Virus record (IMG/VR): IMGVR_UViG_3300027754_000069
Coordinates: 18,689-82,688 of that record
Length of the DNA: 64,000 bases
Source: a virus
Reading direction: 5' to 3' (one strand)
Shown: positions 1 through 64,000 of the stretch, in pieces
Numbering within the stretch: position 1 is the stretch's first letter
Layout of the letters: each line of letters starts with the position of its first letter
The notes under the pieces: generated by a model
The model's database searches: none
Seen by the model: only the letters and a program-made list of their open reading frames with translations
What the model was told of the DNA's origin: nothing
Translations under genes and position numbers: made by a program

Positions 1-667
1 TAGCTGCTTTGGCTGCCTCTGCTGGTGTCTTACCTGCAGCACGAGCTGCTTCGTAAGTTGAAGGTTTAGCACCTGGCTTATTTGACTTCCAGTTTCTACG
101 TTCTTCTGGTGTCATCTTTGCCCATGCTGCTTTATTGGCAGCAGATTTTGTCATCTTTGGCGCATCAGCAGTTTTTGCTGGAGCTTGTGGCTTAGGCGCT
201 GTAGCTTTCTTTGAAGTTGGCTTCTTAGCAGCTGGCTTCTTTGTGTCTGACATAATTTCTTCAGCACGAGCTTTAGATACAACCTTGCCATTTTCTACAA
301 AAGACTTACCTTTAGCTGAAACGGTTGACTTCTTAGTCGTTGGCTTCTTAGGCGCTTCTGCTTCTGCAGGAGTAGCCTTCTTGCCACCGTACTCACCAAA
401 TTCATCCCGCATGCTAGAACGAAACTTTTCACGTGCTGTTTTTTGAGTAGCTTCGTAATCAGATTTCTTGAGATATGCGTTTTTGCCAAGGTCTGTCTTA
501 GCAGATTCTGAAACTTCTTTAGCAACAATTCTATCTTCGGCACTAATTTTTAACTTAGGGTCACGTTTTGCTGCTTGTTTCTTACCAGGAAATGCTGCCT
601 TAGCAGCAGGTTTGGCAGCCTGCTTTGCCTGCCGATACTTTCGTGTGGTTGCCTTTTTGGCTGCCAT
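1..667 (-). CDS. Lys/Ala/Pro-rich basic protein, runs off window start; homolog of 39748..41226
   Basis: Read manually: MAAKKATTRKYRQAKQAAK...KSAANKAAWAKMTPEERRNW; shares KSAANKAAWAKMTP with the B copy. Confidence 0.8.
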   Translation of the reverse strand, partial: MAAKKATTRKYRQAKQAAKPAAKAAFPGKKQAAKRDPKLKISAEDRIVAKEVSESAKTDLGKNAYLKKSDYEATQKTAREKFRSSMRDEFGEYGGKKATPAEAEAPKKPTTKKSTVSAKGKSFVENGKVVSKARAEEIMSDTKKPAAKKPTSKKATAPKPQAPAKTADAPKMTKSAANKAAWAKMTPEERRNWKSNKPGAKPSTYEAARAAGKTPAEAAKAA

Positions 668-685
668 GATTATCCTTTACTTAAA

Positions 686-1009
686 TTACTTAGTGCGACG
701 AATGATTGATTCAGCTCGCGATAATGTACGTTTGCGGTCTGCGATTCGACGTGCCTGCATTTGCTTTGTTTCTTTATCAGATAAACTTGTTGCACCTTTA
801 GGGATAGTAAAAAGTGTATCTGCAGTTTTAGGGCTTTGTGCTAATTTACCAAATGCTATTCCTTGGCTAGGTGTCATTGGAAATTTATATGAAGTATTTG
901 GATTATAATTATTTGGTCCTTCTACCTTAACTTTTTTAGCCATTGTCTTTTTCTTAGCGGTAGATGATGCAACTACCTTTTTAGGTGCTGGCTTTTTTGC
1001 TTTTGCCAT
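686..1009 (-). CDS. Basic Lys-rich hypothetical protein
   Basis: ORF track; AAGGA SD; lies in the late operon. Confidence 0.75.
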   Translation of the reverse strand: MAKAKKPAPKKVVASSTAKKKTMAKKVKVEGPNNYNPNTSYKFPMTPSQGIAFGKLAQSPKTADTLFTIPKGATSLSDKETKQMQARRIADRKRTLSRAESIIRRTK

Positions 1010-1017
1010 TGTTATCC

Positions 1018-1167
1018 TTACTTAAGTTTGTTTTTGCTACCCTTGATTGTCTTAGGTGCCTTTGCTACGTCAACTTGACCTAGACCAATGCCTTTTCCTG
1101 CTGGCTTCTTGCCCATGATTGCTGAGCTTGTTGGTGCTTTTGTCATCTTTCCTTGCTTTCCGAACAT
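1018..1167 (-). CDS. 49-aa basic protein MFGKQGK...NKLK
   Basis: Read manually; AAGGAG SD; same-length homolog at 41802..41951. Confidence 0.85.
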   Translation of the reverse strand: MFGKQGKMTKAPTSSAIMGKKPAGKGIGLGQVDVAKAPKTIKGSKNKLK

Positions 1168-1180
1168 TTTTTCTCCTTGT

Positions 1181-2938
1181 TTATGCTGGTATTTGACGAG
1201 TTACTCTTGCTGCAAGATTTGGGTTTCCACCGCCAGTTAGACCTGCAAGAAGTTCTTGCATTGCTGGACGTTGTTGTTGGAATTCTGGCGCACCCGCGCC
1301 ACCCATACCCTGTTCTGGACCTGCGCCCATTCCAGATGCTTCTGGCATCTGAGGTTGTGCTGGTTCTGGCTTGAACGCTTTGGCAACCGCGTCTTCTAAC
1401 GAGGTACCCTTTTTACGTTCGGCAATAACTGCAGCCATTTTTTCAACAATCTTCATTGGGTCTTGACCTTGCATTACCATTTGTGGAATTGCTTGAGCCA
1501 TTGATGCAACTGACGCCTTGAGGGAGTCACGCATCTCTTCAATATCAATTGCTCGCTCTTCTTCTCCAGCATTGAGCGAAATCGGTAGATTGCGACGTAG
1601 CATCCCACGAGAGATTAGCTTGTCACCACGAGCTTGTAGACCCCAGACAAGTGCTCGGTTAGGGTCTAGACCTGCCATTAATCCGTATTCAACAGTAACT
1701 CCATAGTTACCTATGATGTCAGATGATGGCTTGTACTTTAACTTGTATGGAACTCCATTTGCTGTAGCAGATACTTCACGTGTTATGTTCTCGAAGAATG
1801 CTTCGTCTGTAGCAAATGCTAGTGAAATTGCTTGACCAATTGCTTCGCCAAGTACTGATTGAATAACTTTAATCTGTGAATCAAATCCAGCCATAAGTGC
1901 CTTGACACCTTGACCAGTAACGATAGAACCTTCAGCTTGACCTGCACGTGCCTGTGGGAAACGAGTTCCCAACTTCATTTCATCGGCTAGGACATTGTTT
2001 TCCGCAAACGCGAACTGAGGTACATCCAGATTAATACGACGAATTTTCTCAGGGGAGTTAGAACGAATAACTGAATCAGGACCAACGGAAAGCTGAGTAA
2101 CGTCATTAGGCAAAGCAAGAGGAGCTTCAACAGATTTTTGGACAGCTTCCATAGTAAGGAGAGCCAAACGTGCTTTCGCCGCGTAGACTGGTAGTACGTC
2201 GTCGAATGACCCTCGGACTTCGCCATCAAGCGAAGGACGCTGAGCAATTGCAACTGGGACTTTACCGATTTTGTTTTCTGTTTGTGCAAGTACTATTCCT
2301 CCACGTTCTGGAATAAACATGACTGTTTGCTTCTTGTCTGACCAACGTACAACTTCAAGTAGCTGGTTGCTATCTCCACGAGAGAATGCACCTGTTTGTA
2401 GAATTTGATTAGCGTACTCAGGGAACTGAGCTGCTAAATCTCCCGCCTTACGATAGTAAGAACGAGCATAAACTTGGACATCGCCAAATCTATCAACGTC
2501 ATAGTATGCACCCATGGAATTTTCAACATGGATGTGAGGACGTTTTTCTTTAAAGTTAGGTTCTACACGGAATACAACAAATCCGTATGTTGCCAACTGG
2601 TCTGCGCCACGCAGTAGTTCCGTTCCAAGACGAGATGATGCTACGTAGTAATTAGCAATCTTAGTTCTCTTGTCAGCCTTGGTACGCTGGTTATCATCGA
2701 GAGATGAATCGCCAGCAGCAGTAATGGTAGGTAGAACACCAGCTTGCTCAGATACATCACGAGCTACAACGTCGATAAGGTTAGCAATAATTGGTCGTGA
2801 CCAATTTCCTTCTGGAAGCAACCCTTTGAATACTTGGTCTGCTTGTCCAGCACGAACTAAGGCAACATCGCGCATGCGCCTGTCGCGCTCGGAGTTTCTA
2901 GCTTTTAACTGTTCAAAAGCTTGTACAAGTTCTTTCAT
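1181..2938 (-). CDS. Portal protein
   Basis: 585 aa directly after terminase; Gln/Pro/Met-rich C-terminal tail typical of podoviral portals; homolog at 41966. Confidence 0.8.
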   Translation of the reverse strand: MKELVQAFEQLKARNSERDRRMRDVALVRAGQADQVFKGLLPEGNWSRPIIANLIDVVARDVSEQAGVLPTITAAGDSSLDDNQRTKADKRTKIANYYVASSRLGTELLRGADQLATYGFVVFRVEPNFKEKRPHIHVENSMGAYYDVDRFGDVQVYARSYYRKAGDLAAQFPEYANQILQTGAFSRGDSNQLLEVVRWSDKKQTVMFIPERGGIVLAQTENKIGKVPVAIAQRPSLDGEVRGSFDDVLPVYAAKARLALLTMEAVQKSVEAPLALPNDVTQLSVGPDSVIRSNSPEKIRRINLDVPQFAFAENNVLADEMKLGTRFPQARAGQAEGSIVTGQGVKALMAGFDSQIKVIQSVLGEAIGQAISLAFATDEAFFENITREVSATANGVPYKLKYKPSSDIIGNYGVTVEYGLMAGLDPNRALVWGLQARGDKLISRGMLRRNLPISLNAGEEERAIDIEEMRDSLKASVASMAQAIPQMVMQGQDPMKIVEKMAAVIAERKKGTSLEDAVAKAFKPEPAQPQMPEASGMGAGPEQGMGGAGAPEFQQQRPAMQELLAGLTGGGNPNLAARVTRQIPA

Positions 2939-2942
2939 GGAA

Positions 2943-4832
2943 TCACAATCTCGCTATTCGCTGCGCTGCAGCTAAGTCATCTAAGTTGACAATGTACCTA
3001 GATTCAATCTCATGACGAGGTGTGAATTCGTTTTTGAGGAAGTTGGGTACATTCGCTGAAGTAAGTAAAACATCACGGGCTACGATTTCACAGAACCATA
3101 ACGCCATTACGGCGTCCATCTTTAATCGCTTGCCCTGTACTCCTGGTTGCCAGGTTACAAGTTGTTCTATTAACTTTTTAATATGTTCATTTCTTGAAGA
3201 ATCAGGCAACTCAATTATGTTGTCACCTGCATGCTTCAAGTTGTTATTGGTACCGTCTCGCTTAACTACGGTTCCAAATAACGGAGCCAGAGAGGCTACG
3301 CCAAACTCTGGGTCTTGCTTATTATTACCAGTATAATGTGGTCGGTAATTAATACCACGTGTAGCGAGGAAGTTTCTAATTTCCTCGTCTTGTGTTAAGA
3401 AAAGCTGAAAAGCATTTGATTCCACAATGACAGTATGCGGTTTGTAAGCATCTGTCCATTCTTTTATCAAAGAGCGAATTGCTGCAGGTGTTGGGGCTGT
3501 CATGACGTGAACGTCCATGACGTAGCGTTTGTGTGTTCTGCGGTCAACTGCGTAAGCTACAGCTGCGGTGTCGCCAGACATCGCTGGGTCGATACCAATA
3601 ACGCGATAGAAGTTCTGTGCATTATCAGGATGACCCGCTGCGCCTGCAATCAAAGCACCCGATTTTCTCATTCCATTGACTGCGCCTCTGACGCATGTCG
3701 GGTCGAAGATTGCATTCTCCGCGATATCGAGATTTTGGTAAACCAAGGACCACTTGGAAGGACCAGCCTCGTTGCGAACCGCCGTTAAGCGTTCGCCTGT
3801 CCATCGGTCAAAGTTCCCATTTTCGTCAGGCACATCAGTGTCTGTGAGGGGTTGCTCTGATTTTGCCCAAAGAGTTTTCCAATCCTTTGGATTGTCAGCG
3901 TACTGAAGTACTGCTGGCATGGACAAATATGACCACGGAAGGACACCGTCCGTGTAATGCGTTGAGTTGCGAAGTTCTTTATATAAGTCAACTGCTGATA
4001 CGCGAGTACCAACAACAAGAAGCTGACCACCACCTGGTGGAAGGCGGGAGGCAACTTCTTGTCTAATCCATTCTTGTTGCTTAGCCCATTCATTGGCGTT
4101 AGACAACGTCACAACGTCGTCTAGCACAATTAAATCTGCACGTGCTCCATAGACCTGACCGCCCATACCGATAGCTTCAACGGTTGGGTCTTTAGCGTCA
4201 TTGTCGCGGATATCTCCGCCAAGGTAAATCTTGTTAGCCGACCACTGGTCGGCGGTTGCTTTGTAACCATCTGCTGGTCCAAAAGCTGCCTGTAGGTCAG
4301 CGTACCGAGGATGTGTCAGTCGCTGCTTAATAGCGTAAAGAAACTTCTTAGCCTGCTCCTGGGTTTTCGAAATAACGATAACCGAGATATTAGGGTTCTT
4401 GACGATACGGTAGGTCACGTAGTTAATCGTAATGGTCATAGTCTTGGCGTGGTTTGGTGGTATGTTTACCAACAAACGAGCTAGACCAGCCGAGCCTTTT
4501 TCGTAGGTCATAGCTGGGTCAATCCAGCGGGGCTCTCGACCTTCTAGCATATCGACCACGTTAAGCATGTGGTCCCAGACTTTGGCACCAAGATATTTCT
4601 CGGAGAACTCGGCGAAATCTGAAAGATTCGTCCGAGCATCTTCTGCCAAATCGGCTGTTCTAAACCGAGCATTATCTATAAAGGCAGCGAAGCCTTGAGC
4701 TTCGCGCCGTTGGGTGTCATACCAAGAACGACTTCTACCAATAACTTTTAGAGAATCGGCGATGGTGCGCCCTTGGCGTACCAAGTCGATAAGTTCTTTA
4801 CGTGCCTCTTCTGGGGTTAAGTTTCTTTCCAA
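2943..4832 (-). CDS. terL: Terminase large subunit with N-terminal HTH-like extension
   Basis: PPNHAKT Walker A, LIVLDD Walker B, GTR coupling motif, IGIDPA nuclease motif, MDAVMA; TTG start. Confidence 0.93.
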   Translation of the reverse strand: MERNLTPEEARKELIDLVRQGRTIADSLKVIGRSRSWYDTQRREAQGFAAFIDNARFRTADLAEDARTNLSDFAEFSEKYLGAKVWDHMLNVVDMLEGREPRWIDPAMTYEKGSAGLARLLVNIPPNHAKTMTITINYVTYRIVKNPNISVIVISKTQEQAKKFLYAIKQRLTHPRYADLQAAFGPADGYKATADQWSANKIYLGGDIRDNDAKDPTVEAIGMGGQVYGARADLIVLDDVVTLSNANEWAKQQEWIRQEVASRLPPGGGQLLVVGTRVSAVDLYKELRNSTHYTDGVLPWSYLSMPAVLQYADNPKDWKTLWAKSEQPLTDTDVPDENGNFDRWTGERLTAVRNEAGPSKWSLVYQNLDIAENAIFDPTCVRGAVNGMRKSGALIAGAAGHPDNAQNFYRVIGIDPAMSGDTAAVAYAVDRRTHKRYVMDVHVMTAPTPAAIRSLIKEWTDAYKPHTVIVESNAFQLFLTQDEEIRNFLATRGINYRPHYTGNNKQDPEFGVASLAPLFGTVVKRDGTNNNLKHAGDNIIELPDSSRNEHIKKLIEQLVTWQPGVQGKRLKMDAVMALWFCEIVARDVLLTSANVPNFLKNEFTPRHEIESRYIVNLDDLAAAQRIARL

Positions 4833-4943
4833 GTCATCTCCAGTACCTGTAGGGGTCTACAAGAGGATAGACAGAGGTATCCCCACATAAGCATATTTAC
4901 CAAACTAAGCAGGCGTTAAGCCTGCGTCTAAGGCTCAGTGGAA

Positions 4944-4992
4944 CTTCGCCTTTATACTTATATAGGGGTCTAGAGAGTCGGCGTGTCTCAAT
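4944..4992 (-). promoter_or_regulatory. Putative late/terminase promoter
   Basis: TTGA(G/A)ACACGCCGAC(T/G)CTCTAGACCCCTATATAAGTATA nearly identical at 45741-45787 despite diverged flanks. Confidence 0.55.
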
Positions 4993-5073
4993 AGCATTTG
5001 GAAATTATTTTTAGTTATTTTATATAACCGCAGGTCAGCAGCTGTTTCTGGTGAAAATATTTTAGGTGATAGT

Positions 5074-5095
5074 GGGGGGCGGGTGGGGGGTGGGG
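5074..5095 (+). other. G-tract (G6-C-G3-T-G6-T-G4) in putative genome-end/packaging region
   Basis: Seen directly; equivalent tract at 45869-45889. Confidence 0.6.
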
Positions 5096-5130
5096 TTAAA
5101 AACCCTAGGGGTCGGCAGGGGCGGACGCAC

Positions 5131-5161
5131 AAAAAAAGGGGCAAGGGTTGCCCCCTGCCCC
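5131..5161 (-). terminator. Intrinsic terminator for leftward early transcript
   Basis: GGGGCAA-GGG-TTGCCCC stem preceded by an A-run (U-tail on minus strand). Confidence 0.55.
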
Positions 5162-5243
5162 GCATGAATTACGCCTGCGTAGGTGAGCCCCTCCCCCACT
5201 CCATGGTGTGGAGCGAGAGAGAGGCTTGACTATCTGTAGAGGG

Positions 5244-5360
5244 TTAACCCTCGTCTATCCATCCGTCCCGTTCAATGTCGGGCTCGCATACGCATCTACT
5301 TGGTTGGACGTTGATGCGCCCACACGTTGGACACGTTCTGAATTGTCCCTTGTCACTCAT
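5244..5360 (-). CDS. 38-aa Cys-rich peptide
   Basis: Read manually: MSDKGQFRTCPTCGRINVQPSRCVCEPDIERDGWIDEG; ATGA overlap with upstream stop. Confidence 0.5.
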   Translation of the reverse strand: MSDKGQFRTCPTCGRINVQPSRCVCEPDIERDGWIDEG

Positions 5361-5629
5361 GCGCTCACCCGCTTGAGAACTACGCGAAGGTTACTCGCGA
5401 CGATACTTAACTCACGCACTCCGAAGCTTTCGACTACGTCGAACACGATACCGACCTTGCCTTTACCTAGTGGAACTAGGTCACCTAGTTGAGCATACTT
5501 GAGCGAGGTTAATTCGAAATCTGGTACATGGTCGAGCGAAGGTACGTTATAGAAACTCTTAACTTCGTTAACTTCATCCTTGAGATTTACTAGTAAATCA
5601 TCGTGTGTCCATGCTGTAATCATCTTCAT
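5357..5629 (-). CDS. Immediate-early small protein, KOW/SH3-like
   Basis: AQLGDLVPLGKGKVGIV motif; homolog at 46030; CGAAAGG SD. Confidence 0.8.
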   Translation of the reverse strand: MKMITAWTHDDLLVNLKDEVNEVKSFYNVPSLDHVPDFELTSLKYAQLGDLVPLGKGKVGIVFDVVESFGVRELSIVASNLRVVLKRVSA

Positions 5630-5674
5630 GCCTTTCGGTTAATTCAACCAACCCAGCGCTGATTGAATGACACC

Positions 5675-5703
5675 AGAATACACGACCAGCCCCAGCATGT
5701 CAA
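5675..5703 (-). promoter_or_regulatory. Consensus housekeeping-sigma promoter TTGACA-17-TATTCT
   Basis: Seen directly; same position in B (TTGACA-17-GATACT). Confidence 0.8.
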
Positions 5704-5893
5704 ATTCAGACGGACAGGAGGCGTGTCTTGAGCCTATCGTCATGTCATACATACATGAACACCCATCCACATACACATCGGCACATACACACACGCGCAG
5801 GGACATGCCTGCATGCATACGGATGGATGACAGTTCACGCGGATTGGTTACTAACAGGCGGGCGCCGTGATGCAGGCGCTACGCGCATCTCAA

Positions 5894-5924
5894 GATAGCA
5901 AAGCAAAGCTTTGCATTATTAAGG
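5894..5924 (+). promoter_or_regulatory. Hairpin element H1 (GATA-GCAAAGC-AAA-GCTTTGC-ATTATTAA)
   Basis: Member of the repeated family heading rightward modules. Confidence 0.7.
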
Positions 5925-5965
5925 AGTGACCAGCCAAAATTTGGTTGGCAGATTGGAGAAAAGTT

Positions 5966-6139
5966 ATGAACGGTTATGGACTCTATTGGGGAGACTTCCT
6001 TGCAATTGGGATTCTCTTCAGCGTGATTGGCATCCTACTCGTGGCTCTTGCATGGGACTACGTGGACATCAAGATAGCAGACCGTAGGTCTGCAGATATA
6101 GAGAAGCACTGGGCAACAACGATTCGAGAGGAACGATAA
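5966..6139 (+). CDS. Small membrane protein
   Basis: One TM segment; YWGD motif shared with 46864..46980. Confidence 0.75.
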   Translation: MNGYGLYWGDFLAIGILFSVIGILLVALAWDYVDIKIADRRSADIEKHWATTIREER

Positions 6140-6315
6140 TGGATTACAAAGTAAAACTCAACTGGCAAGAAGACGAGTTCGCATCTCGCGGAACAACCTA
6201 CTTCGTAGAGTTCCTGAAGATGGATGACACTTCTCTAGGAGAAGTGGATGGCAACTCATGGCAAGAAGTATTCACCAAAGCGGTGAATTACCTACAAGAG
6301 ATAGGAGAAATCTAA
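6139..6315 (+). CDS. Hypothetical protein MDYKVKLNWQEDE...EIGEI
   Basis: Read manually; homolog at 47060..47242; TAATG coupling. Confidence 0.85.
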   Translation: MDYKVKLNWQEDEFASRGTTYFVEFLKMDDTSLGEVDGNSWQEVFTKAVNYLQEIGEI

Positions 6316-6674
6316 TGGGAGCACGTATCAATTTCGTACTGAAGGTATACCCGACAGAGCAAGCACACGTCACGCTCTACTCACATTGGGGCGAGACTAC
6401 TTGGCGTTACGATTTAGCAATGGCATTGCTACATGCCAAGCCTCGATGGGATGACCAGAACTACGGAGCACGAATAGTTGTTTCACAACTAATCGGTGAC
6501 AACTGGAACAATGAGACAGGCTACGGCTTGTTCACAAGCGTTGACGGCGAGGACTTAGGGGACACCACTGTAGTGGTGGACTTTACAAATCAAACAGTCA
6601 ATGATACAGGCAACGAACATTCGTTCGGTGCTTTCATCGAATACCAAACGGAAATGGTGGAATATCATGGGTAA
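6315..6674 (+). CDS. Hypothetical protein (MGAR...LYSHWG family)
   Basis: Homolog at 47243..47605; start moved to coupled ATG. Confidence 0.85.
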   Translation: MGARINFVLKVYPTEQAHVTLYSHWGETTWRYDLAMALLHAKPRWDDQNYGARIVVSQLIGDNWNNETGYGLFTSVDGEDLGDTTVVVDFTNQTVNDTGNEHSFGAFIEYQTEMVEYHG

Positions 6675-6939
6675 CGCAACAGCGCAAGACTTAGCAGAGA
6701 ATGTCATAGACATTCGTCAATCAGTGGCGATTCAATTGCGAAGCAATCACTATCCGCCAGTACCTCTCAGCATGGTGGAACCATGTATCGAAGCCATCTA
6801 TGCAGTATCGGATGGTGATACTCATAAGAGTATCCAACTACCAGACGGTGTCGAGTGGCGTGGCTACCCGACAGCCCCTGCATATGCCATCGTCGAGGGG
6901 CATCATCTCGAACCATGGTGTGACTTCGACCATCAATAG
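6667..6939 (+). CDS. Hypothetical protein (NHYPPVP...HHL family)
   Basis: Homolog at 48770..49042. Confidence 0.85.
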   Translation: MGNATAQDLAENVIDIRQSVAIQLRSNHYPPVPLSMVEPCIEAIYAVSDGDTHKSIQLPDGVEWRGYPTAPAYAIVEGHHLEPWCDFDHQ

Positions 6940-6972
6940 ATAGCACAGCAAAGCTGTGCATATATATAAGGG
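6939..6972 (+). promoter_or_regulatory. Hairpin element H2 (GATA-GCACAGC-AAA-GCTGTGC-ATATATATAA)
   Basis: Seen directly; intergenic, upstream of the GP88-like gene. Confidence 0.7.
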
Positions 6973-7001
6973 CTAACCAACCAACCGAAAGGAGCAACAC
7001 A

Positions 7002-7727
7002 ATGGCAGGACTAAAGCGTTCCAATGACCGTAAGGTCACCAACTTACCAACACCAAACGGCAAACGCTCAGCAATCATGAACACGTTCGGCTTACCTAGT
7101 GGTAAGCAGTACTCATGTCCCAACGCCACCAGTATATGCGAGAAGATTTGCTACGCTGGAAAGTTAGAACGTATCTATCCCTCTGTGAGGGATGTGCTAC
7201 TTCATAACTGGAATCTCTTGAAGGATGCAGAGTACGACACTATGGTGTCGCTGATTGATGACATGGTGACGGCATTCGAATACGATTGCAAAGCAAAAGA
7301 TGCAGAACAAATGTTCCGCATCCATTGGGATGGGGATTTCTTCTCCGATACCTATGCCAGAGCATGGCGTGACGTAATCGAAAAGCATACTGATACCCAG
7401 TTCTGGGTATATACCAGAGTTCCATCTGCTGCTCGTTGGTTAGATGGGATAGCAAACTTGTCGCTGTACTTTAGTACAGATGATGAGAACAAAGACAGCG
7501 CTGTCTATCTACGAGAGACAGGACAAAAGATAAAGGTTGCCTATCTGTCTGAGACTTTTGCTGATGCAAAAGAGATAATGCTTAGCATGACTGGCAAGGT
7601 GGGTGCGAAATGTCCAGAGAATCTGGGTTCAATCCCGCTAATCAGTACCGAAGGTAGTGCTTGTGCTACATGCCGTCTATGTATCGACGGTAAATCCGAT
7701 ATCCGATTTGCAATAGCAAAGAAATGA
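7002..7727 (+). CDS. GP88-family (radical-SAM-like Fe-S) protein
   Basis: CPxxxxxCxxxCYA, FRIHWDGDF, FWVYTR, C-terminal CP..CxxCxxC. Confidence 0.75.
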   Translation: MAGLKRSNDRKVTNLPTPNGKRSAIMNTFGLPSGKQYSCPNATSICEKICYAGKLERIYPSVRDVLLHNWNLLKDAEYDTMVSLIDDMVTAFEYDCKAKDAEQMFRIHWDGDFFSDTYARAWRDVIEKHTDTQFWVYTRVPSAARWLDGIANLSLYFSTDDENKDSAVYLRETGQKIKVAYLSETFADAKEIMLSMTGKVGAKCPENLGSIPLISTEGSACATCRLCIDGKSDIRFAIAKK

Positions 7728-7735
7728 GGGCAGAC

Positions 7736-8071
7736 ATGAACACAGTAGAAGATAGTGTGGCTTTACTTAGTAAAGCTGCCGAATCATTAACAACTTATCG
7801 CACATCACTAGAGGTATGGCGTTCCGCCATGACTGACCTAGCAATCTGGCATTCACTAGAAGCCATGCTTGCAGACCAAGAAGAGTACGACATCGCAACC
7901 GTATTCACACGAGATGTACTGATGGCGTGGATTATCCGCGACCATTGGCAACCAGTATCTATCGATGAGGATGGATACGAAGGTATCGACATCGCAGTCA
8001 GAGCCTATCTAATAGATAGCAAACTGGCACTAGACCCACACCACATGGAGGAGGATGAAGATGACGAATGA
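7736..8071 (+). CDS. Acidic hypothetical protein
   Basis: Homolog at 50016..50330 (DLAIW, DHW, YEGID). Confidence 0.8.
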   Translation: MNTVEDSVALLSKAAESLTTYRTSLEVWRSAMTDLAIWHSLEAMLADQEEYDIATVFTRDVLMAWIIRDHWQPVSIDEDGYEGIDIAVRAYLIDSKLALDPHHMEEDEDDE

Positions 8072-8207
8072 CAGCATAAGTTGGGGTGAGTTAGCAGAAC
8101 TAACTCATCAGATACAGGTAGAACGCTTTCAATTCTGCATGTGTGAAGACAATGAAGGTAATGAGAATCCATACGCAGACTGCCCGAAAGGGGAAGGCAA
8201 TGAGTAA
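8061..8207 (+). CDS. 48-aa hypothetical protein
   Basis: Read manually: MTNDSISWGELAELTHQIQVERFQFCMCED...PYADCP; GGAGG SD; fills the gap between neighbours. Confidence 0.65.
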   Translation: MTNDSISWGELAELTHQIQVERFQFCMCEDNEGNENPYADCPKGEGNE

Positions 8208-8382
8208 ACATATCTATGATATGAACGCTGAAGAACTGGCTCAACTTGTGTGCTTCGGATACGAGGGACACCCATGTACCAACACGATGGATGAATATGG
8301 CTGTCGGAATAGCATGAAGGACAACGAACCATTCTGTTCAGAATGCTGTGCCGATACGAATGACGGCGCATGCTGTGGATAA
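8200..8382 (+). CDS. Cys-rich small protein
   Basis: CFGYEGHPCTNTMDEYGCRNSMKDNEPFC identical in 49029..49217. Confidence 0.85.
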   Translation: MSKHIYDMNAEELAQLVCFGYEGHPCTNTMDEYGCRNSMKDNEPFCSECCADTNDGACCG

Positions 8383-8393
8383 CAGGCGTCAAA

Positions 8394-8425
8394 GATAGCA
8401 TAGCAAAGCTATGCATATATATAGG
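8394..8425 (+). promoter_or_regulatory. Hairpin element H3 (GATA-GCATAGC-AAA-GCTATGC-ATATATATA)
   Basis: Seen directly; intergenic. Confidence 0.7.
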
Positions 8426-8459
8426 AGGCAAGACCAAACCCAACCGAAAGGAAACGATA

Positions 8460-8927
8460 ATGACAGCAATAGAACAAGCAGTACAAGAAGCAGTAGGCAT
8501 AGCATCACTCAGCGAAGCAGATAAACTGCGAGTTGACCTTGAAAGCGCAAGCACCACAGTCAACGCACTCCGCGTCGCCGTCAACAATCATCGCAATCAA
8601 GTACGTGATTTATACACAGCACTCAACGACACCATCCAAGATGGTGGATGTGAAGAGACAAGCAACATCACCTTCGGTGAGTTGTCCGAGATACTCAAAG
8701 ATGTATTCGGTAGTGAACTGGTGTTCACTAAAGAGTACGAAGTGCAGGTTCGATACACCATGTATGCAACGTTCAAGATAACAGCAGCATCTGAAGATGA
8801 TGCTCGTTCAATCGCCGAAGAGATTGGTATCAGCACAGACCCAGAGTGGGATATCGATACCGATAACACAGAGCCAGACTCATGGCATATCGATGACACA
8901 CGTATCGACTACATACAGGAGGCATAA
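8460..8927 (+). CDS. Coiled-coil/acidic hypothetical protein
   Basis: Homolog at 50570..51040; CGAAAGGA SD. Confidence 0.85.
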   Translation: MTAIEQAVQEAVGIASLSEADKLRVDLESASTTVNALRVAVNNHRNQVRDLYTALNDTIQDGGCEETSNITFGELSEILKDVFGSELVFTKEYEVQVRYTMYATFKITAASEDDARSIAEEIGISTDPEWDIDTDNTEPDSWHIDDTRIDYIQEA

Positions 8928-8929
8928 CG

Positions 8930-9193
8930 ATGGCAACAATCAGACGAGGTGCGACCTGCCCCAATGGGGCAGTCATCGTCGACGCTAAAAACTCATGGGT
9001 AGATGGTGAGAAAATCATCCTCTGCCTATGGCTGAAAGACATACAAGGTAGCGAACCAATGCTACGAAACGCTGACCCTTACGTAACTTGGAGGGCATAC
9101 CTCCACCCAGATACAGGGGAAATCGTATGTAACACTGGTCATTACCATGACAAACTCTCCGATGCAGTTGTTGACTTTGCCAGCCGTATCTGA
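8930..9193 (+). CDS. Hypothetical protein
   Basis: Homolog at 51040..51297 (LCLW, DPYVTW, TGHY). Confidence 0.85.
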   Translation: MATIRRGATCPNGAVIVDAKNSWVDGEKIILCLWLKDIQGSEPMLRNADPYVTWRAYLHPDTGEIVCNTGHYHDKLSDAVVDFASRI

Positions 9194-9234
9194 GAATATA
9201 TTCTCACAACCAACCCGACCCGAAAGGAAATGAT

Positions 9235-10209
9235 ATGACAACAAGAACAGAACGACGCCAAGCAATGAGCGTGGCAGGTTACGAAGTAACAGCAACATCA
9301 GCACATGATGCAGCAGTACAAGCAGGACTTGACTGGCAAGTTTCACTTGCTGAGGTTGAAGCCATCGCATTAAACAACGACGGCGTTAGCCGTCTGCCAG
9401 TACCGAATACATTCGCCACTGTACGTACCGATAAGGATGGCGGACAGTCTGTACTAGGTACAGTTGGTAGCCGATACAAAGTATTCCAGAATGATGAGAT
9501 GTTCTCAGCGTTGGATGCACTGGTTGACTCTGGTGAAGCCAGATATGCAGCAGCTGGTGCATTACGTGACGGTGCTCAAGTCTGGATGACACTTGCACTT
9601 CCAAAGGAAGTGAAGATTGCAGGTGACCCACATGCAGGGTACTTACTAGCACGAACATCACACGATGGTTCATGTTCACTTGGTATCCAGCCAATCGTTA
9701 ACCGATTGTTCTGCACCAATCAAATCTCTGGCATCTTCCGTAAGGATACGAAGTATTCCTTGCACCACACAACCAACGCTAACCTCAAGGTCAATGACCT
9801 TCGCAAGATGTTAGATGTAATCTATACTGGCATCGAGACATATGAATCTGTGGCTGACCAGTTGTTGAATACAACTGTAAGTGACAATCAAGTTGAAGCC
9901 ATCTTCAAGAAGATGTGGTCATTACCTAGTACAACAGAGTCAGCACCATACTTCCGTCTCTCCACAGGGGAGAAGCGCCAGTTCAACAAAGCAACTGAGG
10001 CTCGTACTCAAGCAATGAATATCTACCAAGGTAGCACTGGTACACAGGAAAACATTAAAGGCACAGCCTTCGGTGCTTTCCAAGCCATCGTTGAGTACGT
10101 CGACTGGTTCAGCCACAAATCAGGAGCAGTACGTGCTGAACGTGTGGTGTCTGGTTCATTCGACCGAACTAAGAGCAAGGCTCTTGAACTAATCACGAGA
10201 GGGGTATAA
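9235..10209 (+). CDS. DUF932 family phage/plasmid protein
   Basis: AGLDWxV, LGTVGxRYKVFQN, TSHDGS, RLFCTNQ, HT and GTAFGAFQA motifs. Confidence 0.85.
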   Translation: MTTRTERRQAMSVAGYEVTATSAHDAAVQAGLDWQVSLAEVEAIALNNDGVSRLPVPNTFATVRTDKDGGQSVLGTVGSRYKVFQNDEMFSALDALVDSGEARYAAAGALRDGAQVWMTLALPKEVKIAGDPHAGYLLARTSHDGSCSLGIQPIVNRLFCTNQISGIFRKDTKYSLHHTTNANLKVNDLRKMLDVIYTGIETYESVADQLLNTTVSDNQVEAIFKKMWSLPSTTESAPYFRLSTGEKRQFNKATEARTQAMNIYQGSTGTQENIKGTAFGAFQAIVEYVDWFSHKSGAVRAERVVSGSFDRTKSKALELITRGV

Positions 10210-10211
10210 CT

Positions 10212-10442
10212 ATGACGGAGAATCCGTTACAAAAATATGTAGATGAGTTTGACCAAGAGGTTGCTCAGCCTCCGCTATCAGCGGAGGATGGGCAGTACCT
10301 ACTCAAAGCTTTGGATTATCTAGCCATCTACTCAGAAAAAAATAATCAACCAGAATTGGTTGAGCAGCCACGTCATGATGAACTAGAAGTAACCATGACT
10401 GCCGTCACCCTGTATTCACGACAGGAGAATACCGATGGGTAA
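10212..10442 (+). CDS. Hypothetical protein
   Basis: Homolog at 52317 (KALDYL). Confidence 0.8.
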   Translation: MTENPLQKYVDEFDQEVAQPPLSAEDGQYLLKALDYLAIYSEKNNQPELVEQPRHDELEVTMTAVTLYSRQENTDG

Positions 10443-10662
10443 ACTTGAGAACAACACCACGTTAGTGGTGCGTGAACCATCGCTAGTAATTAGACCTGTC
10501 GCTGGATGGTCATGGTATTGTGGATATCATGATACCTATGGTATCGGTGACGATGAGGACGAAGTTCTCTGGATGGCTGGTGCTCACATGTACTACAAAG
10601 AAGCAGACGGTGATGTCTGTGAAATCTATACACGAGAATGGGAAGTGAGGAAAGAAGCATGA
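10435..10662 (+). CDS. Hypothetical protein
   Basis: Homolog at 52516 (GWSWYCGYHD). Confidence 0.85.
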   Translation: MGKLENNTTLVVREPSLVIRPVAGWSWYCGYHDTYGIGDDEDEVLWMAGAHMYYKEADGDVCEIYTREWEVRKEA

Positions 10663-10790
10663 TACATATAGCAAGTGTGGTTCTTATCTGTGCTTACTGC
10701 AATGCAGAGATTGAACGACGCACAGAACTAGAAGCAACCGAAGCACTGGCTCACCATCAGCAGTACGTCCAGTGTATTAAGAACTACTAA
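10659..10790 (+). CDS. 43-aa Zn-finger-like protein (CxxC..H..C)
   Basis: Read manually; homolog at 52740..52871. Confidence 0.8.
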   Translation: MIHIASVVLICAYCNAEIERRTELEATEALAHHQQYVQCIKNY

Positions 10791-11122
10791 TGGCACGACC
10801 ACGTCCAACTGAAATCAAGTTAGTTGCTAACTTGTTAGACCCAGACAACACAAACTCCGAAAGTGCTAGCGAGTTAGCGTTAGAGATTATCGAAGCTCTT
10901 GATGTATCAAGAGGTAAGCGTGACTCTTATGTACTCGTAGCACAGCTTGCAAGGTGGGCTCCAGTTCAAGCGTGGGGTGAGTTCAACACACAACTACAAG
11001 CAGAGAAGTTTGTTAAGCATCTGACTGCCGTAGATATAGAAGGCGATGGGGGCAGAGCCCTCATCGTCCACCTCGAACAACCAGAAAAACTATTAGAACG
11101 GATTGGAGAATCGAAGAAATGA
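10790..11122 (+). CDS. Hypothetical protein
   Basis: Homolog at 52871..53194. Confidence 0.85.
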   Translation: MARPRPTEIKLVANLLDPDNTNSESASELALEIIEALDVSRGKRDSYVLVAQLARWAPVQAWGEFNTQLQAEKFVKHLTAVDIEGDGGRALIVHLEQPEKLLERIGESKK

Positions 11123-11262
11123 TTACATTTATTATCGCATCAGCAGTAGGTTTCTTTGCCTATCGGTTGGGTAAGAAGAAAGGCGAAGCCGATATGTATC
11201 GGCTTTGCTATGACGCCGAACAAACCAAGAGAGAATTCTTCTCAGGCATAAGTCGGTGGTAA
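11119..11262 (+). CDS. Small membrane protein
   Basis: Read manually: MITFIIASAVGFFAYRLG...REFFS; homolog at 53194..53361. Confidence 0.75.
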   Translation: MITFIIASAVGFFAYRLGKKKGEADMYRLCYDAEQTKREFFSGISRW

Positions 11263-11266
11263 AGGG

Positions 11267-11302
11267 AGAGGCGGGGGATTATTCCTCCGCCTTTTCTTTT
11301 TC
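11267..11302 (+). terminator. Terminator at early/replication convergence
   Basis: AGGCGGGGGA..TCCTCCGCCT stem plus T-run; equivalent at 53372-53404. Confidence 0.7.
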
Positions 11303-12058
11303 ACGCGCCTGTGCCTTCATGCTATTCATCATCGTAATCCAATAGAGTTTATAGAACTCTTCATCATATGCAAACCGTTTCATATGCTTAACCCCAGCAC
11401 CAGTATGACCATACAATGGGACGCCTGCTTCCTTCATGTTCATGAAGAACTGGATATCCTCACCAATAAATCTATCCTTGCCATCAGCGCTGCCACCATC
11501 TGTCTCTAAGAACAGTGGCTTATCGCCATGGAATTCTCGTATCTTGTCAGCTGCATTGCGATGCATAAGTAAGAAGCCAAACCCAGCGTAATCAATCTTA
11601 AGTAATTCATTCGGTGGCAAGGGATGGATGTATGACATGCTGTACTTATCATCCTCCGATGCATGAAACAGCGCAGCATACGGCTGCATGATAGAGCTTT
11701 CCATCTGCTTACTAATGTAATAGGTTCCGCTAACAACAGGTCGGTTGACTGGGTCAGCTGAATCCCATACCAACTTAAGCGCCTCGTTCGTAAGAACGAT
11801 GTCGCTATCTACCCAGAGTATCCAATCAAAGTTAGTCTTCTTATGCCAAGTATCGAACGCTGTCTCACGTTGCCTGCCTATCTGATTGCCTTGCACACGC
11901 TGAGCTGATGTGATTGGTAGACCCGCAGTTAACAGGGAATACACCACACCTTCCATGAACTTGCCATCAACAGTTCCATTGTCACACCAAGTCAACATGA
12001 TTTGATTGTTAACTACCTTTGGTGTTACCTGCTTAGAAGGATTGCCTGACTTACCCAA
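11279..12058 (-). CDS. Glycosyltransferase (GT-A fold, GT2-like)
   Basis: WILWVDSD DxD motif, AGFGFLLMHR, GEDIxF, GHTG..H; start uncertain. Confidence 0.8.
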   Translation of the reverse strand: MGKSGNPSKQVTPKVVNNQIMLTWCDNGTVDGKFMEGVVYSLLTAGLPITSAQRVQGNQIGRQRETAFDTWHKKTNFDWILWVDSDIVLTNEALKLVWDSADPVNRPVVSGTYYISKQMESSIMQPYAALFHASEDDKYSMSYIHPLPPNELLKIDYAGFGFLLMHRNAADKIREFHGDKPLFLETDGGSADGKDRFIGEDIQFFMNMKEAGVPLYGHTGAGVKHMKRFAYDEEFYKLYWITMMNSMKAQAREKEKAEE

Positions 12059-12227
12059 TGCTACTACCTCCTGCCCATCCTCCACCTTTAAAGTGGATAG
12101 GTGCTGCGACAAACAGCTTAGTTAATGTGACGTTGCAGTCTTCACATTTAGGAAACTCTTCCCCATCTTTGATATTAATCTCTGTAACTTTCTCACAGGT
12201 TACGCATTTGAAATCCCATGTTGCCAT
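12051..12227 (-). CDS. FmdB-like zinc ribbon protein
   Basis: CxxC..CxxC followed by FKGGGW. Confidence 0.85.
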   Translation of the reverse strand: MATWDFKCVTCEKVTEINIKDGEEFPKCEDCNVTLTKLFVAAPIHFKGGGWAGGSSIG

Positions 12228-12865
12228 TAGTATGGTGCTCCCCCTCCAAGTAGTTCTGATATGTCTCGTATCCCTCGTGCTGATATCTGTTCTACTCGCT
12301 GAGGTGAGATGTCCCAAGCTGTTGCTATCTCCGTTAATGGCTGGTCGTGAGCGAAGCGACTGTTAAGTATCCCTTGTGTACGTGGGTCCAGCTTCTTCAT
12401 AGCTCTGTCAACATCAGCCAGCATAGCCAGCAAGTTGTTACCTTCGCTTGCTTGCTTCTTAGCTTTGATGCCATGTACATCTGGGTCTAACACTTGGTTG
12501 GTTAGATGTGCATCTTCGGAACCAAGAACTTTAATTAAACCTTCAATCATTTCAATACGATAGTAGTACTCATCACCAAGCTCATAGCCAAGAGCTCTTG
12601 CCTTTTCTTTGCGAGCGTATCGCTCGCCTGCTCTACGCATGAAAGTAGAGAAAGCTTTGTAACCCATTCGTCTTTCGTTCTCTTCTTCACGCATGAGATA
12701 CTCTTTGACTTTGTCTTTACGTTTCCAAGCGTACTCATTCATAGCTTGCTTGATGTCTGCCTGCTCGGCAAACCTGTGGTATTTCTTTGAAATATTATAT
12801 GAAAGTACAGATGTAATATCGTTTACTTGTTCCCAAATAGAATGGTCGCGGTTCAGCTCAGCCAT
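12227..12865 (-). CDS. Sigma-70-like phage sigma factor
   Basis: C-terminal region-4-like HTH (LTEIATAWDISPQRVEQ) and region-2-like N-terminus. Confidence 0.7.
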   Translation of the reverse strand: MAELNRDHSIWEQVNDITSVLSYNISKKYHRFAEQADIKQAMNEYAWKRKDKVKEYLMREEENERRMGYKAFSTFMRRAGERYARKEKARALGYELGDEYYYRIEMIEGLIKVLGSEDAHLTNQVLDPDVHGIKAKKQASEGNNLLAMLADVDRAMKKLDPRTQGILNSRFAHDQPLTEIATAWDISPQRVEQISARGIRDISELLGGGAPY

Positions 12866-13145
12866 GTGCCTTCACCAGATATTCAATTGACTTAAGCAGT
12901 AGAGCAGGGTCATCACCTAATAAACCAAGGGCGCGATTATGGTTACTGCAAAGTAATCCTCGCACCTTGCCACTCTTATGACAATGGTCGATGTCGAGCG
13001 CTCTGCCTTGGGGAGGTTCACCACAAATGTAGCAAGTCCCACCTTGGTCTTCGAGCATTTGGTCGTACTCTTCCACGCTAATACCGTAAGACCGTATGCG
13101 AGAACCACGTGCTTCTTCGTAGGTTTTATTTCTTTTGCGTGGCAT
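12858..13145 (-). CDS. Endonuclease VII family protein
   Basis: YGISxEEY, CYIC, LDIDHCH, VRGLLCxxHNxxLG. Confidence 0.9.
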   Translation of the reverse strand: MPRKRNKTYEEARGSRIRSYGISVEEYDQMLEDQGGTCYICGEPPQGRALDIDHCHKSGKVRGLLCSNHNRALGLLGDDPALLLKSIEYLVKAHG

Positions 13146-13443
13146 ACTTCTCCCAGATGCCTCGCTCTACCATTAACGCAATGATTGCGTAGTTGGCTAT
13201 GTCAACGAAGCTATCTTCAAGTGCCTCGTTGTTTGGTTCAATATTGTTATAGATTAAATTCTTTAATCGTTCCAGCTTATCTGACATACGAACCATCAAC
13301 CCATTGGTTGCACCACCAGGTGCATTCCATATATTAAGGGGACCGTAATCAATTTGCTTCATTACTAAAATAGATAGAAGCTCATCGTAAATTCCTTGAG
13401 CGTCTTCCTGGAAATTATCGATGGTTAGTTTGTTCGTTGCCAA
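13126..13443 (-). CDS. DUF1599 / nucleotide-modification-associated domain protein
   Basis: KQxDYG, RMSDKLERL, EDSFVDIANYAII. Confidence 0.8.
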   Translation of the reverse strand: MATNKLTIDNFQEDAQGIYDELLSILVMKQIDYGPLNIWNAPGGATNGLMVRMSDKLERLKNLIYNNIEPNNEALEDSFVDIANYAIIALMVERGIWEKYATQKK

Positions 13444-13454
13444 CGGAGCCCTTT

Positions 13455-14102
13455 CTAATCGTCTAGTGCATTAATCAATGCTGTTAATGCTTGAGCTCCT
13501 TGGTCAGCAATTATACTATTGATATCAGAATCAGGCGGTAACGACACGCGCATGGCTTGAGGTATTGCATCTACTAATCTGCGAGCCAAGTCCTGTCCTG
13601 GATTAGAACCATCTTCTTTAACATCGTTATCTGTGGCTACAATTACTCTACCTATGCCATCAAAACAACGTGAGAAATAAGGCTTCCAAGCGTTAACGCC
13701 AGCAACAGCGACAGCAGGATGCCCAGCAAGAGTAGCAGATATCGCATCAATCTCTCCTTCAACTATTAATACCTCCCTTACAGCATGAATGATTGCGTTG
13801 ACATTATATAGATGGTGCTTCTGACCAGTAGGTATCATGTACTTAGGGTCACCATCATCAATCCGACGGAACTTGAACCCGACAACACCAGCATTAGTAA
13901 TATACGGAATAGATAAATGCTTTTTAATTCTGTCTTCATGACCAGCAGCAGGTTCTTCCACGTAGCCCAACAGGAATTGTTGGGCGCCAGCAAGGATGCC
14001 ACGCTTCTCAAGGTACGCCTCAGCTGGTGAACCAGCCAAAGAATTATGATAGGTGTGTGCTGCCTTTGTCCAGAGTTCAATGAGCTTAGGATTGGTTCTC
14101 AC
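13455..14102 (-). CDS. DNA primase catalytic (Toprim) half
   Basis: YLEKRGI, IPY, KFRR, KY, VEGEIDA, DND. Confidence 0.9.
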   Translation of the reverse strand: MRTNPKLIELWTKAAHTYHNSLAGSPAEAYLEKRGILAGAQQFLLGYVEEPAAGHEDRIKKHLSIPYITNAGVVGFKFRRIDDGDPKYMIPTGQKHHLYNVNAIIHAVREVLIVEGEIDAISATLAGHPAVAVAGVNAWKPYFSRCFDGIGRVIVATDNDVKEDGSNPGQDLARRLVDAIPQAMRVSLPPDSDINSIIADQGAQALTALINALDD

Positions 14103-14629
14103 TTCTTCTCCTGTCTATGTGTAATGAATGGAGGCGCAGTATACACATCATTACGAGCAGCAATCTGCATTGCTTGCTTCCATGTTGCCCCGCCTGCCAG
14201 TGCGCCAAGAGCCCATGATGAGCCAGACCCTATCCCATACAGACCATCGTCACGCAGGTATACAGAATAGTTATCATCTACTTGGTAGATGGTGCCGTTG
14301 ATTGCTAATAAAAATTCAAACCCAGCATCCTCGTCATCCTTACTTGGGGTATAGCCAGAATCTTTGATGCACTCTCTCATGCTAGGTACAACTGTTGTAA
14401 TCATAAAATGATATTCATCTTTAATGTTAGCTGGGATAGTTGGTGGTTTCCACACGTGCTGCATCACATCGCATGGTTGTACGTCACCAGCACCAGCAAC
14501 CAACCACTTGCCACGTTTAGTTATCTTAGTAACTATCGGATGCGAGAATGGTCTACCGCCTGCGGTAGTACGTGAGTCGGCTGCAAATATGCAGCCGTTG
14601 TCTTGTTGGATACCAATGATAGTTGTCAC
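14099..14629 (-). CDS. Proteasome-beta/HslV-like N-terminal Thr (Ntn) hydrolase
   Basis: GTG start overlapping upstream stop gives (M)TTIIG..AADSR..K..AG..GSGS..ALGAL..D.YT. Confidence 0.85.
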   Translation of the reverse strand: MTTIIGIQQDNGCIFAADSRTTAGGRPFSHPIVTKITKRGKWLVAGAGDVQPCDVMQHVWKPPTIPANIKDEYHFMITTVVPSMRECIKDSGYTPSKDDEDAGFEFLLAINGTIYQVDDNYSVYLRDDGLYGIGSGSSWALGALAGGATWKQAMQIAARNDVYTAPPFITHRQEKK

Positions 14630-14958
14630 AGTGAAGCCCTCAATCTTGGTGGCGTCCAACGCCCACTTGACTTCTTACGTCCACGAGTTGGAGCAGACTG
14701 CTGTGATTCCTTGCCAATGTTTTTCTCTGCCCACTTACGAGCTTCTGGGTATGTTAGCTTCTCACGAGCCATGATTATCTGTATACCAGAACCACTTCCG
14801 CTACATGCATAACATACCCAGACGCCCTTGTCTGAGTTTACTGAAGCAGACTTACGTGAGTCGTCATGTACAGGACACAAGATTGATTTCTCCCCGCCAA
14901 GTGGCAAGGTCAATCCGTAATGACTGAAGACTGCTTCTAAAAACTCAGACTGATTCAT
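14626..14958 (-). CDS. DNA primase CHC2 zinc-binding half
   Basis: CPVHDD..SASV...CYAC..G. Confidence 0.9.
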   Translation of the reverse strand: MNQSEFLEAVFSHYGLTLPLGGEKSILCPVHDDSRKSASVNSDKGVWVCYACSGSGSGIQIIMAREKLTYPEARKWAEKNIGKESQQSAPTRGRKKSSGRWTPPRLRASL

Positions 14959-14961
14959 TTG

Positions 14962-15339
14962 TTAATACCAATTCCTTTCCTGGTGGAACCTGTACGCCCC
15001 GCACCAAGTGTCATAACGATGAAGCACATACTTGTGTGCCTCCTGAGTCTGTTTGAGTATAGACCAATGAGGTTTCCCCCATAGTAGCTGCCATACTCCA
15101 CGTGCTCCACTCGATTTGTTGAATGAATCCGTGTTGTAGCGACTCTCTTTGTACGCAATACGTTTTGCACATAGTCGCTGCTCTTTCTCGGTTACGAACT
15201 GAGCAATTGCATACTCCACCTTCTGCTCTTTTGTCATTACTGACATACGAACTTCTTGTGTGAGTATGGGTGACAACGCTTGTGCTGGTGAAACCAGCGC
15301 CATCGCTGTTGCTATGCCCATCGTTATCGCTAACCGCAT
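14962..15339 (-). CDS. Secreted lysozyme-like/SLT transglycosylase-type protein
   Basis: Signal peptide (AQA); C...KESRYN..N.SSGARGxxQL..Y..RY..C.A..F...WY. Confidence 0.75.
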   Translation of the reverse strand: MRLAITMGIATAMALVSPAQALSPILTQEVRMSVMTKEQKVEYAIAQFVTEKEQRLCAKRIAYKESRYNTDSFNKSSGARGVWQLLWGKPHWSILKQTQEAHKYVLHRYDTWCGAYRFHQERNWY

Positions 15340-15377
15340 AGTTACCTCTTTTCATTTTGTGAGTAGCCGTAACTTGC

Positions 15378-15731
15378 TCACTGATGTCCATTGTAACCTG
15401 CCTGTTTAAGCAGATTCACCCAGAGTTCCGCAGGCATTACTGCATACGACTCTGAGATATTAGAAGTGCCACGCTTCTTGATTAACACAACGCCTGTCTC
15501 TGCATCGGCATGTGTCATCTCATTCTCCAGTTCCCGAAGATACTGAGGAATTCTAATTGCTTTCTCATTCTTACATTCTATAACCACACCATTGATACCG
15601 TCAATATCTCCGACATCATCGTGTCTGCCTGCACCATATGCGCGTTCAGCGCATGGATAGCCCATGGTTACTAACCACTTAACTACATCACGTTCGTACT
15701 GTGAGCCTTTACGTTTAGCTGCTGATGTCAT
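15378..15731 (-). CDS. Holliday junction resolvase (Hjc-like PD-(D/E)XK)
   Basis: KRKGSQYER, GDI, IECKN. Confidence 0.85.
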   Translation of the reverse strand: MTSAAKRKGSQYERDVVKWLVTMGYPCAERAYGAGRHDDVGDIDGINGVVIECKNEKAIRIPQYLRELENEMTHADAETGVVLIKKRGTSNISESYAVMPAELWVNLLKQAGYNGHQ

Positions 15732-15997
15732 ACGTAATCTCCTGGTATCAATGAGTCTAGTTTTATATTTAACTTACGACGTATCTTCATTCTTTCACGT
15801 GGTGTCAATCCACCCCATAGACCATACCCTTCATGGAGTACTGCCCAGTCAAGACATTCTTTCTTTACTTGACAACCAGAACATATTTTTTTACCAAAGG
15901 AATACATTGATGTATCACCTTCGTTCTCAGAATCTGGGTAAAAAAAATCGCTACCAACTTCTCTGCACTGACCACGTGATAGGTCTGGCATACGCAT
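15728..15997 (-). CDS. whiB: WhiB family transcriptional regulator
   Basis: C..FFYP...KKICxxCxVxxECL...GLWGG..ER. Confidence 0.95.
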   Translation of the reverse strand: MRMPDLSRGQCREVGSDFFYPDSENEGDTSMYSFGKKICSGCQVKKECLDWAVLHEGYGLWGGLTPRERMKIRRKLNIKLDSLIPGDYV

Positions 15998-16007
15998 CTG
16001 TAACTCC

Positions 16008-16169
16008 TTAAGGTCGGCGGTTTAATCTATAAAGATTTTCCCAGTACTTTAACGCAACTTCATCCGTAACTGCAAGATATTGTAACCTTTTTCTTTTTTG
16101 CACACCAAGGTAGGCAAGTACATGCCACTTAATCCAAGCACCACGTATATAGATGGTTGGCTTAATCAT
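16008..16169 (-). CDS. 53-aa hypothetical protein (A only)
   Basis: Read manually: MIKPTIYIRGAWIKWHV...; fills the gap and overlaps the upstream stop. Confidence 0.5.
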   Translation of the reverse strand: MIKPTIYIRGAWIKWHVLAYLGVQKRKRLQYLAVTDEVALKYWENLYRLNRRP

Positions 16170-16554
16170 TCTTTAATTCTTTCATCACATCTAATAGGTT
16201 CTCTACCGTAATCAGATAGCCCTTGCTTCTATTCGGTGGTATCTCACAAGTAATCTCTCGACCAAACTTTTTAATTGCATACAACACATGACCAGTTGGA
16301 ACCATGAGCACACCACGTTCAAGTACGAACGCCCAGTATGCAGCTTTAGTTACCATCACACCTGACGGTTCCCAATTCTGGGAACGTCGATACCAGCATT
16401 CAACTTCTATATATAGGTTATTGGTTGACCACCATTTGCGGTCACGTTTAACTTCTACTGTGCCACCTTCGGTCAGTAGTTGATTTACTAGTGACTCGCC
16501 TTCTTGACCAAATCTAAAATCTAAATCAAATGACGATAGATTTTCTACTGCCAT
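16162..16554 (-). CDS. Putative PD-(D/E)XK-fold nuclease (A allele)
   Basis: FDLD..G..GE, VEVKRD, NLYIE, SG..T.A.YW. Confidence 0.6.
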   Translation of the reverse strand: MAVENLSSFDLDFRFGQEGESLVNQLLTEGGTVEVKRDRKWWSTNNLYIEVECWYRRSQNWEPSGVMVTKAAYWAFVLERGVLMVPTGHVLYAIKKFGREITCEIPPNRSKGYLITVENLLDVMKELKND

Positions 16555-17378
16555 TGCGATAACGTTCTTGCTCTATGTAAATCAGATGGAGAGTTGTAAA
16601 GAACCATCTTGCTTGCTTCCGCCGATAAAGTTACATAGCTTTCTGCAGTTGGGTCTGCCTTGCCATGTCTGTTCTTTACAACAGCAACTCGATAATTAGA
16701 GGAAGCACTATCCAGAGCCACCGAAAGGACCAACTCTGGTAGTGCTGCCACCTTACCCATCAATGCTTTACGTGGTGCTGGGTAGTTCGGCTTAGACATC
16801 TTCTCATTCTCGGAAACGTGGTGCAGGACGATGAATGCCGATTCATACTCACGAGCCATGTAGTGAAACGCTGACATGGCATCGCGTAGTGCAGTCCACT
16901 CGTTATCACTTGCGGATGCTACGTTCATTAAGTTGTCTACATATACAGCAGTAGGTGCCGAACCATGCAATTCAATCCACGCTTCTATCTCCTCTTCAAT
17001 GTCTTGAAGAGAAGGTGCTGGGTCGAACGCGAATCGTACATGGTCGGCACCTTCCGCTAGCGCATCCTCAAGGAGAACGCTTGCTTCGGTATCCATCAAT
17101 CTTTCTACATCAGCAACATCTTTATTCATAAGTATTGCACCAGCGCGAGTAGCGATGGTACGTGAATCAGAGTCAGCTGATATATATAACGACGGAACCT
17201 TAGATGTAATTGCGTACCATAATGCAAGTAGTGTCTTACCTCCGCCTGGTTGACCAGCGACCAAATGCAATTGCGCTTGGCGAAAGACAACTTGACTGGC
17301 TGTGAGTTGAGGCAGGATTTCTGGTAGTTGATGACCAACTGGTGACTCGACACCCACTACTTGCAAGAGGCTACGCAC
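16545..17378 (-). CDS. DnaB/RecA-like replicative helicase
   Basis: GQPGGGKT, VYVDNL, LHH, VKNRHG. Confidence 0.9.
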   Translation of the reverse strand: MRSLLQVVGVESPVGHQLPEILPQLTASQVVFRQAQLHLVAGQPGGGKTLLALWYAITSKVPSLYISADSDSRTIATRAGAILMNKDVADVERLMDTEASVLLEDALAEGADHVRFAFDPAPSLQDIEEEIEAWIELHGSAPTAVYVDNLMNVASASDNEWTALRDAMSAFHYMAREYESAFIVLHHVSENEKMSKPNYPAPRKALMGKVAALPELVLSVALDSASSNYRVAVVKNRHGKADPTAESYVTLSAEASKMVLYNSPSDLHRARTLSQWQ

Positions 17379-17854
17379 TACTTAGCCCAGATTGTTTCTG
17401 CTTCTACGGCACCTGGTGAGAAAGGCTTCGGTCCCTTGGCTGGGTCAAACCAACCAACATAAGCCTTGCCTGCTTTTGATACGCCCTTCTTCTTGGCGTA
17501 CTTACCGCGTCCGTCTGGTAGGTCTGGTGCATCTGGATGCCCATATGTCCATTCATTACCGTACCTATCTTTGACAACCTCGATTGATTGTACTGTTGTT
17601 CCTGATGTTACTGGCTGTGGGTTTAGCCCAGCATCCTGCAACATTTGGATTGCTTGTTCAGCATTAGGTGTGTATGCGTTGCCTGTTGGTATAGGCAGTG
17701 GTCGACCAAGACGTGCTTGGAGTTGTACAGCCTCAGCGATTGCTTCGACTGCTGCTTCTAGGTTAGTTCTAAATTCACTAACGCTATTACCTCGGACGGT
17801 AAATAGGTCAGTTGAATTTAACTTACCTGTATACGAGAACATAGATTCAGTCAT
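17378..17854 (-). CDS. Conserved replication-module protein of unknown function
   Basis: Highly conserved homolog at 59353..59826. Confidence 0.8.
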   Translation of the reverse strand: MTESMFSYTGKLNSTDLFTVRGNSVSEFRTNLEAAVEAIAEAVQLQARLGRPLPIPTGNAYTPNAEQAIQMLQDAGLNPQPVTSGTTVQSIEVVKDRYGNEWTYGHPDAPDLPDGRGKYAKKKGVSKAGKAYVGWFDPAKGPKPFSPGAVEAETIWAK

Positions 17855-18523
17855 CTACTTTCTCTCCTTTTCTTTCCCTGTTGTTGGTAGTTGTAGTGGG
17901 AAATCTTTTGAGCCCCATGCGGGGCACTTCGCCATGAACGAACACATCTTACAGTTTTCACCAACGAATGTTGGGAAGTAACCTTGCAATACTGAGTGGT
18001 TCATAGATGTAAACGCATGTTCATAGTATTCAATACTGAGGTGGGTTAAGTCAATCAATTCATCAAGCTCGCCTTTGCGAGTCATAAAAAATGCGCCCCA
18101 CTTGGGGCGAATACCAAAAATCTTTTCAACACCACTGGCATACAATCCATTTTGGATTACACCGAACGGTGTCCTGGAACCAGTCTTATAGTCAACGATA
18201 ACCAAGTCTTCCCCTACTTGGTATATCGCATCAATAATAAATCGAACAGGTGTACCCCCGAAATGCACATCTGCTGACCATTCGATTCCAGGACGACCAT
18301 CAGGCATGGTAGCGATTTGCCAACCAGATTGCAACATCCATTGATGGTATGCCTCAACCTGCTTTAGCCCATCGCTTTGCCAGAAGGAGAGGTCCTCACC
18401 GTCAGGACGAGCAGCGGTCTTACGACCAGCTACCTTCCATTCTGATGGGGGTAACCCCGACTTCTCCTCGACATCTCTTACTTCGGCATTGAATATCTCA
18501 AGCCATTTCTCAGTTAAACTCAT
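17855..18523 (-). CDS. Cas4/RecB-like exonuclease, C-terminal part
   Basis: IE, ID, IVDYKTG, QxxxY, CxxCxxxxxC. Confidence 0.88.
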   Translation of the reverse strand: MSLTEKWLEIFNAEVRDVEEKSGLPPSEWKVAGRKTAARPDGEDLSFWQSDGLKQVEAYHQWMLQSGWQIATMPDGRPGIEWSADVHFGGTPVRFIIDAIYQVGEDLVIVDYKTGSRTPFGVIQNGLYASGVEKIFGIRPKWGAFFMTRKGELDELIDLTHLSIEYYEHAFTSMNHSVLQGYFPTFVGENCKMCSFMAKCPAWGSKDFPLQLPTTGKEKERK

Positions 18524-18752
18524 CGTACTCTTCCTCTGGTCGGTCAGGTTTCACATAGTCTGGATGGTCAACTGGTGTGGGGGTTGTCATAGGTGAACCG
18601 CAATCAGCACAGAAAGAATCCGTGAACCACATGACCAAGTCGTAGTCTTGGAAGATAGCCCTGATAACCTGAATGTTTGAACCGCAGTTCACACATTCAT
18701 TACTAGGGATACCTCGCTGGTCAATCAAGTTGTTGTTGTTTGTAGAGCTCAT
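18510..18752 (-). CDS. Zn-ribbon protein between the nuclease halves
   Basis: CxxC..CxxC..TPVD; homolog at 60474..60704. Confidence 0.8.
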   Translation of the reverse strand: MSSTNNNNLIDQRGIPSNECVNCGSNIQVIRAIFQDYDLVMWFTDSFCADCGSPMTTPTPVDHPDYVKPDRPEEEYDEFN

Positions 18753-18912
18753 GGTTTAACCATTCCAACATAGAGTGGACGGCAGAGCCAGCAGCAAGAT
18801 ACACTGCAGGCTTCTCTGGGACCATGGCTATCTTGCTCAGATAGTATTTCTGAGGACAGGATTGCCAAGTGGATAACTGACTATACGACCGATGAGGAGG
18901 AAGTTGATTCAT
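18721..18912 (-). CDS. Cas4/RecB-like exonuclease, N-terminal part
   Basis: SYSQLSTWQSCPxKYYL, GSAVHxxLE; probably leaderless start. Confidence 0.85.
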   Translation of the reverse strand: MNQLPPHRSYSQLSTWQSCPQKYYLSKIAMVPEKPAVYLAAGSAVHSMLEWLNHELYKQQQLD

Positions 18913-18948
18913 ACCGTAAATCATACCAATGAATTACCAATCTGTGTC
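18913..18948 (-). promoter_or_regulatory. Leaderless promoter of the replication operon
   Basis: GACAC-18-TATGAT-7 nt-ATG; B has GACAC-17-TATACT-7 nt-ATG. Confidence 0.7.
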
Positions 18949-18984
18949 ATAGACACGCCAAATGTTATTACCAATAATCTGATA

Positions 18985-19006
18985 GGGTTGAGGGGTGGTG
19001 GGAGGG
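18985..19006 (+). other. G-quadruplex-type motif GGGTTGAGGGGTGGTGGGAGGG
   Basis: Identical at 60942-60963. Confidence 0.6.
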
Positions 19007-19049
19007 AAAGGCTTGCCCGATGGCAAGCCGTGGTAAGAAAAAGAGAAAT

Positions 19050-19086
19050 AAAAAAAGAGGGGGACCATTAAGTCCCCCTCCTCTTC
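19050..19086 (-). terminator. Terminator ending the late operon (possibly bidirectional)
   Basis: A-run plus GAGGGGGAC..GTCCCCCTC; conserved at 61217-61253. Confidence 0.8.
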
Positions 19087-19092
19087 TATCTC

Positions 19093-19311
19093 CTACCATT
19101 CTGGTGGAGCAACTGCGAGCGCATCCAGCGTGGCTATATTGATGCACCCGACTGCTGGGATGGAAAGCCGATGCTGCAAACCTCTTAGCAATTCAGCAAG
19201 GGGCGCATCTAGCACATCATCGCCAGCAACATTAAGAGCTAGCCTGACTTGATTGACTAACTCATTTCGTTCGCCTAGTGATACCAGTGGTATTAACTTG
19301 TTATCTTCCAC
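19093..19311 (-). CDS. Stand-alone peptidoglycan-binding-domain-like protein
   Basis: G...V..V..AL...D......L..LQ....I...G.I...T..AL pattern; homolog at 61259. Confidence 0.65.
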   Translation of the reverse strand: MEDNKLIPLVSLGERNELVNQVRLALNVAGDDVLDAPLAELLRGLQHRLSIPAVGCINIATLDALAVAPPEW

Positions 19312-21224
19312 TACTGGATTGCTTGTTCGTAATCGATTGTCTGCAACTGGATGGTGACTATCCCACCAAATCCTTTAGCAAACGTTGGAGGAGATTGTTG
19401 TTCGAACTGAATAGCTCGGATGACACAGACTCTTTCCTCACCAGAGGAGAAGTCTTGAAACAGTACGGCTCCACCGTTTTGTTCGATACGTTCTAAATAT
19501 CTAATACGTTCCCAAGGAGTGCTTACGTTAGTGACGCCGTTAGAGTCACGTTCTTCCTCGTAACACAGCAATGGAATTGTTATTGTTCTTGACCGAAGTG
19601 GCGCAGGCAATGCTCGACATTGCCACTCTTCAATCGTTGGACCAGAGGTTGCACTTGACGTACTACGGTTAAGGGTCAAGGTTATATTGAAATGGTCAGC
19701 TGGTTGCAGTCCAGCTGAAAGTTGAATCTCGCTAGACATATTAACTGCAATGGAGTCAACAGATGTTTCATTACCTTCTTGGTCTTCAACTTTAAATCCA
19801 ACTGTTCCAGTACCAGATGAACGGACAGATAGTGAAACTGGTTGCTTGCGTTCTGCTGTGCCCCAGCGAACCCAACCAGAACTAATTGTTCCGCTTGTTG
19901 CAAGCTCGGTTGCATGTTCAAGATAAATGCCAGCTGTAGTTGTTATGAATTTTCTACTACTAGTTCCAATAAAAGCAACACCAGTTGGCGCAGCTGCGCC
20001 AATAACTAAATCAGAAGCGTAAGCATAACCAACATTAAGGGGTACGCCTAAGTCAATTCGCCATAATCCATAGTTAAGTTCAGAGTTTGTCGAACTTTTG
20101 GTTGCATATAAATAGTTGCTATCAAAACTTACATCTTTGATTTCATCTTCAATAACCAATGCACCTAAAATAAAGGTCGTTCCATCGGTTGATTGATTGC
20201 CAATACGTAGACCTCGGTTAGTGCATAGGGCAACATACTCATTGAGATACATTCTCATTTGATTGAGAGTCTCACCACGTGGTAGTTCAGCAATAACATT
20301 TGCTTCATTGATGGCAGCTAGTGGATTAGCTAGGTCAATTGAAAAAGAAATTACACGTGATATAGCACCCTGTGTGTAACCAGCAACAATTGCACTGTTT
20401 AGTTCCGTAATAGAATTAACTACAGTGGATGTATTGGTAGTTTCCCATCGTTCGTTGGATGCATTAATAGTTGGAGTAGGTGTTGTGTAGGCTCTAGCTA
20501 CTTCATAGATTCCAACCTCAACTGTGCCTTCCAAAGCTGCTACAACAATACGTTCTTTGATATAAGCAATTGTTTGTGGGAACCATGCAGCTGCTACATA
20601 TGTAGGATGGTTCCATAATTTCCGAACAACACCTGCAGTTGTTACATCATAGATTCCTTCAGTTGCTGCAACAATACAATAGGTTCCATCTGATGTAATG
20701 CAATATGGAATATTGCCTGCACCAAGGGTTATGGCTGTATGTGTATTAGCTGATTGACTATAAAACTTTAACGTTGAGCCTTCAATATAAAAAGTTCCAC
20801 CAGATACGGTTACTGGATTTATTACAGATGCAGTAGTTGCCTGGGTTGTTTTCTTAAGAAGGGACATATTTCCTAAATCCCAAACATCTACGTTATTAGA
20901 TTCCCAAAATTTAAATAAGTCACTTGAGTCTGCATCGTAATACTCTTCTCCAGCACCATGGTGCCATGATGTAGCAGTACGTAACCACCAGTTAGATAAG
21001 GAGTTCTCACCAGCAGATGCACCCTGGTCAATACGTTCCTTCTGGTATGTTGTAGTTACACGAGTGATACGGTTCTGGTCTGTTGCAGCAGATAGCCATG
21101 GCGTATTGCCGATAGCATAACTTGCAGCAAAGTCTTCACGTTTGTATTTAACTAAGGCAGTCGGAATCGACTGGCTTAATATAATCGGTAGGTCACCAAC
21201 AAGTTCTTTGTTATTTGTTGCCAC
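19311..21224 (-). CDS. Tail (nozzle/tubular B-like) beta-rich structural protein
   Basis: 637 aa beta-rich; late operon; homolog at 61471. Confidence 0.6.
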   Translation of the reverse strand: MATNNKELVGDLPIILSQSIPTALVKYKREDFAASYAIGNTPWLSAATDQNRITRVTTTYQKERIDQGASAGENSLSNWWLRTATSWHHGAGEEYYDADSSDLFKFWESNNVDVWDLGNMSLLKKTTQATTASVINPVTVSGGTFYIEGSTLKFYSQSANTHTAITLGAGNIPYCITSDGTYCIVAATEGIYDVTTAGVVRKLWNHPTYVAAAWFPQTIAYIKERIVVAALEGTVEVGIYEVARAYTTPTPTINASNERWETTNTSTVVNSITELNSAIVAGYTQGAISRVISFSIDLANPLAAINEANVIAELPRGETLNQMRMYLNEYVALCTNRGLRIGNQSTDGTTFILGALVIEDEIKDVSFDSNYLYATKSSTNSELNYGLWRIDLGVPLNVGYAYASDLVIGAAAPTGVAFIGTSSRKFITTTAGIYLEHATELATSGTISSGWVRWGTAERKQPVSLSVRSSGTGTVGFKVEDQEGNETSVDSIAVNMSSEIQLSAGLQPADHFNITLTLNRSTSSATSGPTIEEWQCRALPAPLRSRTITIPLLCYEEERDSNGVTNVSTPWERIRYLERIEQNGGAVLFQDFSSGEERVCVIRAIQFEQQSPPTFAKGFGGIVTIQLQTIDYEQAIQ

Positions 21225-21234
21225 GAGTTATCTC

Positions 21235-21741
21235 CTACTTCTTGGATGGACAGTGCTTACAGCAGTTAGATGTATCTTCTGCTGGGTATGCTTTCTTAGT
21301 CGGTACAGCAGCAATTGCTGCTTTAACCTGATTAATTATCTTAGGTTGATTCATCCACCAGAACCACGGAGAAGTATCGGTACCCATAGTGGACTCAATA
21401 GAAACATGTAGATGCTTATTATGAGGATTACTCCCAGTGTACCGTCTGTTTCCCAGCTTGGATTTTTCTTTAGACCAAATCTTTCCCTGAAAGATAAGGT
21501 ACTTAACTCTTTTATCTTCTTTAAGTTTCTCAAATATTTCCTTACAGTCAATACCATTATCTGGGTCATGGGTAAGGTCTGCTGCTAGCCCAGTATTGTG
21601 GTCCGAGTTCGGACTTTGACTGACATGTGCTGCAGATGGTAGAAGACCATCGCTTGCTTTCTTCCGCTTTGGTTGCAGTGCCGTCGCTTGGCGCAGCACA
21701 GCAAGTGCAGCAGGTGTGGCTTTCTTGACTACAGTTGTCAT
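21235..21741 (-). CDS. Endolysin, Zn-peptidase (M15/LAS-like)
   Basis: SDHxxGxAxD and HxxHLHVS motifs; adjacent to holin-like genes. Confidence 0.75.
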   Translation of the reverse strand: MTTVVKKATPAALAVLRQATALQPKRKKASDGLLPSAAHVSQSPNSDHNTGLAADLTHDPDNGIDCKEIFEKLKEDKRVKYLIFQGKIWSKEKSKLGNRRYTGSNPHNKHLHVSIESTMGTDTSPWFWWMNQPKIINQVKAAIAAVPTKKAYPAEDTSNCCKHCPSKK

Positions 21742-21941
21742 TCACGATTCTTTCCAGCTACTAGTTCATACAGGCTGTCAACACGAAGTTCTAATCTATC
21801 GAGTGAGTCACGCATCGAGCTGCCTGAATTTGGTTTCAATTCTGTGAGGTAGTGTTTTACTAACCAACGAACTGAGCCAGCAAAGCTGGCAACTATTGTG
21901 GCAGTGGCAACAGCCAAGCCAGCCCATTCGTTGGTAGACAT
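21738..21941 (-). CDS. Single-TM lysis-module membrane protein
   Basis: TM segment plus ELKPNSGSSMRD coiled segment. Confidence 0.75.
   Translation of the reverse strand: MSTNEWAGLAVATATIVASFAGSVRWLVKHYLTELKPNSGSSMRDSLDRLELRVDSLYELVAGKNRE
21749..21847 (+). repeat. Exact repeat, copy 1 (at least 99 bp; matches 63902-64000)
   Basis: Base-by-base comparison. Confidence 0.9.
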
Positions 21942-22129
21942 TATTCTGCTCCGCGTCCGAAGTCTGTTGAAGATCCGTCAAGCCACTTAAGAACTGGACC
22001 AAGGAACCCTGTTAGAGCTGCTGTTCCCAGAACCTTAAGGTCCGTCTGACCAGCAAGATAAAGTGCGACAGCAGCAGATGCTGCTGCACGGAACCAAGAT
22101 AATGCTATTGCTTGAAACTTTGCGTTCAT
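21941..22129 (-). CDS. Holin
   Basis: 62 aa, two TM segments, P.LKWLD...FGRG tail. Confidence 0.75.
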   Translation of the reverse strand: MNAKFQAIALSWFRAAASAAVALYLAGQTDLKVLGTAALTGFLGPVLKWLDGSSTDFGRGAE

Positions 22130-22145
22130 TGTTTTCTCCTTAAAT

Positions 22146-22172
22146 AAAAAACCCCGCCGAAGCGGGGTTTTT
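22146..22172. terminator. Bidirectional terminator
   Basis: AAAAACCCCGC-CGAA-GCGGGGTTTTT. Confidence 0.85.
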
Positions 22173-22183
22173 AATAGTTGTTA

Positions 22184-22531
22184 TTATTCGGTTGGTAATT
22201 CAATCCAAGAGGTTGTGTCTTCATCCCATGAATAAAACTTGCCGTCAGTAGGCATTGGGGTTGGTGCTTCCCATAGGTAAGATTCTGTATTAAGAGTCCA
22301 TGATTGGTATGGTTGTGGGGCTGCAAAGCCTATGCCATCCCATGTATATCCAATACCTGCATAGTTCTTATTTAACGGTGTTCCACCTAGAGAGTGAACT
22401 CCACCATATGTATTGTATGAGGTCTTAATCCAAGTGCCTGTGTATCGATCAGGGTTTGCTTGTAGGAAATTATCTTCAACTACATTAACTTGAGTGACTA
22501 CGCCATCTTCTACTTTAGCCCAATGTGCCAT
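22184..22531 (-). CDS. Tail-fibre-associated protein
   Basis: MAHWA..V..V, W..TSYN..NYAGIGY, P.SW..W.AP.P.P.DG..Y.WDE. Confidence 0.7.
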   Translation of the reverse strand: MAHWAKVEDGVVTQVNVVEDNFLQANPDRYTGTWIKTSYNTYGGVHSLGGTPLNKNYAGIGYTWDGIGFAAPQPYQSWTLNTESYLWEAPTPMPTDGKFYSWDEDTTSWIELPTE

Positions 22532-22737
22532 TATTTATTATCCTTATCTTCTCCGTAAATAGCTACTGTATTTAGCAACTTAACATCACGCTTGGTGACA
22601 ATGCCACCCTTTTCATCTAATTGAGCCTTTGCTGTAGCTTCATCATCTGCGATGATGTGTACCAACATGGTGACTTCGTATGAAAAACATTGTGTTGGTT
22701 TTGTTTCTTTAATCTTAGTTACATTATCTTTAGTCAT
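22531..22737 (-). CDS. Hypothetical protein
   Basis: ORF in the fibre cassette; coupled to the next gene. Confidence 0.65.
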   Translation of the reverse strand: MTKDNVTKIKETKPTQCFSYEVTMLVHIIADDEATAKAQLDEKGGIVTKRDVKLLNTVAIYGEDKDNK

Positions 22738-22750
22738 TTAGTATCCTTTG

Positions 22751-24478
22751 TTAGACTGCATAACGAACTATAACAATACCAGAACCACCAGCACCAGAAG
22801 GGAGAGATGAATTATTAGATGCTTGTCCACCACCGCCGCCACCTGTGTTTGCAGTTCCGCTAAGAGGCTGCAAGACATCTTGGAAACATCCACCACGACC
22901 ACCGCCACCTGAACCACCTGAACCATTACCAGATGCCTGAAGAATAGAACCTCCACCGCCACCTGCGTAATAACCACTTACACCAGTTCCTGTTGCACTT
23001 GCTATAGCAGAATAAGTATTTACACCAACTCCACCGTTGCCACCAACACTTGTTGTTCCTGTTGCACCTACTGCACCAGCACCACCACCACCACCAGAGC
23101 CGTAGTTTGCATTGTTGTTTGCTCCACCACCAGCGTAACCTTCTACTGGAGAATATGAGCCAGCGTTACCTGCTGAGCCTGTTCCATCTTCACCAGCACC
23201 TCCGCCTGAACCACCAGTTTTACCAGCCTTCCAAGTTCCACCATTACCACCACCACCACCTCCGCCTGTTGCACTATTACCTGCAAAAGATGAGTTAGTG
23301 CCGTTAGGGGCTTCTGTTGATGTTCCATTAATGCCAGCACCGCCACCGCCAACTACTGCATTGTATGTAGTTCCAGAAGCAAAAGATTGTGAAGAGAAAT
23401 ATCGTAGACCGCCCGCTCCACCGCCTCCGCCAATTTGACCACCACCTGCACCACCACCTGCAACTATTAAGTAGTCACAAGTTAATGCAGTTGATGGAAC
23501 AAATGCTCCGTCTGATAAAAATGTGTGATAGAAATATCCACCAGAAAATACAATAGTTCCGCCAGTTGCTTTTGCAGTACCTGTATAAAATGTTTCGTCT
23601 GATAAGAATGTATGGTAGTAATAACCACCAGATGAAACTACAGTTCCACCGTATGCTTTTTGTGTAGCAGATTGATATCGGGCAATAACAATCCCAGAAC
23701 CACCGCCACCACCAATGCCACTTGCATTATTACCTGCACCGCCACCGCCACCGCCTCCTGTGTTTACGGTTCCGTTTGTTCCATTACCCCCTGCAACACC
23801 TGCACCACCGCCACCAGATCCACCAGCACCAACATTTGCAACATACGCAAATACACCGCCACCGCCACCAGCATAATAACCGCTGTTAGCACCAGTTGAT
23901 GTAGCACTAGCAAAAGTTGAATATTGTTTTCCTATGCCACCAATTCCAGCAGTAGTAGCACCACTTGCGTTAGTACCAGCACCACCAGCACCACCACCAC
24001 CGCCACCGCCATAACTAGGTGCAGTAACCATATTTCCGCCAATGTTACCAAAACCTTTTCCGCCGTAAGATGTTTGTGTTGATGTTCCAGCAGAAAGTGA
24101 CGAACCCTCTGCTTGACCACCACCTGAACCACCATTAAGAGTTCCCGAGTTAAATCCTTGTGATCCACCTCTACCACCACCATTAGCAGTATACAAAGAA
24201 CCAAATACTGAATTTCCACCAAGACCACCACCAACACCATAAGTACCAGTAGCAGCACCGCCTGCACCAACTGTTACGGCATATGAAGTAGATAGATTGA
24301 GAGTATCGTTTTCTGAATAAACAAGACCTCCACCACCACCACCACCAGCAGTATAATAACCACCTCCGCCACCACCAGCAACAACTAACATATCAACAGT
24401 CAAAGTTGAGGGTGCAAAAGTTCTCATACCGCCCAAGCCTCTGGCTGAGCCTCCTGCTAATGTACCGATAACTGGCAT
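22751..24478 (-). CDS. Glycine-rich tail fibre / receptor-binding protein
   Basis: Two LxVAGGG...GSGIVIxRY glycine-rich domains joined by GG..YYYHTF repeats. Confidence 0.8.
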   Translation of the reverse strand: MPVIGTLAGGSARGLGGMRTFAPSTLTVDMLVVAGGGGGGYYTAGGGGGGGLVYSENDTLNLSTSYAVTVGAGGAATGTYGVGGGLGGNSVFGSLYTANGGGRGGSQGFNSGTLNGGSGGGQAEGSSLSAGTSTQTSYGGKGFGNIGGNMVTAPSYGGGGGGGAGGAGTNASGATTAGIGGIGKQYSTFASATSTGANSGYYAGGGGGVFAYVANVGAGGSGGGGAGVAGGNGTNGTVNTGGGGGGGAGNNASGIGGGGGSGIVIARYQSATQKAYGGTVVSSGGYYYHTFLSDETFYTGTAKATGGTIVFSGGYFYHTFLSDGAFVPSTALTCDYLIVAGGGAGGGQIGGGGGAGGLRYFSSQSFASGTTYNAVVGGGGAGINGTSTEAPNGTNSSFAGNSATGGGGGGGNGGTWKAGKTGGSGGGAGEDGTGSAGNAGSYSPVEGYAGGGANNNANYGSGGGGGAGAVGATGTTSVGGNGGVGVNTYSAIASATGTGVSGYYAGGGGGSILQASGNGSGGSGGGGRGGCFQDVLQPLSGTANTGGGGGGQASNNSSLPSGAGGSGIVIVRYAV

Positions 24479-24493
24479 TTTTAGATCTCCTTA

Positions 24494-25054
24494 TTAGGCA
24501 AACTTGGTTTGTGTCTCAAGAACTGTAAATGTTGCTGATGCTGTCTTAATAATTGTAAATGAATATGCATCGATAGACGATGCGTTGCCAGCCGAAATTG
24601 TTGCTGGAACCTTTGGGGTTACAGTAGTTCCATCGATCTGGATTGTGTTTGGATAATAAGCACTAGCACCGTTAGTGTTAAGCCATACTACAGTTATTGC
24701 ATCACCAACCGCTAGTGCAGTATTAAGGGATACGCTAGAACTGTATCGAATGTTAAGAGTATGGTTTGCTGTTGCGTTAGATGTGTAATACCAGATAGAA
24801 GCAGTCTCAACATTTAAGTTGATTGTGCCAGTTGCAGCAGAAGCTACAACATTGACATCTTCTTCTAACCCTCGAACTACTGTGTCTTCAAGGGTTCCAC
24901 CCTTTGCACGAGCTAGAGGGAATCCACCTGCTGTGGATCCATCATGTACTACTACAACATCCTTATCAGTATCTACTGTCAATTCGCCCAGTAGTCCTGT
25001 AAAGGATGCGTGTTGTGCCGTAGTTCCTCTACGGCGTTGGAATGCGAATGGCAT
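24494..25054 (-). CDS. Tail fibre protein with Mtd-like N-terminal anchor
   Basis: QRRRGT...FTG..GELTVDTD....VHDG...GG.PL. Confidence 0.75.
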   Translation of the reverse strand: MPFAFQRRRGTTAQHASFTGLLGELTVDTDKDVVVVHDGSTAGGFPLARAKGGTLEDTVVRGLEEDVNVVASAATGTINLNVETASIWYYTSNATANHTLNIRYSSSVSLNTALAVGDAITVVWLNTNGASAYYPNTIQIDGTTVTPKVPATISAGNASSIDAYSFTIIKTASATFTVLETQTKFA

Positions 25055-26673
25055 TAGATCGTTCCCCAATCTGCTAAGGAAGCCCAGTTAGCTGAGGTTC
25101 CGTTGTTAGTCATGAAATAACCACTTACACCAGAAGTTATAGTTGGTATATAACCTGCTGCCGTAGTGGCACTTGCTGCAGCAGATGATGCTGATGTAGC
25201 TGCAGAAGACGCTGATGTCGCAGCCGAAGTCTGCGATGTTAAAGCACTCGAAGCAGAGGTCGCTGCCGAGGTAGAACTAGTTAATGCATTGCTTGCATAT
25301 ACACCAGCAGATCCTGCTGATGTTGCAGCCGATGAGGCTGAGGTAGCAGCAGCTGACTGTGATGCAGCAGAACTTGTTGCACTTGTCTGTGCAGCAGTGG
25401 CTGATACACCAGCAGATCCTGCACTGGTTGCTGCGCTTGATGCGCTTGTTGCAGCGGATGCTTGTGATGTTGCTGCGCTAGAAGCTGAAGTAGAAGCTTG
25501 TCCTGCAGATGTTACCGCAGTAGCTGCTGATGTAGTAGCCGTTGCTGCAGATGCTGAAGCAGCAGACGCTGACGCAGATGCAGAATTAGCTGATGTTAAA
25601 GAACTTGATGCTGAAGTAGCAGCACTTGCTGCTGATGTATTTGTATTTGCTTCAACAGATGATAATGAAATCCATGTTCCAGTGGAAGTATCAGCGGTTG
25701 TGATATCACCCATGTCTCTAACGAGACCAGATGCAACTTGACCAGCAACTGTTGATGCTGAACCAGCAGCAGAAGATGCTGATGTTCCAGAAGATGTTGC
25801 GCTGGTAGCTGCAGAGTTGGCTGATGTTACTGCTGCCGATGCTGAAGCTGCTGCGCTAGTAGCACTAGTAGCAGCAGATGTAGCAGAAGTTAAAGCAGAC
25901 GATGCAAATGTAGATGCGCTTGACTGTGATGTGCTGGCTGCGGTAGCAGAAGCTGCTGCTGAAGAAGCACTTGTTGCAGCGGAGGTAGCACTAGTGGCTG
26001 CCGATGTGGCAGATGTAGCTGCTGCAGATGATGCTGTACCAGCATTAGTTGCTGCAGTGGTTGCACTAGATGCAGAGGTTGCTGCCGAGGTTGCTGATGT
26101 AGCAGCACTGGATGCGCTAGTTGCTGCAGCAGTTGCACTGCTTGCAGCAGCGGTAGCAGAACCTGCAATAGTAGTTACGTATGCTAAGTTAGCTGCATCA
26201 CCAGATGTTGTTGGTGTTGCTACGTTTGTAATCTTGTAGCTATTAGCATTGATGACACCAGCAGCGGTAATAATTGCTGCAGATAAAGTCTTTGTTCCAG
26301 TAAGGGTTTGTGTCCCACCAGTGCCGACAACGTCGCCTGTAATGCCATGGATATCAGTAGTTGCTACTTCGTGTTGGCGAGACTCGGTAAAGTCTCGAGC
26401 CGATACGCCGTGTTCAACGTTAGCACCAAAGGCGTGTGCCTTAGCACCTGATGAGTCAATGTTACGAGTGATCTGATAGGCAGTACCTACCAGACTGGTA
26501 ACTTCGACTACTTCTTCATTAGCTGTATCCTTCTCAAGAATGAGTGTGTATGGATATTGCGCTGGAAGATTGCTTGCAGCAGCAAGCGTAAGGCTTACTG
26601 CTGAAGAACTTATCGATGCAGCAAGAGTTGTCTTAGCTGCATTCGAACTATAGTAACGTGCTTGTGTTGGCAT
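25054..26673 (-). CDS. Tail fibre with long Ser/Ala/Thr (SATSA) repeat
   Basis: EEVVEVT..R..D...A.AH..GA.V.H anchor plus Stf-like repeats. Confidence 0.8.
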   Translation of the reverse strand: MPTQARYYSSNAAKTTLAASISSSAVSLTLAAASNLPAQYPYTLILEKDTANEEVVEVTSLVGTAYQITRNIDSSGAKAHAFGANVEHGVSARDFTESRQHEVATTDIHGITGDVVGTGGTQTLTGTKTLSAAIITAAGVINANSYKITNVATPTTSGDAANLAYVTTIAGSATAAASSATAAATSASSAATSATSAATSASSATTAATNAGTASSAAATSATSAATSATSAATSASSAAASATAASTSQSSASTFASSALTSATSAATSATSAAASASAAVTSANSAATSATSSGTSASSAAGSASTVAGQVASGLVRDMGDITTADTSTGTWISLSSVEANTNTSAASAATSASSSLTSANSASASASAASASAATATTSAATAVTSAGQASTSASSAATSQASAATSASSAATSAGSAGVSATAAQTSATSSAASQSAAATSASSAATSAGSAGVYASNALTSSTSAATSASSALTSQTSAATSASSAATSASSAAASATTAAGYIPTITSGVSGYFMTNNGTSANWASLADWGTI

Positions 26674-26676
26674 TCA

Positions 26677-27576
26677 TCACCTCTGGTACTGGATTATGTT
26701 GAGGAAGTTGGCTTGCTGCTTTGCCACCTCTTCCGCAAGGCGGACGGAGTAAAGCTGGAATAGATATTTAGCAGCAGTAGTAGATGCGCCAGCAGATACT
26801 GGTTGATCTAATGCGTCTGCAGAAACTGATGTGGCAATTACCTTGCCTGGGTCTACTGTTGAAAGTAGGCGATACATAGCACCAAGACGAACAACATCTT
26901 CACATGATGCGGGAAGACCACTTACTGTCAACTCTTGGCTATCTGTAATGGTTGTCGGATAGGCTGTGTACTGAACGTTAATACGAGCACCAGCCATAGG
27001 TGCTTCATTAAGCACAATAGCCTGACCATATGTATCTGTATCTTCGTCATAATAATTGGTATCAATACGCCATCTTTTAATAAGAGCCCATACTCCAGTA
27101 GCGTCTGGCAGTTCCCATGAAACACCAGTGATATCTACAACTGTGCTTGGGATTGAGTATGCGTATTGTGAGCCAGTAAAATCAAAGTTTGTTTCTTTAA
27201 TAACTGGAAAGTTCATTCCTTTTATAGTCTCGAGCAATGCTCGTTTAACTTGTGTCCTTGGAAATAAAGGATTGTTTCTTACTATAGATCCAGACACATG
27301 GCTAGTTGCTGTAGTCCCACGCCATCCTCGACCAACAGGATTAGCTGATGTTCCAAGAATAGAAAGGTTACCGCTTGCTGCAATAGATTTCTTTACATAT
27401 AAGAGTTCATCATCAATCTCAATGATGCCTTTGCTTATAGCTGATGCATCGTCAACTGCAATAGACAAGTCGTCACCATCAACGGTATTAAGTGCAATCG
27501 TTACCGATTCCTGGTTGCGGACATAGCCATTAATCTCACCAAGCGTTTGTTCTGTTAATTGATTTAACGTAGCCAT
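26677..27576 (-). CDS. Tail adaptor (tubular A-like) protein
   Basis: Position; IEIDDEL..RGWRGT...H insert. Confidence 0.6.
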   Translation of the reverse strand: MATLNQLTEQTLGEINGYVRNQESVTIALNTVDGDDLSIAVDDASAISKGIIEIDDELLYVKKSIAASGNLSILGTSANPVGRGWRGTTATSHVSGSIVRNNPLFPRTQVKRALLETIKGMNFPVIKETNFDFTGSQYAYSIPSTVVDITGVSWELPDATGVWALIKRWRIDTNYYDEDTDTYGQAIVLNEAPMAGARINVQYTAYPTTITDSQELTVSGLPASCEDVVRLGAMYRLLSTVDPGKVIATSVSADALDQPVSAGASTTAAKYLFQLYSVRLAEEVAKQQANFLNIIQYQR

Positions 27577-27818
27577 TATGCTTGTAACGCCTTTCCTGCT
27601 TTATCAGACATACGGACAGCTTTTTCAATGTCCTTTATCTTGGTTGATGCTGGCTGAATGCCATCTTTCCTTGCGTTTCTATACGCATTAAGTTCTTTAT
27701 TTGTAAGTTTGTTTGCTGCACTAGACAGAGGGTCTGTAATACTAAAGTTAGCTGCCTTGGCACACTCACCCCAGTTAGCATGGTCTTGGGTCTTACAGCC
27801 TGATCTACAATTAGACAT
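27576..27818 (-). CDS. Hypothetical protein
   Basis: CRSGCKTQDH..WGEC, EL.AY..AR..GIQP. Confidence 0.75.
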   Translation of the reverse strand: MSNCRSGCKTQDHANWGECAKAANFSITDPLSSAANKLTNKELNAYRNARKDGIQPASTKIKDIEKAVRMSDKAGKALQA

Positions 27819-28065
27819 TGAAAACGTAATCTCCGTATCCCGCTGCTGCTAGTTCTACTGCTTCTGCATCTGTTATGACGTTGTCATAACCACCACGTAA
27901 TACGCGTTGGTATGTTGCTAGATCTGAATCCTGTGGGACGACTATTGTTTTCCAAACGCCACCAGTTTTAACAACGCTCTTACCAATAGGATAAGAAACA
28001 AACCATAGGTCATACTCACGACCAGGTCTGTATTTGTATGTTGGTCCACGAAATACCTTTGCCAT
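27811..28065 (-). CDS. Hypothetical virion-module protein
   Basis: TAATG coupling; RGG..N...AE...L.AAGY. Confidence 0.75.
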   Translation of the reverse strand: MAKVFRGPTYKYRPGREYDLWFVSYPIGKSVVKTGGVWKTIVVPQDSDLATYQRVLRGGYDNVITDAEAVELAAAGYGDYVFNV

Positions 28066-28340
28066 TACCACTTCACCTTGTCTGCCCAATAGGCTGCTGA
28101 CATAACACCCTTGCTAATATTCTTTGCATGACGTGCCTTAAACGATTGGCGACGTTGGCGGTACTTTTTAGTCTCGCCAGCTTTTTCAGGTGAACCTGAT
28201 ACACCCTGCTGACCAAAACGAATAGTCTTAATTTGTGAGCCAGATTTGGCTACAACAATGTGAGACTTTTTTAGATGCGTTGGTGTAGCTTTTGGTTTAT
28301 TAAAACCAGATACACCTGCTCGTTTTAGCCTTGGGTCCAT
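28065..28340 (-). CDS. Basic protein (DUF6321/DUF5754-like)
   Basis: IRFGQQG..RRQSFKARH..SAAYWA..KW. Confidence 0.7.
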   Translation of the reverse strand: MDPRLKRAGVSGFNKPKATPTHLKKSHIVVAKSGSQIKTIRFGQQGVSGSPEKAGETKKYRQRRQSFKARHAKNISKGVMSAAYWADKVKW

Positions 28341-28511
28341 TTACTTCTTCTTTACTTTAGGTTTTCTAATTCCCGACTTGGCTTTACCAGATGCTGATAA
28401 AGCAATTGCAATTGCTTGCTTTGGGTTCTTAACTACCTTGCCACCTTTACCTGAATGTAAAGTGCCAGTTTTGAACTCATGCATAATTCCTTGAACTGAT
28501 TTCTTTGGCAT
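28341..28511 (-). CDS. 56-aa basic protein (DUF6496-like)
   Basis: Read manually: MHEFKTGTLHSGKGGKVVKNPKQAIAIALS. Confidence 0.8.
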   Translation of the reverse strand: MPKKSVQGIMHEFKTGTLHSGKGGKVVKNPKQAIAIALSASGKAKSGIRKPKVKKK

Positions 28512-28705
28512 TATTTCTTCTTTTTAATCGCTGGCTTTTTAACGCCAGGCTTCTTCATATCAGAATTCTTCATCATCTTGCCATTCATCATATGCATGCC
28601 ACCTTTTGTAGAACCATATTCTTTCTTACGTGCAGATGAACCTTCAGTTGTTTCGTGCTTCTTCATTGCTTTCATTGAAGTATACTTTTCATTCTTCGCT
28701 GACAT
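28511..28705 (-). CDS. Lys/Met-rich basic protein
   Basis: MSAKNEKYTSMKAMKKHE...; coupled to neighbours. Confidence 0.7.
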   Translation of the reverse strand: MSAKNEKYTSMKAMKKHETTEGSSARKKEYGSTKGGMHMMNGKMMKNSDMKKPGVKKPAIKKKK

Positions 28706-28901
28706 CTTCTTCTTCTTCCTCAAAATCATCCATGTCATTCTCTGACATTGGTGCGGGAAATTCCCAGTCTGGCAATTGGCGAGTTAATAGATCCCAAGCT
28801 TCAGCATCACTAAAGCCAGCATCCATAAATGCTTTATACATTTCATGCGCTTCGTAGGCGTAAGCCTGGAGCGGTGTAATTAGATCTAACTCTTCGCTCA
28901 T
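28689..28901 (-). CDS. Small acidic protein
   Basis: HEMYKAFMDAGFS..EA; AAGGA SD. Confidence 0.75.
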   Translation of the reverse strand: MSEELDLITPLQAYAYEAHEMYKAFMDAGFSDAEAWDLLTRQLPDWEFPAPMSENDMDDFEEEEEDVSEE

Positions 28902-28915
28902 AATTTCCTTAAGTA

Positions 28916-28942
28916 GAGAGGGGCAGTTGCCTGCCCCTCCCC
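28916..28942 (-). terminator. Hairpin after the capsid gene
   Basis: GAGGGGCAG..CTGCCCCTC stem. Confidence 0.6.
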
Positions 28943-28948
28943 ATCAAA

Positions 28949-29926
28949 TTAAGCAGACGCGATAGATGACTTGCTCTTGATAACGTAACGTGCTTCTGTA
29001 CGGAAGACGTTCCATCCAAGAAGACCCTTCCAGCCCGCTGGGCGGAAGCGCATCAACTTATCTGTAACTGGACCGATAACAGTCTTTGGCTCGTATGAGA
29101 CAGCCTCAAGAAGAGCCTGCTTTCCAAGTAGAACTGTTGCGTATACCTTTGATGTACCAGAACCTGAAACAGATTCAGCACGAGGTGTTTCGATATAGCG
29201 AACCTGATCGAAGATTCCGATCTCGCCAGACCATAGGTTACCTACACCTGCTTCGGTGTATGTGTGAGGAAGCTGCCATACAGCAGATCCTGATGTTTGT
29301 GCTTCAGAACGAAGATCGTATGAAACATCTGGGTGGATTAGTGCAGTGTAGAGACCGCCTTCGCGTGTCTGAACATTTGCTCCACGTAGCTTTGCTACAC
29401 CACGGCGAGCAAGTGCTGCTGTGAAGTTAGCTGCTGAAGTTGAAGCTGAAACATCTTGTCCATTGAGTGTTGACTCATCGGCAGAAGTTGTTCCTGTGTA
29501 GCGACCTGTTGCTAAGGCAGTTAACTTAGTCCATACAAGTGAGTCCAGTGAGTCACGCATGTTGAAAGACAACATGTCTGCAACTGCTGGATCGATTGCT
29601 GATAGAGACTCAAGAGCAAGACGCTCAGTTGTTAGAACAGCATTACCGTATTCGTTCACTGTTACGTGGACGCGGTTGGTATTGCTTAGCTCTACTGCAT
29701 CTGGATCAGCTGTTTGAGTTAGTGCTGAAGTAGCACGAGATAGATCTGTGTAGACCTGAAATACGACAGTGTTACCTGGGTTTGTTACATCGACAGGACG
29801 CTTGTCCGCAAACTTGCGGAACATTGGTTCTGAACGAAGGTTAAACTCAATGTACTTGTCATACGCAGTCTGGATCAAGTTCGACATCGTTGATGTCGTT
29901 GTTGACGTGGCTGGTGTTGTTGGCAC
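28949..29926 (-). CDS. Major capsid protein (N4-gp56-like)
   Basis: EYGNAV, IHPDVxYDLR, GEIG.F..VRYIET, DKLMRFRP.GW; follows the scaffold. Confidence 0.88.
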   Translation of the reverse strand: MPTTPATSTTTSTMSNLIQTAYDKYIEFNLRSEPMFRKFADKRPVDVTNPGNTVVFQVYTDLSRATSALTQTADPDAVELSNTNRVHVTVNEYGNAVLTTERLALESLSAIDPAVADMLSFNMRDSLDSLVWTKLTALATGRYTGTTSADESTLNGQDVSASTSAANFTAALARRGVAKLRGANVQTREGGLYTALIHPDVSYDLRSEAQTSGSAVWQLPHTYTEAGVGNLWSGEIGIFDQVRYIETPRAESVSGSGTSKVYATVLLGKQALLEAVSYEPKTVIGPVTDKLMRFRPAGWKGLLGWNVFRTEARYVIKSKSSIASA

Positions 29927-29959
29927 GTTTAATTCCTTCTATTAGGGTTGATTGTATTG

Positions 29960-30418
29960 TTACCGTTTTAAGAAGTTGGTGAGCTCTTCCACTGAAGTAG
30001 CGTTGCTAATCAATGAATGAATGTCACGACCCACTGATGGGTCGACATCACCATCTTCAAAATTCGACATTTGCTCAAATGCTTGAGCATCAGGGTCTTC
30101 TTCTGAAGACTCTGATTCATCAACGGCAGTAATGCCAAAGGCATCGCCGTATTCATTTAACCATTCAGCTACTGCTTCCTCGTCGGCTTCAATATCCGAT
30201 GGAATAAATGCTGCGATTCTTGGATTGAGACCAAAACTTTCTAGTACTTCCCCGATAGCTGCTTCGTGACTATATGTCTGATACTCCTCAAGCTGTGAAT
30301 CTCTCTCCTTGATTTGCTTGGAAAGTTGATCTACTTGCTTGCGTAGTTTCTTTACTAAGTCAGTACCGTAGTCTTCGGTATCGTCTTCGAACGTTTCGTA
30401 CTCGTTATATTCTGCCAT
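29960..30418 (-). CDS. Capsid scaffolding protein
   Basis: Acidic coiled-coil protein immediately upstream of the capsid gene. Confidence 0.75.
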   Translation of the reverse strand: MAEYNEYETFEDDTEDYGTDLVKKLRKQVDQLSKQIKERDSQLEEYQTYSHEAAIGEVLESFGLNPRIAAFIPSDIEADEEAVAEWLNEYGDAFGITAVDESESSEEDPDAQAFEQMSNFEDGDVDPSVGRDIHSLISNATSVEELTNFLKR

Positions 30419-30422
30419 TGCT

Positions 30423-30556
30423 TTTTCTCCCTATTAGTTGTTGGACCCTCATCGGGTTTGCACCACACGTACTCCTCACAAGGGGAAGTGATTCATAGAC
30501 GTGATGACTACCAGACTGATACTCGTTACCTGGGCTGGTCGATCAGGAACGGAACT
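30423..30556 (-). ncRNA. Putative structured cis-regulatory RNA leader of scaffold/capsid genes
   Basis: Several stems and pseudoknot pairings in a 140-nt intergenic gap (see findings). Confidence 0.5.
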
Positions 30557-30559
30557 TAG

Positions 30560-32176
30560 TTATACGTCAGCTTTTTTACTACGACGTCCAAGAGAGGACG
30601 CATCAATTGCTGATTTCTGTGCAAACATTGCACGTTCTTTAGAAGCTAATCGCTTCTTCTTCATTGTTACATCTGCGCCACCTGCAAGAGCAAGCTCTTC
30701 ACGAGCTAGATCTTGAGTGCCACCTTGTTCACCATAGAGACCTGTAAGTCTTTGGTAATCGGCTTGGCTTGCAGCTGCAGACTGGAAGGCTGACTCTGCT
30801 TGAGCACCTTTACCAGATGTGTAAATTTCTTCTGCGAAAGCTTTGTCAGATAGTTGACCAGCACGTGCAGCAGCACCACCGATTTCGGCTGCGCCGTACA
30901 TCTTCTTAGCTTCTTCGGTTGTGTACTTAAACTTAGAGTTAACTAAGTCAAAAGCCTTTTCGCTGTCAAGCATATATGCAGCAAGTTCGCCTTCTGTCCA
31001 ACCGTAATATTCTTTAAGAGCATTCTTAGTGCTGTAATCAGCATTTTGCAAAGCATTCTTTGCAATATTAACACGGTCTGTAAGTTCGCTTACGCTGACT
31101 GAGTTTTCAATAAGACGACGGAAGTCGTCTTGTGTATCATAGAAACCAGTTGGTAATCCAGCCTCACGAAGAATTGATTCGTATCCTTTTTCTGCTTGGA
31201 TGTATTCGTATGGTGTAAGAAGCTTATCGCCAGGTCGACCCTTGCCATCCTTCATACGTGCAGCAATTGTTTCATTTGCAGCAAAACGAGTCTTATATGC
31301 CTCACTGTCATAAATACTATTAAGGATCTGAGCATCGGTTGGCATAATGTTTTCTTCATATACCTTATCGATTGCCTTATTTAATGAATCAATAAATCCA
31401 GCACCAAGACCTGTGTTCTGAAACATCTTTAATACGGAATCTTTAGCACCAAAATCTGTGTATGTATCAACCATGTTGCCCATGGTTCCATCTGACATAA
31501 CCTGCCAGACTTCTACAACTCCACCAGTTTTACGAATAGTCTTTTCGTATGCAACAGTCTTTGCTACTGGCTTATTAAATGTAGCCTGCATTGCTGCAAT
31601 TTGATTAAGCAAATCTGCAATCTGTGTATCAACTGCACCAGTTGCTGCAGTTACTGGATTAACAAATGTTGTAGATCCGCCATAGGTAGCAGTCGAAGTG
31701 CTTGTTGCTGTACTTGTCGCAGTGCTGGTCGCAGTGCTGGTCGCAGTGCTAGTCGCAGTAGAGGTCGCGGTGCTGGTTGATGTTGCTGTTCCAGTATCGC
31801 TTGGTGTATATGGTAAATTTTCAATTGGTGCAGATGGTGCAGCAGGAGCTGCTGGTGCTTTTGGCAGTGGTGGCTCTGTATAAATCTTAGTGCCAGACCA
31901 AATCATAGAACCATTGTTATACTTTGGATTGTTATCAATTGTTGGGTTGATAGCAAGAAGTTCTTTAACTGTCATGCCATTGTCTTTAGCAATTTGCCAG
32001 AATGTATCTCCTGGTTTTACTGTAACAAATTCACGTGGTGCTGGTGCTGAAGCAGCAACTGTACCTGACTTAGATGCAGCGGAAGCATTCTTCTCACTAG
32101 CCGTCATTCCATAATCAGCTACTGCTGACGCAAGCGGTGAATAATCTCCGCCATCTGACATATAATCTCTTGGCAT
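30560..32176 (-). CDS. LysM-containing internal virion (ejection) protein
   Basis: TVKPGDTFWQIAKDNGMTVKELLAINP; (TATS)n linker; helical C-terminus. Confidence 0.75.
   Translation of the reverse strand: MPRDYMSDGGDYSPLASAVADYGMTASEKNASAASKSGTVAASAPAPREFVTVKPGDTFWQIAKDNGMTVKELLAINPTIDNNPKYNNGSMIWSGTKIYTEPPLPKAPAAPAAPSAPIENLPYTPSDTGTATSTSTATSTATSTATSTATSTATSTATSTSTATYGGSTTFVNPVTAATGAVDTQIADLLNQIAAMQATFNKPVAKTVAYEKTIRKTGGVVEVWQVMSDGTMGNMVDTYTDFGAKDSVLKMFQNTGLGAGFIDSLNKAIDKVYEENIMPTDAQILNSIYDSEAYKTRFAANETIAARMKDGKGRPGDKLLTPYEYIQAEKGYESILREAGLPTGFYDTQDDFRRLIENSVSVSELTDRVNIAKNALQNADYSTKNALKEYYGWTEGELAAYMLDSEKAFDLVNSKFKYTTEEAKKMYGAAEIGGAAARAGQLSDKAFAEEIYTSGKGAQAESAFQSAAASQADYQRLTGLYGEQGGTQDLAREELALAGGADVTMKKKRLASKERAMFAQKSAIDASSLGRRSKKADV
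31695..31795. repeat. 12-bp tandem repeat encoding (TATS)n
   Basis: GTCGCAGTGCT(G/A) units. Confidence 0.8.
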
Positions 32177-32180
32177 TTAC

Positions 32181-33407
32181 TTACCCCAGGAATCCGAAGT
32201 CGCGGAGAATCGTTGATGCAATCTTGGTCTTCTCCTCTTTTGCTGTGCTTGTGTAATCCCAGTTGCCAGAACGACGAGCCATTTTCTTGGCATCGTAAAG
32301 GTTCATGGTTCCAACATTTCCTTTTTCATCTGTGTAGTTAAGGGCTCGTTGTACATAATCATTGTTAAGATCTAGTGAGTTAACATCCTGTTCCCATGTA
32401 TCAGCAATTGCTGTTAACCATGGATCGGCTGCGTCGCGTAGCGTCTTGCCTTGAGATAATTGTGTTGTAAGACCAGGAAACATTGACATTGCTCGCTTTT
32501 GAAGTTCATTATCTAGATCTTCTGCGTTAAGAGTTCCAGCAATAAGACCTTTCATGCTGTTCTCAAACCAGCCTTCGAATCGTGTATTAGACATGCTGTT
32601 AGGGAAACCATATTCCCATGCTCGCTTGTAAAGCTCGTTGGCTACAGTCTCTAATTTGCCAGTTAGGTTATAGATTGTTTTGTCGCCAATAACACTCTTT
32701 TTGCTAAAGTCAATTGCCTTAGACATAATCTTATTAAGAAATTCTTGGTCGTAGCGAACAACCTTTCCATCTTTAATAATAGCTGACTGCATCATTTGCT
32801 GTGCATAATCAATAGCTTGTGCTGCTGTAATGTTTATACCATTACCCATAAATTGCTTAACAATGTTGCTTGCATTAAGTTGCAAGTCTGCAGCGTATTG
32901 ACCTGGGTTAGTTTCTTTATAATAAGCGTATTGACGCTGAGTATCAGTTTGGTTCTTGTACCAAGTAGTACCCTGAATCATCTGAGTCATCAATGCCTCA
33001 GATGTAATTCCTTGTTCAAGGATTGAATTTAAGATATTCTTGAGGCTGTCATCAGCACCAATAACACCAGCAGCAATACCAAACTTGGCTTGTAATGTAG
33101 CCATGTCTAGCTTATCTACGTTTGTTGCAGCCTGTGTTGATGTACTTGTAGATGTTGCAGTAGAAGTTCCAGTACTAGTTCCTGTATTATTGCCACTGGT
33201 TGCATTGTTAACTGCTGTGTTTAAGCCAGTTGATGCACCAGACTGTGTTGGCATCTGAAGGACAGTACCACTAAAGATTGTGCTTCCGCCGTTATATTTT
33301 GGATTAGTCTTTAAGAATGGATTGGCTGCAATAATCTTTGCGGTTGTTGTTCCGTTAGCAGCTGCAATTTTACTAAGCGTATCGCCAGTTTTAACTGTAT
33401 ATGCCAT
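32181..33407 (-). CDS. LysM-containing internal virion protein
   Basis: YTVKTGDTLSKIAAANGTTTAKIIAANP. Confidence 0.75.
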   Translation of the reverse strand: MAYTVKTGDTLSKIAAANGTTTAKIIAANPFLKTNPKYNGGSTIFSGTVLQMPTQSGASTGLNTAVNNATSGNNTGTSTGTSTATSTSTSTQAATNVDKLDMATLQAKFGIAAGVIGADDSLKNILNSILEQGITSEALMTQMIQGTTWYKNQTDTQRQYAYYKETNPGQYAADLQLNASNIVKQFMGNGINITAAQAIDYAQQMMQSAIIKDGKVVRYDQEFLNKIMSKAIDFSKKSVIGDKTIYNLTGKLETVANELYKRAWEYGFPNSMSNTRFEGWFENSMKGLIAGTLNAEDLDNELQKRAMSMFPGLTTQLSQGKTLRDAADPWLTAIADTWEQDVNSLDLNNDYVQRALNYTDEKGNVGTMNLYDAKKMARRSGNWDYTSTAKEEKTKIASTILRDFGFLG

Positions 33408-34216
33408 TAGCCACCCACCACATTTCCAATTGCATTAGGATCTTTAAGAAGTTTTTCAACTAAACCTAAGAATGTATTTGCTGCAAATGACTCGGCATAG
33501 TCTGGACGAGACATTGCAAAGTTACGAGCAAACATTGTTGGATCAAATCCAGTAGTCTGTGTTCCAGTTGTTGCAGTTGAACCTAATGTATTCTTACCTT
33601 TAGGAGCAGTAGTTGTAGTTGAACCAGTAAATACTGAAGGTTCTTTTTTAGCTGCTGCATTAACACCTGCAGTGTATGCATCAATTTCAGACTGTGTCGC
33701 TCTGCGACCAAGTCTGCGCTCCATCTCATCGCTGATTTGTTGAGCAGCAGATGAACCACTGTACTGTGTAACACGTGAATCTTTCTGAGCCTGTGTTCCA
33801 TACTTAGGACCAGAACTTTCAGTTCGATATAAAGATGGGTCCATTACATTAAGATATTCAAATGGATTACCACTGGTACTACCTAGTGATTGTGTCCAAC
33901 CAACTGCATCATTCCAAACAACCTGTGCATATTTTTTAGCTATACCTTTACGTGCAAGATCTGCAATAAAGTCATTATATAAAGATTTGTTCTTAGTAGG
34001 TAGATACTTAAACCAGTCTTTAGCTTCATCTGGTGAGGCAAAACGTGCAGGTGGTAGACCTGGCAATTGAATGCCAGGAACGTTAGGAGCAAATGATGGG
34101 TATGATGAACTTGTTCCAGTGTTTGTTACAACTGGTCTTGTTTTAGAACCTGCTGCATACGCAGCAGTTCCTGGTACAAGGCTTTCACCATTGGGACCGT
34201 ATCTTAGTTCAGCCAT
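33407..34216 (-). CDS. Putative internal virion protein
   Basis: Coupled by TAATG; LGRRATQSE motif. Confidence 0.65.
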   Translation of the reverse strand: MAELRYGPNGESLVPGTAAYAAGSKTRPVVTNTGTSSSYPSFAPNVPGIQLPGLPPARFASPDEAKDWFKYLPTKNKSLYNDFIADLARKGIAKKYAQVVWNDAVGWTQSLGSTSGNPFEYLNVMDPSLYRTESSGPKYGTQAQKDSRVTQYSGSSAAQQISDEMERRLGRRATQSEIDAYTAGVNAAAKKEPSVFTGSTTTTAPKGKNTLGSTATTGTQTTGFDPTMFARNFAMSRPDYAESFAANTFLGLVEKLLKDPNAIGNVVGG

Positions 34217-37200
34217 TATGAAGCCACCAATTCTGTACTTAGTTCGGGCATGTTCTCTAACCACCTTGCTGCAAATGTTGAAAAGTCATCGCTTGCAACT
34301 TGCATAAAGTTATAATGAAATTGCGAGAACTGTGCTTTAAGATCTGCTTTACGAGCATCGCTGCTCATTGCTTGGGCATACTGTTGTTTGAATGCGTTAG
34401 CTTGGGTTAACCAGTAGGCAATTTCTGTCCACTTGTCACCTTTACCATCGGCATATTGTCTCCACTTAGGATCATTAGCAATCTCCTGGATTGCTGGAAC
34501 TGTTACGCCCCAGAAATCTCTTTGGCTTGCTGAACGATTATCAGCCCAACCTGGAAAGTCTGTTTGGATTGCTTTAACCATTCGGTCATACTCTGCTTTA
34601 ATACCAAGTGATTGGTATCTAACTTGATATGACGAAGTAACTCCATATTGAGCCATAACTGAATCACGCCACTCTGTGGCTTTCTGATATTCAGCCCACC
34701 CACGGCGTGATTCAATGTCAACTCTTAGTTCTTCTGCACTCTTCTTTTGAGTAAGAGGAGAGTTATATCCGCCAGGGAAATTTAATCTCTTGTAGATTGC
34801 AGCGATCTCAGTTGAATATTCATCTGTTAACTCACCATATCCAGCAGATAACATTGATGCGTATTTAGTATCCCAACGACCAATCTTTTCAAGAAGGGCT
34901 GGGTTATTACGAATCATTTTAATATCTGAGTAGTTTGCAGCTACACCAGCAATGTTCTTTTGGTTTGAACCAATCAAAGCAATGGAGTCAATGCCCCATT
35001 CTTCTTCCATCTTCTTCTGCGCTAGGTCGTAGTCGCCACCAAACTGAGTAAGTAGGTCGCTGTAATACTGTGTAGCAGCACGAGTTACTGGATCAAAAGT
35101 TGTTGAGATAGGAGCAAAGAATTGAACCACAGAACGGATGAAAGACATATTACCTGCTGCTTTAGCAGCAACCGCCATGCTAGGAGGTTCGCCTGTACGT
35201 CCATTGCGATCCCATTCTGAATAAAGAACGCGATAGTTAGTAAACACTTCATCGACGAATCGATCACTACGCAGTATGCCAATCTTATCCAGTGCTGAAC
35301 GTAAATAGCCTGGAGCAATTGTATTAACTGCTGTGCTTACTAGGTTGCCACCTTCTTGTGGGTAACCACCATAAAGAATACTGTTTTCATAAAAGTCATC
35401 ACCAAATGTGGAACGTATGTTCTTTGCAATGTCTTCACCATGAATTGTCCATAAACCAAAAGGTGCTGTAAATCCATCTTTAACAAGTTGTGAAATTCCA
35501 ACGGTTCCAAACCAAGACACGCTTGGATCTGCAATCATGAATTCCATTTGCTTTGGATTCCATTTAAGCCCACCACCACGTGAGTCTGTATATGGCTTAA
35601 GCGCATCCTTTGCCCACTGAGGGAGCTTGTCTCCCAATGGAAGCGGATACTTAACGTTTACCTGAGTCCCTGGTGGAACATCTGACATCTTTGCATATGT
35701 GTTTCCATCTTGGTCTTCGTATGCTTCAAAGTTATCAAAAGCATTAGCAATACCGTTATACCAATATGCATTCATTGGGTTCTTAGCCATCAATTTCATG
35801 GCAACTACCTGGCTATTAAAGAACGCTAGAGGGAATGACATTGCAAAACGAGCAGCGTACATACCATTGGTAAGGCGACGTGATGAATACAGTGTTTGTT
35901 CCACACGTGCTAGTGCATTACGATAGGCAACCTGACGCATCTGGTTATTAACCACTGCATCTGATGGGTCAATGCCAGCACGTTGTGCTGCATTGATAAG
36001 TGTTCGCATTTCATCTCTTGTGTAATTCAAGAAGAGTGGATTACGAACCATTCTATTTTCAGATAACGCAAGAACGCGCCATGCTGCATCAGTAACTCCA
36101 GCTAAATTAGCAAATCTCTTTTCAGCCCAGTTCAAATCATTAAGATTAATGTTTGGACCTTCAATAGACTCAAGTAGATCTGGTCTATTGCGAAGAAGGA
36201 TTTCTGTTTCCTTGATTGAAACATCTCGTTCTAGGATAAGTTTACGTAGTTCTTCGCTTGGATACATCTTACGAAGCTTGTCGCTTGTTGTGCTAATCCA
36301 TGATGCAAATTCATCTTGAGTCATTTGATGACCAGCACGTGATGACATACGACGTCGGTATTCTTTACCAGCATCACCTGTATAAAGCCATTTAAGAATC
36401 TGTCCGTCTGATTCACCACGCATCATCATGCCTAAAGGCATCTCAAGTTCGTTACGAATCTGACGATTAGCAATATGTGCTAACGCATTCCAATAAGGCT
36501 TACCCTCGTTACGCTTGATTGTGACAAATCGTGAGCCTTCTGCACGTAGACGACGGCTATATTCAGCCTGCATAGATGTACTATAAAAGTTTTGTGTTGA
36601 ATCGATCTCAGACATGTAGGCTTTAGCACCACGAATGTTGGGATCTGCAAGACCTGCAATTGCATATTCTTTACCATTAACAATAATGACTTCTGCTTCT
36701 TGACCTAGCAGTTTACGATTGCGTAAAGCACCTTGTGCTTTAGCCTCGTCTGAAATAAGAGCACGTTTCTTTTCAATAAGAACTGAAAGACCATTAACAG
36801 CCTGTCCAGTGCGATCTAATTCATCGGTTGCCTTGTAGAAAGCATCTTGTGCTTTCCAAAGTTCGTAATCTGCTGCATGTTTTGCAGCATCTGCTTGTGC
36901 TTGTGTAGCTTTAGTAGCCTTTTTGGCTAGTGCTTCAGCTTTTGCTTGCGCTGTACGTGCTGCTTGCCATGCCATTTCGGCTGCATCAAAATTCTTTTGT
37001 GCTACTTCCCATGGTTCAACAGCAATTTTAAGATCACCAGCAAGGATATCCATCTCTTTGAGGACGGCTTTCTCTTGACGTCGTGATGCTGCGCTATTAG
37101 TTCCAGGAATCCAACGCTTTGCTTGTTCTGCACGTAGGCTTGTATTGTGAACAATGTTCTGTACACCAGGCATTCCGTTTTTTACAAGTTCCATTGATTC

Positions 37201-39171
37201 AAGTGCCATACTTCCACGAGCAAATGGATCAACCATTGAGTTCTTTGGGATGTATGCAAAGCGAAGTAGGTTTAAGTTGTTAAATACCATATTGGCTGTG
37301 TCAAGAACTTGACCTACAGCCATTCCAACCTTAGAGGCAAATGCTCCAAGCTCTTGACCTTTAGTAATTGGTGCTCTTGCACCAAGTGAACGCTTAGTAT
37401 TTACAATAACTTCAATTTCTAACTTACGGAAATCAAGCATTGGTACAGTCTGAGCTTCATTTGATACAGCAAAGAAGTTGGTTACGTTAAGGTTTCCATC
37501 TTCATCTGGTATAAATCCATGCTTAGTTGCATATTGGGTTAATGTTTGGCGACGCTCACTAACTCCAGCATGCCATTTAGTAATTTGGTCTACTGCATCT
37601 TTGTTAGTTTTGATATCATCGATACCACGAACACCGTAATTATTAGCAAGTCTAATCATGACTTGTTGTTCTACTTGCGCAAGAGCCATTGCTCGTTGAG
37701 TATCATCCTGTGCTGCAAGGAACTTCTCAACCATATCGCGCTTAAACTTTGCACCTTCTGAACCGCGCAGCATTTGCAAACGGTTAAGGTCTGATAGTAA
37801 ATCATTGGCTGCTTCAAACCTACGTGGGTTAGAAACATTGATGTGACCTTGTGGTCGACCTGAACCCACCCATGCAATAGCACGTACGGCACGATCGTAA
37901 ACATCTGTTTGATATACAGTTGAACGCCAGCCTTCGCCACCGTCTCGACCAAATAGTTTGATGTCACCATACTTAGCTTGCAAAGCAAGCTTTTGCTTAC
38001 CGAGGTTTAGCTTTTCTAATACGCCATACTTACCTGGTTGATAACTTTCAAGTACGCCACTAGTTGCTTTAGACATAAAGTCATCAAGTGCATCAGAAAA
38101 TTTAGGATCAGATGCTCGCTTGGCGTCAATGATAGCCTGATAGCGAGTTGTCAACTTAGGACTGATTGCATCTAATCCAATTTTAGAAAAATCTGAAATT
38201 GGTTCAAATCGGTTAATGCCATAATTGTCAATATGGTCAGCAAGTACTGGCTTGCTTTGCATTAAACGCATGAATGCTGCAGTATCACCACGTTCGGCAA
38301 GCAAGTAATCTCCAACATCTCGATGATTATCAAGACGAGAGACGATTGTTGCTGTGCGATATGGGTTTGCAGTTTCTGAAATCAAAGGATTCGCAGCAAG
38401 ACGAGTTAGATTTGTCTCTTTAACTGCGTCATCAATAAGAACACCAAGACCAGATGTAGGTGCTTCGCCAGTTTTGGCAGCAGCCCAAGCAACAGTATCC
38501 TCAACTTTAGCGCGGAATGTATTCATATCTGCAGTTGTAAGAATCTTTTTTGATCCAACTGCAGTCTTTACACCTGCACGAGTTATTGCTCCAGCACCTT
38601 TAGTACCAAGCAATGCGAGAGTTAAATCTGTTCCACCTGATGCAACAATTCCAAGCCATTCATCTCTGAATGCATTGTCTCGTTGTTTGTCATCAAAGAC
38701 GTTAAAGTTGCTGTCCATGAATGTAGGAGTAATTGCATCTGGTAATACAGATCCAACAACTCCTCCTACAGATGTGGCAAGAGCCTGACCCATTGAGATC
38801 TTCTTGGCTTGCTGGGATGCGTATCTAAAACTAGATACGCCCTTGCCTTGACCAAGAGCTTGTGGAACAAGAAGAGCAGTAGAGACACCCTGTGTAATAG
38901 GTTGAACTACGTATTTGCCTACTGTCTCCATAACCTTCATGGCTGGATTTACAATAAAACCAAATGGACTATTCTTTGCCTTTTCAATTCCAGAAGCAAT
39001 CTTAGGAACAATAGCTTTTTCAATTCCACCGACTTTAGTATTATCAAACTGTTGTTTCTTAAAAGAATCTACAGGTGAATACGTTGGTCCAGGGGCGGTT
39101 GCTGGTGTTTCAGCGTAGTACTTATCCCACCAGTTGGGAGTTGGTGTTGGCTGTGGTTGCATCTGCGACAT
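34216..39171 (-). CDS. Very large (1651 aa) internal virion/ejection protein
   Basis: Size, helical character and position in the podoviral core module; no catalytic motif recognised. Confidence 0.7.
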   Translation of the reverse strand: MSQMQPQPTPTPNWWDKYYAETPATAPGPTYSPVDSFKKQQFDNTKVGGIEKAIVPKIASGIEKAKNSPFGFIVNPAMKVMETVGKYVVQPITQGVSTALLVPQALGQGKGVSSFRYASQQAKKISMGQALATSVGGVVGSVLPDAITPTFMDSNFNVFDDKQRDNAFRDEWLGIVASGGTDLTLALLGTKGAGAITRAGVKTAVGSKKILTTADMNTFRAKVEDTVAWAAAKTGEAPTSGLGVLIDDAVKETNLTRLAANPLISETANPYRTATIVSRLDNHRDVGDYLLAERGDTAAFMRLMQSKPVLADHIDNYGINRFEPISDFSKIGLDAISPKLTTRYQAIIDAKRASDPKFSDALDDFMSKATSGVLESYQPGKYGVLEKLNLGKQKLALQAKYGDIKLFGRDGGEGWRSTVYQTDVYDRAVRAIAWVGSGRPQGHINVSNPRRFEAANDLLSDLNRLQMLRGSEGAKFKRDMVEKFLAAQDDTQRAMALAQVEQQVMIRLANNYGVRGIDDIKTNKDAVDQITKWHAGVSERRQTLTQYATKHGFIPDEDGNLNVTNFFAVSNEAQTVPMLDFRKLEIEVIVNTKRSLGARAPITKGQELGAFASKVGMAVGQVLDTANMVFNNLNLLRFAYIPKNSMVDPFARGSMALESMELVKNGMPGVQNIVHNTSLRAEQAKRWIPGTNSAASRRQEKAVLKEMDILAGDLKIAVEPWEVAQKNFDAAEMAWQAARTAQAKAEALAKKATKATQAQADAAKHAADYELWKAQDAFYKATDELDRTGQAVNGLSVLIEKKRALISDEAKAQGALRNRKLLGQEAEVIIVNGKEYAIAGLADPNIRGAKAYMSEIDSTQNFYSTSMQAEYSRRLRAEGSRFVTIKRNEGKPYWNALAHIANRQIRNELEMPLGMMMRGESDGQILKWLYTGDAGKEYRRRMSSRAGHQMTQDEFASWISTTSDKLRKMYPSEELRKLILERDVSIKETEILLRNRPDLLESIEGPNINLNDLNWAEKRFANLAGVTDAAWRVLALSENRMVRNPLFLNYTRDEMRTLINAAQRAGIDPSDAVVNNQMRQVAYRNALARVEQTLYSSRRLTNGMYAARFAMSFPLAFFNSQVVAMKLMAKNPMNAYWYNGIANAFDNFEAYEDQDGNTYAKMSDVPPGTQVNVKYPLPLGDKLPQWAKDALKPYTDSRGGGLKWNPKQMEFMIADPSVSWFGTVGISQLVKDGFTAPFGLWTIHGEDIAKNIRSTFGDDFYENSILYGGYPQEGGNLVSTAVNTIAPGYLRSALDKIGILRSDRFVDEVFTNYRVLYSEWDRNGRTGEPPSMAVAAKAAGNMSFIRSVVQFFAPISTTFDPVTRAATQYYSDLLTQFGGDYDLAQKKMEEEWGIDSIALIGSNQKNIAGVAANYSDIKMIRNNPALLEKIGRWDTKYASMLSAGYGELTDEYSTEIAAIYKRLNFPGGYNSPLTQKKSAEELRVDIESRRGWAEYQKATEWRDSVMAQYGVTSSYQVRYQSLGIKAEYDRMVKAIQTDFPGWADNRSASQRDFWGVTVPAIQEIANDPKWRQYADGKGDKWTEIAYWLTQANAFKQQYAQAMSSDARKADLKAQFSQFHYNFMQVASDDFSTFAARWLENMPELSTELVAS

Positions 39172-39328
39172 TAGTCATTCCCCCTTCTGGAGCTGTAGTT
39201 AATTCATTAAGTAAATCAATGCGATCACTATCAGACTCAAAAGGAAAACGAGCTAAATCCCATGCTACTGGAGCCAACTCAAACCCAAGATACTCGAGGT
39301 TCTCCTCGAACTTCTTGAATACTTTCAT
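39122..39328 (-). CDS. Hypothetical protein
   Basis: ATGA coupling. Confidence 0.65.
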   Translation of the reverse strand: MKVFKKFEENLEYLGFELAPVAWDLARFPFESDSDRIDLLNELTTAPEGGMTNVADATTANTNSQLVG

Positions 39329-39741
39329 TCAGTTTGACTCCGTAGATATTTAACAAATGCTTTCATTGTTCCAGTTGAATTAGGTGAATCTGCAAACTGC
39401 ATCATTAGAGGTAGATACTTTTGTAACGCAGTTAAGTCTCCTACTTGTACATCACTGGGTGCTTTAAGTCCTAGTACTTCACTGCCTGGACCTGGACCAG
39501 CATCAACACCTGCAGTAACAGGTTCGTTTGGTCGGTTAGTTTGCGCAGATAACGGAATAACACTGCCTAATGGATTAGCAGATTTTGCCATTGGTGCGCC
39601 CGCCTGTTGTGCAAGAAAATCCTTTTGCTCGCCATAGGCTGCATTAGGTAATCTTTTAGCACCCTGCGCTGGGATATCTGGTCGCTTGGAAAACTTTCCA
39701 GGACCAGATACCGCGCCAGGATTGGGTTGCAACATAGACAT
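39325..39741 (-). CDS. Hypothetical virion protein
   Basis: VSGPGKFSKR, YGE, RPNEPVTAG..GPGPG. Confidence 0.75.
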   Translation of the reverse strand: MSMLQPNPGAVSGPGKFSKRPDIPAQGAKRLPNAAYGEQKDFLAQQAGAPMAKSANPLGSVIPLSAQTNRPNEPVTAGVDAGPGPGSEVLGLKAPSDVQVGDLTALQKYLPLMMQFADSPNSTGTMKAFVKYLRSQTE

Positions 39742-39747
39742 GAATTA

Positions 39748-41226
39748 CTACTTTCTTGAAGCTTCGTATGCTTTCGCTGCTTTAGATCCTGGTACATATG
39801 GAACTGGACCTGTATACATTGGCTTAGGAGCTGGCTTGTTATTAGGGATCTTCACTGTTGTGTTTCGATAAATCTTGCGAGGATCTTTAATTTTCTTATT
39901 AGCTGCTAGTAACTCTGAAAGAGTTACGCCAGCCTTCTTAGCAATACCTGAAAGTGTGTCACCGTGTTCAACTTTGTAATCAGTAGTTGTTCCACCAGGA
40001 CCGATCTTAAGACCTTTACCGCCACCCTTTGGATACGCACCTGCTGGACGCTTAGGCAATGCTGTTAGACCTGCAGCTGCTGCTGCAGTTGTCTTTCCTT
40101 TTAATCCACCTGGAACTGCACGACCATAAGATGCGTTAGTCATCTTATCTTCACGACCGCGACCAAATGGCTTTCCTGAATTGATCATGTCCCAAGTTGT
40201 GCGATCCTTGGTATCTTTGCTTAATGCTTTATGAATAGGACCTGCAGCAAGAGATGCTGCTGTAATTGCAAGACCGACTTTACCGCCAGTTGCTTTCCAT
40301 GCGCCTTTACCAATTGCACGTGCAACTGTGCCTGCAGTAACTTTCTTAGCTGCTGACTTAGCACCAGTTGTAGCAACTGTGCCTGCGCCCTTCTTTGCAA
40401 CTACTGCAGGAAGGTTAGGTGTTCCGCCTTTAGCAATACGAACCGCTTCGCCCTTTGACTTACCTGACGCAACCGCTGCCTTGTACCTATCAACTTCTGC
40501 TGCTGTCTTAAGTTCACCTGCTGCTGCAACACCTGTTTTAATTTTTGGTGTTGTTACTGTTGGCTTAGTTGTTGTTGGCTTAGCTGTTGTTGTGCCTCTT
40601 GTTGCTGCCCAGTTCTTACGTTCTGCTGGTGTCATCTTTGCCCATGCTGCTTTATTAGCAGCAGACTTTTCTGCACGAGTTACGCCAGGCTTCTTAACGC
40701 CAGGCTTTGGCGAGAATCCCTTGTTAACCTTTGGAGGTTTATTTGGCGGTGTTTGACCACCACCTGCAGCAGCAACCTTTGGTTTAGGTTTTGATATTGT
40801 TTCAGCGGTTCCAGAAACTGGACGAGTTGTCAACTTCTTCTTTGATTTTGGTTTTGGCTTCTCTGGTTTAGCTGCAGCAGGTGCTGTTGCTTTAGCAGGA
40901 GCAGATTTAGCTGCTGCTGCATCTTCTTTTGCATACATGCGATCAACTGCAGCTCTAGCCTCACGGCGATCACGAGCAATTCGCTCTTGTGCTGTTTCAG
41001 TTGGCTTACTAAATACTTTATTTCCGCGATCATCGGTAATGTAACCTGCCTTGGCTTCTTTCTTTACTTCTGAAAGAACTGCCTTATCTTCTGCAGATAC
41101 TTTTGCCATAGGGTCACGGCGTACCGCCTTGGTCTTTCTACTTGTGAAAGCTCCCTTGGCATCGGCTACAGCAGCTTTACGCGCCTGCTTAAACTTCTTC
41201 GGAGCTTTTGGTTTCTTTGCTGCCAT
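39748..41226 (-). CDS. Histone-H1-like K/A/P/T-rich protein with C-terminal LysM
   Basis: Composition; YKVEHGDTLSGIAKKAGVTLSELLAAN...IY....KIP. Confidence 0.8.
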   Translation of the reverse strand: MAAKKPKAPKKFKQARKAAVADAKGAFTSRKTKAVRRDPMAKVSAEDKAVLSEVKKEAKAGYITDDRGNKVFSKPTETAQERIARDRREARAAVDRMYAKEDAAAAKSAPAKATAPAAAKPEKPKPKSKKKLTTRPVSGTAETISKPKPKVAAAGGGQTPPNKPPKVNKGFSPKPGVKKPGVTRAEKSAANKAAWAKMTPAERKNWAATRGTTTAKPTTTKPTVTTPKIKTGVAAAGELKTAAEVDRYKAAVASGKSKGEAVRIAKGGTPNLPAVVAKKGAGTVATTGAKSAAKKVTAGTVARAIGKGAWKATGGKVGLAITAASLAAGPIHKALSKDTKDRTTWDMINSGKPFGRGREDKMTNASYGRAVPGGLKGKTTAAAAAGLTALPKRPAGAYPKGGGKGLKIGPGGTTTDYKVEHGDTLSGIAKKAGVTLSELLAANKKIKDPRKIYRNTTVKIPNNKPAPKPMYTGPVPYVPGSKAAKAYEASRK

Positions 41227-41228
41227 GG

Positions 41229-41771
41229 TTATCCTCTTCCGATGTAGCCGAATTGACCATTTTTTGTATTTTTAGGCGTCGGCTTTTTAGTTATTTTTGG
41301 TGTTGGTTTAGCCGTTACTTTAGGTGTTGGCGTAGGTGTTGGTTTAATTGTTATTTTAGGTTTTGGTTTTGCTGTTACCTTAGGCGTTGGCGTTACCTTG
41401 GGTTTTACCACTCTTGGCTTAGGCTTAACAGTTACTGTTGAAGTATCCACTGGTGTAATCACTGTTGAAGTATCCACTGGTGTAGTTACCGTTGAGGTAT
41501 CTTCTGGTGGAATAATTACTTTTGGTGGGACTGTTGCTTTAGGCGTAAGGGTTGGCTTAACTACCTTTGGCTTAGGTTTTGGTGTAGCAGTTGGCTTGGG
41601 TGTTGGCTTTACTACCTTAGGTTTAGGCGTTGGCGTAGCTGATGGTTTAGGTTTTGGTGGAGGATTATCTCTAACCATGCCTTTTTCAAATCGATAAATA
41701 CCCTTGGGGAGCGAACTCATCGGTTTCCAAGTTTTTGATTTGCTATCGTAATACCATCTACTGTCAGCCAT
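41229..41771 (-). CDS. Pro/Lys/Thr repeat protein (B only)
   Basis: PTPK/PKV repeats and three DTSTV units; AAGGA SD. Confidence 0.7.
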   Translation of the reverse strand: MADSRWYYDSKSKTWKPMSSLPKGIYRFEKGMVRDNPPPKPKPSATPTPKPKVVKPTPKPTATPKPKPKVVKPTLTPKATVPPKVIIPPEDTSTVTTPVDTSTVITPVDTSTVTVKPKPRVVKPKVTPTPKVTAKPKPKITIKPTPTPTPKVTAKPTPKITKKPTPKNTKNGQFGYIGRG

Positions 41772-41801
41772 AAATGTCCTTTACTTAAAAGTTATTAAGC
41801 T

Positions 41802-41951
41802 TTACTTAAGCTTGTTGTTGTTGCCCTTTGTGCCTTTTGACAAAGTACCTTGCTTCACCATTCCACCACCAACGACTTTTCCGCCGTTTTTCTTGCCCAT
41901 GATTGCTGTTGAAGTTGGAGCCTTTGCTGATTTTCCTTGCTTTCCGAACAT
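41802..41951 (-). CDS. 49-aa basic protein MFGKQGK...NKLK
   Basis: Read manually; homolog of 1018..1167. Confidence 0.85.
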   Translation of the reverse strand: MFGKQGKSAKAPTSTAIMGKKNGGKVVGGGMVKQGTLSKGTKGNNNKLK

Positions 41952-41965
41952 TTGTTTCTCCTTAG

Positions 41966-43732
41966 TTATGCTGGGATCTGACGAGTTACTCTCGCTGCTA
42001 GATTTGGATTTCCTCCACCTGTTAGACCTGCAAGCAGTTCTTGCATTGCTGGTCTACCTTGAGGAAGTTGTGGTGCTTGTCCTCCGCCCATTCCAGGTTC
42101 AGGAACTGCTGGTTGTTCTTGCATTCCTGGTTGTCCTGCTGGGGCTTCTGGTGCTGGTTCTGGCTTAAAAGCATTTGCTACTGCATCTTCAAGAGGGATA
42201 CCCTTCTTGCGATCTGTAATAACGCTTGCCATTTTTTCTACAATCTTCATTGGGTCTTGACCTTGCATTACCATTTGTGGAATTGCTGCAGCCATTTGTG
42301 ATACGGACGCTTTAAGGGAATCACGCATCTCTTCAATGTCGATTGCTCGCTCTTCTTCACCAGCATTAAGCGAGATAGGAAGGTTGCGACGCAACATTCC
42401 ACGAGAGATTAACTTATCTCCACGAGCTTGTAGACCCCATACCAATGCACGGTTAGGGTCTAAACCTGCCATAAGACCGTACTCAACGGTCACGCCATAA
42501 TTTCCATTAATGTCGGAAGATGGCTTGTACTTTAACTTGTAAGGAACTCCGTTAGCAGTTGCGGATACTTCACGAGTAATCTCTGGGAAATATGCTTCAT
42601 CAGTTGCAAATGCAAATGAGATTGCCTGTCCAATTGCCTCACCAAGAATTGATTGGTAAATCTTAACTTGTGAATCGTATCCTGCCATCAAAGCCTTTAC
42701 GCCTTGACCAGTAACTACTGATCCTTCTGCTTGTCCTGCACGTGCTTGAGGGAAACGTGTTCCCAATTTCATTTCATCCGCTAGGACATTGTTCTCCGCA
42801 AACGCGAACTGAGGTACATCCAGGTTGATACGACGAATTTTCTCAGGAGAGTTAGAACGAATGACTGAATCAGGACCAATGGATAAAGAAGTAACATCAT
42901 TAGGAAGAGCAAGTGGAGCTTCAACAGACTTCTGAACAGCTTCCATAGTAAGGAGAGCAAGTCGCGCTTTCGCTGCGTAAACAGGTAGTACATCGTCGAA
43001 CTGACCCCTGGTCTCGCCATCCAAAGAAGGACGTTGAGCAATTGCAATTGGGACGATACCCGCCTTGTTTGGTGTCGTTGCAAGTACTAACCCTCCACGA
43101 TCTGGTAAAAATAAAACAGTCTTTTGTCTGTCTGTCCAACGTACAACCTGTAACAAACTGTTACCGTCGCCACGTGTATAAGTATTTGTTTGAAGAATTG
43201 CATCGGCATGCTCGGGGAAGTGAGCAGCCAAGTCTCCAGCTTTACGGTGATATAGACGAGCGTAGGTGTTTACAACACCGAAGCGATCCATATCGTAATA
43301 AGCACCCATTGAATTTTCCACATGGATGTGTGGTCGCTTGTCCTTAAAGTTTGGTTCAACTCGTAAAGGAACAAAGCCATAGGTTGCTAACTGATCTGCG
43401 CCACGCAGTAGTTCCGTTCCAAGCCGAGATGATGCAACATAATAGTTTGCAATCTTGGTACGCTTGTCAGCCTTGGAACGCTGGTTATCATCGAGAGATG
43501 AATCACCAGCAGCAGTAATGGTAGGTAGAACACCGACTTGTTCAGCAACATCTCTTGCGACAACGTCAATGAGGTTGGCAATAATAGGACGTGACCAAAT
43601 GCCTTCTGGGAATAAACCACGGAAGACCTGATCGGCATTGCCAGCTCTAACAAGAGCAACCTCGCGCATGCGCTTATCGCGCTCGGAGTTACGAGCTTTT
43701 AATTGCTCGAATGCATTTACAAGTTCTTTCAT
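41966..43732 (-). CDS. Portal protein
   Basis: Close homolog of 1181..2938. Confidence 0.8.
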   Translation of the reverse strand: MKELVNAFEQLKARNSERDKRMREVALVRAGNADQVFRGLFPEGIWSRPIIANLIDVVARDVAEQVGVLPTITAAGDSSLDDNQRSKADKRTKIANYYVASSRLGTELLRGADQLATYGFVPLRVEPNFKDKRPHIHVENSMGAYYDMDRFGVVNTYARLYHRKAGDLAAHFPEHADAILQTNTYTRGDGNSLLQVVRWTDRQKTVLFLPDRGGLVLATTPNKAGIVPIAIAQRPSLDGETRGQFDDVLPVYAAKARLALLTMEAVQKSVEAPLALPNDVTSLSIGPDSVIRSNSPEKIRRINLDVPQFAFAENNVLADEMKLGTRFPQARAGQAEGSVVTGQGVKALMAGYDSQVKIYQSILGEAIGQAISFAFATDEAYFPEITREVSATANGVPYKLKYKPSSDINGNYGVTVEYGLMAGLDPNRALVWGLQARGDKLISRGMLRRNLPISLNAGEEERAIDIEEMRDSLKASVSQMAAAIPQMVMQGQDPMKIVEKMASVITDRKKGIPLEDAVANAFKPEPAPEAPAGQPGMQEQPAVPEPGMGGGQAPQLPQGRPAMQELLAGLTGGGNPNLAARVTRQIPA

Positions 43733-43737
43733 TGATG

Positions 43738-45627
43738 TCACAATCTCACAGCTCGCTGTTGTGCAGCGAGGTCATCTAAGTTGATGATGTATCTTGATTC
43801 AATCTCACCACGAGGTGTATATTGATTGTTGATAAAGTTTGGTACGTTAGTCGAAGTTAACAAAGTTTCTCTGGCTACGATCTCACAGAACCATAATGCC
43901 ATCACGGCATCCATCTTGAGTTTCTTGCCTTGTACTCCTGGTTGCCAGGTTACTAATTGTTCTATTAACTTTTTGACGTGTTCATTCTTCGAGCTGTCTG
44001 GTAATTCAATTAAGTTATCATCAGCATGCTTGAAGTTGTTCATGACTCCATCTCGCTTAGTGAGGGAGCCGAACAGTGGAGCCAGAGAGGCAACGCCAAA
44101 CTCTGGATCCTGTTTATTATTTCCTGTGTAGTGAGGTCTATAACTAATACCTCGGGTCGACAGGAAGTTACGAATCTCTTCGTCTTGTGTAAGGAAAAGC
44201 TGAAAAGCATTTGATTCCACAATGACCGTATGCGGTTTATACGCATCGGTCCATTCCCTGATAAGAGAACGAATTGCTGCAGGTGTAGGAGCTGTCATGA
44301 TGTGAACATCTAAGACGTAGCGTTTATGTGACCTGCGGTCAACCGCATAGGCGATAGCAGCGGTATCACCAGACATTGCTGGGTCGATACCTATGACCCT
44401 GTAAAAGTTCTCAGGGTTGTTGGGATGTCCTGCTGCGCCTGCAACCAATGCACCCGATTTTCTCATTCCGTTGACTGCGCCTCTGACGCATGTCGGGTCG
44501 AAGATTGCATTCTCCGCAATATCGAGGTTCTGGTATACCAGCGACCACTTAGATGGTCCTGCCTCATTACGGACCGCCGTTAGACGCGGTCCTGTCCATC
44601 GATCAAACAAACCATTCTCGTCGGGTACGTCAGTATCCGTAAGAGGTTGTTCGGTCTTTTCCCAAAGACATTTCCAGTCTTCAGGCTTGTCTGCATATTC
44701 TAAGACTGCAGGCATGGACAAATATGACCAAGGCAATGTGCCATCGGTGTAATGCTGTGGGTTGCGGAGTTCCTTATATAAGTCAACTGCTGATACTCGT
44801 GTGCCTACAACAAGAAGCTGCCCACCTCCTGGTGGTAGGCGTGAAGCAACTTCTTGTCGAATCCACTCTTGTTGCTTAGCCCACTCTGAAGCATTACTCA
44901 GAGTGACTACGTCGTCAAGAACGATTAAGTCTGCACGGTTTCCGTAAACCTGCCCGCCCATACCGATAGCTTCGACTGAAGGGTCTTTAGCATCGTTATC
45001 GCGGATGTCGCCACCAAGATAGATCTTGGTTGCTGACCACTGGTCTGCAGTAGCTTTGTATCCATCTGCTGGACCAAAAGCTGCCTGAAGGTCAGCGTAC
45101 CTCGGATGCGTCAAGCGTTGCTTGATCGCATACAAAAACTTCTTTGCCTGCTCCTGGGTCTTGGAGATAACCATGACCGAGATGTTAGGATTCTTAACCA
45201 GACGGTAGGTGACGTAGTTAATTGTGATCGTCATTGTCTTGGCGTGGTTAGGGGGTACGTTTACAAGAAGGCGGGATAAGCCCGCCGACCCCTTTTCGTA
45301 GACCATGCTTTCATGTAACCAAGAAGGATCATTGCCTTCTAGCATGTCTACCACATTCATCATGTGAGTGGGTACTTTAGTACCAAGGTAATTCTCAGAG
45401 AACTCTGCAAACCCAGATAAGCCAGACCGAGCGGAATCAGCGAGGTCTGCTGTTCTACCACGAGCATTATCTACATAAGCTGAGAAGCCCTCGGCTTCTC
45501 GGCGTTGGGTATCATACCAAGAGCGAGATCGTCCGATGACCTTTAGGGCGTCGGCGATCGTCCTGCCTTGTCTTACCAGGTCAATGAGTTCTTTACGAGC
45601 TTCTTCTGGTGATAGATTTCTTTCCAA
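43738..45627 (-). CDS. terL: Terminase large subunit with N-terminal HTH-like extension
   Basis: Same motifs as A; TTG start at 45627 gives the same length as A. Confidence 0.93.
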   Translation of the reverse strand: MERNLSPEEARKELIDLVRQGRTIADALKVIGRSRSWYDTQRREAEGFSAYVDNARGRTADLADSARSGLSGFAEFSENYLGTKVPTHMMNVVDMLEGNDPSWLHESMVYEKGSAGLSRLLVNVPPNHAKTMTITINYVTYRLVKNPNISVMVISKTQEQAKKFLYAIKQRLTHPRYADLQAAFGPADGYKATADQWSATKIYLGGDIRDNDAKDPSVEAIGMGGQVYGNRADLIVLDDVVTLSNASEWAKQQEWIRQEVASRLPPGGGQLLVVGTRVSAVDLYKELRNPQHYTDGTLPWSYLSMPAVLEYADKPEDWKCLWEKTEQPLTDTDVPDENGLFDRWTGPRLTAVRNEAGPSKWSLVYQNLDIAENAIFDPTCVRGAVNGMRKSGALVAGAAGHPNNPENFYRVIGIDPAMSGDTAAIAYAVDRRSHKRYVLDVHIMTAPTPAAIRSLIREWTDAYKPHTVIVESNAFQLFLTQDEEIRNFLSTRGISYRPHYTGNNKQDPEFGVASLAPLFGSLTKRDGVMNNFKHADDNLIELPDSSKNEHVKKLIEQLVTWQPGVQGKKLKMDAVMALWFCEIVARETLLTSTNVPNFINNQYTPRGEIESRYIINLDDLAAQQRAVRL

Positions 45628-45740
45628 TTGGACTCCAGTGTCTGTAGTGGTACAGAGGGGTCTGGGCAGAAGTATCCCCACTCTTGCATATATAACCATT
45701 AGGCTGGCATTAAGCCAGCCACAGAAGGCTCAATAAGTAT

Positions 45741-45787
45741 TTCGCCTTATACTTATATAGGGGTCTAGAGCGTCGGCGTGTTTCAAG
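45741..45787 (-). promoter_or_regulatory. Putative late/terminase promoter
   Basis: Near-identical to 4944-4992. Confidence 0.55.
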
Positions 45788-45868
45788 GGCTTTTGGTAAT
45801 TATTTTTATTTATATATATAAGTGCTGGTCAGAGCTGGTTTTCTGGTGAATATTATTTTGTGGATAGT

Positions 45869-45889
45869 GGGGGGAGGGGAGGGGGGTGG
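45869..45889 (+). other. G-tract in putative genome-end region
   Basis: G6-A-G4-A-G6-T-G2. Confidence 0.6.
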
Positions 45890-45982
45890 TGCTAAACATC
45901 AGGGGGGTCGTCAAGGGCGCGACACAAAAAAAGACCCACGCATCTGTGCGTGAGCCTAGGAAAAACGTGTGCGCGGGCAGGG

Positions 45983-46016
45983 AAAAACCCCCCGCGCCTG
46001 TGCTGACGCGAGGGGC
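45983..46016 (-). terminator. Terminator for the leftward early gene
   Basis: A-run plus CCCC.CGCG..CGCG.GGGG stem. Confidence 0.55.
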
Positions 46017-46029
46017 TTGCCTAACTATC

Positions 46030-46302
46030 TTATAGGGAAATCCTCTTCATTACTACGCGGAAGTTATCGCTTACGATACGCAACTCCCGAGCATTACGCA
46101 CCTCTGCTATGTCATACACGATACCTACGCGACCCTTGCCTATGTGAACAAGGTCTCCTAATTGTGCATACCCGAGCGATACCAACTCGAAATCGGGGAT
46201 GTGATTCAGGCTTGGAACTCCGTACTCATTGCGTACCTCAAGCACCTCTGCCTTGAGGTCTGTGAGTAGGTCGTCGTGTGTCCACGCTGTGATTGTGTTC
46301 AT
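46030..46302 (-). CDS. Immediate-early small protein, KOW/SH3-like
   Basis: Homolog of 5357..5629. Confidence 0.8.
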   Translation of the reverse strand: MNTITAWTHDDLLTDLKAEVLEVRNEYGVPSLNHIPDFELVSLGYAQLGDLVHIGKGRVGIVYDIAEVRNARELRIVSDNFRVVMKRISL

Positions 46303-46354
46303 TGCTGTGTGCCTTTCGCTATTTACGTTGGAAGACCACCTCCCAACGACAAAC

Positions 46355-46383
46355 AGTATCTCACACCTCGAGCCGAATGTCAA
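46355..46383 (-). promoter_or_regulatory. Housekeeping-sigma promoter TTGACA-17-GATACT
   Basis: Seen directly; same position as in A. Confidence 0.75.
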
Positions 46384-46545
46384 ACACTGAGCGTAAATCC
46401 TCGGTGTGTCGGCTCGTTATGTGTGTCCTGTGATGTGCCGTATGCGCTGGTGTATGCGCCGTGCGTCATAACGCATAAGCATAGCGGGCGATACGTATTG
46501 ACTGCTAACAGCTCGCACGTATGATCCGCACACCTGTCTTTTCTT

Positions 46546-46579
46546 GATAACAAATCAAAGATTTGTTTGATAAAGGGGG
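46546..46579 (+). promoter_or_regulatory. Hairpin element H4 (GATA-ACAAATC-AAA-GATTTGT-TTGATAAA)
   Basis: Seen directly. Confidence 0.7.
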
Positions 46580-46618
46580 TCGAATCAAATTGGTTTGGCA
46601 TTGACGAAAGGAACACAG

Positions 46619-46864
46619 ATGAGAACAGTTGAAACTAAGGCACTAGTCGGCGTCGTAAAGAACGGCGTTGTTCACGTGTCGAAGCCAAATGACAAGCGCA
46701 TCTTCGCAAAGGTACGCATCACCACTAACACCGCTAAATCTTCGAAGAAGATTGAAGCAATCCTCGCCTCATTCAAGGCATACCCGAACTTTACCACAGT
46801 TCTGGCTGAAATCCAAAAGGTTGAGCCAAAGGCTTACCTCACACTGAAGGGAGGTCAAGCCTAA
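46619..46864 (+). CDS. Basic hypothetical protein (B only)
   Basis: CGAAAGGA SD; coupled to the next gene. Confidence 0.75.
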   Translation: MRTVETKALVGVVKNGVVHVSKPNDKRIFAKVRITTNTAKSSKKIEAILASFKAYPNFTTVLAEIQKVEPKAYLTLKGGQA

Positions 46865-46980
46865 TGTTTTATTGGGGAGACTACGTAGCAATGGCAATCG
46901 CACTATTCACCAGTGGATTCACACTCGGTATCTACGTCGCTCGACGTGCCGTCAAGCAGTGGCTCGCACGTCATTCATAG
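46864..46980 (+). CDS. 38-aa membrane protein
   Basis: Read manually: MFYWGDYVAMAIALF... Confidence 0.7.
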   Translation: MFYWGDYVAMAIALFTSGFTLGIYVARRAVKQWLARHS

Positions 46981-47012
46981 ATAACACATCGAAGATGTGT
47001 ATAGAAAGGGGG
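46980..47012 (+). promoter_or_regulatory. Hairpin element H5 (GATA-ACACATC-GAA-GATGTGT-ATAGAAA)
   Basis: Seen directly. Confidence 0.7.
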
Positions 47013-47059
47013 GACGGCAAATCGCTGTCCCCTCTCCACTTATCGAAAGGAGCAACACA

Positions 47060-47242
47060 ATGGATTACAGACTCAAACTCAACTGGCAGGAAGACGAACT
47101 CGCCCCTCGCGGGACTCGTTACTACGTCGAGATTGAAAAACTTGACGACTGGAATACCACGATTGTGGATGTCAATGGCACGTCGTGGCATCAGGCAATG
47201 ACCGAAGCAATGGACAAACTAACCGAGATAGGAGAAATCTAA
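47060..47242 (+). CDS. Hypothetical protein
   Basis: Homolog of 6139..6315. Confidence 0.85.
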   Translation: MDYRLKLNWQEDELAPRGTRYYVEIEKLDDWNTTIVDVNGTSWHQAMTEAMDKLTEIGEI

Positions 47243-47605
47243 ATGGGAGCAAGAATCAACTTCGTATTCAAGGCATACGAAAAAGAAATATCACACGTCA
47301 CACTCTACTCACACTGGGGCGAGAGTAACTGGCGAAGTGACTTAGCAGAAGCACTGGCTCACGCTAAGCCTCGCTGGGATGATGCAAGTTATGGAATCCG
47401 AATAGTTGTTTCACAACTAATCGGTGAGGACTGGGGTAATCACACAGGTTACGGCTTGTTCACAAGCACCGAAGATGAAGACTTAGGTGACACCACCGTA
47501 ATGGTGGACTTTACAAATCAAACAGTCAATGATACAGGCAACGAACATTCGTTCGGTTCTTTCGTCGAGTATCACGAAGAGGTAAAGGAGTTTCATAATG
47601 CCTAA
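47243..47605 (+). CDS. Hypothetical protein (LYSHWG family)
   Basis: Homolog of 6315..6674. Confidence 0.85.
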   Translation: MGARINFVFKAYEKEISHVTLYSHWGESNWRSDLAEALAHAKPRWDDASYGIRIVVSQLIGEDWGNHTGYGLFTSTEDEDLGDTTVMVDFTNQTVNDTGNEHSFGSFVEYHEEVKEFHNA

Positions 47606-48236
47606 CTGGGTGTATAACTCCCTCGTAATCGAGGGTGATGCAGACGTACTTACACGGATCGCGCAACAACTAGCAACACCACACGAAACACAACACCTTG
47701 ACTGGAAAACCAACGAGGTCAAGACTGAAATGGTTGAACAACCATTCTCATACTGGAACATCATCAAGCCGACCAACCTTGATGAGTATTACGACAAGCC
47801 CGACACAAAGCAAGACCATCCCGACCACTGGTATTCGTGGAATACCAGCAACTGGGGCGTGAAATGGAATGCATCAAGTGCTGAACGGCACGATACCGAA
47901 GACGGCTCATTGTGCTACACGTTCGAATCCCCTTGGGGTATTCCAAATGAAGCACTGCTCACCTTATCCAAGCAATACCCAACCGTCACGCTTGAGCTCG
48001 AGTTCGAGGAAGAGACTGGCTGGGGTGGAACTATTGTCTACGACAATGGCAATGAGGAAACAACCGAAGAGTACGACAACAAGTGCCGAGACTGTAGCGC
48101 ACTGAACACGCTGGATTACTGCGACGATTGCGGTAATGAACTGTGTTCAAAATGCAACAACATAAGCGAGGCAGATAAGGATGCACTCAAAGAGTGCGAG
48201 ACACATAAACATCTAGCACAGGAGGTAACAGCGTGA
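47598..48236 (+). CDS. DUF1281/YubB ferredoxin-like protein with C-terminal Zn finger (B only)
   Basis: MPNW.YN.L.I.G, WY.WN..NWG.KW, F.SPW..P, YP...L.FEE. Confidence 0.8.
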   Translation: MPNWVYNSLVIEGDADVLTRIAQQLATPHETQHLDWKTNEVKTEMVEQPFSYWNIIKPTNLDEYYDKPDTKQDHPDHWYSWNTSNWGVKWNASSAERHDTEDGSLCYTFESPWGIPNEALLTLSKQYPTVTLELEFEEETGWGGTIVYDNGNEETTEEYDNKCRDCSALNTLDYCDDCGNELCSKCNNISEADKDALKECETHKHLAQEVTA

Positions 48237-48427
48237 CCAAATACATAGCCAATGAAAACGGAGACTGGTGGGAATACGTCGAGGACTCTGTCCTCTTCGT
48301 CATTGACGACAGTGAAGGACACATAAGCAAGGCAATGCAAGAGGAAGACGCGTCGCCCGACGACGACAAGTTCGAGAAGTTCATCTGGCGATACGGCAAA
48401 GCCGTAACAATCAAGGAGGTAATCTAA
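48233..48427 (+). CDS. Hypothetical protein (B only)
   Basis: GTGA coupling; GGAGG SD. Confidence 0.75.
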   Translation: MTKYIANENGDWWEYVEDSVLFVIDDSEGHISKAMQEEDASPDDDKFEKFIWRYGKAVTIKEVI

Positions 48428-48597
48428 TGATGGGCTACAAGTATGCAGACATACAGAAGTTCGGCACTGCTCTGAACAGAGCAGAGTTCTACCTACCACC
48501 AAGTGATACAGAAACAAGGGAGGGTCTCACTCAGGTGTGGGATTTCTTCGAAGGACTACTAGCCGAAGGCTATGTAGAAGGAGAGGAGACAGCGTGA
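48427..48597 (+). CDS. 56-aa hypothetical protein (B only)
   Basis: Read manually: MMGYKYADIQKF...DFFEGLLAEGYV. Confidence 0.7.
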   Translation: MMGYKYADIQKFGTALNRAEFYLPPSDTETREGLTQVWDFFEGLLAEGYVEGEETA

Positions 48598-48770
48598 CCA
48601 AGTACATAGACATAGACGAACTCAAGGCTATCTATAAAGATAATCGTGAGGGAAATGTATCTGACTCAGCATTTGCTGAGGCAGTAGAAGAAATCAACGG
48701 AAGAGTGGACAACTTCATCGACGCCATACTTGAAGACATACTTCAAGAACTATACGAAGGAGCAAACTAA
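48594..48770 (+). CDS. Acidic hypothetical protein (B only)
   Basis: GTGA coupling. Confidence 0.7.
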   Translation: MTKYIDIDELKAIYKDNREGNVSDSAFAEAVEEINGRVDNFIDAILEDILQELYEGAN

Positions 48771-49042
48771 TGGGACGCAATACAGCGCAAGACCTAGCGG
48801 AGAATGTCATTGACATTCGCCAGTCAATAGCAATACAACTAACAAGCAATCACTATCCACCTGTGCCACTGAGTATGGTCGAGCCTTGTATTGAGGCTAT
48901 CTATGCGGTGTCAGAGGGACTCACTCATAAGCAAATCCAACTGCCGAAAGGTGTGTACTGGCGGGAGTATCCAACCGCTCCCGCTCACGTCATTGTCGAG
49001 AGTCATCATCTCCAACCTTGGTGTGATTATGACAACGACTAA
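48770..49042 (+). CDS. Hypothetical protein (NHYPPVP family)
   Basis: Homolog of 6667..6939. Confidence 0.85.
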   Translation: MGRNTAQDLAENVIDIRQSIAIQLTSNHYPPVPLSMVEPCIEAIYAVSEGLTHKQIQLPKGVYWREYPTAPAHVIVESHHLQPWCDYDND

Positions 49043-49217
49043 GCATCTATACAGTATGACGGCAGATGAACTCGCACGGATCACGTGCTTCGGCTACGAG
49101 GGACACCCTTGTACCAACACAATGGATGAGTATGGCTGTCGCAACAGTATGAAAGACAACGAACCATTCTGCGCTGAGTGTTGTGCAGATACTAACGAGG
49201 GTATGTGCTGCGGGTAG
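49029..49217 (+). CDS. Cys-rich small protein
   Basis: Homolog of 8200..8382 at a different position. Confidence 0.85.
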   Translation: MTTTKHLYSMTADELARITCFGYEGHPCTNTMDEYGCRNSMKDNEPFCAECCADTNEGMCCG

Positions 49218-49230
49218 CACGTGCATTCTT

Positions 49231-49263
49231 TATAGCATAGAGAATCTATGCTCTTGAATAAGC
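49231..49263 (+). promoter_or_regulatory. Hairpin element H6 (TATA-GCATAGA-GAA-TCTATGC-TCTTGAATAA)
   Basis: Positional equivalent of H2. Confidence 0.65.
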
Positions 49264-49285
49264 CGACCAAACCGAAAGGAGAAAG

Positions 49286-50008
49286 ATGCTATCGCTAATC
49301 AGAAGCAATGACCGCAAGGTTACCAACCTAGTCTCGCCAAGTGGCAAGACATCTGCAATCGCTAACACCTTTGGCTTACCAGCAGGCAAGGCATACTCTT
49401 GTCCAGATGCAACCAATATCTGCGAGAAGGTCTGTTATGCAGGCAAGCTCGAGCGTGTATACAAGGGAGTGAGGGAAGTTCTCCTTCACAACTGGCAACT
49501 ACTGAAGGACGCTGACGTCAACCAAATGGTTGACTTGCTTGACGATATGATGCTTGATTTCATCAAGGATTGTGAGAGACGGAATGCCCCGAAGTTATTC
49601 CGCATCCACTGGGACGGCGACTTCTTCAATCAAACCTATGAGTATGCGTGGCAGAAAATAGTAATGATGCACCCAGACATACAGTTCTGGTGCTATACAC
49701 GTGTCAAGTCTGCTGCTTATTCCCTATCGGGGCTTGACAATCTCTCGCTGTACTACAGCACAGATGATGAGAACAAACACATCGGCGAACAAGTTCGCAA
49801 CGAAACAGATACGAAACTAGCGTACCTATCCACCACATTCGCAGATGCAGAGGATGAAATGGTACGTATCACTGGCAAGGTAGGTGCGAAATGCCCTGCA
49901 CTAACCAAGCAAATCCCACTCATCTCAACGAGTGGTTCAGCCTGCGTAACTTGCGGGCTCTGTGTCAACGGCAAAGCCGACATCCGATTCAGCACAACCA
50001 AGAAATGA
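49286..50008 (+). CDS. GP88-family protein
   Basis: Homolog of 7002..7727. Confidence 0.75.
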   Translation: MLSLIRSNDRKVTNLVSPSGKTSAIANTFGLPAGKAYSCPDATNICEKVCYAGKLERVYKGVREVLLHNWQLLKDADVNQMVDLLDDMMLDFIKDCERRNAPKLFRIHWDGDFFNQTYEYAWQKIVMMHPDIQFWCYTRVKSAAYSLSGLDNLSLYYSTDDENKHIGEQVRNETDTKLAYLSTTFADAEDEMVRITGKVGAKCPALTKQIPLISTSGSACVTCGLCVNGKADIRFSTTKK

Positions 50009-50015
50009 GGAACAA

Positions 50016-50330
50016 ATGGAAGCATCATTCATGATCGCACAGGTAGAGACAACCATGTCTAACTACACCAACCAACATCACCGCTTAGGTATGCGAGACC
50101 TTGCCATATGGCAAAGCCTCGGCTCATACTATGCAGACCCAGAAGATTACGACATCGTGCTTACCTCAACACGAGAGGAAGCGTTCGACCGTATGGTGGC
50201 AGACCACTGGCATGTACGAGTAAGCGATGCATTCTTCGGGCTTGACTACGAAGGTATCGACGAAGAGGTACTTGATTATCTGAAGGGTAACAAGTTAGTA
50301 GCAAGCACAGACGAAGAGGAGGAAGAGTAA
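50016..50330 (+). CDS. Acidic hypothetical protein
   Basis: Homolog of 7736..8071. Confidence 0.8.
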   Translation: MEASFMIAQVETTMSNYTNQHHRLGMRDLAIWQSLGSYYADPEDYDIVLTSTREEAFDRMVADHWHVRVSDAFFGLDYEGIDEEVLDYLKGNKLVASTDEEEEE

Positions 50331-51040
50331 TGCCTATCATGTGTGAAGAATGTAAATGTTCGAACTGGATTTGCTCCGACTGTGGAGAATCCAATCATAA
50401 TGATTGTGGTTGCCCATGCTGTGGCTGTAAATGCCAGACAAAAGAAGATGAGAAATGGTGCGACGATTGTGGAAAGAACGTGCCATACACCAGCGAAGGA
50501 TGTGCGTGTCAAGATAGCACAGCTTTAGCTGTGCATATAGATAACCAACCAACCGAAAGGAGCAACACCATGGAAACAGAAGCACCAGTAGTAACGCCAG
50601 ACCAGCAACAGATTGTGTATCTCGAGGAGCAGAAGGTTGCACTAGAGAAGCGCATTGAAGCACTAACGATTGACCTATCCACACAACGCAGTATCGTGGA
50701 TGAACACCGCCGTAAGGTAAGCAGACTATTCACCAAGGTGAATGACTACATTGAAGAGAATGACTGTGATGAAGACAGCGAGATTGTTCTTCATGAACTA
50801 GATGACATCCTCTCAGGTATCTTCAGCAACCGACTCGTATTCGAGAAGGTGTATGAGGTACAGATTACCTACACACTGGACGCTACGTTCGAGATCCGTG
50901 CAAAGGATGAGGATGCAGCACGTGAGATTGCCGAAGAGATTGGCATCAGCACTGACCCAGTGTTCGACCATGAGGAAGACCCAACCGAATGCGTGATAGA
51001 CCAGTCACGTGTCGGATACCTACAACGAAAGGTGAACTAA
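50330..51040 (+). CDS. Cys-rich ORF in frame with coiled-coil gene (internal start at 50570)
   Basis: Part from 50570 is homologous to 8460..8927 and has its own GAAAGGAG SD. Confidence 0.7.
   Translation: MPIMCEECKCSNWICSDCGESNHNDCGCPCCGCKCQTKEDEKWCDDCGKNVPYTSEGCACQDSTALAVHIDNQPTERSNTMETEAPVVTPDQQQIVYLEEQKVALEKRIEALTIDLSTQRSIVDEHRRKVSRLFTKVNDYIEENDCDEDSEIVLHELDDILSGIFSNRLVFEKVYEVQITYTLDATFEIRAKDEDAAREIAEEIGISTDPVFDHEEDPTECVIDQSRVGYLQRKVN
50513..50544 (+). promoter_or_regulatory. Hairpin element H7 (GATA-GCACAGC-TTTA-GCTGTGC-ATATAGATAA)
   Basis: Positional equivalent of H3. Confidence 0.7.
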
Positions 51041-51297
51041 TGAGTATAAACAGAGGAGATGTCTGCGCCAACGGAGCCGTTGTCGTAGATTGCAAGCGAG
51101 CTAACGATGGTGTAACCATTGTGCTCTGCTTGTGGGTAAGAGATACACAAACAGGTGAGCAATTCACCCGCACTGCTGATCCATACGTAACGTGGACAGC
51201 ACGTAGAGATGAGGGAACAGGCGAGATTGTATGCTCGACTGGTCACTATATGGACAGCCTGTCCGATGCAGTTGTTGATTTCAACAGCCGTACCTGA
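51040..51297 (+). CDS. Hypothetical protein
   Basis: Homolog of 8930..9193. Confidence 0.85.
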   Translation: MSINRGDVCANGAVVVDCKRANDGVTIVLCLWVRDTQTGEQFTRTADPYVTWTARRDEGTGEIVCSTGHYMDSLSDAVVDFNSRT

Positions 51298-51335
51298 TAC
51301 ACTCACACCAACAACCCAACACGAAAGGAAGTACC

Positions 51336-52316
51336 ATGTCAAACCTAACAATCAAGTCCCGCCGTAATGCATACAGCATTATCGGTGAAGAAGTAACAGC
51401 AACATCAGCACGAGACGCAGCCACTCAGGCTGGTCTCGACTGGCGCGTATCACTAGCCGACGTCCAAGCGTTGGCTGTATCAAACACAGGTGTTAGCCAA
51501 CTCGAAGTGCCTAACACTTTCGCTACTGTCCGTACCAACGAGGACAACACACAGTCAGTGCTTGGCACTGTCGGTGGACGATACAAAGTATTCCAGAATG
51601 CTGAGATGTTCTCAGGTCTAGATGCTCTGGTCGATTCAGGAGATGCACGATATGCATATGCTGGTGAAGTCAAAGGCGGAGCACAGGTATACATGGTGCT
51701 CGAGCTACCTAAAGGTGTGAAGATTGGTAACGATGAGCACAAGGCTTATCTAGTAGCACGAACTTCACACGATGGTTCAACTGCACTGCAGATTGCACCG
51801 AGTGTGACACGTTTACGCTGTACCAATCAGATCGCTGGCATCTTCTCTAAGTCAGCGACCTACACACTCAAGCATACAACCAATGCTGAGTTCAAGATTG
51901 AGGACATCCGCAAGATTATCCCAGTCACATACACTGGTATCGAGTTCTACGAAACCGTAGGCAACAAGCTTCTCCAAGAGAAGCTAACCGATATAGAGGT
52001 AGACAACATCTTCAAGAAGATGTGGTCACTACCATCCTTCGTTGAGCAATCGCCATATGCACTGCTTTCAACAGGGCAGAAGCGACAGTACAACTCAGCG
52101 ATATCTGCACGAGATGCAGCCAAAGGTATCTACAAAGGTGCAACTGGCACACAAGAAGAACTGTATGGCACAGCGTTCGGTGTGTTCCAATCAGTGGTTG
52201 AGTACGCTGACCACTACAGTCACAAGACAGAAGCAACTCGAGCCGAGCGTGTCATCAACGGTTCGGCTGACAGAATCAAGAGCAAGGCTCTTACCCTACT
52301 AACGAAGGGAATCTAA
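51336..52316 (+). CDS. DUF932 family protein
   Basis: Homolog of 9235..10209. Confidence 0.85.
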   Translation: MSNLTIKSRRNAYSIIGEEVTATSARDAATQAGLDWRVSLADVQALAVSNTGVSQLEVPNTFATVRTNEDNTQSVLGTVGGRYKVFQNAEMFSGLDALVDSGDARYAYAGEVKGGAQVYMVLELPKGVKIGNDEHKAYLVARTSHDGSTALQIAPSVTRLRCTNQIAGIFSKSATYTLKHTTNAEFKIEDIRKIIPVTYTGIEFYETVGNKLLQEKLTDIEVDNIFKKMWSLPSFVEQSPYALLSTGQKRQYNSAISARDAAKGIYKGATGTQEELYGTAFGVFQSVVEYADHYSHKTEATRAERVINGSADRIKSKALTLLTKGI

Positions 52317-52523
52317 ATGGATAAGGAAGACCTATACATCCAGCCTCGCATCTCAACAAGGCTGGCACAGTACATACAAAAGGCACTCGATTACCTACAC
52401 ATCTATGCACAAAAGATGGATGACCCAAGCGTGATCGAGCCTGAGCTACACAAAGAAGCAGATGATGCCATGATTGACATCATCTTAGACGCACCGCTAC
52501 CAGAGGAGGAATCTAATGGGTAA
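52317..52523 (+). CDS. Hypothetical protein
   Basis: Homolog of 10212. Confidence 0.8.
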   Translation: MDKEDLYIQPRISTRLAQYIQKALDYLHIYAQKMDDPSVIEPELHKEADDAMIDIILDAPLPEEESNG

Positions 52524-52743
52524 GTTAATCAACAAAGATACACTTGGTGTCCGTGTTGGGGGTATGAAAATTACCCCCATCGCTGGCTGGTCATGGTACT
52601 GTGGATACCATGACTCATACGGAATCGGAGATGACCGCGACGAAATCGTGTTCATGTTCGGTGCTCATATGAAATACAACGAGGTCGACGGCGATGTATG
52701 TGAACCGTATTACCGAGAATGGAAAGTAAAGGAGGAAGCATGA
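52516..52743 (+). CDS. Hypothetical protein
   Basis: Homolog of 10435. Confidence 0.85.
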   Translation: MGKLINKDTLGVRVGGMKITPIAGWSWYCGYHDSYGIGDDRDEIVFMFGAHMKYNEVDGDVCEPYYREWKVKEEA

Positions 52744-52871
52744 TACATCTAGTTAGTGTTGTTCTTATCTGTGCATATTGTAACTCAGAGATAGAACGAC
52801 GTACTGAATTAGAAGCACGTGAGGCACTGGCTGAACACCAGAACTACGTGCAATGTATGAAGAACTACTGA
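52740..52871 (+). CDS. 43-aa Zn-finger-like protein
   Basis: Homolog of 10659..10790. Confidence 0.8.
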   Translation: MIHLVSVVLICAYCNSEIERRTELEAREALAEHQNYVQCMKNY

Positions 52872-53194
52872 TGGGCAAGCCACGTCCGACAGAGATACGT
52901 CTAGTAGCCAAGCTACTAGATCCAGACGCTGAGAACTCCGAAGATGCTGCAGCATTAGCGATTGAAATCATTGAGGCACTAGATAACTCTAGGCTTAAAC
53001 GAGAATCGTTTATTGTTGTAGCAAAGTTGGCGGACTGGGTTCCCTTGCAGGCATGGGGGGAATTCAGTACCCGCTTACAAGCAGAGAAGTTCTTCCCGCA
53101 TCTATCCGCACCAGGTCCAGATACTGGTGGCAAGGGTGCGATAGCAAGGCTAGAAAATCCAGATGATTTACTCAAACGAATAGGAGCACAGTAA
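52871..53194 (+). CDS. Hypothetical protein
   Basis: Homolog of 10790. Confidence 0.85.
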   Translation: MGKPRPTEIRLVAKLLDPDAENSEDAAALAIEIIEALDNSRLKRESFIVVAKLADWVPLQAWGEFSTRLQAEKFFPHLSAPGPDTGGKGAIARLENPDDLLKRIGAQ

Positions 53195-53361
53195 TGTTCT
53201 ACAACGGATTCACTTTGCTCATGCAGATACTAGCAGGCATGAGTATGTACTACGTTGGTCGACACTTTGGTTACCACCAAGGTGAGCAAGAGATGTATCA
53301 GAGATGTCGTAGTGCTGATGCAGTACGAAGAGAATTCTTTTCCGACATCAGTCGGAACTAG
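53194..53361 (+). CDS. Small membrane protein
   Basis: Read manually; homolog of 11119..11262. Confidence 0.75.
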   Translation: MFYNGFTLLMQILAGMSMYYVGRHFGYHQGEQEMYQRCRSADAVRREFFSDISRN

Positions 53362-54109
53362 GTTCAGAATCAAGGGCGGGGGCTTGTGCCTCCGCCTTTT
53401 TTTCTGTCTCGTCCGCGACTAGGTGCGTGATCCAAAATAATTTATAGTAGTCATAGTCATAAGAAAATCTCTTCATGTGTTTAACTGTTGCACCTGTATG
53501 TGCGTGAAGTGGGACACCAGCTTGCTTCATTAGCATGAAGAACTGGATGTCTTCCGATACATACTGAGCATCAGTACCACCACTAGAATGCTCAACAAAG
53601 AATGGCTTGTCATGACCATGAAATTCTTTCATCTTGTCAGCCACTGATCTATGCATCAGGAAGAATCCATAGCCAGCATAATCACATTTAACTATGGCAT
53701 TAGGTTCCATTGGATGTAGGTATGACATCTGATGGATGTCATCTGGATGCGCTATGAATAGGCATGGGTACGGAGACATCAACGCCTGTTCATTCTCCTT
53801 GGAAATAAAGTATGTACCACTAACAGCTGGCATTGTCTTAGCGTCAGCTATATCCCAAATTTTTTTCAGCGCATCGTTGGTTACATGGATGTCGCTATCT
53901 ACCCAGAGAATCCAATCAAAGTCTGATGCATACCAAGTATCAAATGCCGTCTGTCGTTGACGCCCGATCTGATTACCTTGCACACGTTGAGCACCTCTGA
54001 TTGGCAAACCACTGGTCAGAACTGTGTAGACCAAACCCTCTGTGAACTTACCGTCTACCATCCCATTGTCACACCATGTAAGCATCATCTTTTCATTAGC
54101 TTTGTGCAT
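53348..54109 (-). CDS. Glycosyltransferase (GT2-like)
   Basis: Homolog of 11279. Confidence 0.8.
   Translation of the reverse strand: MHKANEKMMLTWCDNGMVDGKFTEGLVYTVLTSGLPIRGAQRVQGNQIGRQRQTAFDTWYASDFDWILWVDSDIHVTNDALKKIWDIADAKTMPAVSGTYFISKENEQALMSPYPCLFIAHPDDIHQMSYLHPMEPNAIVKCDYAGYGFFLMHRSVADKMKEFHGHDKPFFVEHSSGGTDAQYVSEDIQFFMLMKQAGVPLHAHTGATVKHMKRFSYDYDYYKLFWITHLVADETEKKAEAQAPALDSEPSSD
53372..53404 (+). terminator. Early-region terminator
   Basis: GGCGGGGGC..GCCTCCGCC plus T-run. Confidence 0.75.
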
Positions 54110-54275
54110 GATTACCTCCCCATCCTGTCCCTGTAAATTTAATTGGTGGTGCATTATATATTCTAGTTAGTGTGCTACCGCATACAGGACAGTCATACTC
54201 TTGTTCATCCTCTGTCATGCCACGTTCGATGATGACAACTTGTCCGTCACCTGGACATTCATATTCATAGTTCAT
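54096..54275 (-). CDS. FmdB-like zinc ribbon protein
   Basis: Read manually: MNYEYECPGD...CPVCG...FTGTGWGG. Confidence 0.8.
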   Translation of the reverse strand: MNYEYECPGDGQVVIIERGMTEDEQEYDCPVCGSTLTRIYNAPPIKFTGTGWGGNHAQS

Positions 54276-54913
54276 TAGTAAGGCGTAGCCCCTCCCAGTT
54301 TATCCGCTATCTCTTTGATCCCTTTGGCAATCAGTTGCTCAACACGTTGAGGTGAGATGTCCCAAGCTAGTGCTATCTCAGCTAATGGCTGGTCGTTAAC
54401 AAACCGACACGTAAGAATGCCTTGCATTCTTGAGTCAAGCTTCTTCATTGCTGCATCTACATCAGCAATCATTGCTGCTAAGTTGTTACCCTCATTAGCC
54501 AATCGCTTGACCTTGACACCATGTACATCTGGATCGAATACTTGGTTAGCCAAGTATGATTCATCAGTACCAGCAACCTTGATCAAGCTTTCAATTAACT
54601 CGAGGCGATAGAAGTATTCATCGCCGAGTTCATAACCTAAAGCTTTGGCTTTTTCCTTACGAACATACCGCTCGCCAGCCCTACGTATGAATGTATGAAA
54701 CGCTTTATACCCTTGCTTCTTCTCAATGGGATCTTCGCGGTCAAGGTACTCCTTGACTTTATCCTTACGCTTCCATGCGTACTCATTCATTGCTTGTCTA
54801 ACATCTTCAAGCTCAACGAATCGATGATAACGTTTAGATAAATGCCAAGCGATACCAGATGTTATCTCATTGATCTCTTGCCATATCGGATGGTCTCTTG
54901 TTAGGTCAGACAT
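54275..54913 (-). CDS. Sigma-70-like phage sigma factor
   Basis: Homolog of 12227..12865, same length. Confidence 0.7.
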   Translation of the reverse strand: MSDLTRDHPIWQEINEITSGIAWHLSKRYHRFVELEDVRQAMNEYAWKRKDKVKEYLDREDPIEKKQGYKAFHTFIRRAGERYVRKEKAKALGYELGDEYFYRLELIESLIKVAGTDESYLANQVFDPDVHGVKVKRLANEGNNLAAMIADVDAAMKKLDSRMQGILTCRFVNDQPLAEIALAWDISPQRVEQLIAKGIKEIADKLGGATPY

Positions 54914-55193
54914 ATTGCCTAACCAAGTACGTGTGTGCAGCAAGTAACAGATCGGGATCATCACCCAATAAACCTAATGCTCTGTTGTGATTAGAGCAGA
55001 GTAAGCCACGCACCTTGCCAGTACGATGGTCGTGATCTATATCCAACGCACGAACTGATGGACTAGCACCACAGATGTAACAGCCACCACCTTGTGACTC
55101 AAGCATCTCTTCGTATTGTTCTACGGTAATACCATAAGAACGAATCCGTGAACCACGTTGCTCATTGTAAGTTTTATTTCGATTGCGTGGCAT
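54906..55193 (-). CDS. Endonuclease VII family protein
   Basis: Same motifs as A. Confidence 0.9.
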   Translation of the reverse strand: MPRNRNKTYNEQRGSRIRSYGITVEQYEEMLESQGGGCYICGASPSVRALDIDHDHRTGKVRGLLCSNHNRALGLLGDDPDLLLAAHTYLVRQYV

Positions 55194-55491
55194 ACTTCTC
55201 CCAGATACCCCGCTCTACCATCAAAGCAATGATGGCGTAGTTAGCGATGTCAACGAAGCTATCTTCAAGAGCTTCGTTGTTGGGCTCGATGGAGTTGTAT
55301 ATAAGATTCTTAAGTCGCTCAAGTTTGTCGGACATGCGAACCATCAACCCATTCGTAGCACCGCCAGGTGCATTCCAAATGTTAAGTGGTCCGTAGTCAA
55401 TCTGTTTCATTACCAAGATACCAAGAAGCTCATCATAAATTTCTTGAGCATCTTCTTGGAAGTTATCTATGGTTAGTTTGTTCGTCGCCAA
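55174..55491 (-). CDS. DUF1599 / nucleotide-modification-associated domain protein
   Basis: Near-identical protein to 13126. Confidence 0.8.
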   Translation of the reverse strand: MATNKLTIDNFQEDAQEIYDELLGILVMKQIDYGPLNIWNAPGGATNGLMVRMSDKLERLKNLIYNSIEPNNEALEDSFVDIANYAIIALMVERGIWEKYATQSK

Positions 55492-55502
55492 CGGAGCACC
55501 TT

Positions 55503-56150
55503 TCAGTTGTTAATTGCATTAACTAAATCAGCTAATGCTTGCGCTCCTTGGTTGACAATTATACTATTAACATCGCTATCTGGCGGTAGCGACACGCGGA
55601 CAGCTTGAGGGATTGCATCCTGCAATCGACGAGCAAGTTCCTGCCCTGGATTAGAGCCATCCTCTTTAGCATCGTTGTCAGTACAGATTACAACAGTGCC
55701 AATCCCATCAAAACACCTACTAAAATAAGGCTTCCAAGCATTGACGCCAGCAACGGCAACCGCTGGGAACCCAGCAAGAGTCGCACTAATCGCATCTATT
55801 TCTCCCTCTACTACTAGCACTTGGCTAACTGCATTAACTATTGCACTGACATTGTATAGGTGGTGCTTCTGACCAGTAGGTATCATGTACTTAGGATCCC
55901 CGCCATCAATGCGACGGAACTTAAACCCAACTACACCAGCCTCTGTTATATAGGGGATGGATAGGTGATGCTTAAGTCTGTCCTCATGACCAGGTGCTAC
56001 CTCGGCTACGTAACCTAGCAAAAATTTTTCGGCTCCATCAAGGATGCCACGTTGTGTTAGGTACGCCTCTGCTGGTGAACCAGCAAGGCTGTTGTGGTAC
56101 TGATGTGCTGCTTTAGTCCAGAGATCTATGAGTTTGGGATTAGTCTTCAT
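55503..56150 (-). CDS. DNA primase Toprim half
   Basis: VEGEIDA, DND. Confidence 0.9.
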   Translation of the reverse strand: MKTNPKLIDLWTKAAHQYHNSLAGSPAEAYLTQRGILDGAEKFLLGYVAEVAPGHEDRLKHHLSIPYITEAGVVGFKFRRIDGGDPKYMIPTGQKHHLYNVSAIVNAVSQVLVVEGEIDAISATLAGFPAVAVAGVNAWKPYFSRCFDGIGTVVICTDNDAKEDGSNPGQELARRLQDAIPQAVRVSLPPDSDVNSIIVNQGAQALADLVNAINN

Positions 56151-56677
56151 ACTTTCTCCTGCCTGTGCGTAATGAATGGAGGTGCAGTGTATACATCATT
56201 GCGAGCAGCAATCTGCATTGCTTGTTTCCATGTTGCACCACCCGCTAGTGCGCCTAGTGCAAAGCTTGACCCTGACCCTACGCCATACAGCCCATCATCA
56301 CGTAAGTATACAGAATAAGAATCATCTACTTGGTAGATAGTTCCATTGATTGCAAGTATAAACTCAAACCCAGCATCTGCATCATCCTTATCTGGTACAT
56401 ACCCTGACTCCTTGATGCAATCTCTTATGCTTGGTGCAACAGTTGTAATCATAAAGTGATACATGTCTTTGATGTTAGCTGGTATAGCTGGCGGTTTCCA
56501 CACATGTTGTATCACATCACATGGTTGCACATCACCAGCACCAGCAATTAACCACTTACCCCGCTTGCTAATCTTAGTAACAATTGGATGTGAGTATGGT
56601 CTGTTCATTGCAGTGGTGCGTGAATCGGCTGCAAGAATGCAGCCGTTGTCTTGTTGGATACCAATAATTGTTGTCAT
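56147..56677 (-). CDS. Proteasome-beta/HslV-like Ntn hydrolase
   Basis: MTTIIG..AADSR..GSGS; ATGA overlaps at both ends. Confidence 0.85.
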   Translation of the reverse strand: MTTIIGIQQDNGCILAADSRTTAMNRPYSHPIVTKISKRGKWLIAGAGDVQPCDVIQHVWKPPAIPANIKDMYHFMITTVAPSIRDCIKESGYVPDKDDADAGFEFILAINGTIYQVDDSYSVYLRDDGLYGVGSGSSFALGALAGGATWKQAMQIAARNDVYTAPPFITHRQEKV

Positions 56678-57000
56678 CGAGATCGTAACCTTGGTGGTGT
56701 CCACCGCCCACTCTTCTTACTGCGACGATTGTGAACAATCGGAGTAGAAGATTCTTTGCCAATATTTTTTTCAGCCCATGACCGAGCTTCTGGGTATGCT
56801 AAATGTTCACGTGCCATGATGATCTGTATACCAGAACCACCAGCAGCACATGCATAGCATACCCAGACGCCCTTGTCTGAGTTAACTGAAGCAGATTTAC
56901 GAGAGTCGTCATGCACTGGACAGAGAATAGACTTCTCACCTTGCGGTAAGTCCAATCCATAATGATTAAAGACTGCTTCAAGAAACTCAGGCTGGTTCAC
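56674..57000 (-). CDS. DNA primase CHC2 zinc-binding half
   Basis: CPVHDD..CYAC. Confidence 0.9.
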   Translation of the reverse strand: MNQPEFLEAVFNHYGLDLPQGEKSILCPVHDDSRKSASVNSDKGVWVCYACAAGGSGIQIIMAREHLAYPEARSWAEKNIGKESSTPIVHNRRSKKSGRWTPPRLRSR

Positions 57001-57378
57001 TTAATACCAATTCCTTTCTTGATGGAACTTGTATGCCTTGCACCAAGTCCCGTAACGATGAAGCACATACTCGTGTGCTTCTGATGTTTGTTTCAGTATG
57101 GACCACTCGGGTTTTCCCCACAGTAGTTGCCATACTCCACGTGCTCCACTCGATTTGTTGTAGGAGCCTACGTTGTATCGGCTTTCCTTGTACGCAATCT
57201 TCTTCGCACAAGCTGCCTCTTGTTTGTCCGTTGTTACTGTGCTTATCGCAAGCTCTATCGCTGGTTCCTTGTCCATCGCCATGATGCGTTTGTCCAAGGT
57301 CATGATTGGAGACTGTGCTTCCGCTGGCGACATTAAAACCAATGTCGCCGTTACTACGGTTAATGCAATCAACCGCAT
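57001..57378 (-). CDS. Secreted SLT/lysozyme-like protein
   Basis: Homolog of 14962. Confidence 0.75.
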   Translation of the reverse strand: MRLIALTVVTATLVLMSPAEAQSPIMTLDKRIMAMDKEPAIELAISTVTTDKQEAACAKKIAYKESRYNVGSYNKSSGARGVWQLLWGKPEWSILKQTSEAHEYVLHRYGTWCKAYKFHQERNWY

Positions 57379-57416
57379 AGTTACCTCTTTTCAGTTGGTA
57401 ACGCACTGTCACTGTG

Positions 57417-57770
57417 CTACCTATGTCCATTGTAACCTGCCTGTTTTAGCAGATCAGCCCAGAGCCATGCGGGCATTACCGCGTATGACTCTGAGACATT
57501 TGTAGTGCCACGCTTTTTTATTAGCACCACGCCAGTCTCAGCATCAGCATGAGTCATCTCATCTGAGAGCTCCTGCAGATAGCCACTGAGAGTGATCTTC
57601 TTTTCGTTCTTACATTCTATCACTACGCCATCGATGCCATCAATATCACCAACGTCGTCGTGACGACCTGCACCATACGCACGTTCAGCGCATGGAAAAC
57701 CATACGAGACTAGCCACTTGACTACATCTCTTTCGTATTGTGAACCTTTACGTTTGCTTGGTGTTGTCAT
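57417..57770 (-). CDS. Holliday junction resolvase
   Basis: Homolog of 15378. Confidence 0.85.
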   Translation of the reverse strand: MTTPSKRKGSQYERDVVKWLVSYGFPCAERAYGAGRHDDVGDIDGIDGVVIECKNEKKITLSGYLQELSDEMTHADAETGVVLIKKRGTTNVSESYAVMPAWLWADLLKQAGYNGHR

Positions 57771-58024
57771 ACATAGTCCGAGCTAAGAATAGATTCTAAT
57801 TGGATACCAAGTTGTCTACGCATCTGCATTCTAACGCGAGGAACTGTGCCACCCCAGATACCGAAAGCTTCGTGACGCATGCCCCACTCCAAACATTCTT
57901 TAATTACTGGACAACTACTGCAAATCTTTTTTGCTATTGGAACAATGCTTACATCATCTTCTGGATAAAAAAATTCAATGCCAACCTCTTTACATAAAGC
58001 TTCACTAAAGTCTGGATACTTCAT
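57767..58024 (-). CDS. whiB: WhiB family transcriptional regulator
   Basis: Four Cys plus GIWGG. Confidence 0.95.
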   Translation of the reverse strand: MKYPDFSEALCKEVGIEFFYPEDDVSIVPIAKKICSSCPVIKECLEWGMRHEAFGIWGGTVPRVRMQMRRQLGIQLESILSSDYV

Positions 58025-58526
58025 TGATTAGCACCTCTATCGGTTGTAGTTGATCAGCGTCCATAACTAATCGGATGCCGTAACCATAGTCATGCTTGTA
58101 ATGATTTGCAAGAAATAATTCTCGTGTCGTCCAACCAAGTATTGAGAATTTACTATCTACATGTGGCAACTGTTTATCGCCAAAGAACTGCACCAATACT
58201 GCATAGTCAGATACAAATAACTCTGGTGCATTAAAGATTAATTTATCTAATGTCGATGTCTTGACTTGTATATTTTTTCCCAGTGGTGTAGATAAGTCGT
58301 GTCCATTATCACCACTCGGCGAAATCGATCTGTCCACCTGAAGCCCAAGCCCTTTGCCACACGCCATCTCACCGAGCTGACCCATAAGATTAACCGAATA
58401 CGATGAATTGTTTCTGTCAAATTTTTTGTCAACAACTTCATATTGTTTTTTGTTTTCTCTCACTAGGTGGATGAAGCGAAGCGCATCCATAGTCTCATCT
58501 AAAGTTAGTTCAATATCTATTGCCAT
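58005..58526 (-). CDS. Putative PD-(D/E)XK-fold nuclease (B allele)
   Basis: G..GE, D.GHDL, IQVKT, LGW; not alignable with the A allele by eye. Confidence 0.6.
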   Translation of the reverse strand: MAIDIELTLDETMDALRFIHLVRENKKQYEVVDKKFDRNNSSYSVNLMGQLGEMACGKGLGLQVDRSISPSGDNGHDLSTPLGKNIQVKTSTLDKLIFNAPELFVSDYAVLVQFFGDKQLPHVDSKFSILGWTTRELFLANHYKHDYGYGIRLVMDADQLQPIEVLINEVSRL

Positions 58527-59350
58527 TGACGCATAGTCCTTGCTCTTTGCAATTCACTAGGTGAGTTATACAAAGTCATATGGCTTGCCTCCGCTGACAG
58601 CGAGATGTAAATCTCTGCTGTTGGGTCAGCCTTACCATGTCGGTTCTTCACTACAGCAACGCGGTAAGCATTTGCCTGTCCGTCTAGTGCAACACTAAGA
58701 ACCAACTCTGGTAACGCTGCAACCTTACCCATCAATGCCTTACGCGGAGCAGGATAGTTAGGCTTAGACATCTTTTCGTTCTCGGATACATGGTGCAGAA
58801 CGATAAATGCTGACTCGTATTCACGAGCCATATAGTGGAACGCTGACATTGCATCACGCAATGCAGTCCATTCATTGTCGCTTGTTGAAGCAACATTCAT
58901 CAAGTTGTCTACAAAGATTGCTTGTGGTGCAGAGCCGTGCAGTTCTATCCAAGCTTCTATTTCTTCTTCGATATCTTCTAACGAAGGCGACGGATCAAAG
59001 TTGAATCGAACATGCCCTGCACCATCAGCGAGTGCATCCTCTAAAAGAACGGATGCTTCAGAGTCCATCATCTTCTCAACGTATGCTACTTCTCTCTCCA
59101 TAAGGATTGCCCCTGCGCGAGTGGCTATTGTTCGGGAGTCAGAGTCAGCTGAAAAGTAAAGCGAAGGAACTTTAGAATTAATTGCGTACCACAGTGCAAG
59201 TAGTGTCTTACCACCACCAGGTTGTGCTGCTATCAAATGCAATTGCGCTTGACGAAACACTACCTGTGATTGAGTAAGTTGTGGCAATATCTCTGGAAGC
59301 ATATGACCAACAGGAGATTCAACTCCCACTACCTGCAACAGTGAACGCAT
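58517..59350 (-). CDS. DnaB/RecA-like helicase
   Basis: Homolog of 16545. Confidence 0.9.
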   Translation of the reverse strand: MRSLLQVVGVESPVGHMLPEILPQLTQSQVVFRQAQLHLIAAQPGGGKTLLALWYAINSKVPSLYFSADSDSRTIATRAGAILMEREVAYVEKMMDSEASVLLEDALADGAGHVRFNFDPSPSLEDIEEEIEAWIELHGSAPQAIFVDNLMNVASTSDNEWTALRDAMSAFHYMAREYESAFIVLHHVSENEKMSKPNYPAPRKALMGKVAALPELVLSVALDGQANAYRVAVVKNRHGKADPTAEIYISLSAEASHMTLYNSPSELQRARTMRQWQ

Positions 59351-59352
59351 TG

Positions 59353-59826
59353 TTACTTAGCCCAGATAGTTTCTGCTTCTACTGCACCTGGAGTAAAAGG
59401 CTTTGGTCCCTTGGCTGGGTCAAACCAACCAACATAAGCCTTGCCAGCTTTGGAAGTACCCTTCTTCTTTGCGTACTTACCTCGACCGTCTGGCAATGCT
59501 GGTGCATCTGGATGTCCATATGTCCATTCATTACCGTAGCGATCAATGATTACTTCAATTGCTGCAGCGGATGTGCCTGCTGCAACTGGAGTTGGATTGA
59601 GACCAGCATCTTGTAGCACTTGCACTGCTGCTGCTGAAGCAGCAAATGCACCACCTGACGCACCACCTGAGCGGTTGTTAAGTGATTGCTGTAGCGCAGT
59701 AGCGGAAGCAATTGCTTCTACTGCTGCTGTTAGATTTGCGCTGAACTCGCTAACACTATTACCGCGAACGGTGAATAGGTCAGTTGAGTTTAGCTTGCCT
59801 GTATATGAGAACATAGATTCAGTCAT
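59353..59826 (-). CDS. Conserved replication-module protein
   Basis: Homolog of 17378. Confidence 0.8.
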   Translation of the reverse strand: MTESMFSYTGKLNSTDLFTVRGNSVSEFSANLTAAVEAIASATALQQSLNNRSGGASGGAFAASAAAVQVLQDAGLNPTPVAAGTSAAAIEVIIDRYGNEWTYGHPDAPALPDGRGKYAKKKGTSKAGKAYVGWFDPAKGPKPFTPGAVEAETIWAK

Positions 59827-60496
59827 CTAGTTCATCTCCTTTTCTTTTTCCCTGGATTTGTAATGGGAAATCTTTGCCACCCATTGCAGGACATTGTGCC
59901 GTAAAACTGCACATCCTGCATGAGTCACCAACTGATGGCGGAAACCAACCTTCCCAGACGGAAGCGTTCATCGCACCAAATACATAATCGAAATATTCCA
60001 TTGACAGATGTGATAGGTCAATCAATTCATCAAGCTCGCCTTTGCGAGTCATGAAGAAGGCTCCCCACTTAGGGCGGATGCCATAACTACGTTCAATACC
60101 AGAGGCATAGAGACCCGCTTGGATTGCACCGAAGGGCGTCCTAGAACCTGTCTTGTAGTCAACGATAACCAAGTCTTCCCCTACTTGGTAGATCGCATCA
60201 ACAACCATACGCACTGGTGTACCCCCGAAGAATACATCAGCAGCCCATTCAATTCCAGGACGACCATCGGGCATTGTTGCAATTTTCCAACCAGATTGTT
60301 TGTACCAGTTATAGTACGCCTCAACCTGCTTGAGTCCATCGCTCTGCCAAAAGGGCAGATCTTCCCCATCAGGACGCAAGGTGGTCTTGCGTCCCGCTGT
60401 CTTCCACTCCGTAGAGGGAATGCCAGTCTTCTGTTCTGTTTCTAGAACAGCGTCATTAAATACTTCAGCCCACTTAGTTGTCAAATCGATAGTCAT
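59819..60496 (-). CDS. Cas4/RecB-like exonuclease, C-terminal part
   Basis: IVDYKTG, QxxxY, CxxC..C. Confidence 0.88.
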   Translation of the reverse strand: MTIDLTTKWAEVFNDAVLETEQKTGIPSTEWKTAGRKTTLRPDGEDLPFWQSDGLKQVEAYYNWYKQSGWKIATMPDGRPGIEWAADVFFGGTPVRMVVDAIYQVGEDLVIVDYKTGSRTPFGAIQAGLYASGIERSYGIRPKWGAFFMTRKGELDELIDLSHLSMEYFDYVFGAMNASVWEGWFPPSVGDSCRMCSFTAQCPAMGGKDFPLQIQGKRKGDELDD

Positions 60497-60704
60497 CGGG
60501 GTTCCATTCTGGGTGATCTACTGGTGTCGGTGCTGTCATTGGTGAGCCACAGTTGGCACAAAAAGAATCTAAGAACCACATAACTAGTTCGTAGTCTGAG
60601 AAGATTGCTCTGATAACTTGGACGTTACTCCCGCAATTAATACACTCATTGCTGGGTACGCCACGTTGGTCAATCCCCTGTGGAGTGTTGTCGGTAGAGC
60701 TCAT
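60474..60704 (-). CDS. Zn-ribbon protein between the nuclease halves
   Basis: Homolog of 18510. Confidence 0.8.
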   Translation of the reverse strand: MSSTDNTPQGIDQRGVPSNECINCGSNVQVIRAIFSDYELVMWFLDSFCANCGSPMTAPTPVDHPEWNPDDYRFDN

Positions 60705-60867
60705 GGTTTAACCACTCCAACATTGAATGGACGGCGGAGCCAGCAGCAAGATATACTGCGGGCTTTTCTGGAACCATGGCTACCTTACTCAGATAATATT
60801 TCTGAGGGCAGGACTGCCACGTGGATAGCTGGCTGAATGAGCGGTGCGGAGGAAGTTCATTTATCAT
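60670..60867 (-). CDS. Cas4/RecB-like exonuclease, N-terminal part
   Basis: Homolog of 18721..18912. Confidence 0.85.
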   Translation of the reverse strand: MINELPPHRSFSQLSTWQSCPQKYYLSKVAMVPEKPAVYLAAGSAVHSMLEWLNHELYRQHSTGD

Positions 60868-60902
60868 AGACATGAGTATACCTGACCAAGAGGCGATGTG
60901 TC
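60868..60902 (-). promoter_or_regulatory. Leaderless promoter of the replication operon
   Basis: GACAC-17-TATACT-7 nt-ATG. Confidence 0.7.
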
Positions 60903-60941
60903 GGTTACGACACACCTTGGTTATTTACCAGCATTAGTATA

Positions 60942-60963
60942 GGGTTGAGGGGTGGTGGGAGGG
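60942..60963 (+). other. G-quadruplex-type motif
   Basis: Identical to 18985-19006. Confidence 0.6.
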
Positions 60964-60992
60964 ATAGGCTGCTTTAGCAGCCTTATGAAAAG
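60963..60992 (+). promoter_or_regulatory. Hairpin element H8 (GATA-GGCTGC-TTTA-GCAGCC-TTATGAAAA)
   Basis: Same layout as the family; precedes the only rightward gene outside the early region. Confidence 0.55.
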
Positions 60993-61004
60993 ACATGGAG
61001 GAAA

Positions 61005-61214
61005 ATGAAACAGGAAGAACAGGATAAATGGAATGAGTATGTGGGTGGGCTTTTAGCCCACCATAAGAATGAAGAGCACGTAGAGCATATGAAGAAAGTA
61101 ATCATAAAGATTTTAGAGACAAGAATCCCAGCGAAAGATAACTGGTGTGAGGGTTTTAATACTGGCTTAGAGTGGTCAGTTCGTATTTACTTAAAAGATA
61201 AATCTGCTTACTAA
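61005..61214 (+). CDS. Hypothetical protein (B-only moron-like insert)
   Basis: GGAGG SD; EGFNTGL motif; bounded by H8 and a terminator. Confidence 0.7.
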   Translation: MKQEEQDKWNEYVGGLLAHHKNEEHVEHMKKVIIKILETRIPAKDNWCEGFNTGLEWSVRIYLKDKSAY

Positions 61215-61216
61215 AT

Positions 61217-61253
61217 AAAAAAAGAGGGGGACGATTAAGTCCCCCTCCTCTTC
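61217..61253. terminator. Bidirectional terminator
   Basis: Conserved with 19050-19086. Confidence 0.8.
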
Positions 61254-61258
61254 TAGCC

Positions 61259-61474
61259 CTACCATTCTGGTGGAGCAACTGCGAGCGCATCCAGCGTGGC
61301 TTTATTGATGCACCCGACTGCTGGGATGTCATAGCGATGCTGCAACCCTTTAAGTATTTCCTGTAGGGGAGCATCTAGCCGATCATCACCAGCAACATTA
61401 AGAGCTACACGTACTTGTGTAACCAATGGCGATCTTTCTTCTGGTAGTACTAACGGTAAATATGTTTCAATCAA
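61259..61474 (-). CDS. Stand-alone peptidoglycan-binding-domain-like protein
   Basis: Homolog of 19093. Confidence 0.65.
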   Translation of the reverse strand: MIETYLPLVLPEERSPLVTQVRVALNVAGDDRLDAPLQEILKGLQHRYDIPAVGCINKATLDALAVAPPEW

Positions 61475-63378
61475 ACTACTACTTCTTCTGTGTCGATTGT
61501 TTGCAATTGCAGTGTGACGATACCGCCGAACCCGCTTGCAAAAGTGGGAGGTGCAGTTTGCTCAAACTGAATAGCACGGATAACACAGATTCTTTCTTCT
61601 CCTGAGTTGAAATCTTGGTAGAGTACTGCTCCGCCATTCTGCTCAATAGACTCAAGGTATTGGATTCTCTCCCATGGGCTGGAGACTCGTGTGTTTCCAT
61701 TTGGATCTCTTTCTTCCTCATAGCAAAGCAAAGGTATTGTTATTGTTCGTGAACGCAGTGGTGATGGAAGAGCACGTACTTGCCATTCAGTTAGCGTTGG
61801 TCCAAGTGATGATGTAGTTGTATCTCGCGCAAAGTTAAATGTAACTTGGAATACGTCAGCTGGTGATATATAACTAGCAAGCGCAGCTTCAGTGTTAGGA
61901 CCAAATGGAACTGTTCCAGTTGTTAATAGTTGGTCAGCGTTATCATCAAGGTTAAACCCAAGTGTTCCGCTAGAATCTGGATCTGACTTAATGCTTAGTG
62001 ATACTGGTTGTTTCTTTTCTCCAGTACCCCATCGGATTAATCCAGAGCTAAGGTAGCCAGATGCAGCCAGGGTAGTTGCATGTTCTACCCATGTGCCAGA
62101 TGAGGATGTCATAAATTTTAATCCAGTAGTTCCAACAAAAGCTATACCGTTTGGAGCATTGCTATCTGTTACAAGATCTGGAGCGTAGGCATAACCGTTG
62201 TCAATAGCTTGACCAAGGTTAAGACGCCATAACCCAGCAGAACCTGAAACAAGATTTGATCTTGTCGCATATACATATGATTCATCTTGTGCTACATCTT
62301 TTACATCGCCATCGACGTTGATGGGACCGTAAGTAAATGATTGACCATCTGTCCCAATAGTTCCAATACGTAAACCTTTTGTTGTAGCAAGGATTACATA
62401 TTCATTAAGGTATGTTCGCAGTTGATTAACTGTTTCACCACGAGGTAGCTCAGCAATAATAGTTGGTCCAACAATTGCAGCAGTAGGTGAGGTTGGATTA
62501 ATTGTGTACATTTGAACACGTGATATAGCACCTTGTGTATAGGCAACCACAACAGCACTTGGTAATTCTGCAATTGAATTAAATGTTATAGATGAATTGG
62601 CAAAGGTAAACCTTATATCACCACTAGCCATGTTTACAGGTGGACTGGTTGGATTTCTTGCCAACTCATAGAGATGCATATCTGTGTTATCGTGCATAAC
62701 TCCAGCAACAATTCTATCTTTGACATATGCAATAGATTGAACTGTTTGTGTGGTAACACCTGTCTTCTTGGAGTATAACTTAGTCACAGCTAACGCTGTG
62801 GTTACCTGATAGATACCATCGTTAGTTCCTACCAATGCATAGGTTCCATCCGATGTCAATGTTTGTGCAGTTGTTGATGTGCCTAATGATGTTGTTGTGG
62901 TGGTTGATCCATTGTAGAACTTAACAGAACCACCAGAAATATAAAAGGTTCCGCTAGATACCGTGGCAGGGCTAGTGGCTGAAGAGGTTGTTAAGTTTGT
63001 TGTAGCGGGAAGAAGCTTTAATTCACCAAGAGTCCATGGGTCTATGTTGTTTGATTCGTAGTAGCGATAGAGATCGCTAGTATCAGCGTCATAGTATTGC
63101 TCGCCCGCACCATGATGCCATGATGTAGCAGAACGTAACCACCAGTTTGTCAATGACTGTTCACCAGTCAATGTTCCTTGGTCAATACGTTCCTTCTGGT
63201 AAGTCGTAGTGATACGACTGATACGGTTGTTGTCAGATGCAGCTGATAACCAAGGTGTGTTACCAATGGCATAGCTTGCAGCAAAGTCTTCCCTGCCGTA
63301 TCGAACCAATGCTGTAGGCACGTTAGTGCTAATAGCAATAGGTAGATCACCTTTAAGATACTTGTTGGTCGTTGCCAC
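61471..63378 (-). CDS. Tail (nozzle-like) structural protein
   Basis: Homolog of 19311. Confidence 0.6.
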   Translation of the reverse strand: MATTNKYLKGDLPIAISTNVPTALVRYGREDFAASYAIGNTPWLSAASDNNRISRITTTYQKERIDQGTLTGEQSLTNWWLRSATSWHHGAGEQYYDADTSDLYRYYESNNIDPWTLGELKLLPATTNLTTSSATSPATVSSGTFYISGGSVKFYNGSTTTTTSLGTSTTAQTLTSDGTYALVGTNDGIYQVTTALAVTKLYSKKTGVTTQTVQSIAYVKDRIVAGVMHDNTDMHLYELARNPTSPPVNMASGDIRFTFANSSITFNSIAELPSAVVVAYTQGAISRVQMYTINPTSPTAAIVGPTIIAELPRGETVNQLRTYLNEYVILATTKGLRIGTIGTDGQSFTYGPINVDGDVKDVAQDESYVYATRSNLVSGSAGLWRLNLGQAIDNGYAYAPDLVTDSNAPNGIAFVGTTGLKFMTSSSGTWVEHATTLAASGYLSSGLIRWGTGEKKQPVSLSIKSDPDSSGTLGFNLDDNADQLLTTGTVPFGPNTEAALASYISPADVFQVTFNFARDTTTSSLGPTLTEWQVRALPSPLRSRTITIPLLCYEEERDPNGNTRVSSPWERIQYLESIEQNGGAVLYQDFNSGEERICVIRAIQFEQTAPPTFASGFGGIVTLQLQTIDTEEVVV

Positions 63379-63387
63379 GATTTACCC

Positions 63388-63894
63388 CTACTTCTTAGAC
63401 GGACAGTGCTGACAGCATTTAGATGTATCTTCTGCTGGGTAAGCTTTCTTTACTGGTATAGCAGCAACGGCTGCTCTTACTTGATTAATTAACTTAGGTT
63501 GATTCATCCACCAGAACCATGGGCTAGTGTCGTTACCCATATCTTCATTGATGGATACATGTAGATGCTTACGATGCATGTTGCTACCTGTATAATTACG
63601 GTCACCTTGTTTAGCACGTTCTCTTGACCAGATCTTACCGTTAAATATTAAATACTTAACACGCTTGTCTTCTTTAAGCTTTTGAAAAATATCAGCGCAA
63701 TCAATACCGTTAGCAGGATCATGTGTTAGATCAGTTGCGAGCCCAGTATTGTGGTCCGAAGTCGGGCTTTGTTTGACATGGGCAGCAGATGGTAGAAGAC
63801 CATCGCTGATCTTCTTGCGCTTCGGCTTTAACGCCGTCGCTTGGCGAAGCACAGCAATTGCAGCAGGTGTGGCTCTCTTGGCTACAGTTGTCAT
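63388..63894 (-). CDS. Endolysin, Zn-peptidase
   Basis: Homolog of 21235. Confidence 0.75.
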   Translation of the reverse strand: MTTVAKRATPAAIAVLRQATALKPKRKKISDGLLPSAAHVKQSPTSDHNTGLATDLTHDPANGIDCADIFQKLKEDKRVKYLIFNGKIWSRERAKQGDRNYTGSNMHRKHLHVSINEDMGNDTSPWFWWMNQPKLINQVRAAVAAIPVKKAYPAEDTSKCCQHCPSKK

Positions 63895-64000
63895 TCACGA
63901 GTCTTTCCAGCTACTAGTTCATACAGGCTGTCAACACGAAGTTCTAATCTATCGAGTGAGTCACGCATCGAGCTGCCTGAATTTGGTTTCAATTCTGTGA
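63891..64000 (-). CDS. 3' part of lysis membrane protein (truncated by window end)
   Basis: Matches 21738-21847 with one mismatch. Confidence 0.8.
   Translation of the reverse strand, partial: TELKPNSGSSMRDSLDRLELRVDSLYELVAGKTRE
63902..64000 (+). repeat. Exact repeat, copy 2
   Basis: Identical to 21749-21847. Confidence 0.9.

What the first reader, a model, noticed from the sequence alone, without database searches (positions are those of the whole stretch)
1..21975. GATC is purged from phage A but common in phage B
Seen by manual scan: no GATC in 1-21971. The first site is at 21972 and sites are then frequent (22447, 24484, 25057 ... 63717). Homologous positions differ exactly at the site: A AACTGGTCTGCG vs B AACTGATCTGCG (portal); A TCTGGGTCTTG vs B TCTGGATCCTG (terminase); A GACCAAATCT vs B GACCAGATCT (endolysin); A GTAGGTCACC vs B GTAGATCACC (tail). 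Known: phages lose sites of host restriction systems (Sau3AI/MboI/DpnII class). Inference: the sister phages face different host RM systems, and the signature places the junction at ~21.75-21.97 kb. GGCC and CCGG also looked absent or very scarce in both.
Basis: seen in the sequence. Interest (0 to 1): 0.72.

Follow-up and report, generated by a model that had tools for sequence, protein, structure and literature searches.

The report
GATC-free phage carries a telltale nuclease gene
One of two sister freshwater phages has removed every GATC from its DNA, and this tracks a small phage nuclease-like gene (also in cultured ocean phages) rather than the host, which points to a phage-carried GATC cutter that its own genome escapes by having no sites.

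Summary
GATC is absent from all 40.5 kb of phage A (about 146 expected). Phage B has 126.

The 82.7-kb record is a chimeric assembly of two separate ~41-42 kb actinophages. They are joined inside a 199-bp identical block at window 21749-21947.

A removes GATC through context-dependent synonymous codons: Asp before a C-initial codon is GAC 128 times and GAT 0 times. Neither phage encodes a DNA methyltransferase.

Host restriction avoidance is real in this phage family:
- GGCC, CCGG, GCSGC and CCCGT are avoided by both phages.
- CYCGRG and GGTCTC are avoided only by A's type.
- RGCGCY and TCGCGA are avoided only by B's type.
- Matching enzyme families (NgoPII, HpaII, NgoFVII, BpuJI, Sau3AI-like) occur in Nanopelagicales genomes.

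For GATC a stronger correlate appeared. A 130-aa viral-only, PD-(D/E)XK-like gene (window 16162-16554) is present in A and replaced by an unrelated gene in B.
- 102 of 106 metagenomic loci carrying a homologue have zero GATC, and the other four have 1-3.
- All five cultured marine phages examined that carry a homologue have zero GATC.
- HTVC010P, which lacks the gene but infects the same SAR11 strain as two of them, keeps 131 GATC.

Best reading (~0.55): a phage-borne GATC-directed nuclease, with self-immunity by site avoidance. Cleavage itself is untested.

The parts
1..21847 (.). 3' half of phage unit A. The unit continues 18,688 bases upstream of the window. It is completely GATC-free.
   Evidence: 0 GATC in the whole 40.5-kb unit against 146 expected; the loss is achieved through synonymous, context-dependent codon choice.
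21749..21947 (.). 199-bp block that is identical in A and B (99 nt, then the 12-nt linker at 21848-21859, then 88 nt). The assembler joined the two genomes here.
   Evidence: exact identity; the same stretch is contiguous and internal in five complete single genomes; in run X2 a contig runs from the A end through the linker into the A start.
21860..64000 (.). Complete phage unit B (42.1 kb) with 126 GATC. RGCGCY and TCGCGA are absent.
   Evidence: B is 93% identical over 88% of its length to an independent 41,633-bp genome (G203).
21972..21975 (.). First GATC in the window, 25 nt past the shared block. Phage A's own sequence reads GACT at this place.
   Evidence: (X2 contig: 21974 T>C, 21975 C>T).
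16162..16554 (-). A-type 130-aa gene (phrog_13596), from a viral-only family. It has a PD-(D/E)XK-like motif (G..GE, EVK.D, E.E). It is the candidate GATC-directed nuclease, and its presence predicts GATC-free DNA.
58005..58526 (-). B-type 173-aa gene in the same slot (DUF6998, motif GE / D..D / QVK). Its predicted fold is nearest to the methyl-dependent restriction enzymes NhoI and Eco15I.
   Evidence: it also occurs in some GATC-free genomes.
15785..15976 (-). WhiB-like gene of A, a marker of actinophages.
   Evidence: PF02467, 52.9 bits.
57767..58024 (-). WhiB-like gene of B.
2943..4832 (-). Large terminase of A, used for the family tree.
43738..45699 (-). Large terminase of B.
21738..21941 (-). 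67-aa gene that spans the A/B join. It is conserved in phage E7 (61% identity), so the join is not a genome end.
22751..26673 (-). Tail-fibre and receptor-binding genes of B (Gly_rich_2, Mtd_N). They have no homologues in A and are hypervariable across relatives.

Best explanation
Phage A's lineage is under absolute selection against GATC because it carries a small nuclease-like gene (130 aa, window 16162-16554, minus strand, in the early replication module between WhiB and the helicase). I infer that its product acts on GATC. It most likely cuts GATC-containing DNA, meaning the host chromosome and competing phages. The phage's own genome is immune simply because it has no sites, and there is no methyltransferase. 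Phage B has an unrelated gene in that slot and keeps GATC.

The purge is implemented through synonymous, context-dependent codon choice. A host Sau3AI-like system may have started or reinforced it, since the gene can only be tolerated in a genome already free of GATC.

The other forbidden words are ordinary avoidance of host Type II restriction sites: GGCC, CCGG, GCSGC and CCCGT in both phages; CYCGRG and GGTCTC in A's type; RGCGCY and TCGCGA in B's type.

Shown: the counts, the codon mechanism, the absence of methyltransferases, the link between the gene and the missing word, and the same-host control. Inferred: nuclease activity, GATC specificity and the biological role.
For: 1. Gene against GATC state in seven complete genomes. 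The 130-aa gene is in all three GATC-free genomes and in none of the four with GATC.
2. Close homologues. Of 80 loci (840 kb), 77 have 0 GATC and 3 have 1: 3 observed against 3,177 expected.
3. Distant homologues. There are 26 loci (282 kb) on unrelated backbones that share only 1-3 genes with A. GC ranges from 38 to 52% and other palindromes vary freely. 25 have 0 GATC. The one with 3 sites has only a partial gene match.
4. Unbiased word scan. GATC is the only 4-5-mer with observed/expected below 0.12 in the distant set: 3 against 1,179.
5. Cultured phages with a homologue. GATC observed/expected: HTVC011P 0/81, HTVC019P 0/95, HMO-2011 0/156, CRP-143 0/133, HTVC104P 0/150.
6. Same-host control. 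HTVC010P infects the same strain (HTCC1062) as HTVC011P and HTVC019P. It has no homologue and has GATC 131/139.
7. Base rate. 75 of 80 loci carrying the B-type gene, and 58 of 82 terminase relatives, have GATC.
8. Nuclease character. Invariant G, E, E-V-K and E residues hold across 30-40%-identical members. The best PDB fold match is the PD-(D/E)XK homing endonuclease I-Ssp6803I (E 0.11). The nearest named clusters in the language-model search are NOV_C and PDDEXK_14/16.
9. The family is viral only.
10. No DNA methyltransferase in either phage.
11. Codon mechanism. Asp before a C-initial codon is GAC 128 times and GAT 0 times. Ile after a G-ending codon is never ATC (0 of 124).
12. Candidate host genomes hold plenty of GATC, at 0.65-0.95 of expectation.
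Against: - No biochemical evidence exists. The fold assignment is weak (model pLDDT 77.5, Foldseek E 0.11), and no Pfam family matches.
- GATC-free phages without the gene exist: E7 and F5, and loci L246-L250, which carry the B-type gene. GATC can therefore be purged by another cause, most simply a host enzyme. A Sau3AI-like R-M system does occur in 5 of 201 Nanopelagicales genomes.
- The loci are not phylogenetically independent. I count roughly 13 lineages plus four cultured host groups.
- Only 80 of more than 587 close loci, and 5 of 39 cultured records, were examined.
- There is a single same-host control, and HTVC010P could escape restriction in another way.
- Four gene-positive loci carry 1-3 GATC.
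Confidence: 0.55

Rival explanations
1. Classical restriction avoidance only. A's lineage infects host strains that carry a GATC-cutting Type II system (Sau3AI-like) and B's lineage does not. The 130-aa gene is then a bystander that shares ancestry or host range with GATC-free phages.
For: - A Sau3AI-like enzyme lies next to a C5 methyltransferase in 5 of 201 Nanopelagicales genomes. It has two MutH domains and matches PDB 4pxg at E 5e-56.
- Other avoided words match enzyme families found in the same host order: NgoPII for GGCC, HpaII for CCGG, NgoFVII_C for GCSGC, BpuJI_N for CCCGT and the Alw26I/Eco31I family.
- A's type also lacks CYCGRG and GGTCTC, which the 130-aa gene cannot explain.
- E7, F5 and L246-L250 are GATC-free without the gene.
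- GATC-free relatives form one well-supported split in the terminase tree (SH-aLRT 99).
- The phenomenon is well documented (PMC6286503).
Against: - It does not explain why GATC, and only GATC, is missing wherever the gene family occurs, across unrelated backbones and across phages of SAR11, SAR116 and Roseobacter hosts as well as actinophages.
- It does not explain why HTVC010P keeps 131 GATC on the same host strain as the GATC-free HTVC011P and HTVC019P.
- The Sau3AI-like enzyme is no commoner (5/201) than the enzymes for GGCC (1/201) or CCGG (2/201), yet those two words are avoided by nearly all relatives.
- The DpnII family was not found.
Confidence: 0.3
2. A methylation-dependent version. 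GATC is avoided so that a host Dam-type methylase cannot mark the phage DNA for a DpnI-like or Type IV nuclease. That nuclease could belong to the host or be the phage's own 130-aa protein.
For: - D12-class (Dam-type) methyltransferases occur in 12 of 201 Nanopelagicales genomes.
- The neighbouring B-type slot protein resembles the methyl-dependent enzymes NhoI and Eco15I.
- Site avoidance protects equally against methyl-dependent cutting.
Against: - Dam-type methylases are rare in the candidate hosts.
- No DpnI-like gene was looked for or seen.
- The pattern is the same in phages of very different hosts whose methylation status is unknown.
Confidence: 0.07
3. GATC is avoided for a reason unrelated to cutting by a dedicated nuclease. 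One example is escaping methyl-directed mismatch repair, as proposed for phiX174. Another is plain mutation or codon bias.
For: phiX174 is devoid of GATC, and this has been linked to avoiding mismatch repair (PMC5014478).
Against: - Codon use is context-specific: GAT is the commoner Asp codon (400 against 216) except before C, where it is never used. This excludes general bias.
- From general knowledge, not tested here: Actinobacteria lack the MutH/Dam pathway.
- This reading does not explain the link to one gene family.
Confidence: 0.03

Closest known systems
Restriction-site avoidance by phages (orthodox Type II sites; Rusinov et al. 2018, PMC6286503)
   Same: Short palindromes are eliminated completely from a non-temperate dsDNA phage without any amino-acid cost. 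Profiles differ between related phages. Cognate enzyme families are present in the likely host order.
   Different: For GATC, the missing word follows a phage gene rather than the host, and a phage on the same host strain keeps GATC. The selecting nuclease would then be the phage's own.
Phage-encoded nucleases that destroy host DNA while the phage genome is exempt (T4 EndoII/EndoIV with hydroxymethyl-C DNA; chlorovirus R-M enzymes with cognate methylases). From general knowledge.
   Same: An early-module nuclease would act on host DNA, and the phage's own DNA is exempt.
   Different: Those systems protect the phage by base modification or methylation. Here there is no methyltransferase and no modification gene tied to GATC, so the exemption would come purely from lacking the site.
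Sau3AI / MutH family R-M systems
   Same: They target GATC. A full-length Sau3AI homologue with a C5 methyltransferase sits in the Nanopelagicales R-M island.
   Different: The phage 130-aa protein shows no detectable similarity to MutH/Sau3AI, DpnII or the host's PDDEXK_11 nucleases.
'Ca. Planktophila' phages E7 and F5 (PMC10202952) and the uvFW-CGR-AMD-COM freshwater actinophages
   Same: Same phage family: about 27 shared genes, terminase 46% identical, and WhiB, sigma factor and glycosyltransferase present. Genomes are ~39-42 kb at 45% GC. One family member of the 130-aa protein is named from uvFW-CGR-AMD-COM-C403.
   Different: E7 and F5 lack both slot genes, yet have zero GATC, GGCC, CCGG, AGCT and CATG. 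GATC and methylation are not mentioned in the main text of the paper.

Membership tests
Host-driven restriction-site avoidance | The recognition word is far below its compositional expectation | tested here: met
   GATC is 0 against 146 expected in A. GGCC and CCGG are 0 in both units.
Host-driven restriction-site avoidance | A cognate restriction enzyme is present in the host | tested here: inconclusive
   A Sau3AI-like enzyme is in 5 of 201 genomes of the candidate host order, and the DpnII family in 0 of 201. The actual host strain is unknown.
Host-driven restriction-site avoidance | Avoidance tracks the host, so phages of one host share it | tested here: not met
   On strain HTCC1062, HTVC011P and HTVC019P have 0 GATC but HTVC010P has 131 against 139 expected. 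This is one control only, and in homologue-bearing marine phages rather than in A itself.
Host-driven restriction-site avoidance | The phage has no self-methylation that would make avoidance unnecessary | tested here: met
   PF02086, PF01555, PF05869 and PF00145 were all absent in a six-frame search of the record.
PD-(D/E)XK nuclease superfamily (130-aa protein) | Conserved acidic residues plus an (D/E)xK motif on a core beta sheet | tested here: inconclusive
   E, E-V-K and E are invariant across distant members. The model has an alpha-beta-beta-beta core. However, the best PDB match is weak (I-Ssp6803I, E 0.11) and there is no Pfam hit.
Type II restriction endonuclease acting alone (130-aa protein) | Sequence-specific cleavage at GATC | not testable with these tools
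   Only the association between the gene and the missing word is available.
Type II restriction endonuclease acting alone (130-aa protein) | Homodimer, as expected for a palindromic site | not tested
Restriction-modification system (phage-borne) | A cognate methyltransferase encoded alongside | tested here: not met
   There is no methyltransferase in either unit, so this is not an R-M system.
Sau3AI/MutH family (host enzyme in G008) | Two MutH-like domains and full-length similarity to Sau3AI | tested here: met
   PF02976 matches twice at 128.5 bits. PDB 4pxg matches at E 5e-56 over residues 14-386.

The most novel reading that the evidence does not exclude
A widespread, viral-only family of ~130-aa proteins (phrog_13596 and relatives) is a solitary GATC-specific endonuclease. 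It is carried by phages of the most abundant aquatic bacteria: acI Actinobacteria, SAR11, SAR116 and Roseobacter. It would shred host and rival-phage DNA, and the carrier is protected by having evolved a genome with no GATC at all rather than by methylation. The neighbouring 'slot' alleles, such as the NhoI-like 173-aa protein in B, may be further weapons of the same kind with other targets.
Probability: 0.45. Interest if true: 0.88.

Novelty: new variant of a known kind. Interest (0 to 1): 0.78.

Why it matters
Missing restriction sites in phage genomes are routinely read as a footprint of host defence and are used to guess hosts.

It would also define a new kind of self/non-self discrimination: immunity by sequence avoidance, with no modification enzyme. 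The carriers are phages of the dominant freshwater and marine bacteria, where breaking down host DNA could matter for nutrient recycling and for competition between phages.

The protein would be a very small candidate GATC enzyme. The rule "gene present means no GATC" is easy to test on cultured SAR11 phages.

Separately, the reciprocal avoidance profiles and the matching restriction island in Nanopelagicales give a sequence-only handle on strain-level phage-host structure in uncultured acI populations.

Tried and rejected
Ruled out or weakened:
- A methyltransferase in B that would explain tolerance of GATC: none found.
- Mimicry of host composition: 20 Nanopelagicales genome samples are not depleted in GATC, GGCC or CCGG.
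- A physical genome end (cos site) at the junction: rejected. A conserved gene spans it, the stretch is internal in five complete genomes, and many relatives' contigs instead start 80-250 nt upstream of the terminase.
- A real tandem dimer: rejected. A and B depths vary independently in three runs, and run X2 has a contig joining the A end to the A start.
- Tail-fibre type as a correlate of GATC state: the fibres are hypervariable in every genome and uninformative.
- Co-occurrence of the Sau3AI-like enzyme with BsoBI or Eco31I-type enzymes in the same host genomes: not found. BsoBI and HaeII gave 0 of 201, but their control searches rang nowhere, so this is uninformative.
- Homology of the 130-aa protein to the host's PDDEXK_11 nucleases that sit beside Dam-type methylases: none.
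The B-type gene also occurs in GATC-free genomes.

- One alignment (A4) was too diverse for a locus scan.
- One distant representative (P0264) gave no loci.

Literature: searches found no paper linking acI phages or pelagiphages to GATC loss. The library is incomplete.


Full report
**1. Observation**

GATC is absent from window 1-21971. It first occurs at 21972 and then 126 times up to 63808. A maximal-order Markov model expects 87.7 sites in 1-21900.

The window is bases 18689-82688 of an 82,688-bp IMG/VR virus record. With the whole record laid, unit A (record 1-40541) has 0 GATC against 146 expected. Unit B has 126 against 192 expected, a ratio of 0.66, like its other palindromes. GGCC and CCGG are 0 in all 82.7 kb.

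**2. What the record is**

A and B are collinear genomes with 64-79% nucleotide identity, 40.5 and 42.1 kb long, placed head to tail.

- The join lies inside 199 bp of exact identity: 99 nt, a 12-nt linker, then 88 nt, at window 21749-21947.
- A conserved 67-aa gene spans the join.
- The same stretch is contiguous and internal in five complete single genomes of 41.5-42.7 kb.
- B is 93% identical over 88% of its length to one of those genomes.

Contigs from three public runs were laid on the window. Approximate depths for A and B were:

| Run | A | B |
|---|---|---|
| X1 (probable source) | ~10 | 14-17 |
| X2 | 8-10 | ~2 |
| X3 | 0-1 | 2-3 |

In X2 a 5,266-nt contig runs from the A end through the linker into the A start. 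Its 30 differences from the window fall exactly where A's start differs from B's start, and the GATC at 21972 reads GACT.

A and B are therefore separate replicons and the record is a chimeric assembly. This also follows from logic: a purge in half of one molecule would be useless.

**3. How the purge is done**

Selection acts on the word itself, through synonymous choices.

| Context | Phage A | Phage B |
|---|---|---|
| Asp before a C-initial codon | GAC 128, GAT 0 | GAC 67, GAT 65 |
| Asp elsewhere | GAC 216, GAT 400 | GAC 230, GAT 391 |
| Ile after a G-ending codon | ATC 0 of 124 | ATC 38 of 135 |
| xGA-TCx codon pairs | 0 | 22 |

Of 93 B GATC sites that lie in aligned codons, A has GACC at 32, and 59 keep the amino acids.

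Neither phage encodes a DNA methyltransferase from the four main families.

**4. Who they are**

- Both units carry WhiB, a sigma-70-like gene and a glycosyltransferase-like gene.
- The terminase is 46% identical to those of 'Ca. Planktophila' phages E7 and F5 (PMC10202952). About 27 genes are shared with E7.
- Relatives are abundant in IMG/VR. The terminase scan confirmed 169 relatives and kept the best 80.
- One relative is binned in a 'Ca. Nanopelagicus' genome and another in a Polynucleobacter genome.

A freshwater actinobacterial host, probably Nanopelagicales, is likely but not proven.

**5. Host restriction avoidance is real in this family**

- All 80 terminase relatives lack GGCC and 79 lack CCGG. 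GATC is binary: zero in about 24, near expectation in the rest.
- The GATC-free relatives form one split of the terminase tree (SH-aLRT 99, one change of state).
- Word statistics on pooled clades and on seven complete genomes show reciprocal profiles:

| Word | A's type (A, G206, G207) | B's type (B, G203-G205) |
|---|---|---|
| GATC | 0 | 107-166 |
| CYCGRG | 0 | 11-16 |
| GGTCTC | 0 | 8-12 |
| RGCGCY | 22-50 | 0-2 |
| TCGCGA | 2-13 | 0 |

- Both types avoid GGCC, CCGG, GCSGC, CCCGT, TGCGCA and GTGCAC. Further combinations exist among relatives.
- E7 and F5 have zero GATC, GGCC, CCGG, AGCT and CATG.

On the host side, I searched about 201 Nanopelagicales genomes.

- C5 methyltransferases occur in 46, mostly in one island at about 420-510 kb.
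- Beside them lie enzymes of the NgoPII (GGCC), HpaII (CCGG), NgoFVII_C (GCSGC), BpuJI_N (CCCGT), LlaMI/MvaI-BcnI, EcoO109I and Alw26I/Eco31I families. The recognition sequences given here come from my general knowledge of those enzymes.
- A full-length Sau3AI homologue occurs in 5 genomes.
- The host genomes themselves are not depleted in these words.

**6. The twist for GATC**

I compared three GATC-free and four GATC-containing complete genomes. Exactly one A gene is present in all of the former and none of the latter: a 130-aa ORF between WhiB and the helicase. In B's type an unrelated 173-aa ORF fills that slot.

The 130-aa protein has these properties:
- It belongs to phrog_13596.
- It has hundreds of viral-only relatives.
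- It has invariant G, E, E-V-K and E residues.
- Its predicted model has pLDDT 77.5, and the best solved-structure match is the PD-(D/E)XK homing endonuclease I-Ssp6803I (E 0.11).

The 173-aa protein (DUF6998) has pLDDT 88.8 and best matches the methyl-dependent enzymes NhoI and Eco15I.

Tests of the link between the gene and the missing word:
- **Close homologues.** 80 loci (840 kb) hold 3 GATC in all, against 3,177 expected.
- **Distant homologues.** 26 loci lie on unrelated backbones that share 1-3 genes with A, with GC 38-52%. 25 have zero GATC, while GGCC, CCGG, AGCT and others vary freely. The exception (3 sites against 52 expected) has only a partial gene match.
- **Unbiased scan.** GATC is the only 4-5-mer below 0.12 of expectation in the distant set.
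- **Base rate.** 75 of 80 loci with the B-type gene have GATC.
- **Cultured phages.** Homologues occur in 39 records, almost all from phages of SAR11, SAR116 and Roseobacter hosts. All five genomes that I fetched have zero GATC, against 81-156 expected. HTVC010P infects the same SAR11 strain as HTVC011P and HTVC019P, has no homologue, and has 131 GATC against 139 expected.

The converse does not hold. E7, F5 and L246-L250 are GATC-free without the gene. GATC can therefore also be purged for other reasons.

**7. Reading**

The simplest account of [quoted passage not shown] is that the product acts on GATC. I think it is most likely a GATC-directed endonuclease used against host or rival DNA. 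The carrier would be immune by lacking sites. Equivalently, the gene is tolerable only in a genome already purged, for example by a host Sau3AI-like system, and it then locks that state in.

I put this at about 0.55. Host restriction alone gets about 0.30. A methyl-dependent variant and non-nuclease reasons share the rest. Nuclease activity, specificity and role are inferences, and nothing biochemical was or could be tested here.

**8. Known against new**

Site avoidance is decades old (PMC6286503). GATC loss in phiX174 has been tied to mismatch repair (PMC5014478). I found no paper linking acI phages or pelagiphages to GATC loss, and none proposing a phage nuclease with self-immunity by avoidance. 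The library is incomplete.

I class the finding as a new variant of a known kind. It would rank higher if the biochemistry holds.

**9. Limits**

- The loci are related to one another. I count about 13 lineages plus four cultured host groups.
- Only a sample of family members was examined.
- There is a single same-host control.
- The fold evidence is weak.

Noticed in passing
window 21749-21947 and the whole record: The 82.7-kb record is a chimeric join of two separate ~41-42 kb phages through a 199-bp identical block. CheckV's '100% complete' hides a dimer. The exact identity, inside otherwise 79-89% identical flanks, suggests recent recombination between A and B.
   Followed up: yes
L089, L090 (OX376640.1, OX376641.1): The cultured 'Ca. 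Planktophila' phages E7 and F5 have zero GATC, GGCC, CCGG, AGCT and CATG in ~39 kb each. GATC and methylation are not mentioned in the main text of the paper that describes them.
   Followed up: partly
Nanopelagicales genomes G004-G033, about 420-510 kb on their main contig (loci L093-L158): A hypervariable restriction-modification island. C5 methyltransferases are paired with many different nucleases, including Sau3AI-like, HpaII, NgoPII, NgoFVII_C, BpuJI, MvaI/BcnI, LlaMI, EcoO109I and HNH types, plus several small proteins with no family.
   Followed up: partly
window 58005-58526 (-): The B-type slot protein (DUF6998) has a confident model. Its best solved-structure matches are NhoI and Eco15I, restriction enzymes that need methylated DNA. 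A phage nuclease aimed at methylated host DNA is conceivable.
   Followed up: partly
window 22672-24672: The glycine-rich tail-fibre gene of B attracts 2-4 times the depth, many joints and many loose ends in all three runs. It is a repeat-rich, hypervariable cassette shared among many phages.
   Followed up: no
L005-L084 (terminase loci): Many relatives' contigs begin or end 80-250 nt upstream of the terminase gene. The true genome end or terminal repeat probably lies there, near window ~45.9 kb in B and ~5.1 kb in A.
   Followed up: no
L069/L257, L253, L254, L256, L332, L326: A few relatives keep CCGG at the expected frequency while still lacking GGCC. A large subgroup of phages carrying the A-type gene (L266-L337) additionally lacks AGCT. 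Avoidance profiles are combinatorial.
   Followed up: partly
L359: This is the only locus with a distant homologue that retains GATC (3 against 52 expected). Its gene match is partial (residues 17-91), as if the gene were decaying and sites were beginning to return.
   Followed up: no
L366, L367, L371 (pelagiphages HTVC011P, HTVC019P, HTVC104P): HTVC011P also has zero TCGA (23 expected) and HTVC019P zero GCGC (33 expected); ACGT is almost gone from HTVC104P (1 against 12). HTVC011P is annotated with an anti-restriction protein.
   Followed up: no
window 13126-13443 and 55174-55491 (-); 11279-12112 and 53348-54154 (-): Both phages carry a DUF1599 'nucleotide modification associated' gene and a weak glycosyltransferase-like gene. 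DNA modification was not examined.
   Followed up: no

Follow-up and report, generated by a model that had tools for sequence, protein, structure and literature searches.

What do short, perfectly paired hairpins do at the heads of rightward gene modules in a pair of freshwater phage genomes? The question arises from a 64,000-nucleotide stretch of DNA (the window) that contains two collinear phage genomes of about 41 kb each, A (to 21859) and B (21860-64000), which are podovirus-like, related to actinophages and derived from uncultured freshwater phages. An initial annotation had listed eight such hairpins and interpreted them as DNA hairpin promoters. A literature search for the elements in freshwater actinophages found no prior description. 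For comparison, 29 close relatives from IMG/VR were used; with GP88 as the only query, 572 related stretches were confirmed in IMG/VR, and the cassette occurred in close relatives only.

Seven of the eight listed hairpins are true members of one family, each with GATA (TATA at 49231), a perfect 7-bp Watson-Crick stem and an AT-rich tract. The eighth, at 60966-60983, was rejected: it has neither GATA nor a CA/TG stem, the stem of its positional homologue in A (19011) is unrelated, and the covariance model R1 did not match it at E<=1. A member absent from the initial list was added at 6077-6093. The eight cassettes and the rejected hairpin are:

5886..5968, + strand: cassette A1, head of the rightward module of A (R1 score 43.4 bits); GATA 5894-5897, stem-loop 5898-5914 (GCAAAGC AAA GCTTTGC), AT tract, leader, ATG 5966
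6065..6141, + strand: cassette A1b, the added member (covariance model score 35.4 bits); GATA 6073-6076, stem-loop 6077-6093 (GCAGACC GTA GGTCTGC), next ATG 6139
6931..7004, + strand: cassette A2; stem-loop 6943-6959 (GCACAGC AAA GCTGTGC), ATATATATAAGGG, CCAACC leader, ATG 7002 (GP88 homologue)
8386..8462, + strand: cassette A3; stem-loop 8398-8414 (GCATAGC AAA GCTATGC), ATG 8460
46538..46621, + strand: cassette B1, head of the rightward module of B; TTGATA, stem-loop 46550-46566 (ACAAATC AAA GATTTGT), TTGATAAAGGGGG, ATG 46619
46972..47062, + strand: cassette B2; stem-loop 46984-47000 (ACACATC GAA GATGTGT), ATG 47060
49223..49288, + strand: cassette B3; TTTATA, stem-loop 49235-49251 (GCATAGA GAA TCTATGC), ATG 49286 (GP88, PF17338)
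50505..50572, + strand: cassette B4; stem-loop 50517-50534 (GCACAGC TTTA GCTGTGC, a 4-nt loop), ATG 50570
60966..60983: non-member hairpin within the leftward replication module, with a conserved position, a covarying stem and a counterpart in A at about 19011

The elements share a single order of parts, namely (T/A)(T/A)GATA, a 7-bp stem RCANANC, a loop of RAA or TTTA, a C-free AT tract, a G run, a leader and a ribosome site. Bases are kept in the flanks, stem and loop: stem C2, A3 and A5, the bases that pair with them and the final A of the loop (A in 50/50) are invariant, and the conserved half-sites read RCA.A and T.TGY, while five stem pairs vary freely and still pair. The palindrome has a constant length of 17 or 18 bp, and the distance from the stem to the G run varies between 6 and 10 nt, with UU frequent directly after the stem. 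Triloops account for 43 of 50 copies; the loop is AAA in 19/50 and TTTA in 7/50, and 23/50 carry C-GAA-G. Each genome holds four copies with several different stems side by side, and the stability of these stems as DNA is low (-5 to -8 kcal/mol).

The initial claim that the stems are always Watson-Crick paired and never use G-T was upheld. Among 50 distinct copies from the 29 relatives, 350 of 350 stem cells were paired with zero G-T, five of the seven stem pairs changed on both sides and stem position 4 showed all four pair types. The covariation score was 0.607 compared to 0.14 in shuffles, and 0/500 shuffles attained it. Since this alignment had been selected for perfect pairing, scans that ignore pairing carry more weight. 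One such scan returned 54 perfect copies, zero at 6/7 pairs and a remainder with five pairs or fewer, which equals noise; an IMG/VR-wide scan returned 72 perfect and 19 imperfect copies. Of the imperfect copies, four were inspected; their surroundings are unrelated and carry none of the family flanks, and the remainder, too, are without the AT-rich 3' flank. No one-mismatch family member was found by these scans. The commonest 4-mer on the + strand 5' of perfect hairpins in the 29 relatives was GATA (84 occurrences versus 25 for the runner-up). From sequence comparison, selection on pairing is supported at stem positions whose identity is free.

By arithmetic, ATA plus RCA plus a perfect 7-bp stem enclosing a loop of 3-4 nt should occur about 0.008 times per 64 kb on both strands, or about 0.08 times once the tenfold hairpin excess of the genome is allowed for. 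Eight were observed, all on the + strand and confined to the two rightward modules. The background excess is as follows: perfect mini-hairpins number 144 genome-wide versus about 18 expected, the relatives are alike, and the excess is 5-15-fold with coding DNA included. Perfect G-T-free pairing thus occurs throughout the genome and is alone no mark of a promoter; given this excess, part of the pairing perfection of the elements may be mutational. Generic hairpins are poorly kept between A and B, with 7/47 surviving. Among near-identical relatives, hairpin arms are slightly more conserved than controls shifted by 45 nt (0.136 versus 0.174). One-mismatch hairpins genome-wide, examined for an RNA-level signature, showed no excess of G-T over A-C. 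Likewise, clusters of at least three arm differences in near-identical relatives gave no template-switch signature (0.139 versus 0.119 at controls shifted by 45 nt). An impression of template switching gained from single examples was dropped, as control sites were equally rich in difference clusters.

All eight copies lie 35-60 nt upstream of rightward start codons, and zero copies occur in the 50 kb that leftward genes occupy. The first copy in each module follows 240 nt of non-coding DNA without a conserved upstream promoter, and this head copy stays paired although eight near-identical relatives have six different stems there. Translated ORFs contain two of the copies, and in another two the stop codon of the upstream gene comes 4 nt before the stem. 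A1b, flanked by caaGATA before the stem and agatataga after it, sits within ORF 5945-6139, and B4 is read through in frame by an upstream Cys-rich ORF; the TAG stop of the gene upstream of A2 is contained in TAGATA, and the TAGATA of B2 also serves as the stop codon of its upstream gene. Similarity between cassettes extends roughly from -25 to +39 relative to the stem. Homology between A and B breaks at element edges: A3/B3 at the final stem base, whereas A2/B4 homology extends from GATA to ATG and the flanking genes differ. Many HSP ends near elements are mere similarity of paralogous cassettes. Taken as sequence features, the elements are supported as orientation-specific, gene-proximal signals of sequence plus structure that head rightward cassettes.

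We consider it about an even chance (roughly 50%) that each element is the core of a portable expression cassette of about 85 bp which starts transcription of rightward, probably early, genes. The cassette comprises an upstream box, the palindrome, the AT tract, the G run, the leader and the ribosome site. The palindrome, at 17-18 bp, has the length of a sigma-70 spacer and lies between a putative TTGATA-like box and a putative AT-rich box; it would take the place of the spacer between the -35-like (T/A)(T/A)GATA and the C-free, -10-like AT tract. The leader of B2 contains an RNA-type hairpin (47009-47034) that begins at the G run, and the earlier observation that it uses G-T pairs was confirmed, as it covaries through G-T across relatives. 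This hairpin lies 8 nt downstream of the stem and includes the G run, which suggests that RNA probably starts at, or just ahead of, the G run. A stem restricted to Watson-Crick pairs next to a leader hairpin that tolerates G-T fits a promoter element working as DNA, and from the combination of invariant bases with bases that are free but paired we infer that the palindrome is recognised partly as a folded DNA structure. The original promoter proposal is partly supported: position, orientation, portability and Watson-Crick-only pairing fit a promoter, and an N4-type form, discussed below, is unlikely.

The promoter boxes are not canonical. A consensus sigma-70 scan called none of the elements, and no register of the AT tract yields a canonical -10 (TAnnnT, in which A stands second and T sixth). 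The initial statement that TTGACA-type -35 boxes are absent holds as well; relatives do not share the single sigma-70-like match that precedes B1 (46498-46525). As the AT tract is without the TAnnnT found in the host-type promoter of the phage, the likeliest reader would be the core enzyme of the host RNA polymerase, given a new specificity by a phage product. The initial annotation had left the reader unnamed and overlooked a sigma-70-family gene that is present in both genomes and is a plausible reader; a 90-aa protein expressed from an adjoining host-type promoter is the other candidate:

54275..54964, - strand: sigma-70-family factor of phage B with regions 2 and 4, candidate specificity factor for the cassettes
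12227..12865, - strand: sigma-70-family factor of phage A, counterpart of the B gene
46033..46383, - strand: locus of the divergent 90-aa gene of phage B (46302-46033), candidate immediate-early factor
5629-5360: A copy of the 90-aa gene, promoter 5703-5675

The sigma gene is located far down the leftward array. In the distant relative OX376641 the sigma gene is present and the hairpin family absent, although a single genome is not decisive. The promoter of the 90-aa gene in B (46383-46355, TTGACA-17-GATACT with TG) was the only conserved host-type promoter found, and the gene is followed by two intrinsic terminators, e.g. 45957-45932. Its product was modelled as a helix with a small beta-barrel (pLDDT 84), and the top Foldseek match of the model was the RNAP-binding Tudor-like C-terminal domain of UvrD at an E value of only 0.14, which serves as a lead only. 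Four lake metatranscriptome runs yielded short contigs only over 45500-53500, without start, end or strand information. More tentatively, host RNA polymerase with a phage factor (sigma or the 90-aa Tudor/SH3-like protein) might read promoters whose spacer has to fold into a C-RAA-G mini-hairpin on the non-template strand, and the genome-wide hairpin excess might belong to the same biology. On this view, either selection would favour foldable DNA, or a form of replication or repair peculiar to the lineage would make hairpins and also supply one-step compensatory changes.

A phage polymerase is a less likely reader. As initially stated, no RNAP gene is recognisable: no large ORF has a polymerase match in Pfam, PHROG or NCBIfam. 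The 1651-aa virion protein had no match in PDB sequences, Pfam or NCBIfam, and its language-model neighbours were unnamed or LPD-type polyvalent proteins. It carries a T7 motif-B-like string (R-x3-K-x8-YG) at 1432 with no matching motif C downstream, and an AlphaFold model of residues 951-1651 (pLDDT 48) was too low in confidence to judge the fold. A 635-aa protein (61471-63378) was considered as a polymerase and dropped; it belongs to no family, is Gly/Thr-rich and probably structural.

The closest known architecture is that of the PeSL (promoter-early stem-loop) cassettes of the T4-type myoviruses RB49/phi1, T4/PST and KVP40/nt-1 (PMC2839356, PMC4122927), in which the stem-loop lies mostly between the -35 and -10 boxes of phage early cassettes (PMC2839356). 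Both are repeated intergenic cassettes of about 100 bp before small early genes of unassigned function, with a Shine-Dalgarno sequence and start codon at the 3' end. The present copies are likewise gene-proximal repeats, all eight standing 35-60 nt before ATGs within the block of about -25 to +39. PeSL cassettes also border shuffled gene modules, as seen here for A3/B3 and A2/B4, wider statistics being confounded by paralogous cassettes; the cassettes described here would, like PeSL, act as junctions between modules as well as promoters. In contrast, PeSL promoters are strong sigma-70 consensus promoters, whereas the boxes here are non-canonical (GATA; no TAnnnT). PeSL stem-loops with G/C tracts are proven terminators, and no T run is present here. 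Further differences are the 7-bp mini-hairpin with a constrained RAA/TTTA loop, invariant stem bases and strictly Watson-Crick pairing, and the unrelated host lineage and phage type. The architecture is a variant of the PeSL layout already described (PMC2839356) and no new kind.

The alternative that survives best, though we regard it as unlikely, is an RNA element on polycistronic early transcripts, such as an attenuator or insulator, or a processing or protein-binding site resembling nut/boxB or a PeSL terminator. The module would be transcribed from its head, and monocistronic mRNAs would be generated or protected from the G-run leader hairpin. The purine-rich loop and conserved 5' GATA on the sense strand, the common UU after the stem and the sigma-70-like match 25 nt upstream of B1 in B are compatible with this explanation, as is the termination of upstream transcription by PeSL stem-loops. 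However, there are 0 G-U in 350 pairs, yet the adjoining leader hairpin has them. The terminators of the phage itself consist of GC-rich stems followed by T runs, and no intrinsic terminator was called at any of the eight elements on the + strand; weak stems without a T run suggest a poor terminator. The copies at module heads keep their pairing without a conserved upstream promoter, which argues that the hairpin is more than a terminator of upstream genes. Copies in translated ORFs and copies abutting stop codons (two each) also speak against an RNA element, and a search of the whole window returned 0 Rfam matches at the gathering score.

A double-stranded operator is less probable still. Here, a dimeric phage regulator would bind in the promoter spacer, and symmetry would be kept by template switching rather than by folding. 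The position is classical for an operator, the half-sites are conserved, perfect inverted repeats are in excess genome-wide, and correction of imperfect to perfect repeats by template switching is a published model (Lavi et al. 2018; PMC5941160). Ripley-type mutations of this kind could generate and preserve perfect short inverted repeats, with compensating changes introduced in one step. Nevertheless, the excess of 7-bp arms in non-coding DNA of E. coli is only about 1.3-1.4-fold (PMC5941160), far from the excess in the present genomes, and our tests gave no signature specific to template switching. With so few generic hairpins kept between A and B, correction alone cannot keep 54 or more copies perfect with none one step off. 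Four stems coexist in one genome, so the bases at the free positions are not read, although these positions always pair; this coexistence argues against a plain dimer operator. Moreover, the asymmetric loop is conserved, with A as its last base in every copy, and no HTH-type repressor was found.

It is very unlikely that the elements are primarily signals for recombination or mobility, either cut and joined by a structure-specific enzyme (REP/IS200-like) or serving as a pure linker for cassette shuffling. In favour are the A-B homology breakpoints at element edges, the likeness to REP elements, which combine a conserved tetranucleotide with a hairpin, and the presence of endonuclease VII and RusA among the phage products. 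Against it, neither a HUH nor a tyrosine transposase gene was detected, expression is indicated by the strict co-orientation with genes and the constant association with leader and ribosome site, and many HSP ends near elements have the paralogous origin noted above.

The N4 early promoters P1-P3 are read by a virion RNA polymerase and bear a G-R-A loop on the template strand (PMC4496689). They resemble our elements in a short stem of 5-7 bp, a purine loop of 3 nt that contains a sheared pair, stem bases of which some are conserved and others need only pair, and a hairpin that forms in DNA. The N4 hairpin differs in its fixed distance to +1, and it requires an injected polymerase of 3500 aa together with gyrase and SSB; here, spacing is variable and four copies per genome stand among genes. 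Reading of an extruded hairpin by an injected phage polymerase would accord with the C-GAA-G copies and the unassigned 1651-aa virion protein, but is the least probable explanation, since it is the non-template strand that carries the purine loop, which in N4 terms implies leftward transcription antisense to the genes, the stem-to-G-run distance varies, AAA loops are missing the required G, large ORFs gave no polymerase-family match, and the genome measures 41 kb instead of the roughly 70 kb of N4-like phages.

Were folding of the palindrome required for initiation by a cellular-type polymerase, recognition of promoters through extruded hairpins would extend beyond the single-subunit N4 enzyme, and the cassette would be a compact switch that senses supercoiling. 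Even on an ordinary reading, it is a clean, searchable marker of expression units in abundant uncultured freshwater phages, and PeSL-like plug-in promoter cassettes would exist far outside the T4-type phages. The hairpin excess, far above bacterial reports, offers a natural system for the origin and persistence of perfect inverted repeats in coding DNA.

Two minor observations concern the stem. Its intolerance of G-U might simply reflect the shortness of the stems. With the exception of the B3 type, for which this fails, looping out of the palindrome would join GATA to AT or TT and give a junction -10 of GATAAT or GATATT in most copies.

The 82,688-bp contig, whose final 64 kb form the window, is made up of two phage genomes, A and B, that are collinear and diverged, with 65-90% nucleotide identity. 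Both look like podoviruses of approximately 41 kb. They encode large terminase, portal, major head protein and tail fibre, several virion proteins with transglycosylase-like segments, and a set of replication and nuclease genes comprising a split primase, a DnaB-like helicase, a Cas4-like nuclease, RusA and endonuclease VII. The terminase shares 42-46% identity with those of Streptomyces podophages and 'Caudovirales sp. ct2KA10', and the DNA runs containing the stretch are labelled mostly as freshwater metagenome. A freshwater actinobacterium is the probable host. Each genome holds one rightward module of small genes set within a long leftward array.

Up to 21859: phage A (its end)
21860-64000: phage B
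5.9-11.1 kb, rightward: small-gene module of phage A
46.6-53.2 kb, rightward: small-gene module of phage B
54906-55193 and 57417-57770, minus strand: endonuclease VII-like and RusA-like junction resolvases

The presence of two junction resolvase types without a recognisable DNA polymerase is notable given the genome's wealth of potential cruciforms.

The initial annotation had listed eight hairpins with a GATA-type box, a perfect 7-bp stem and an AT-rich tract. Seven of them match this description at their coordinates. The element at 60966 was discarded: it has neither GATA nor the CA/TG stem bases, the hairpin at the equivalent position of phage A has another stem, and the covariance model misses it. 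An additional member was found at 6077-6093, and the observation was thus confirmed and extended. All eight members lie on the plus strand, within the two rightward modules and 35-60 nt 5' of start codons. By an arithmetic estimate, the chance expectation for the motif in the window is about 0.008, or about 0.08 once the genome's hairpin excess is allowed for.

A query with GP88 (PF17338), the protein encoded after cassettes A2 and B3, collected 572 related IMG/VR stretches. GATA was the dominant 4-mer 5' of plus-strand perfect hairpins in 29 close relatives. Fifty distinct copies of the family hairpin were aligned without difficulty; the ATA 5' of the stem, stem bases C2, A3 and A5 with their partners, and the absence of C from about nine bases 3' of the stem were invariant or nearly so, and the final loop base was A in 50/50 copies. 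Two-sided changes occurred at five of the seven stem pairs, and position 4 showed each of the four pair types. The claim of always-perfect Watson-Crick stems held in this alignment (350 of 350 stem cells paired, no G-T), which was preselected for perfect pairing; the scans were hence repeated with pairing left free. The first such scan returned 54 perfect copies and none with six pairs, the others being noise, and an IMG/VR-wide scan returned 72 perfect against 19 imperfect copies. Four of the 19 were inspected and proved to be unrelated sequence without the family flanks; the other imperfect ones also had no AT-rich 3' flank. The covariance model found no matches in T7, the distant relative OX376641 or twelve unrelated GP88-bearing contigs.

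Perfect hairpins with a 7-bp stem and a 3-5 nt loop are abundant throughout these genomes. The whole contig (the window plus the 18.7 kb before it) contains 144, against about 16-22 expected (about 16 by dinucleotide shuffles, about 18 by third-order Markov copies). The rightward modules hold 28 and 21 where 1.9 are expected (11-15-fold), and the large late ORFs hold 25 compared with about four after codon-order shuffling (about 6-fold). The excess is maximal at loops of 3-5 nt, is gone beyond about 12 and favours 5'-C...G-3' closing pairs; no G-T bias was found on the sense strand. These hairpins are Watson-Crick only and mostly unconserved between A and B. The excess was 10-30-fold in relatives from independent metagenome assemblies (L003-L030, L036), 3-8-fold in unrelated GP88-bearing contigs and not present in T7; for 7-bp arms in E. 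coli non-coding DNA it is about 1.3-1.4-fold (PMC5941160). As the cause, template switching is the obvious candidate and selection the other; comparison with controls did not isolate a template-switch signature. Within the GP88 coding sequence, position 7170-7200 and its homologous sites form a quasi-palindrome hot spot with a different perfect hairpin per lineage (ATCCCTC tgt GAGGGAT in A; TGAAGGA agttc TCCTTCA and TGAAGCA agtat TGCTTCA in relatives) and a near-palindrome only in B.

Because of this genome-wide excess, a stem that is perfect and free of G-T does not on its own mark a promoter. Among generic hairpins, 7 of 47 survive as common to A and B, and the arms diverge at the pace of their flanks. 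One-step-away copies of the family hairpin were never seen, and the head-of-module element carried six different stems among eight relatives with near-identical flanks, compensated every time. Since different stems are found side by side in a single genome, the free positions are not recognised by their sequence; what is required is that they pair with each other. Judged from these alignments, stem pairing appears to be under selection, probably acting in DNA. A role in RNA is conceivable, as the purine loop sits on the sense strand and stems of 7 bp may simply be unable to accommodate G-U. The leader hairpin, which starts at the G run a few bases 3' of the family stem, covaries through G-T pairs, the use of which the initial annotation had noted; this is RNA behaviour and means that the transcript includes the G run. 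G-T pairs are absent from the family hairpin; two of its copies lie within translated sequence and two abut the upstream stop codon. In phage B (50330-51040), a Cys-rich small ORF lacks a stop codon 5' of cassette B4 and stays open in frame across the hairpin, the leader and the ribosome site and on into the gene that follows; its homologue in A stops 16 nt 5' of cassette A3.

A promoter cassette is the best supported reading of the family elements on the strength of their sequence anatomy. The palindrome measures 17 or 18 bp in every copy, which is the preferred spacer length of sigma-70-type promoters. TTGATA, AAGATA or TAGATA lies on one side of it, and on the other an AT-rich tract that leads into G's. 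The conserved unit extends from about -25 through the start codon and recurs ahead of unrelated genes, and the breaks in A-B homology coincide with cassette edges. In the promoter-early stem-loop (PeSL) cassettes of T4-type phages, the stem-loop most commonly lies between -35 and -10, and a ribosome site stands at the end (PMC2839356). The family cassettes resemble these in the terminal ribosome site and, provided that the flanking boxes are promoter elements, in the position of the stem-loop, but they have no canonical -10 in any register and no T run, and where PeSL has a G/C-tract terminator they have a mini-hairpin whose loop is constrained and whose stem includes invariant bases. The phage's own terminators have a T run, unlike the family hairpins. 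In kind, the family is a PeSL variant, with N4 as a mechanistic cousin. Of the proposed structure-based promoter, the promoter itself is the better supported part, and recognition of shape through folding of the palindrome is a plausible candidate mechanism.

Reading of the N4 type is unlikely, since the G-R-A loop of N4 is carried by the template strand, with a fixed spacing to +1 (PMC4496689), a polarity the family does not share, and no library recognised a DNA or RNA polymerase gene in A or B, as the initial annotation had stated for RNA polymerase in B. That annotation had named host RNAP plus a phage factor, or a cryptic virion protein, as options for the reader, and missed a divergent member of the sigma-70 family that has regions 2 and 4 and is encoded by both phages. 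Of the host-type promoters, a single one is conserved in A and B: TTGACA-17-TAnnnT, which drives a divergent 90-aa gene that adjoins the first cassette and is terminated separately. The predicted structure of its product comprises a helix and a small barrel, and the best match of the model, a weak one, is the RNAP-binding domain of UvrD; a putative role as RNAP-binding factor is a lead, no more. The failure of the N4 analogy, the phage sigma and the 90-aa gene with its host-type promoter together favour a reader that would consist of host core polymerase and a phage factor. A short hairpin in a sigma-70 promoter spacer is reported to be extruded in vivo and to make the promoter respond to supercoiling as a switch (PMC4496689), which shows how the hairpin spacer of the family could act.

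Several further features were also observed. From the divergent 90-aa gene to the first cassette, 240 nt of non-coding DNA (5640-5890 and 46310-46545) abound in alternating purine-pyrimidine runs (CACACACGCGCA, TGCATGCATAC, GTGTATGCGC), and GCGCATGCGC-like palindromes recur there in relatives although the sequence itself is unconserved; this stretch may be prone to form Z-DNA, or may serve as an origin or a regulator array. A block 5' of the terminase gene (45700-45800, minus strand) is near-invariant in relatives. It reads TTGAAAC-N20-CTATATAAGTATAAGG, is followed by a covarying hairpin, GGC(T/A)GGC TTAAT GCC(A/T)GCC, 12 nt 5' of the ATG, and is likely a late promoter plus leader; it has the motif TATAAGG in common with cassette A2. 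The divergent intergenic region at 45860-45900 contains a G-rich tract, GTGGGGGGAGGGGAGGGGGGTGG, which could form a G-quadruplex, and in phage A the C-rich complement of a comparable tract occurs near 5190-5205. In L032, L037, L045 and other far GP88-bearing contigs, which are unrelated larger freshwater phages, a different motif, GGCGTGTCGA(C)TTGAC, is repeated 5' of genes; some copies overlap a perfect hairpin (e.g. CGATTTG acaga CAAATCG), and it is possibly another promoter family.

Follow-up and report, generated by a model that had tools for sequence, protein, structure and literature searches.

The window analyzed here, a 64,000-nucleotide stretch of the IMG/VR virus record IMGVR_UViG_3300027754_000069, encodes a proteasome-like N-terminal threonine hydrolase whose gene lies between the zinc-finger and Toprim genes of a DnaG-type primase. 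Comparison of gene order indicates that this locus is a lineage-specific variant in the placement of a catalogued phage enzyme and not a primase-processing system, since related phages hold the peptidase elsewhere and already have a two-gene primase. We consider it probable that an accessory group-I proteasome homolog of the phage landed between pre-existing primase genes and that it functions independently of the primase. The enzyme is of a known kind, phage proteasome homologs having already been catalogued (Fuchs et al. 2021, PMC8665760).

A hydrolase gene between two primase genes

The 82.7-kb record is composed of two related phage genomes of ~41 to 42 kb each, joined head to tail, which are collinear in gene order and share 65 to 80% nucleotide identity. 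Hence, the locus is present twice in the window. In both copies, genes encoding a CHC2 zinc-finger (ZnF) protein, a 176-aa hydrolase, and a Toprim protein lie on the minus strand and are chained by 4-nt start/stop overlaps, which read GTGA at both junctions of copy A and ATGA at both junctions of copy B. Copy A comprises the primase zinc-binding subunit (CHC2 zinc finger, 110 aa; positions 14626..14958; PF01807, E = 2.1e-11), an HslV/BPH-like N-terminal-Thr peptidase (group-I proteasome homolog, 176 aa; 14099..14629; PF00227, E = 9e-4, just under the cut-off), and the primase catalytic subunit (DnaG-type RNA polymerase core with Toprim, 215 aa; 13455..14102; PF13362, 1.9e-8, and PF13155, 1.2e-6). 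Both downstream genes of this copy start with GTG, the peptidase within its overlap with the CHC2 stop, with a GAGG 7 nt upstream, and the Toprim gene within its overlap with the peptidase stop, with an AGGAG 5 nt upstream. In copy B, the corresponding products are a zinc-binding subunit of 108 aa (56674..57000; PF01807, 3.7e-11; 80% amino acid identity to copy A), a peptidase of 176 aa that starts with the ATG of the ATGA overlap (56147..56677; phrog_1040, "peptidase HslV family," E = 1.4e-28 across residues 1 to 174; 88% amino acid identity to copy A), and a Toprim subunit of 215 aa, again joined through an ATGA overlap (55503..56150; PF13362, 9.5e-9, and PF13155, 1.7e-8). The original prediction had described this chained order in both genomes, and all six genes were recovered at these positions on the minus strand.

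The three genes belong to a replication module that also encodes a DnaB-like replicative helicase, likewise on the minus strand (16545..17378 in copy A and 58517-59350 in copy B; phrog_243, E = 2e-75 for copy B). In copy A, the module runs from a Cas4-like nuclease through a 158-aa protein, the DnaB-like helicase, a variable slot, WhiB, a resolvase, and a 125-aa protein to the ZnF, peptidase, and Toprim genes, which are followed by genes for a MazG-like protein, an HNH endonuclease, a sigma factor, and a glycosyltransferase. The hydrolase gene has the same transcription direction as the replication genes and, judging from the sequence, is translationally coupled to its neighbors by the overlaps; coexpression with the replication genes is therefore predicted. 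Start/stop overlaps are the norm throughout the whole operon-like genome. The ZnF-peptidase-Toprim order was found again on more than 40 independent IMG/VR contigs and is therefore no assembly artifact. When the 1.5-kb locus was compared by blastn with 50,697 GenBank phage records, no match was returned, and relatives in that collection were found at the protein level only. A 180-aa gene after the portal gene in the window was considered as a second proteasome homolog and rejected; it encodes a Pro/Thr/Lys-rich low-complexity protein.

Both domains of a DnaG-type primase are present, CHC2 (PF01807, ~2e-11) and Toprim (PF13362/PF13155, 1e-8 to 1e-6), each on an ORF of its own. Fusion of the two halves by a frameshift, which had been deemed unlikely at the outset, is impossible in the window lineage: the halves are separate polypeptides whose ORFs have 531 nt of another gene between them. 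A C-terminal helicase-binding domain was not detected in the two-gene primase; the ZnF subunit instead carries a conserved basic C-terminal tail (..SGRWTPPRLR..), which is kept in the relatives L045 and F5. In phage F5, the primase is encoded by two ORFs in different frames, one for a ZnF protein of 129 aa and one for a Toprim protein of 208 aa, with a 152-nt overlap between their ends, and the same overlapping layout occurs in L045. In these two relatives and in L103 to L108, the two-gene primase has no peptidase gene between or near its parts. Since relatives that lack the inserted peptidase already have a two-ORF primase, gene order indicates that the split is older than the insertion and independent of it, and that the two-gene primase is ancestral.

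Biochemistry of T7 gp4 and DnaG indicates that one subunit can supply the zinc-binding domain to the catalytic domain of another, so a primase made of two polypeptides is plausible. The window primase resembles the DnaG/T7 gp4 type in its CHC2 zinc-binding domain and Toprim RNA-polymerase core and differs from it in that these domains are separate gene products; by analogy, it probably consists of two cooperating polypeptides, of which the zinc-binding subunit acts in trans.

Start, active site, and fold of the hydrolase

From the start codon within the overlap, the hydrolase begins M-T-T-I-I-G and has no propeptide. Its ORF remains open for nine or ten codons further upstream, giving longer TTG/GTG-started ORFs of 186 and 185 aa. 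These longer ORFs are unlikely to represent the real product, since homologs nearly all begin exactly at M-T-T, and, with few exceptions, the alignment of 150 representatives starts at residue 1. The start at the overlap, which had been proposed to place Thr directly after the initiator Met, agrees with nearly all homologs, and removal of the Met, presumably by the host methionine aminopeptidase, would expose Thr1. At 176 aa, the hydrolase falls within the range of its close family members (172 to 190 aa).

The gene had also been read as a proteasome-beta/HslV-like hydrolase with its motifs intact, and this assignment was supported. In an alignment of 33 family members, T2, K35, G48, and G134-S135-G136 (ORF numbering) are invariant, and D18 and T164 are nearly so. 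Residues T2, D18, K35, and G48, the GSG motif, and T164 correspond to Thr1, Asp17, Lys33, Gly47, Ser129, and Ser/Thr169 of the proteasome family; D161, which together with T164 makes up the D-x-x-T motif (Asp166/Ser-Thr169 of the catalytic set), occurs in the hydrolase sequence as well. The Pfam proteasome model (PF00227) scored 19.4 bits with copy A and 22.3 bits with copy B, both slightly short of the gathering threshold of 22.4 bits. When a profile of the 33 family members was searched against the PDB, the best match was BPH (5ovu, E = 1.7e-12, full length), followed by HslV (3ty6, 5e-12), and 20S beta5 subunits came far lower in the match list.

Structure prediction gave the same ranking at the top. 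The AlphaFold2 model (pLDDT 94.4, pTM 0.90) has a compact alpha-beta-beta-alpha sandwich fold as in BPH and HslV, and Foldseek placed BPH first (5ovs, TM 0.77), then HslV, Anbu, and 20S beta. A total of 1081 PDB chains matched the model at E ≤ 0.001, the top-ranked among the matches listed all being members of the proteasome family. The viral structures in BFVD yielded 44 matches at E ≤ 0.001 (best TM 0.88) from many unrelated phages. Comparison of the hydrolase genes of copies A and B gave a dN/dS of 0.087, comparable to the primase and helicase genes. Given the conserved motifs, the BPH/HslV-like fold, and this dN/dS, we conclude from the comparative data that the product of the middle gene is a Thr1 hydrolase of the compact group I type that is intact, is under purifying selection, and has no propeptide.

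An AAA+ unfoldase (AAA/AAA_2) was not found in the whole 82.7-kb record; PF07724 had no match, and the PF00004 matches in the record were limited to sub-threshold P-loop matches inside the DnaB-like helicase gene. The lack of a propeptide and of a partner ATPase, noted earlier for the window, therefore extends to the entire record. The hydrolase would assemble into a stacked homo-oligomeric ring and, as a self-compartmentalized peptidase, act on peptides or unfolded proteins inside the infected cell. Because the phage encodes no unfoldase, the peptidase may act alone, as proposed for BPH (PMC5777263), or may be fed by a host AAA+ unfoldase.

Gene neighborhoods of the peptidase

The equimolar coupling of the three genes had been taken to suggest that the hydrolase processes or ligates the primase halves, a proposal for which a survey of gene neighborhoods had been put forward. 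Homolog loci were collected (48 close, 80 down to 47% identity, and 80 of a distant subfamily), genes were called, and neighbors were labeled with iterated HMMs and PHROGs, the nonredundant set comprising 58 clusters at 80% identity. A primase gene was the direct neighbor of the peptidase at seven of the 58 nonredundant loci, and at 48 there was neither a primase nor a helicase neighbor. Recurrent neighbors elsewhere were WhiB (6), metallophosphoesterase (5), resolvase (3), HNH endonuclease (2), and a histone-deacetylase-like gene.

Gene order changed even among near relatives. At ≥67% identity to the window peptidase the order was ZnF/peptidase/Toprim, twice with an extra ORF of 68 to 72 aa before Toprim, while at ~60% identity it was ZnF/Toprim/peptidase. 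At 55 to 59% identity, DnaB was followed by the peptidase and then by SSB or resolvase, and ZnF and Toprim came later. Within the same well-supported clade, other members adjoin genes for an M23 peptidase, a thioredoxin, an exonuclease, or unknown proteins, and in Planktophila phage F5 the peptidase gene comes after the portal gene, at a distance of 11 kb from the two-ORF primase. A maximum-likelihood tree resolved at least five arrangements within the 15-row clade holding the window's type. Homologs are thus largely scattered in unrelated contexts, with at least five positions within the closest clade, and the proposal drawn from the coupling was not upheld. A conserved small partner protein was also considered and rejected, since downstream neighbors differ among loci; neither Pfam nor PHROGs assigned a family to the small acidic proteins encoded after the peptidase gene in L045 and L001. 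Several sublineages have the peptidase gene within the replication module or at its edge, adjoining ZnF, Toprim, or DnaB.

This distribution indicates that the peptidase gene is accessory and has relocated repeatedly in a family of Nanopelagicales phages. In the window lineage, it would have landed in the pre-existing boundary between the ZnF and Toprim genes and then gained the start/stop overlaps. The practical outcome is negative, in that the wedge between the primase genes reads as lineage-specific gene order.

The overlaps that chain the three genes in both copies, and an order that holds on more than 40 contigs, to as low as 67% identity, would suit a coupled peptidase that trims, degrades, or ligates the primase subunits, for instance at the basic tail of the ZnF subunit or by connectase-style joining; so would the conserved tail itself and the further subclade in which the peptidase gene directly follows Toprim. 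We nevertheless regard such a primase-directed enzyme as highly improbable. Overlaps of this kind run along the whole genome, most loci have no primase or helicase beside the peptidase, and the two-gene primase of F5, L045, and L103 to L108 does without a peptidase between or near its genes. Moreover, the protein groups with BPH and HslV: connectase was absent among the best 60 PDB sequence matches and the top Foldseek matches, both led by these group-I enzymes, and the idea of a connectase-like ligase was accordingly not sustained by either kind of search. We hold out equally little prospect for a peptidase that, produced in a fixed ratio to the primase subunits, is recruited to the replisome in this lineage, where it would trim or turn over the ZnF subunit, for instance at its basic tail, to tune priming, or, more broadly, for a phage-supplied compartmental protease that serves proteome recycling in Nanopelagicales cells, most of which have no proteasome or HslV. 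Trimming of the ZnF subunit, if true, would provide the first substrate for any phage proteasome homolog. A looser link of the peptidase to replication proteins may exist, though its placement in the replication module may be no more than shared synteny among related phages.

The position of the gene in other phages bears on a different role, that of a virion-associated or morphogenetic protease, either packaged or acting on procapsid or internal proteins, which may enter the host with the DNA. In F5 and E7, the homolog directly follows the portal gene, upstream of a giant internal-type protein, and a recognized prohead protease was not found in the head module of the window. As a lead only, the 552-aa protein P0205 consists of an N-terminal peptidase fused to a region seen in an ORF of L131, which lies between the portal gene and a putative major capsid gene; in the L131 ORF, the P0205-type region carries a 2H-phosphoesterase-like N-terminal domain instead of the peptidase. 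The C-terminal region of P0205 matched no Pfam or PHROGs family and was compared through its relatives L130 and L131. We judge a virion role to be quite unlikely for the window enzyme, whose gene, as in most relatives, sits in the replication or early region, and whose phage has a 325-aa capsid protein that, with a small gene upstream encoded separately, has no obvious need of processing.

Probable host and relation to known proteasome homologs

In the phage databases, the best matches to the peptidase were OX376640 and OX376641, with 41% full-length identity. These are the records of the cultured Planktophila phages E7 and F5, which carry WhiB, sigma factor, and glycosyltransferase genes (PMC10202952). 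In agreement with these phages, the window phage has 44.6% GC, a genome of ~41 kb, and genes for WhiB, a sigma factor, and a glycosyltransferase. The most probable host is an actinobacterium of the freshwater Nanopelagicales (acI), an assignment that draws on marker genes, one binned MAG contig, and the 41%-identical homolog in a cultured relative rather than on the window phage itself. Among 185,579 species genomes, close homologs were confined to two short MAG contigs, one of them binned as Candidatus Nanopelagicus. A match to the clade profile was found in five of 301 genomes of the host phylum, mostly as fragments at contig ends, and in the probable host family, Nanopelagicaceae, 27 of the 31 genomes sampled had no PF00227 match. 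Protein Atlas neighbors of a homolog were 79 to 100% viral. Since cellular genomes are almost without close homologs, these surveys indicate that the hydrolase is phage-borne and that its probable hosts mostly lack the proteasome and HslV.

An accessory, mobile, phage-restricted gene among early genes near WhiB, sigma factor, glycosyltransferase, and HNH genes could also encode a specific protease for counterdefense or host takeover, directed at an immunity protein, a regulator, or ubiquitin-like/Pup conjugates, and might dock onto a host AAA+ unfoldase. We consider this unlikely, as no conserved partner or target gene travels with the peptidase, and ring proteases of the proteasome fold are usually nonspecific without an adaptor. 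Hijacking of a Pup-proteasome becomes less likely given that most genomes of the probable host family have neither a 20S proteasome nor HslV, as the PF00227 counts show.

Proteasome-like peptidases are widespread in tailed phages, and the present clade abounds in those infecting the dominant freshwater Actinobacteria (acI/Nanopelagicales). The streamlined genomes of these bacteria mostly encode neither a proteasome nor HslV. Planktophila LanE-43 and its phages E7 and F5 form a cultured host-phage pair in which the phages carry a homolog. Hence, the function of the enzyme is experimentally reachable, and the pair could be used to identify a substrate of a phage proteasome homolog for the first time.

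Among characterized enzymes, BPH (5OVS/5OVT/5OVU; PMC5777263) is both the best profile match and the best structural match of the hydrolase. The two have in common a compact subunit, no propeptide, a Thr right after the Met, and no known ATPase partner. At 21 to 23% identity, the hydrolase is a relative of BPH rather than a member of that family, and BPH is cellular whereas the hydrolase clade is phage-borne. BPH forms a tetradecameric double heptameric ring, and HslV forms a dodecamer of two hexameric rings. With HslV (ClpQ), it shares the M-T-T-I N-terminus, the GSG motif, and the D-x-x-(Y)T motif, and "HslV" is the name given to the phage family in PHROG and JGI annotations. It differs from HslV in that the phage encodes no HslU and no AAA+ gene, in that the profile match is split into two stretches, and in its TM of 0.66 to 0.67, below that for BPH.

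The group-I proteasome homologs catalogued by Fuchs, Alva, and Lupas (2021) are BPH, HslV, AAH, CPH, and PPH, the last three occurring in phages, and for the phage members no substrate or role is known for any (PMC8665760). The hydrolase resembles AAH, CPH, and PPH, which are compact group-I homologs radiating from BPH and carried by tailed phages; membership in PPH was ruled out by size, 176 aa versus ~140 aa (PMC8665760). Its nearest cultured counterpart, the F5/E7 homolog (LanE43AprF5, OX376641, and LanE43AprE7, OX376640; PMC10202952), has the same MTTIIG start, and the two phages have a similar genome make-up, with ~39 to 42 kb, 44 to 45% GC, WhiB, sigma factor, and glycosyltransferase genes, and a two-ORF primase. 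F5 differs from the window phage in that its peptidase gene stands apart from the primase and its primase ORFs are adjacent and overlapping. No Actinobacteria-specific phage encoding AAH was found by Fuchs et al. 2021 (PMC8665760), whereas the present clade is often carried by freshwater phages with WhiB, the cultured Planktophila phages included, and thereby extends their catalogue modestly.

Composition of the record and features of its genes

The IMG/VR record, taken as a whole, comprises two related yet distinct phage genomes of about 41 to 42 kb each, arranged head to tail. The two units are collinear and share 65 to 80% nucleotide identity, with the junction between them near window position 21860, and each begins with a 283-bp stretch that is 89% identical between the two. 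The head-to-tail arrangement probably arose when two strains occurring together were joined during assembly, rather than from a real concatemer. The interval from the helicase gene to WhiB (window 16008-16554 versus 58005-58526) is a variable slot, carrying unrelated genes in the two genome copies (130 and 53 aa in the former versus 173 aa in the latter).

Three large structural-module proteins, all encoded on the minus strand (window 30560-32176, 32181-33407, and 39748-41226), each contain a lysozyme/transglycosylase-like segment, as shown by matches to phrog_380 and phrog_4602. Three cell-wall hydrolase domains are unusually many for a 41-kb genome. The portal gene is followed by a minus-strand gene (window 41229-41771) encoding a 180-aa, low-complexity protein rich in Pro, Thr, Lys, and Val, with repeated TPKPK and VDTSTV units, for which no family match was found.

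Exchangeable domains and neighbors of the peptidase in relatives

P0205, a 552-aa member of the peptidase family with a fused extra region, and a 550-aa ORF that lies, in a relative (L131:7398-9050), between the genes for the portal and the putative major capsid protein have a C-terminal region in common (84% identity), while the N-terminal enzyme domain is swapped, being HslV-like in P0205 and 2H-phosphoesterase-like in L131 (HITLVY, HITLAY). This ORF type looks like a head-module protein carrying exchangeable cargo.

In one sub-clade, a histone-deacetylase-family gene directly precedes the peptidase gene, a pairing found in three clusters (L125:3088-3981, L126:3077-3985, and L127:3061-3984); the L125 ORF matched PF00850 (E=1e-54). 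Such a gene is unusual among phage genes. In two further relatives, a Cys-containing ORF of 68 to 72 aa separates the peptidase gene from the Toprim gene (L087:4534-4740 and L088:4525-4743), and a related 97-aa ORF was found near the peptidase in L111. The peptidase/Toprim boundary looks like a hot spot at which small genes insert.

Overlap of the two primase genes

At its C-terminal end, the zinc-finger subunit of the primase carries a conserved basic tail with the motif SGRW/Y-x-P-x-R, encoded at window 14626-14700 and 56674-56745. In relatives that lack the peptidase gene at this site, the cultured Planktophila phage F5 among them, the region coding for this tail extends 146 to 152 nt into the beginning of the Toprim ORF, in a different frame (e.g., L045:4302-4447 and L219:1360-1511). 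The overlap reflects one of two things: genuine dual coding, or a programmed frameshift, which could yield a fused primase in these insertion-free relatives.
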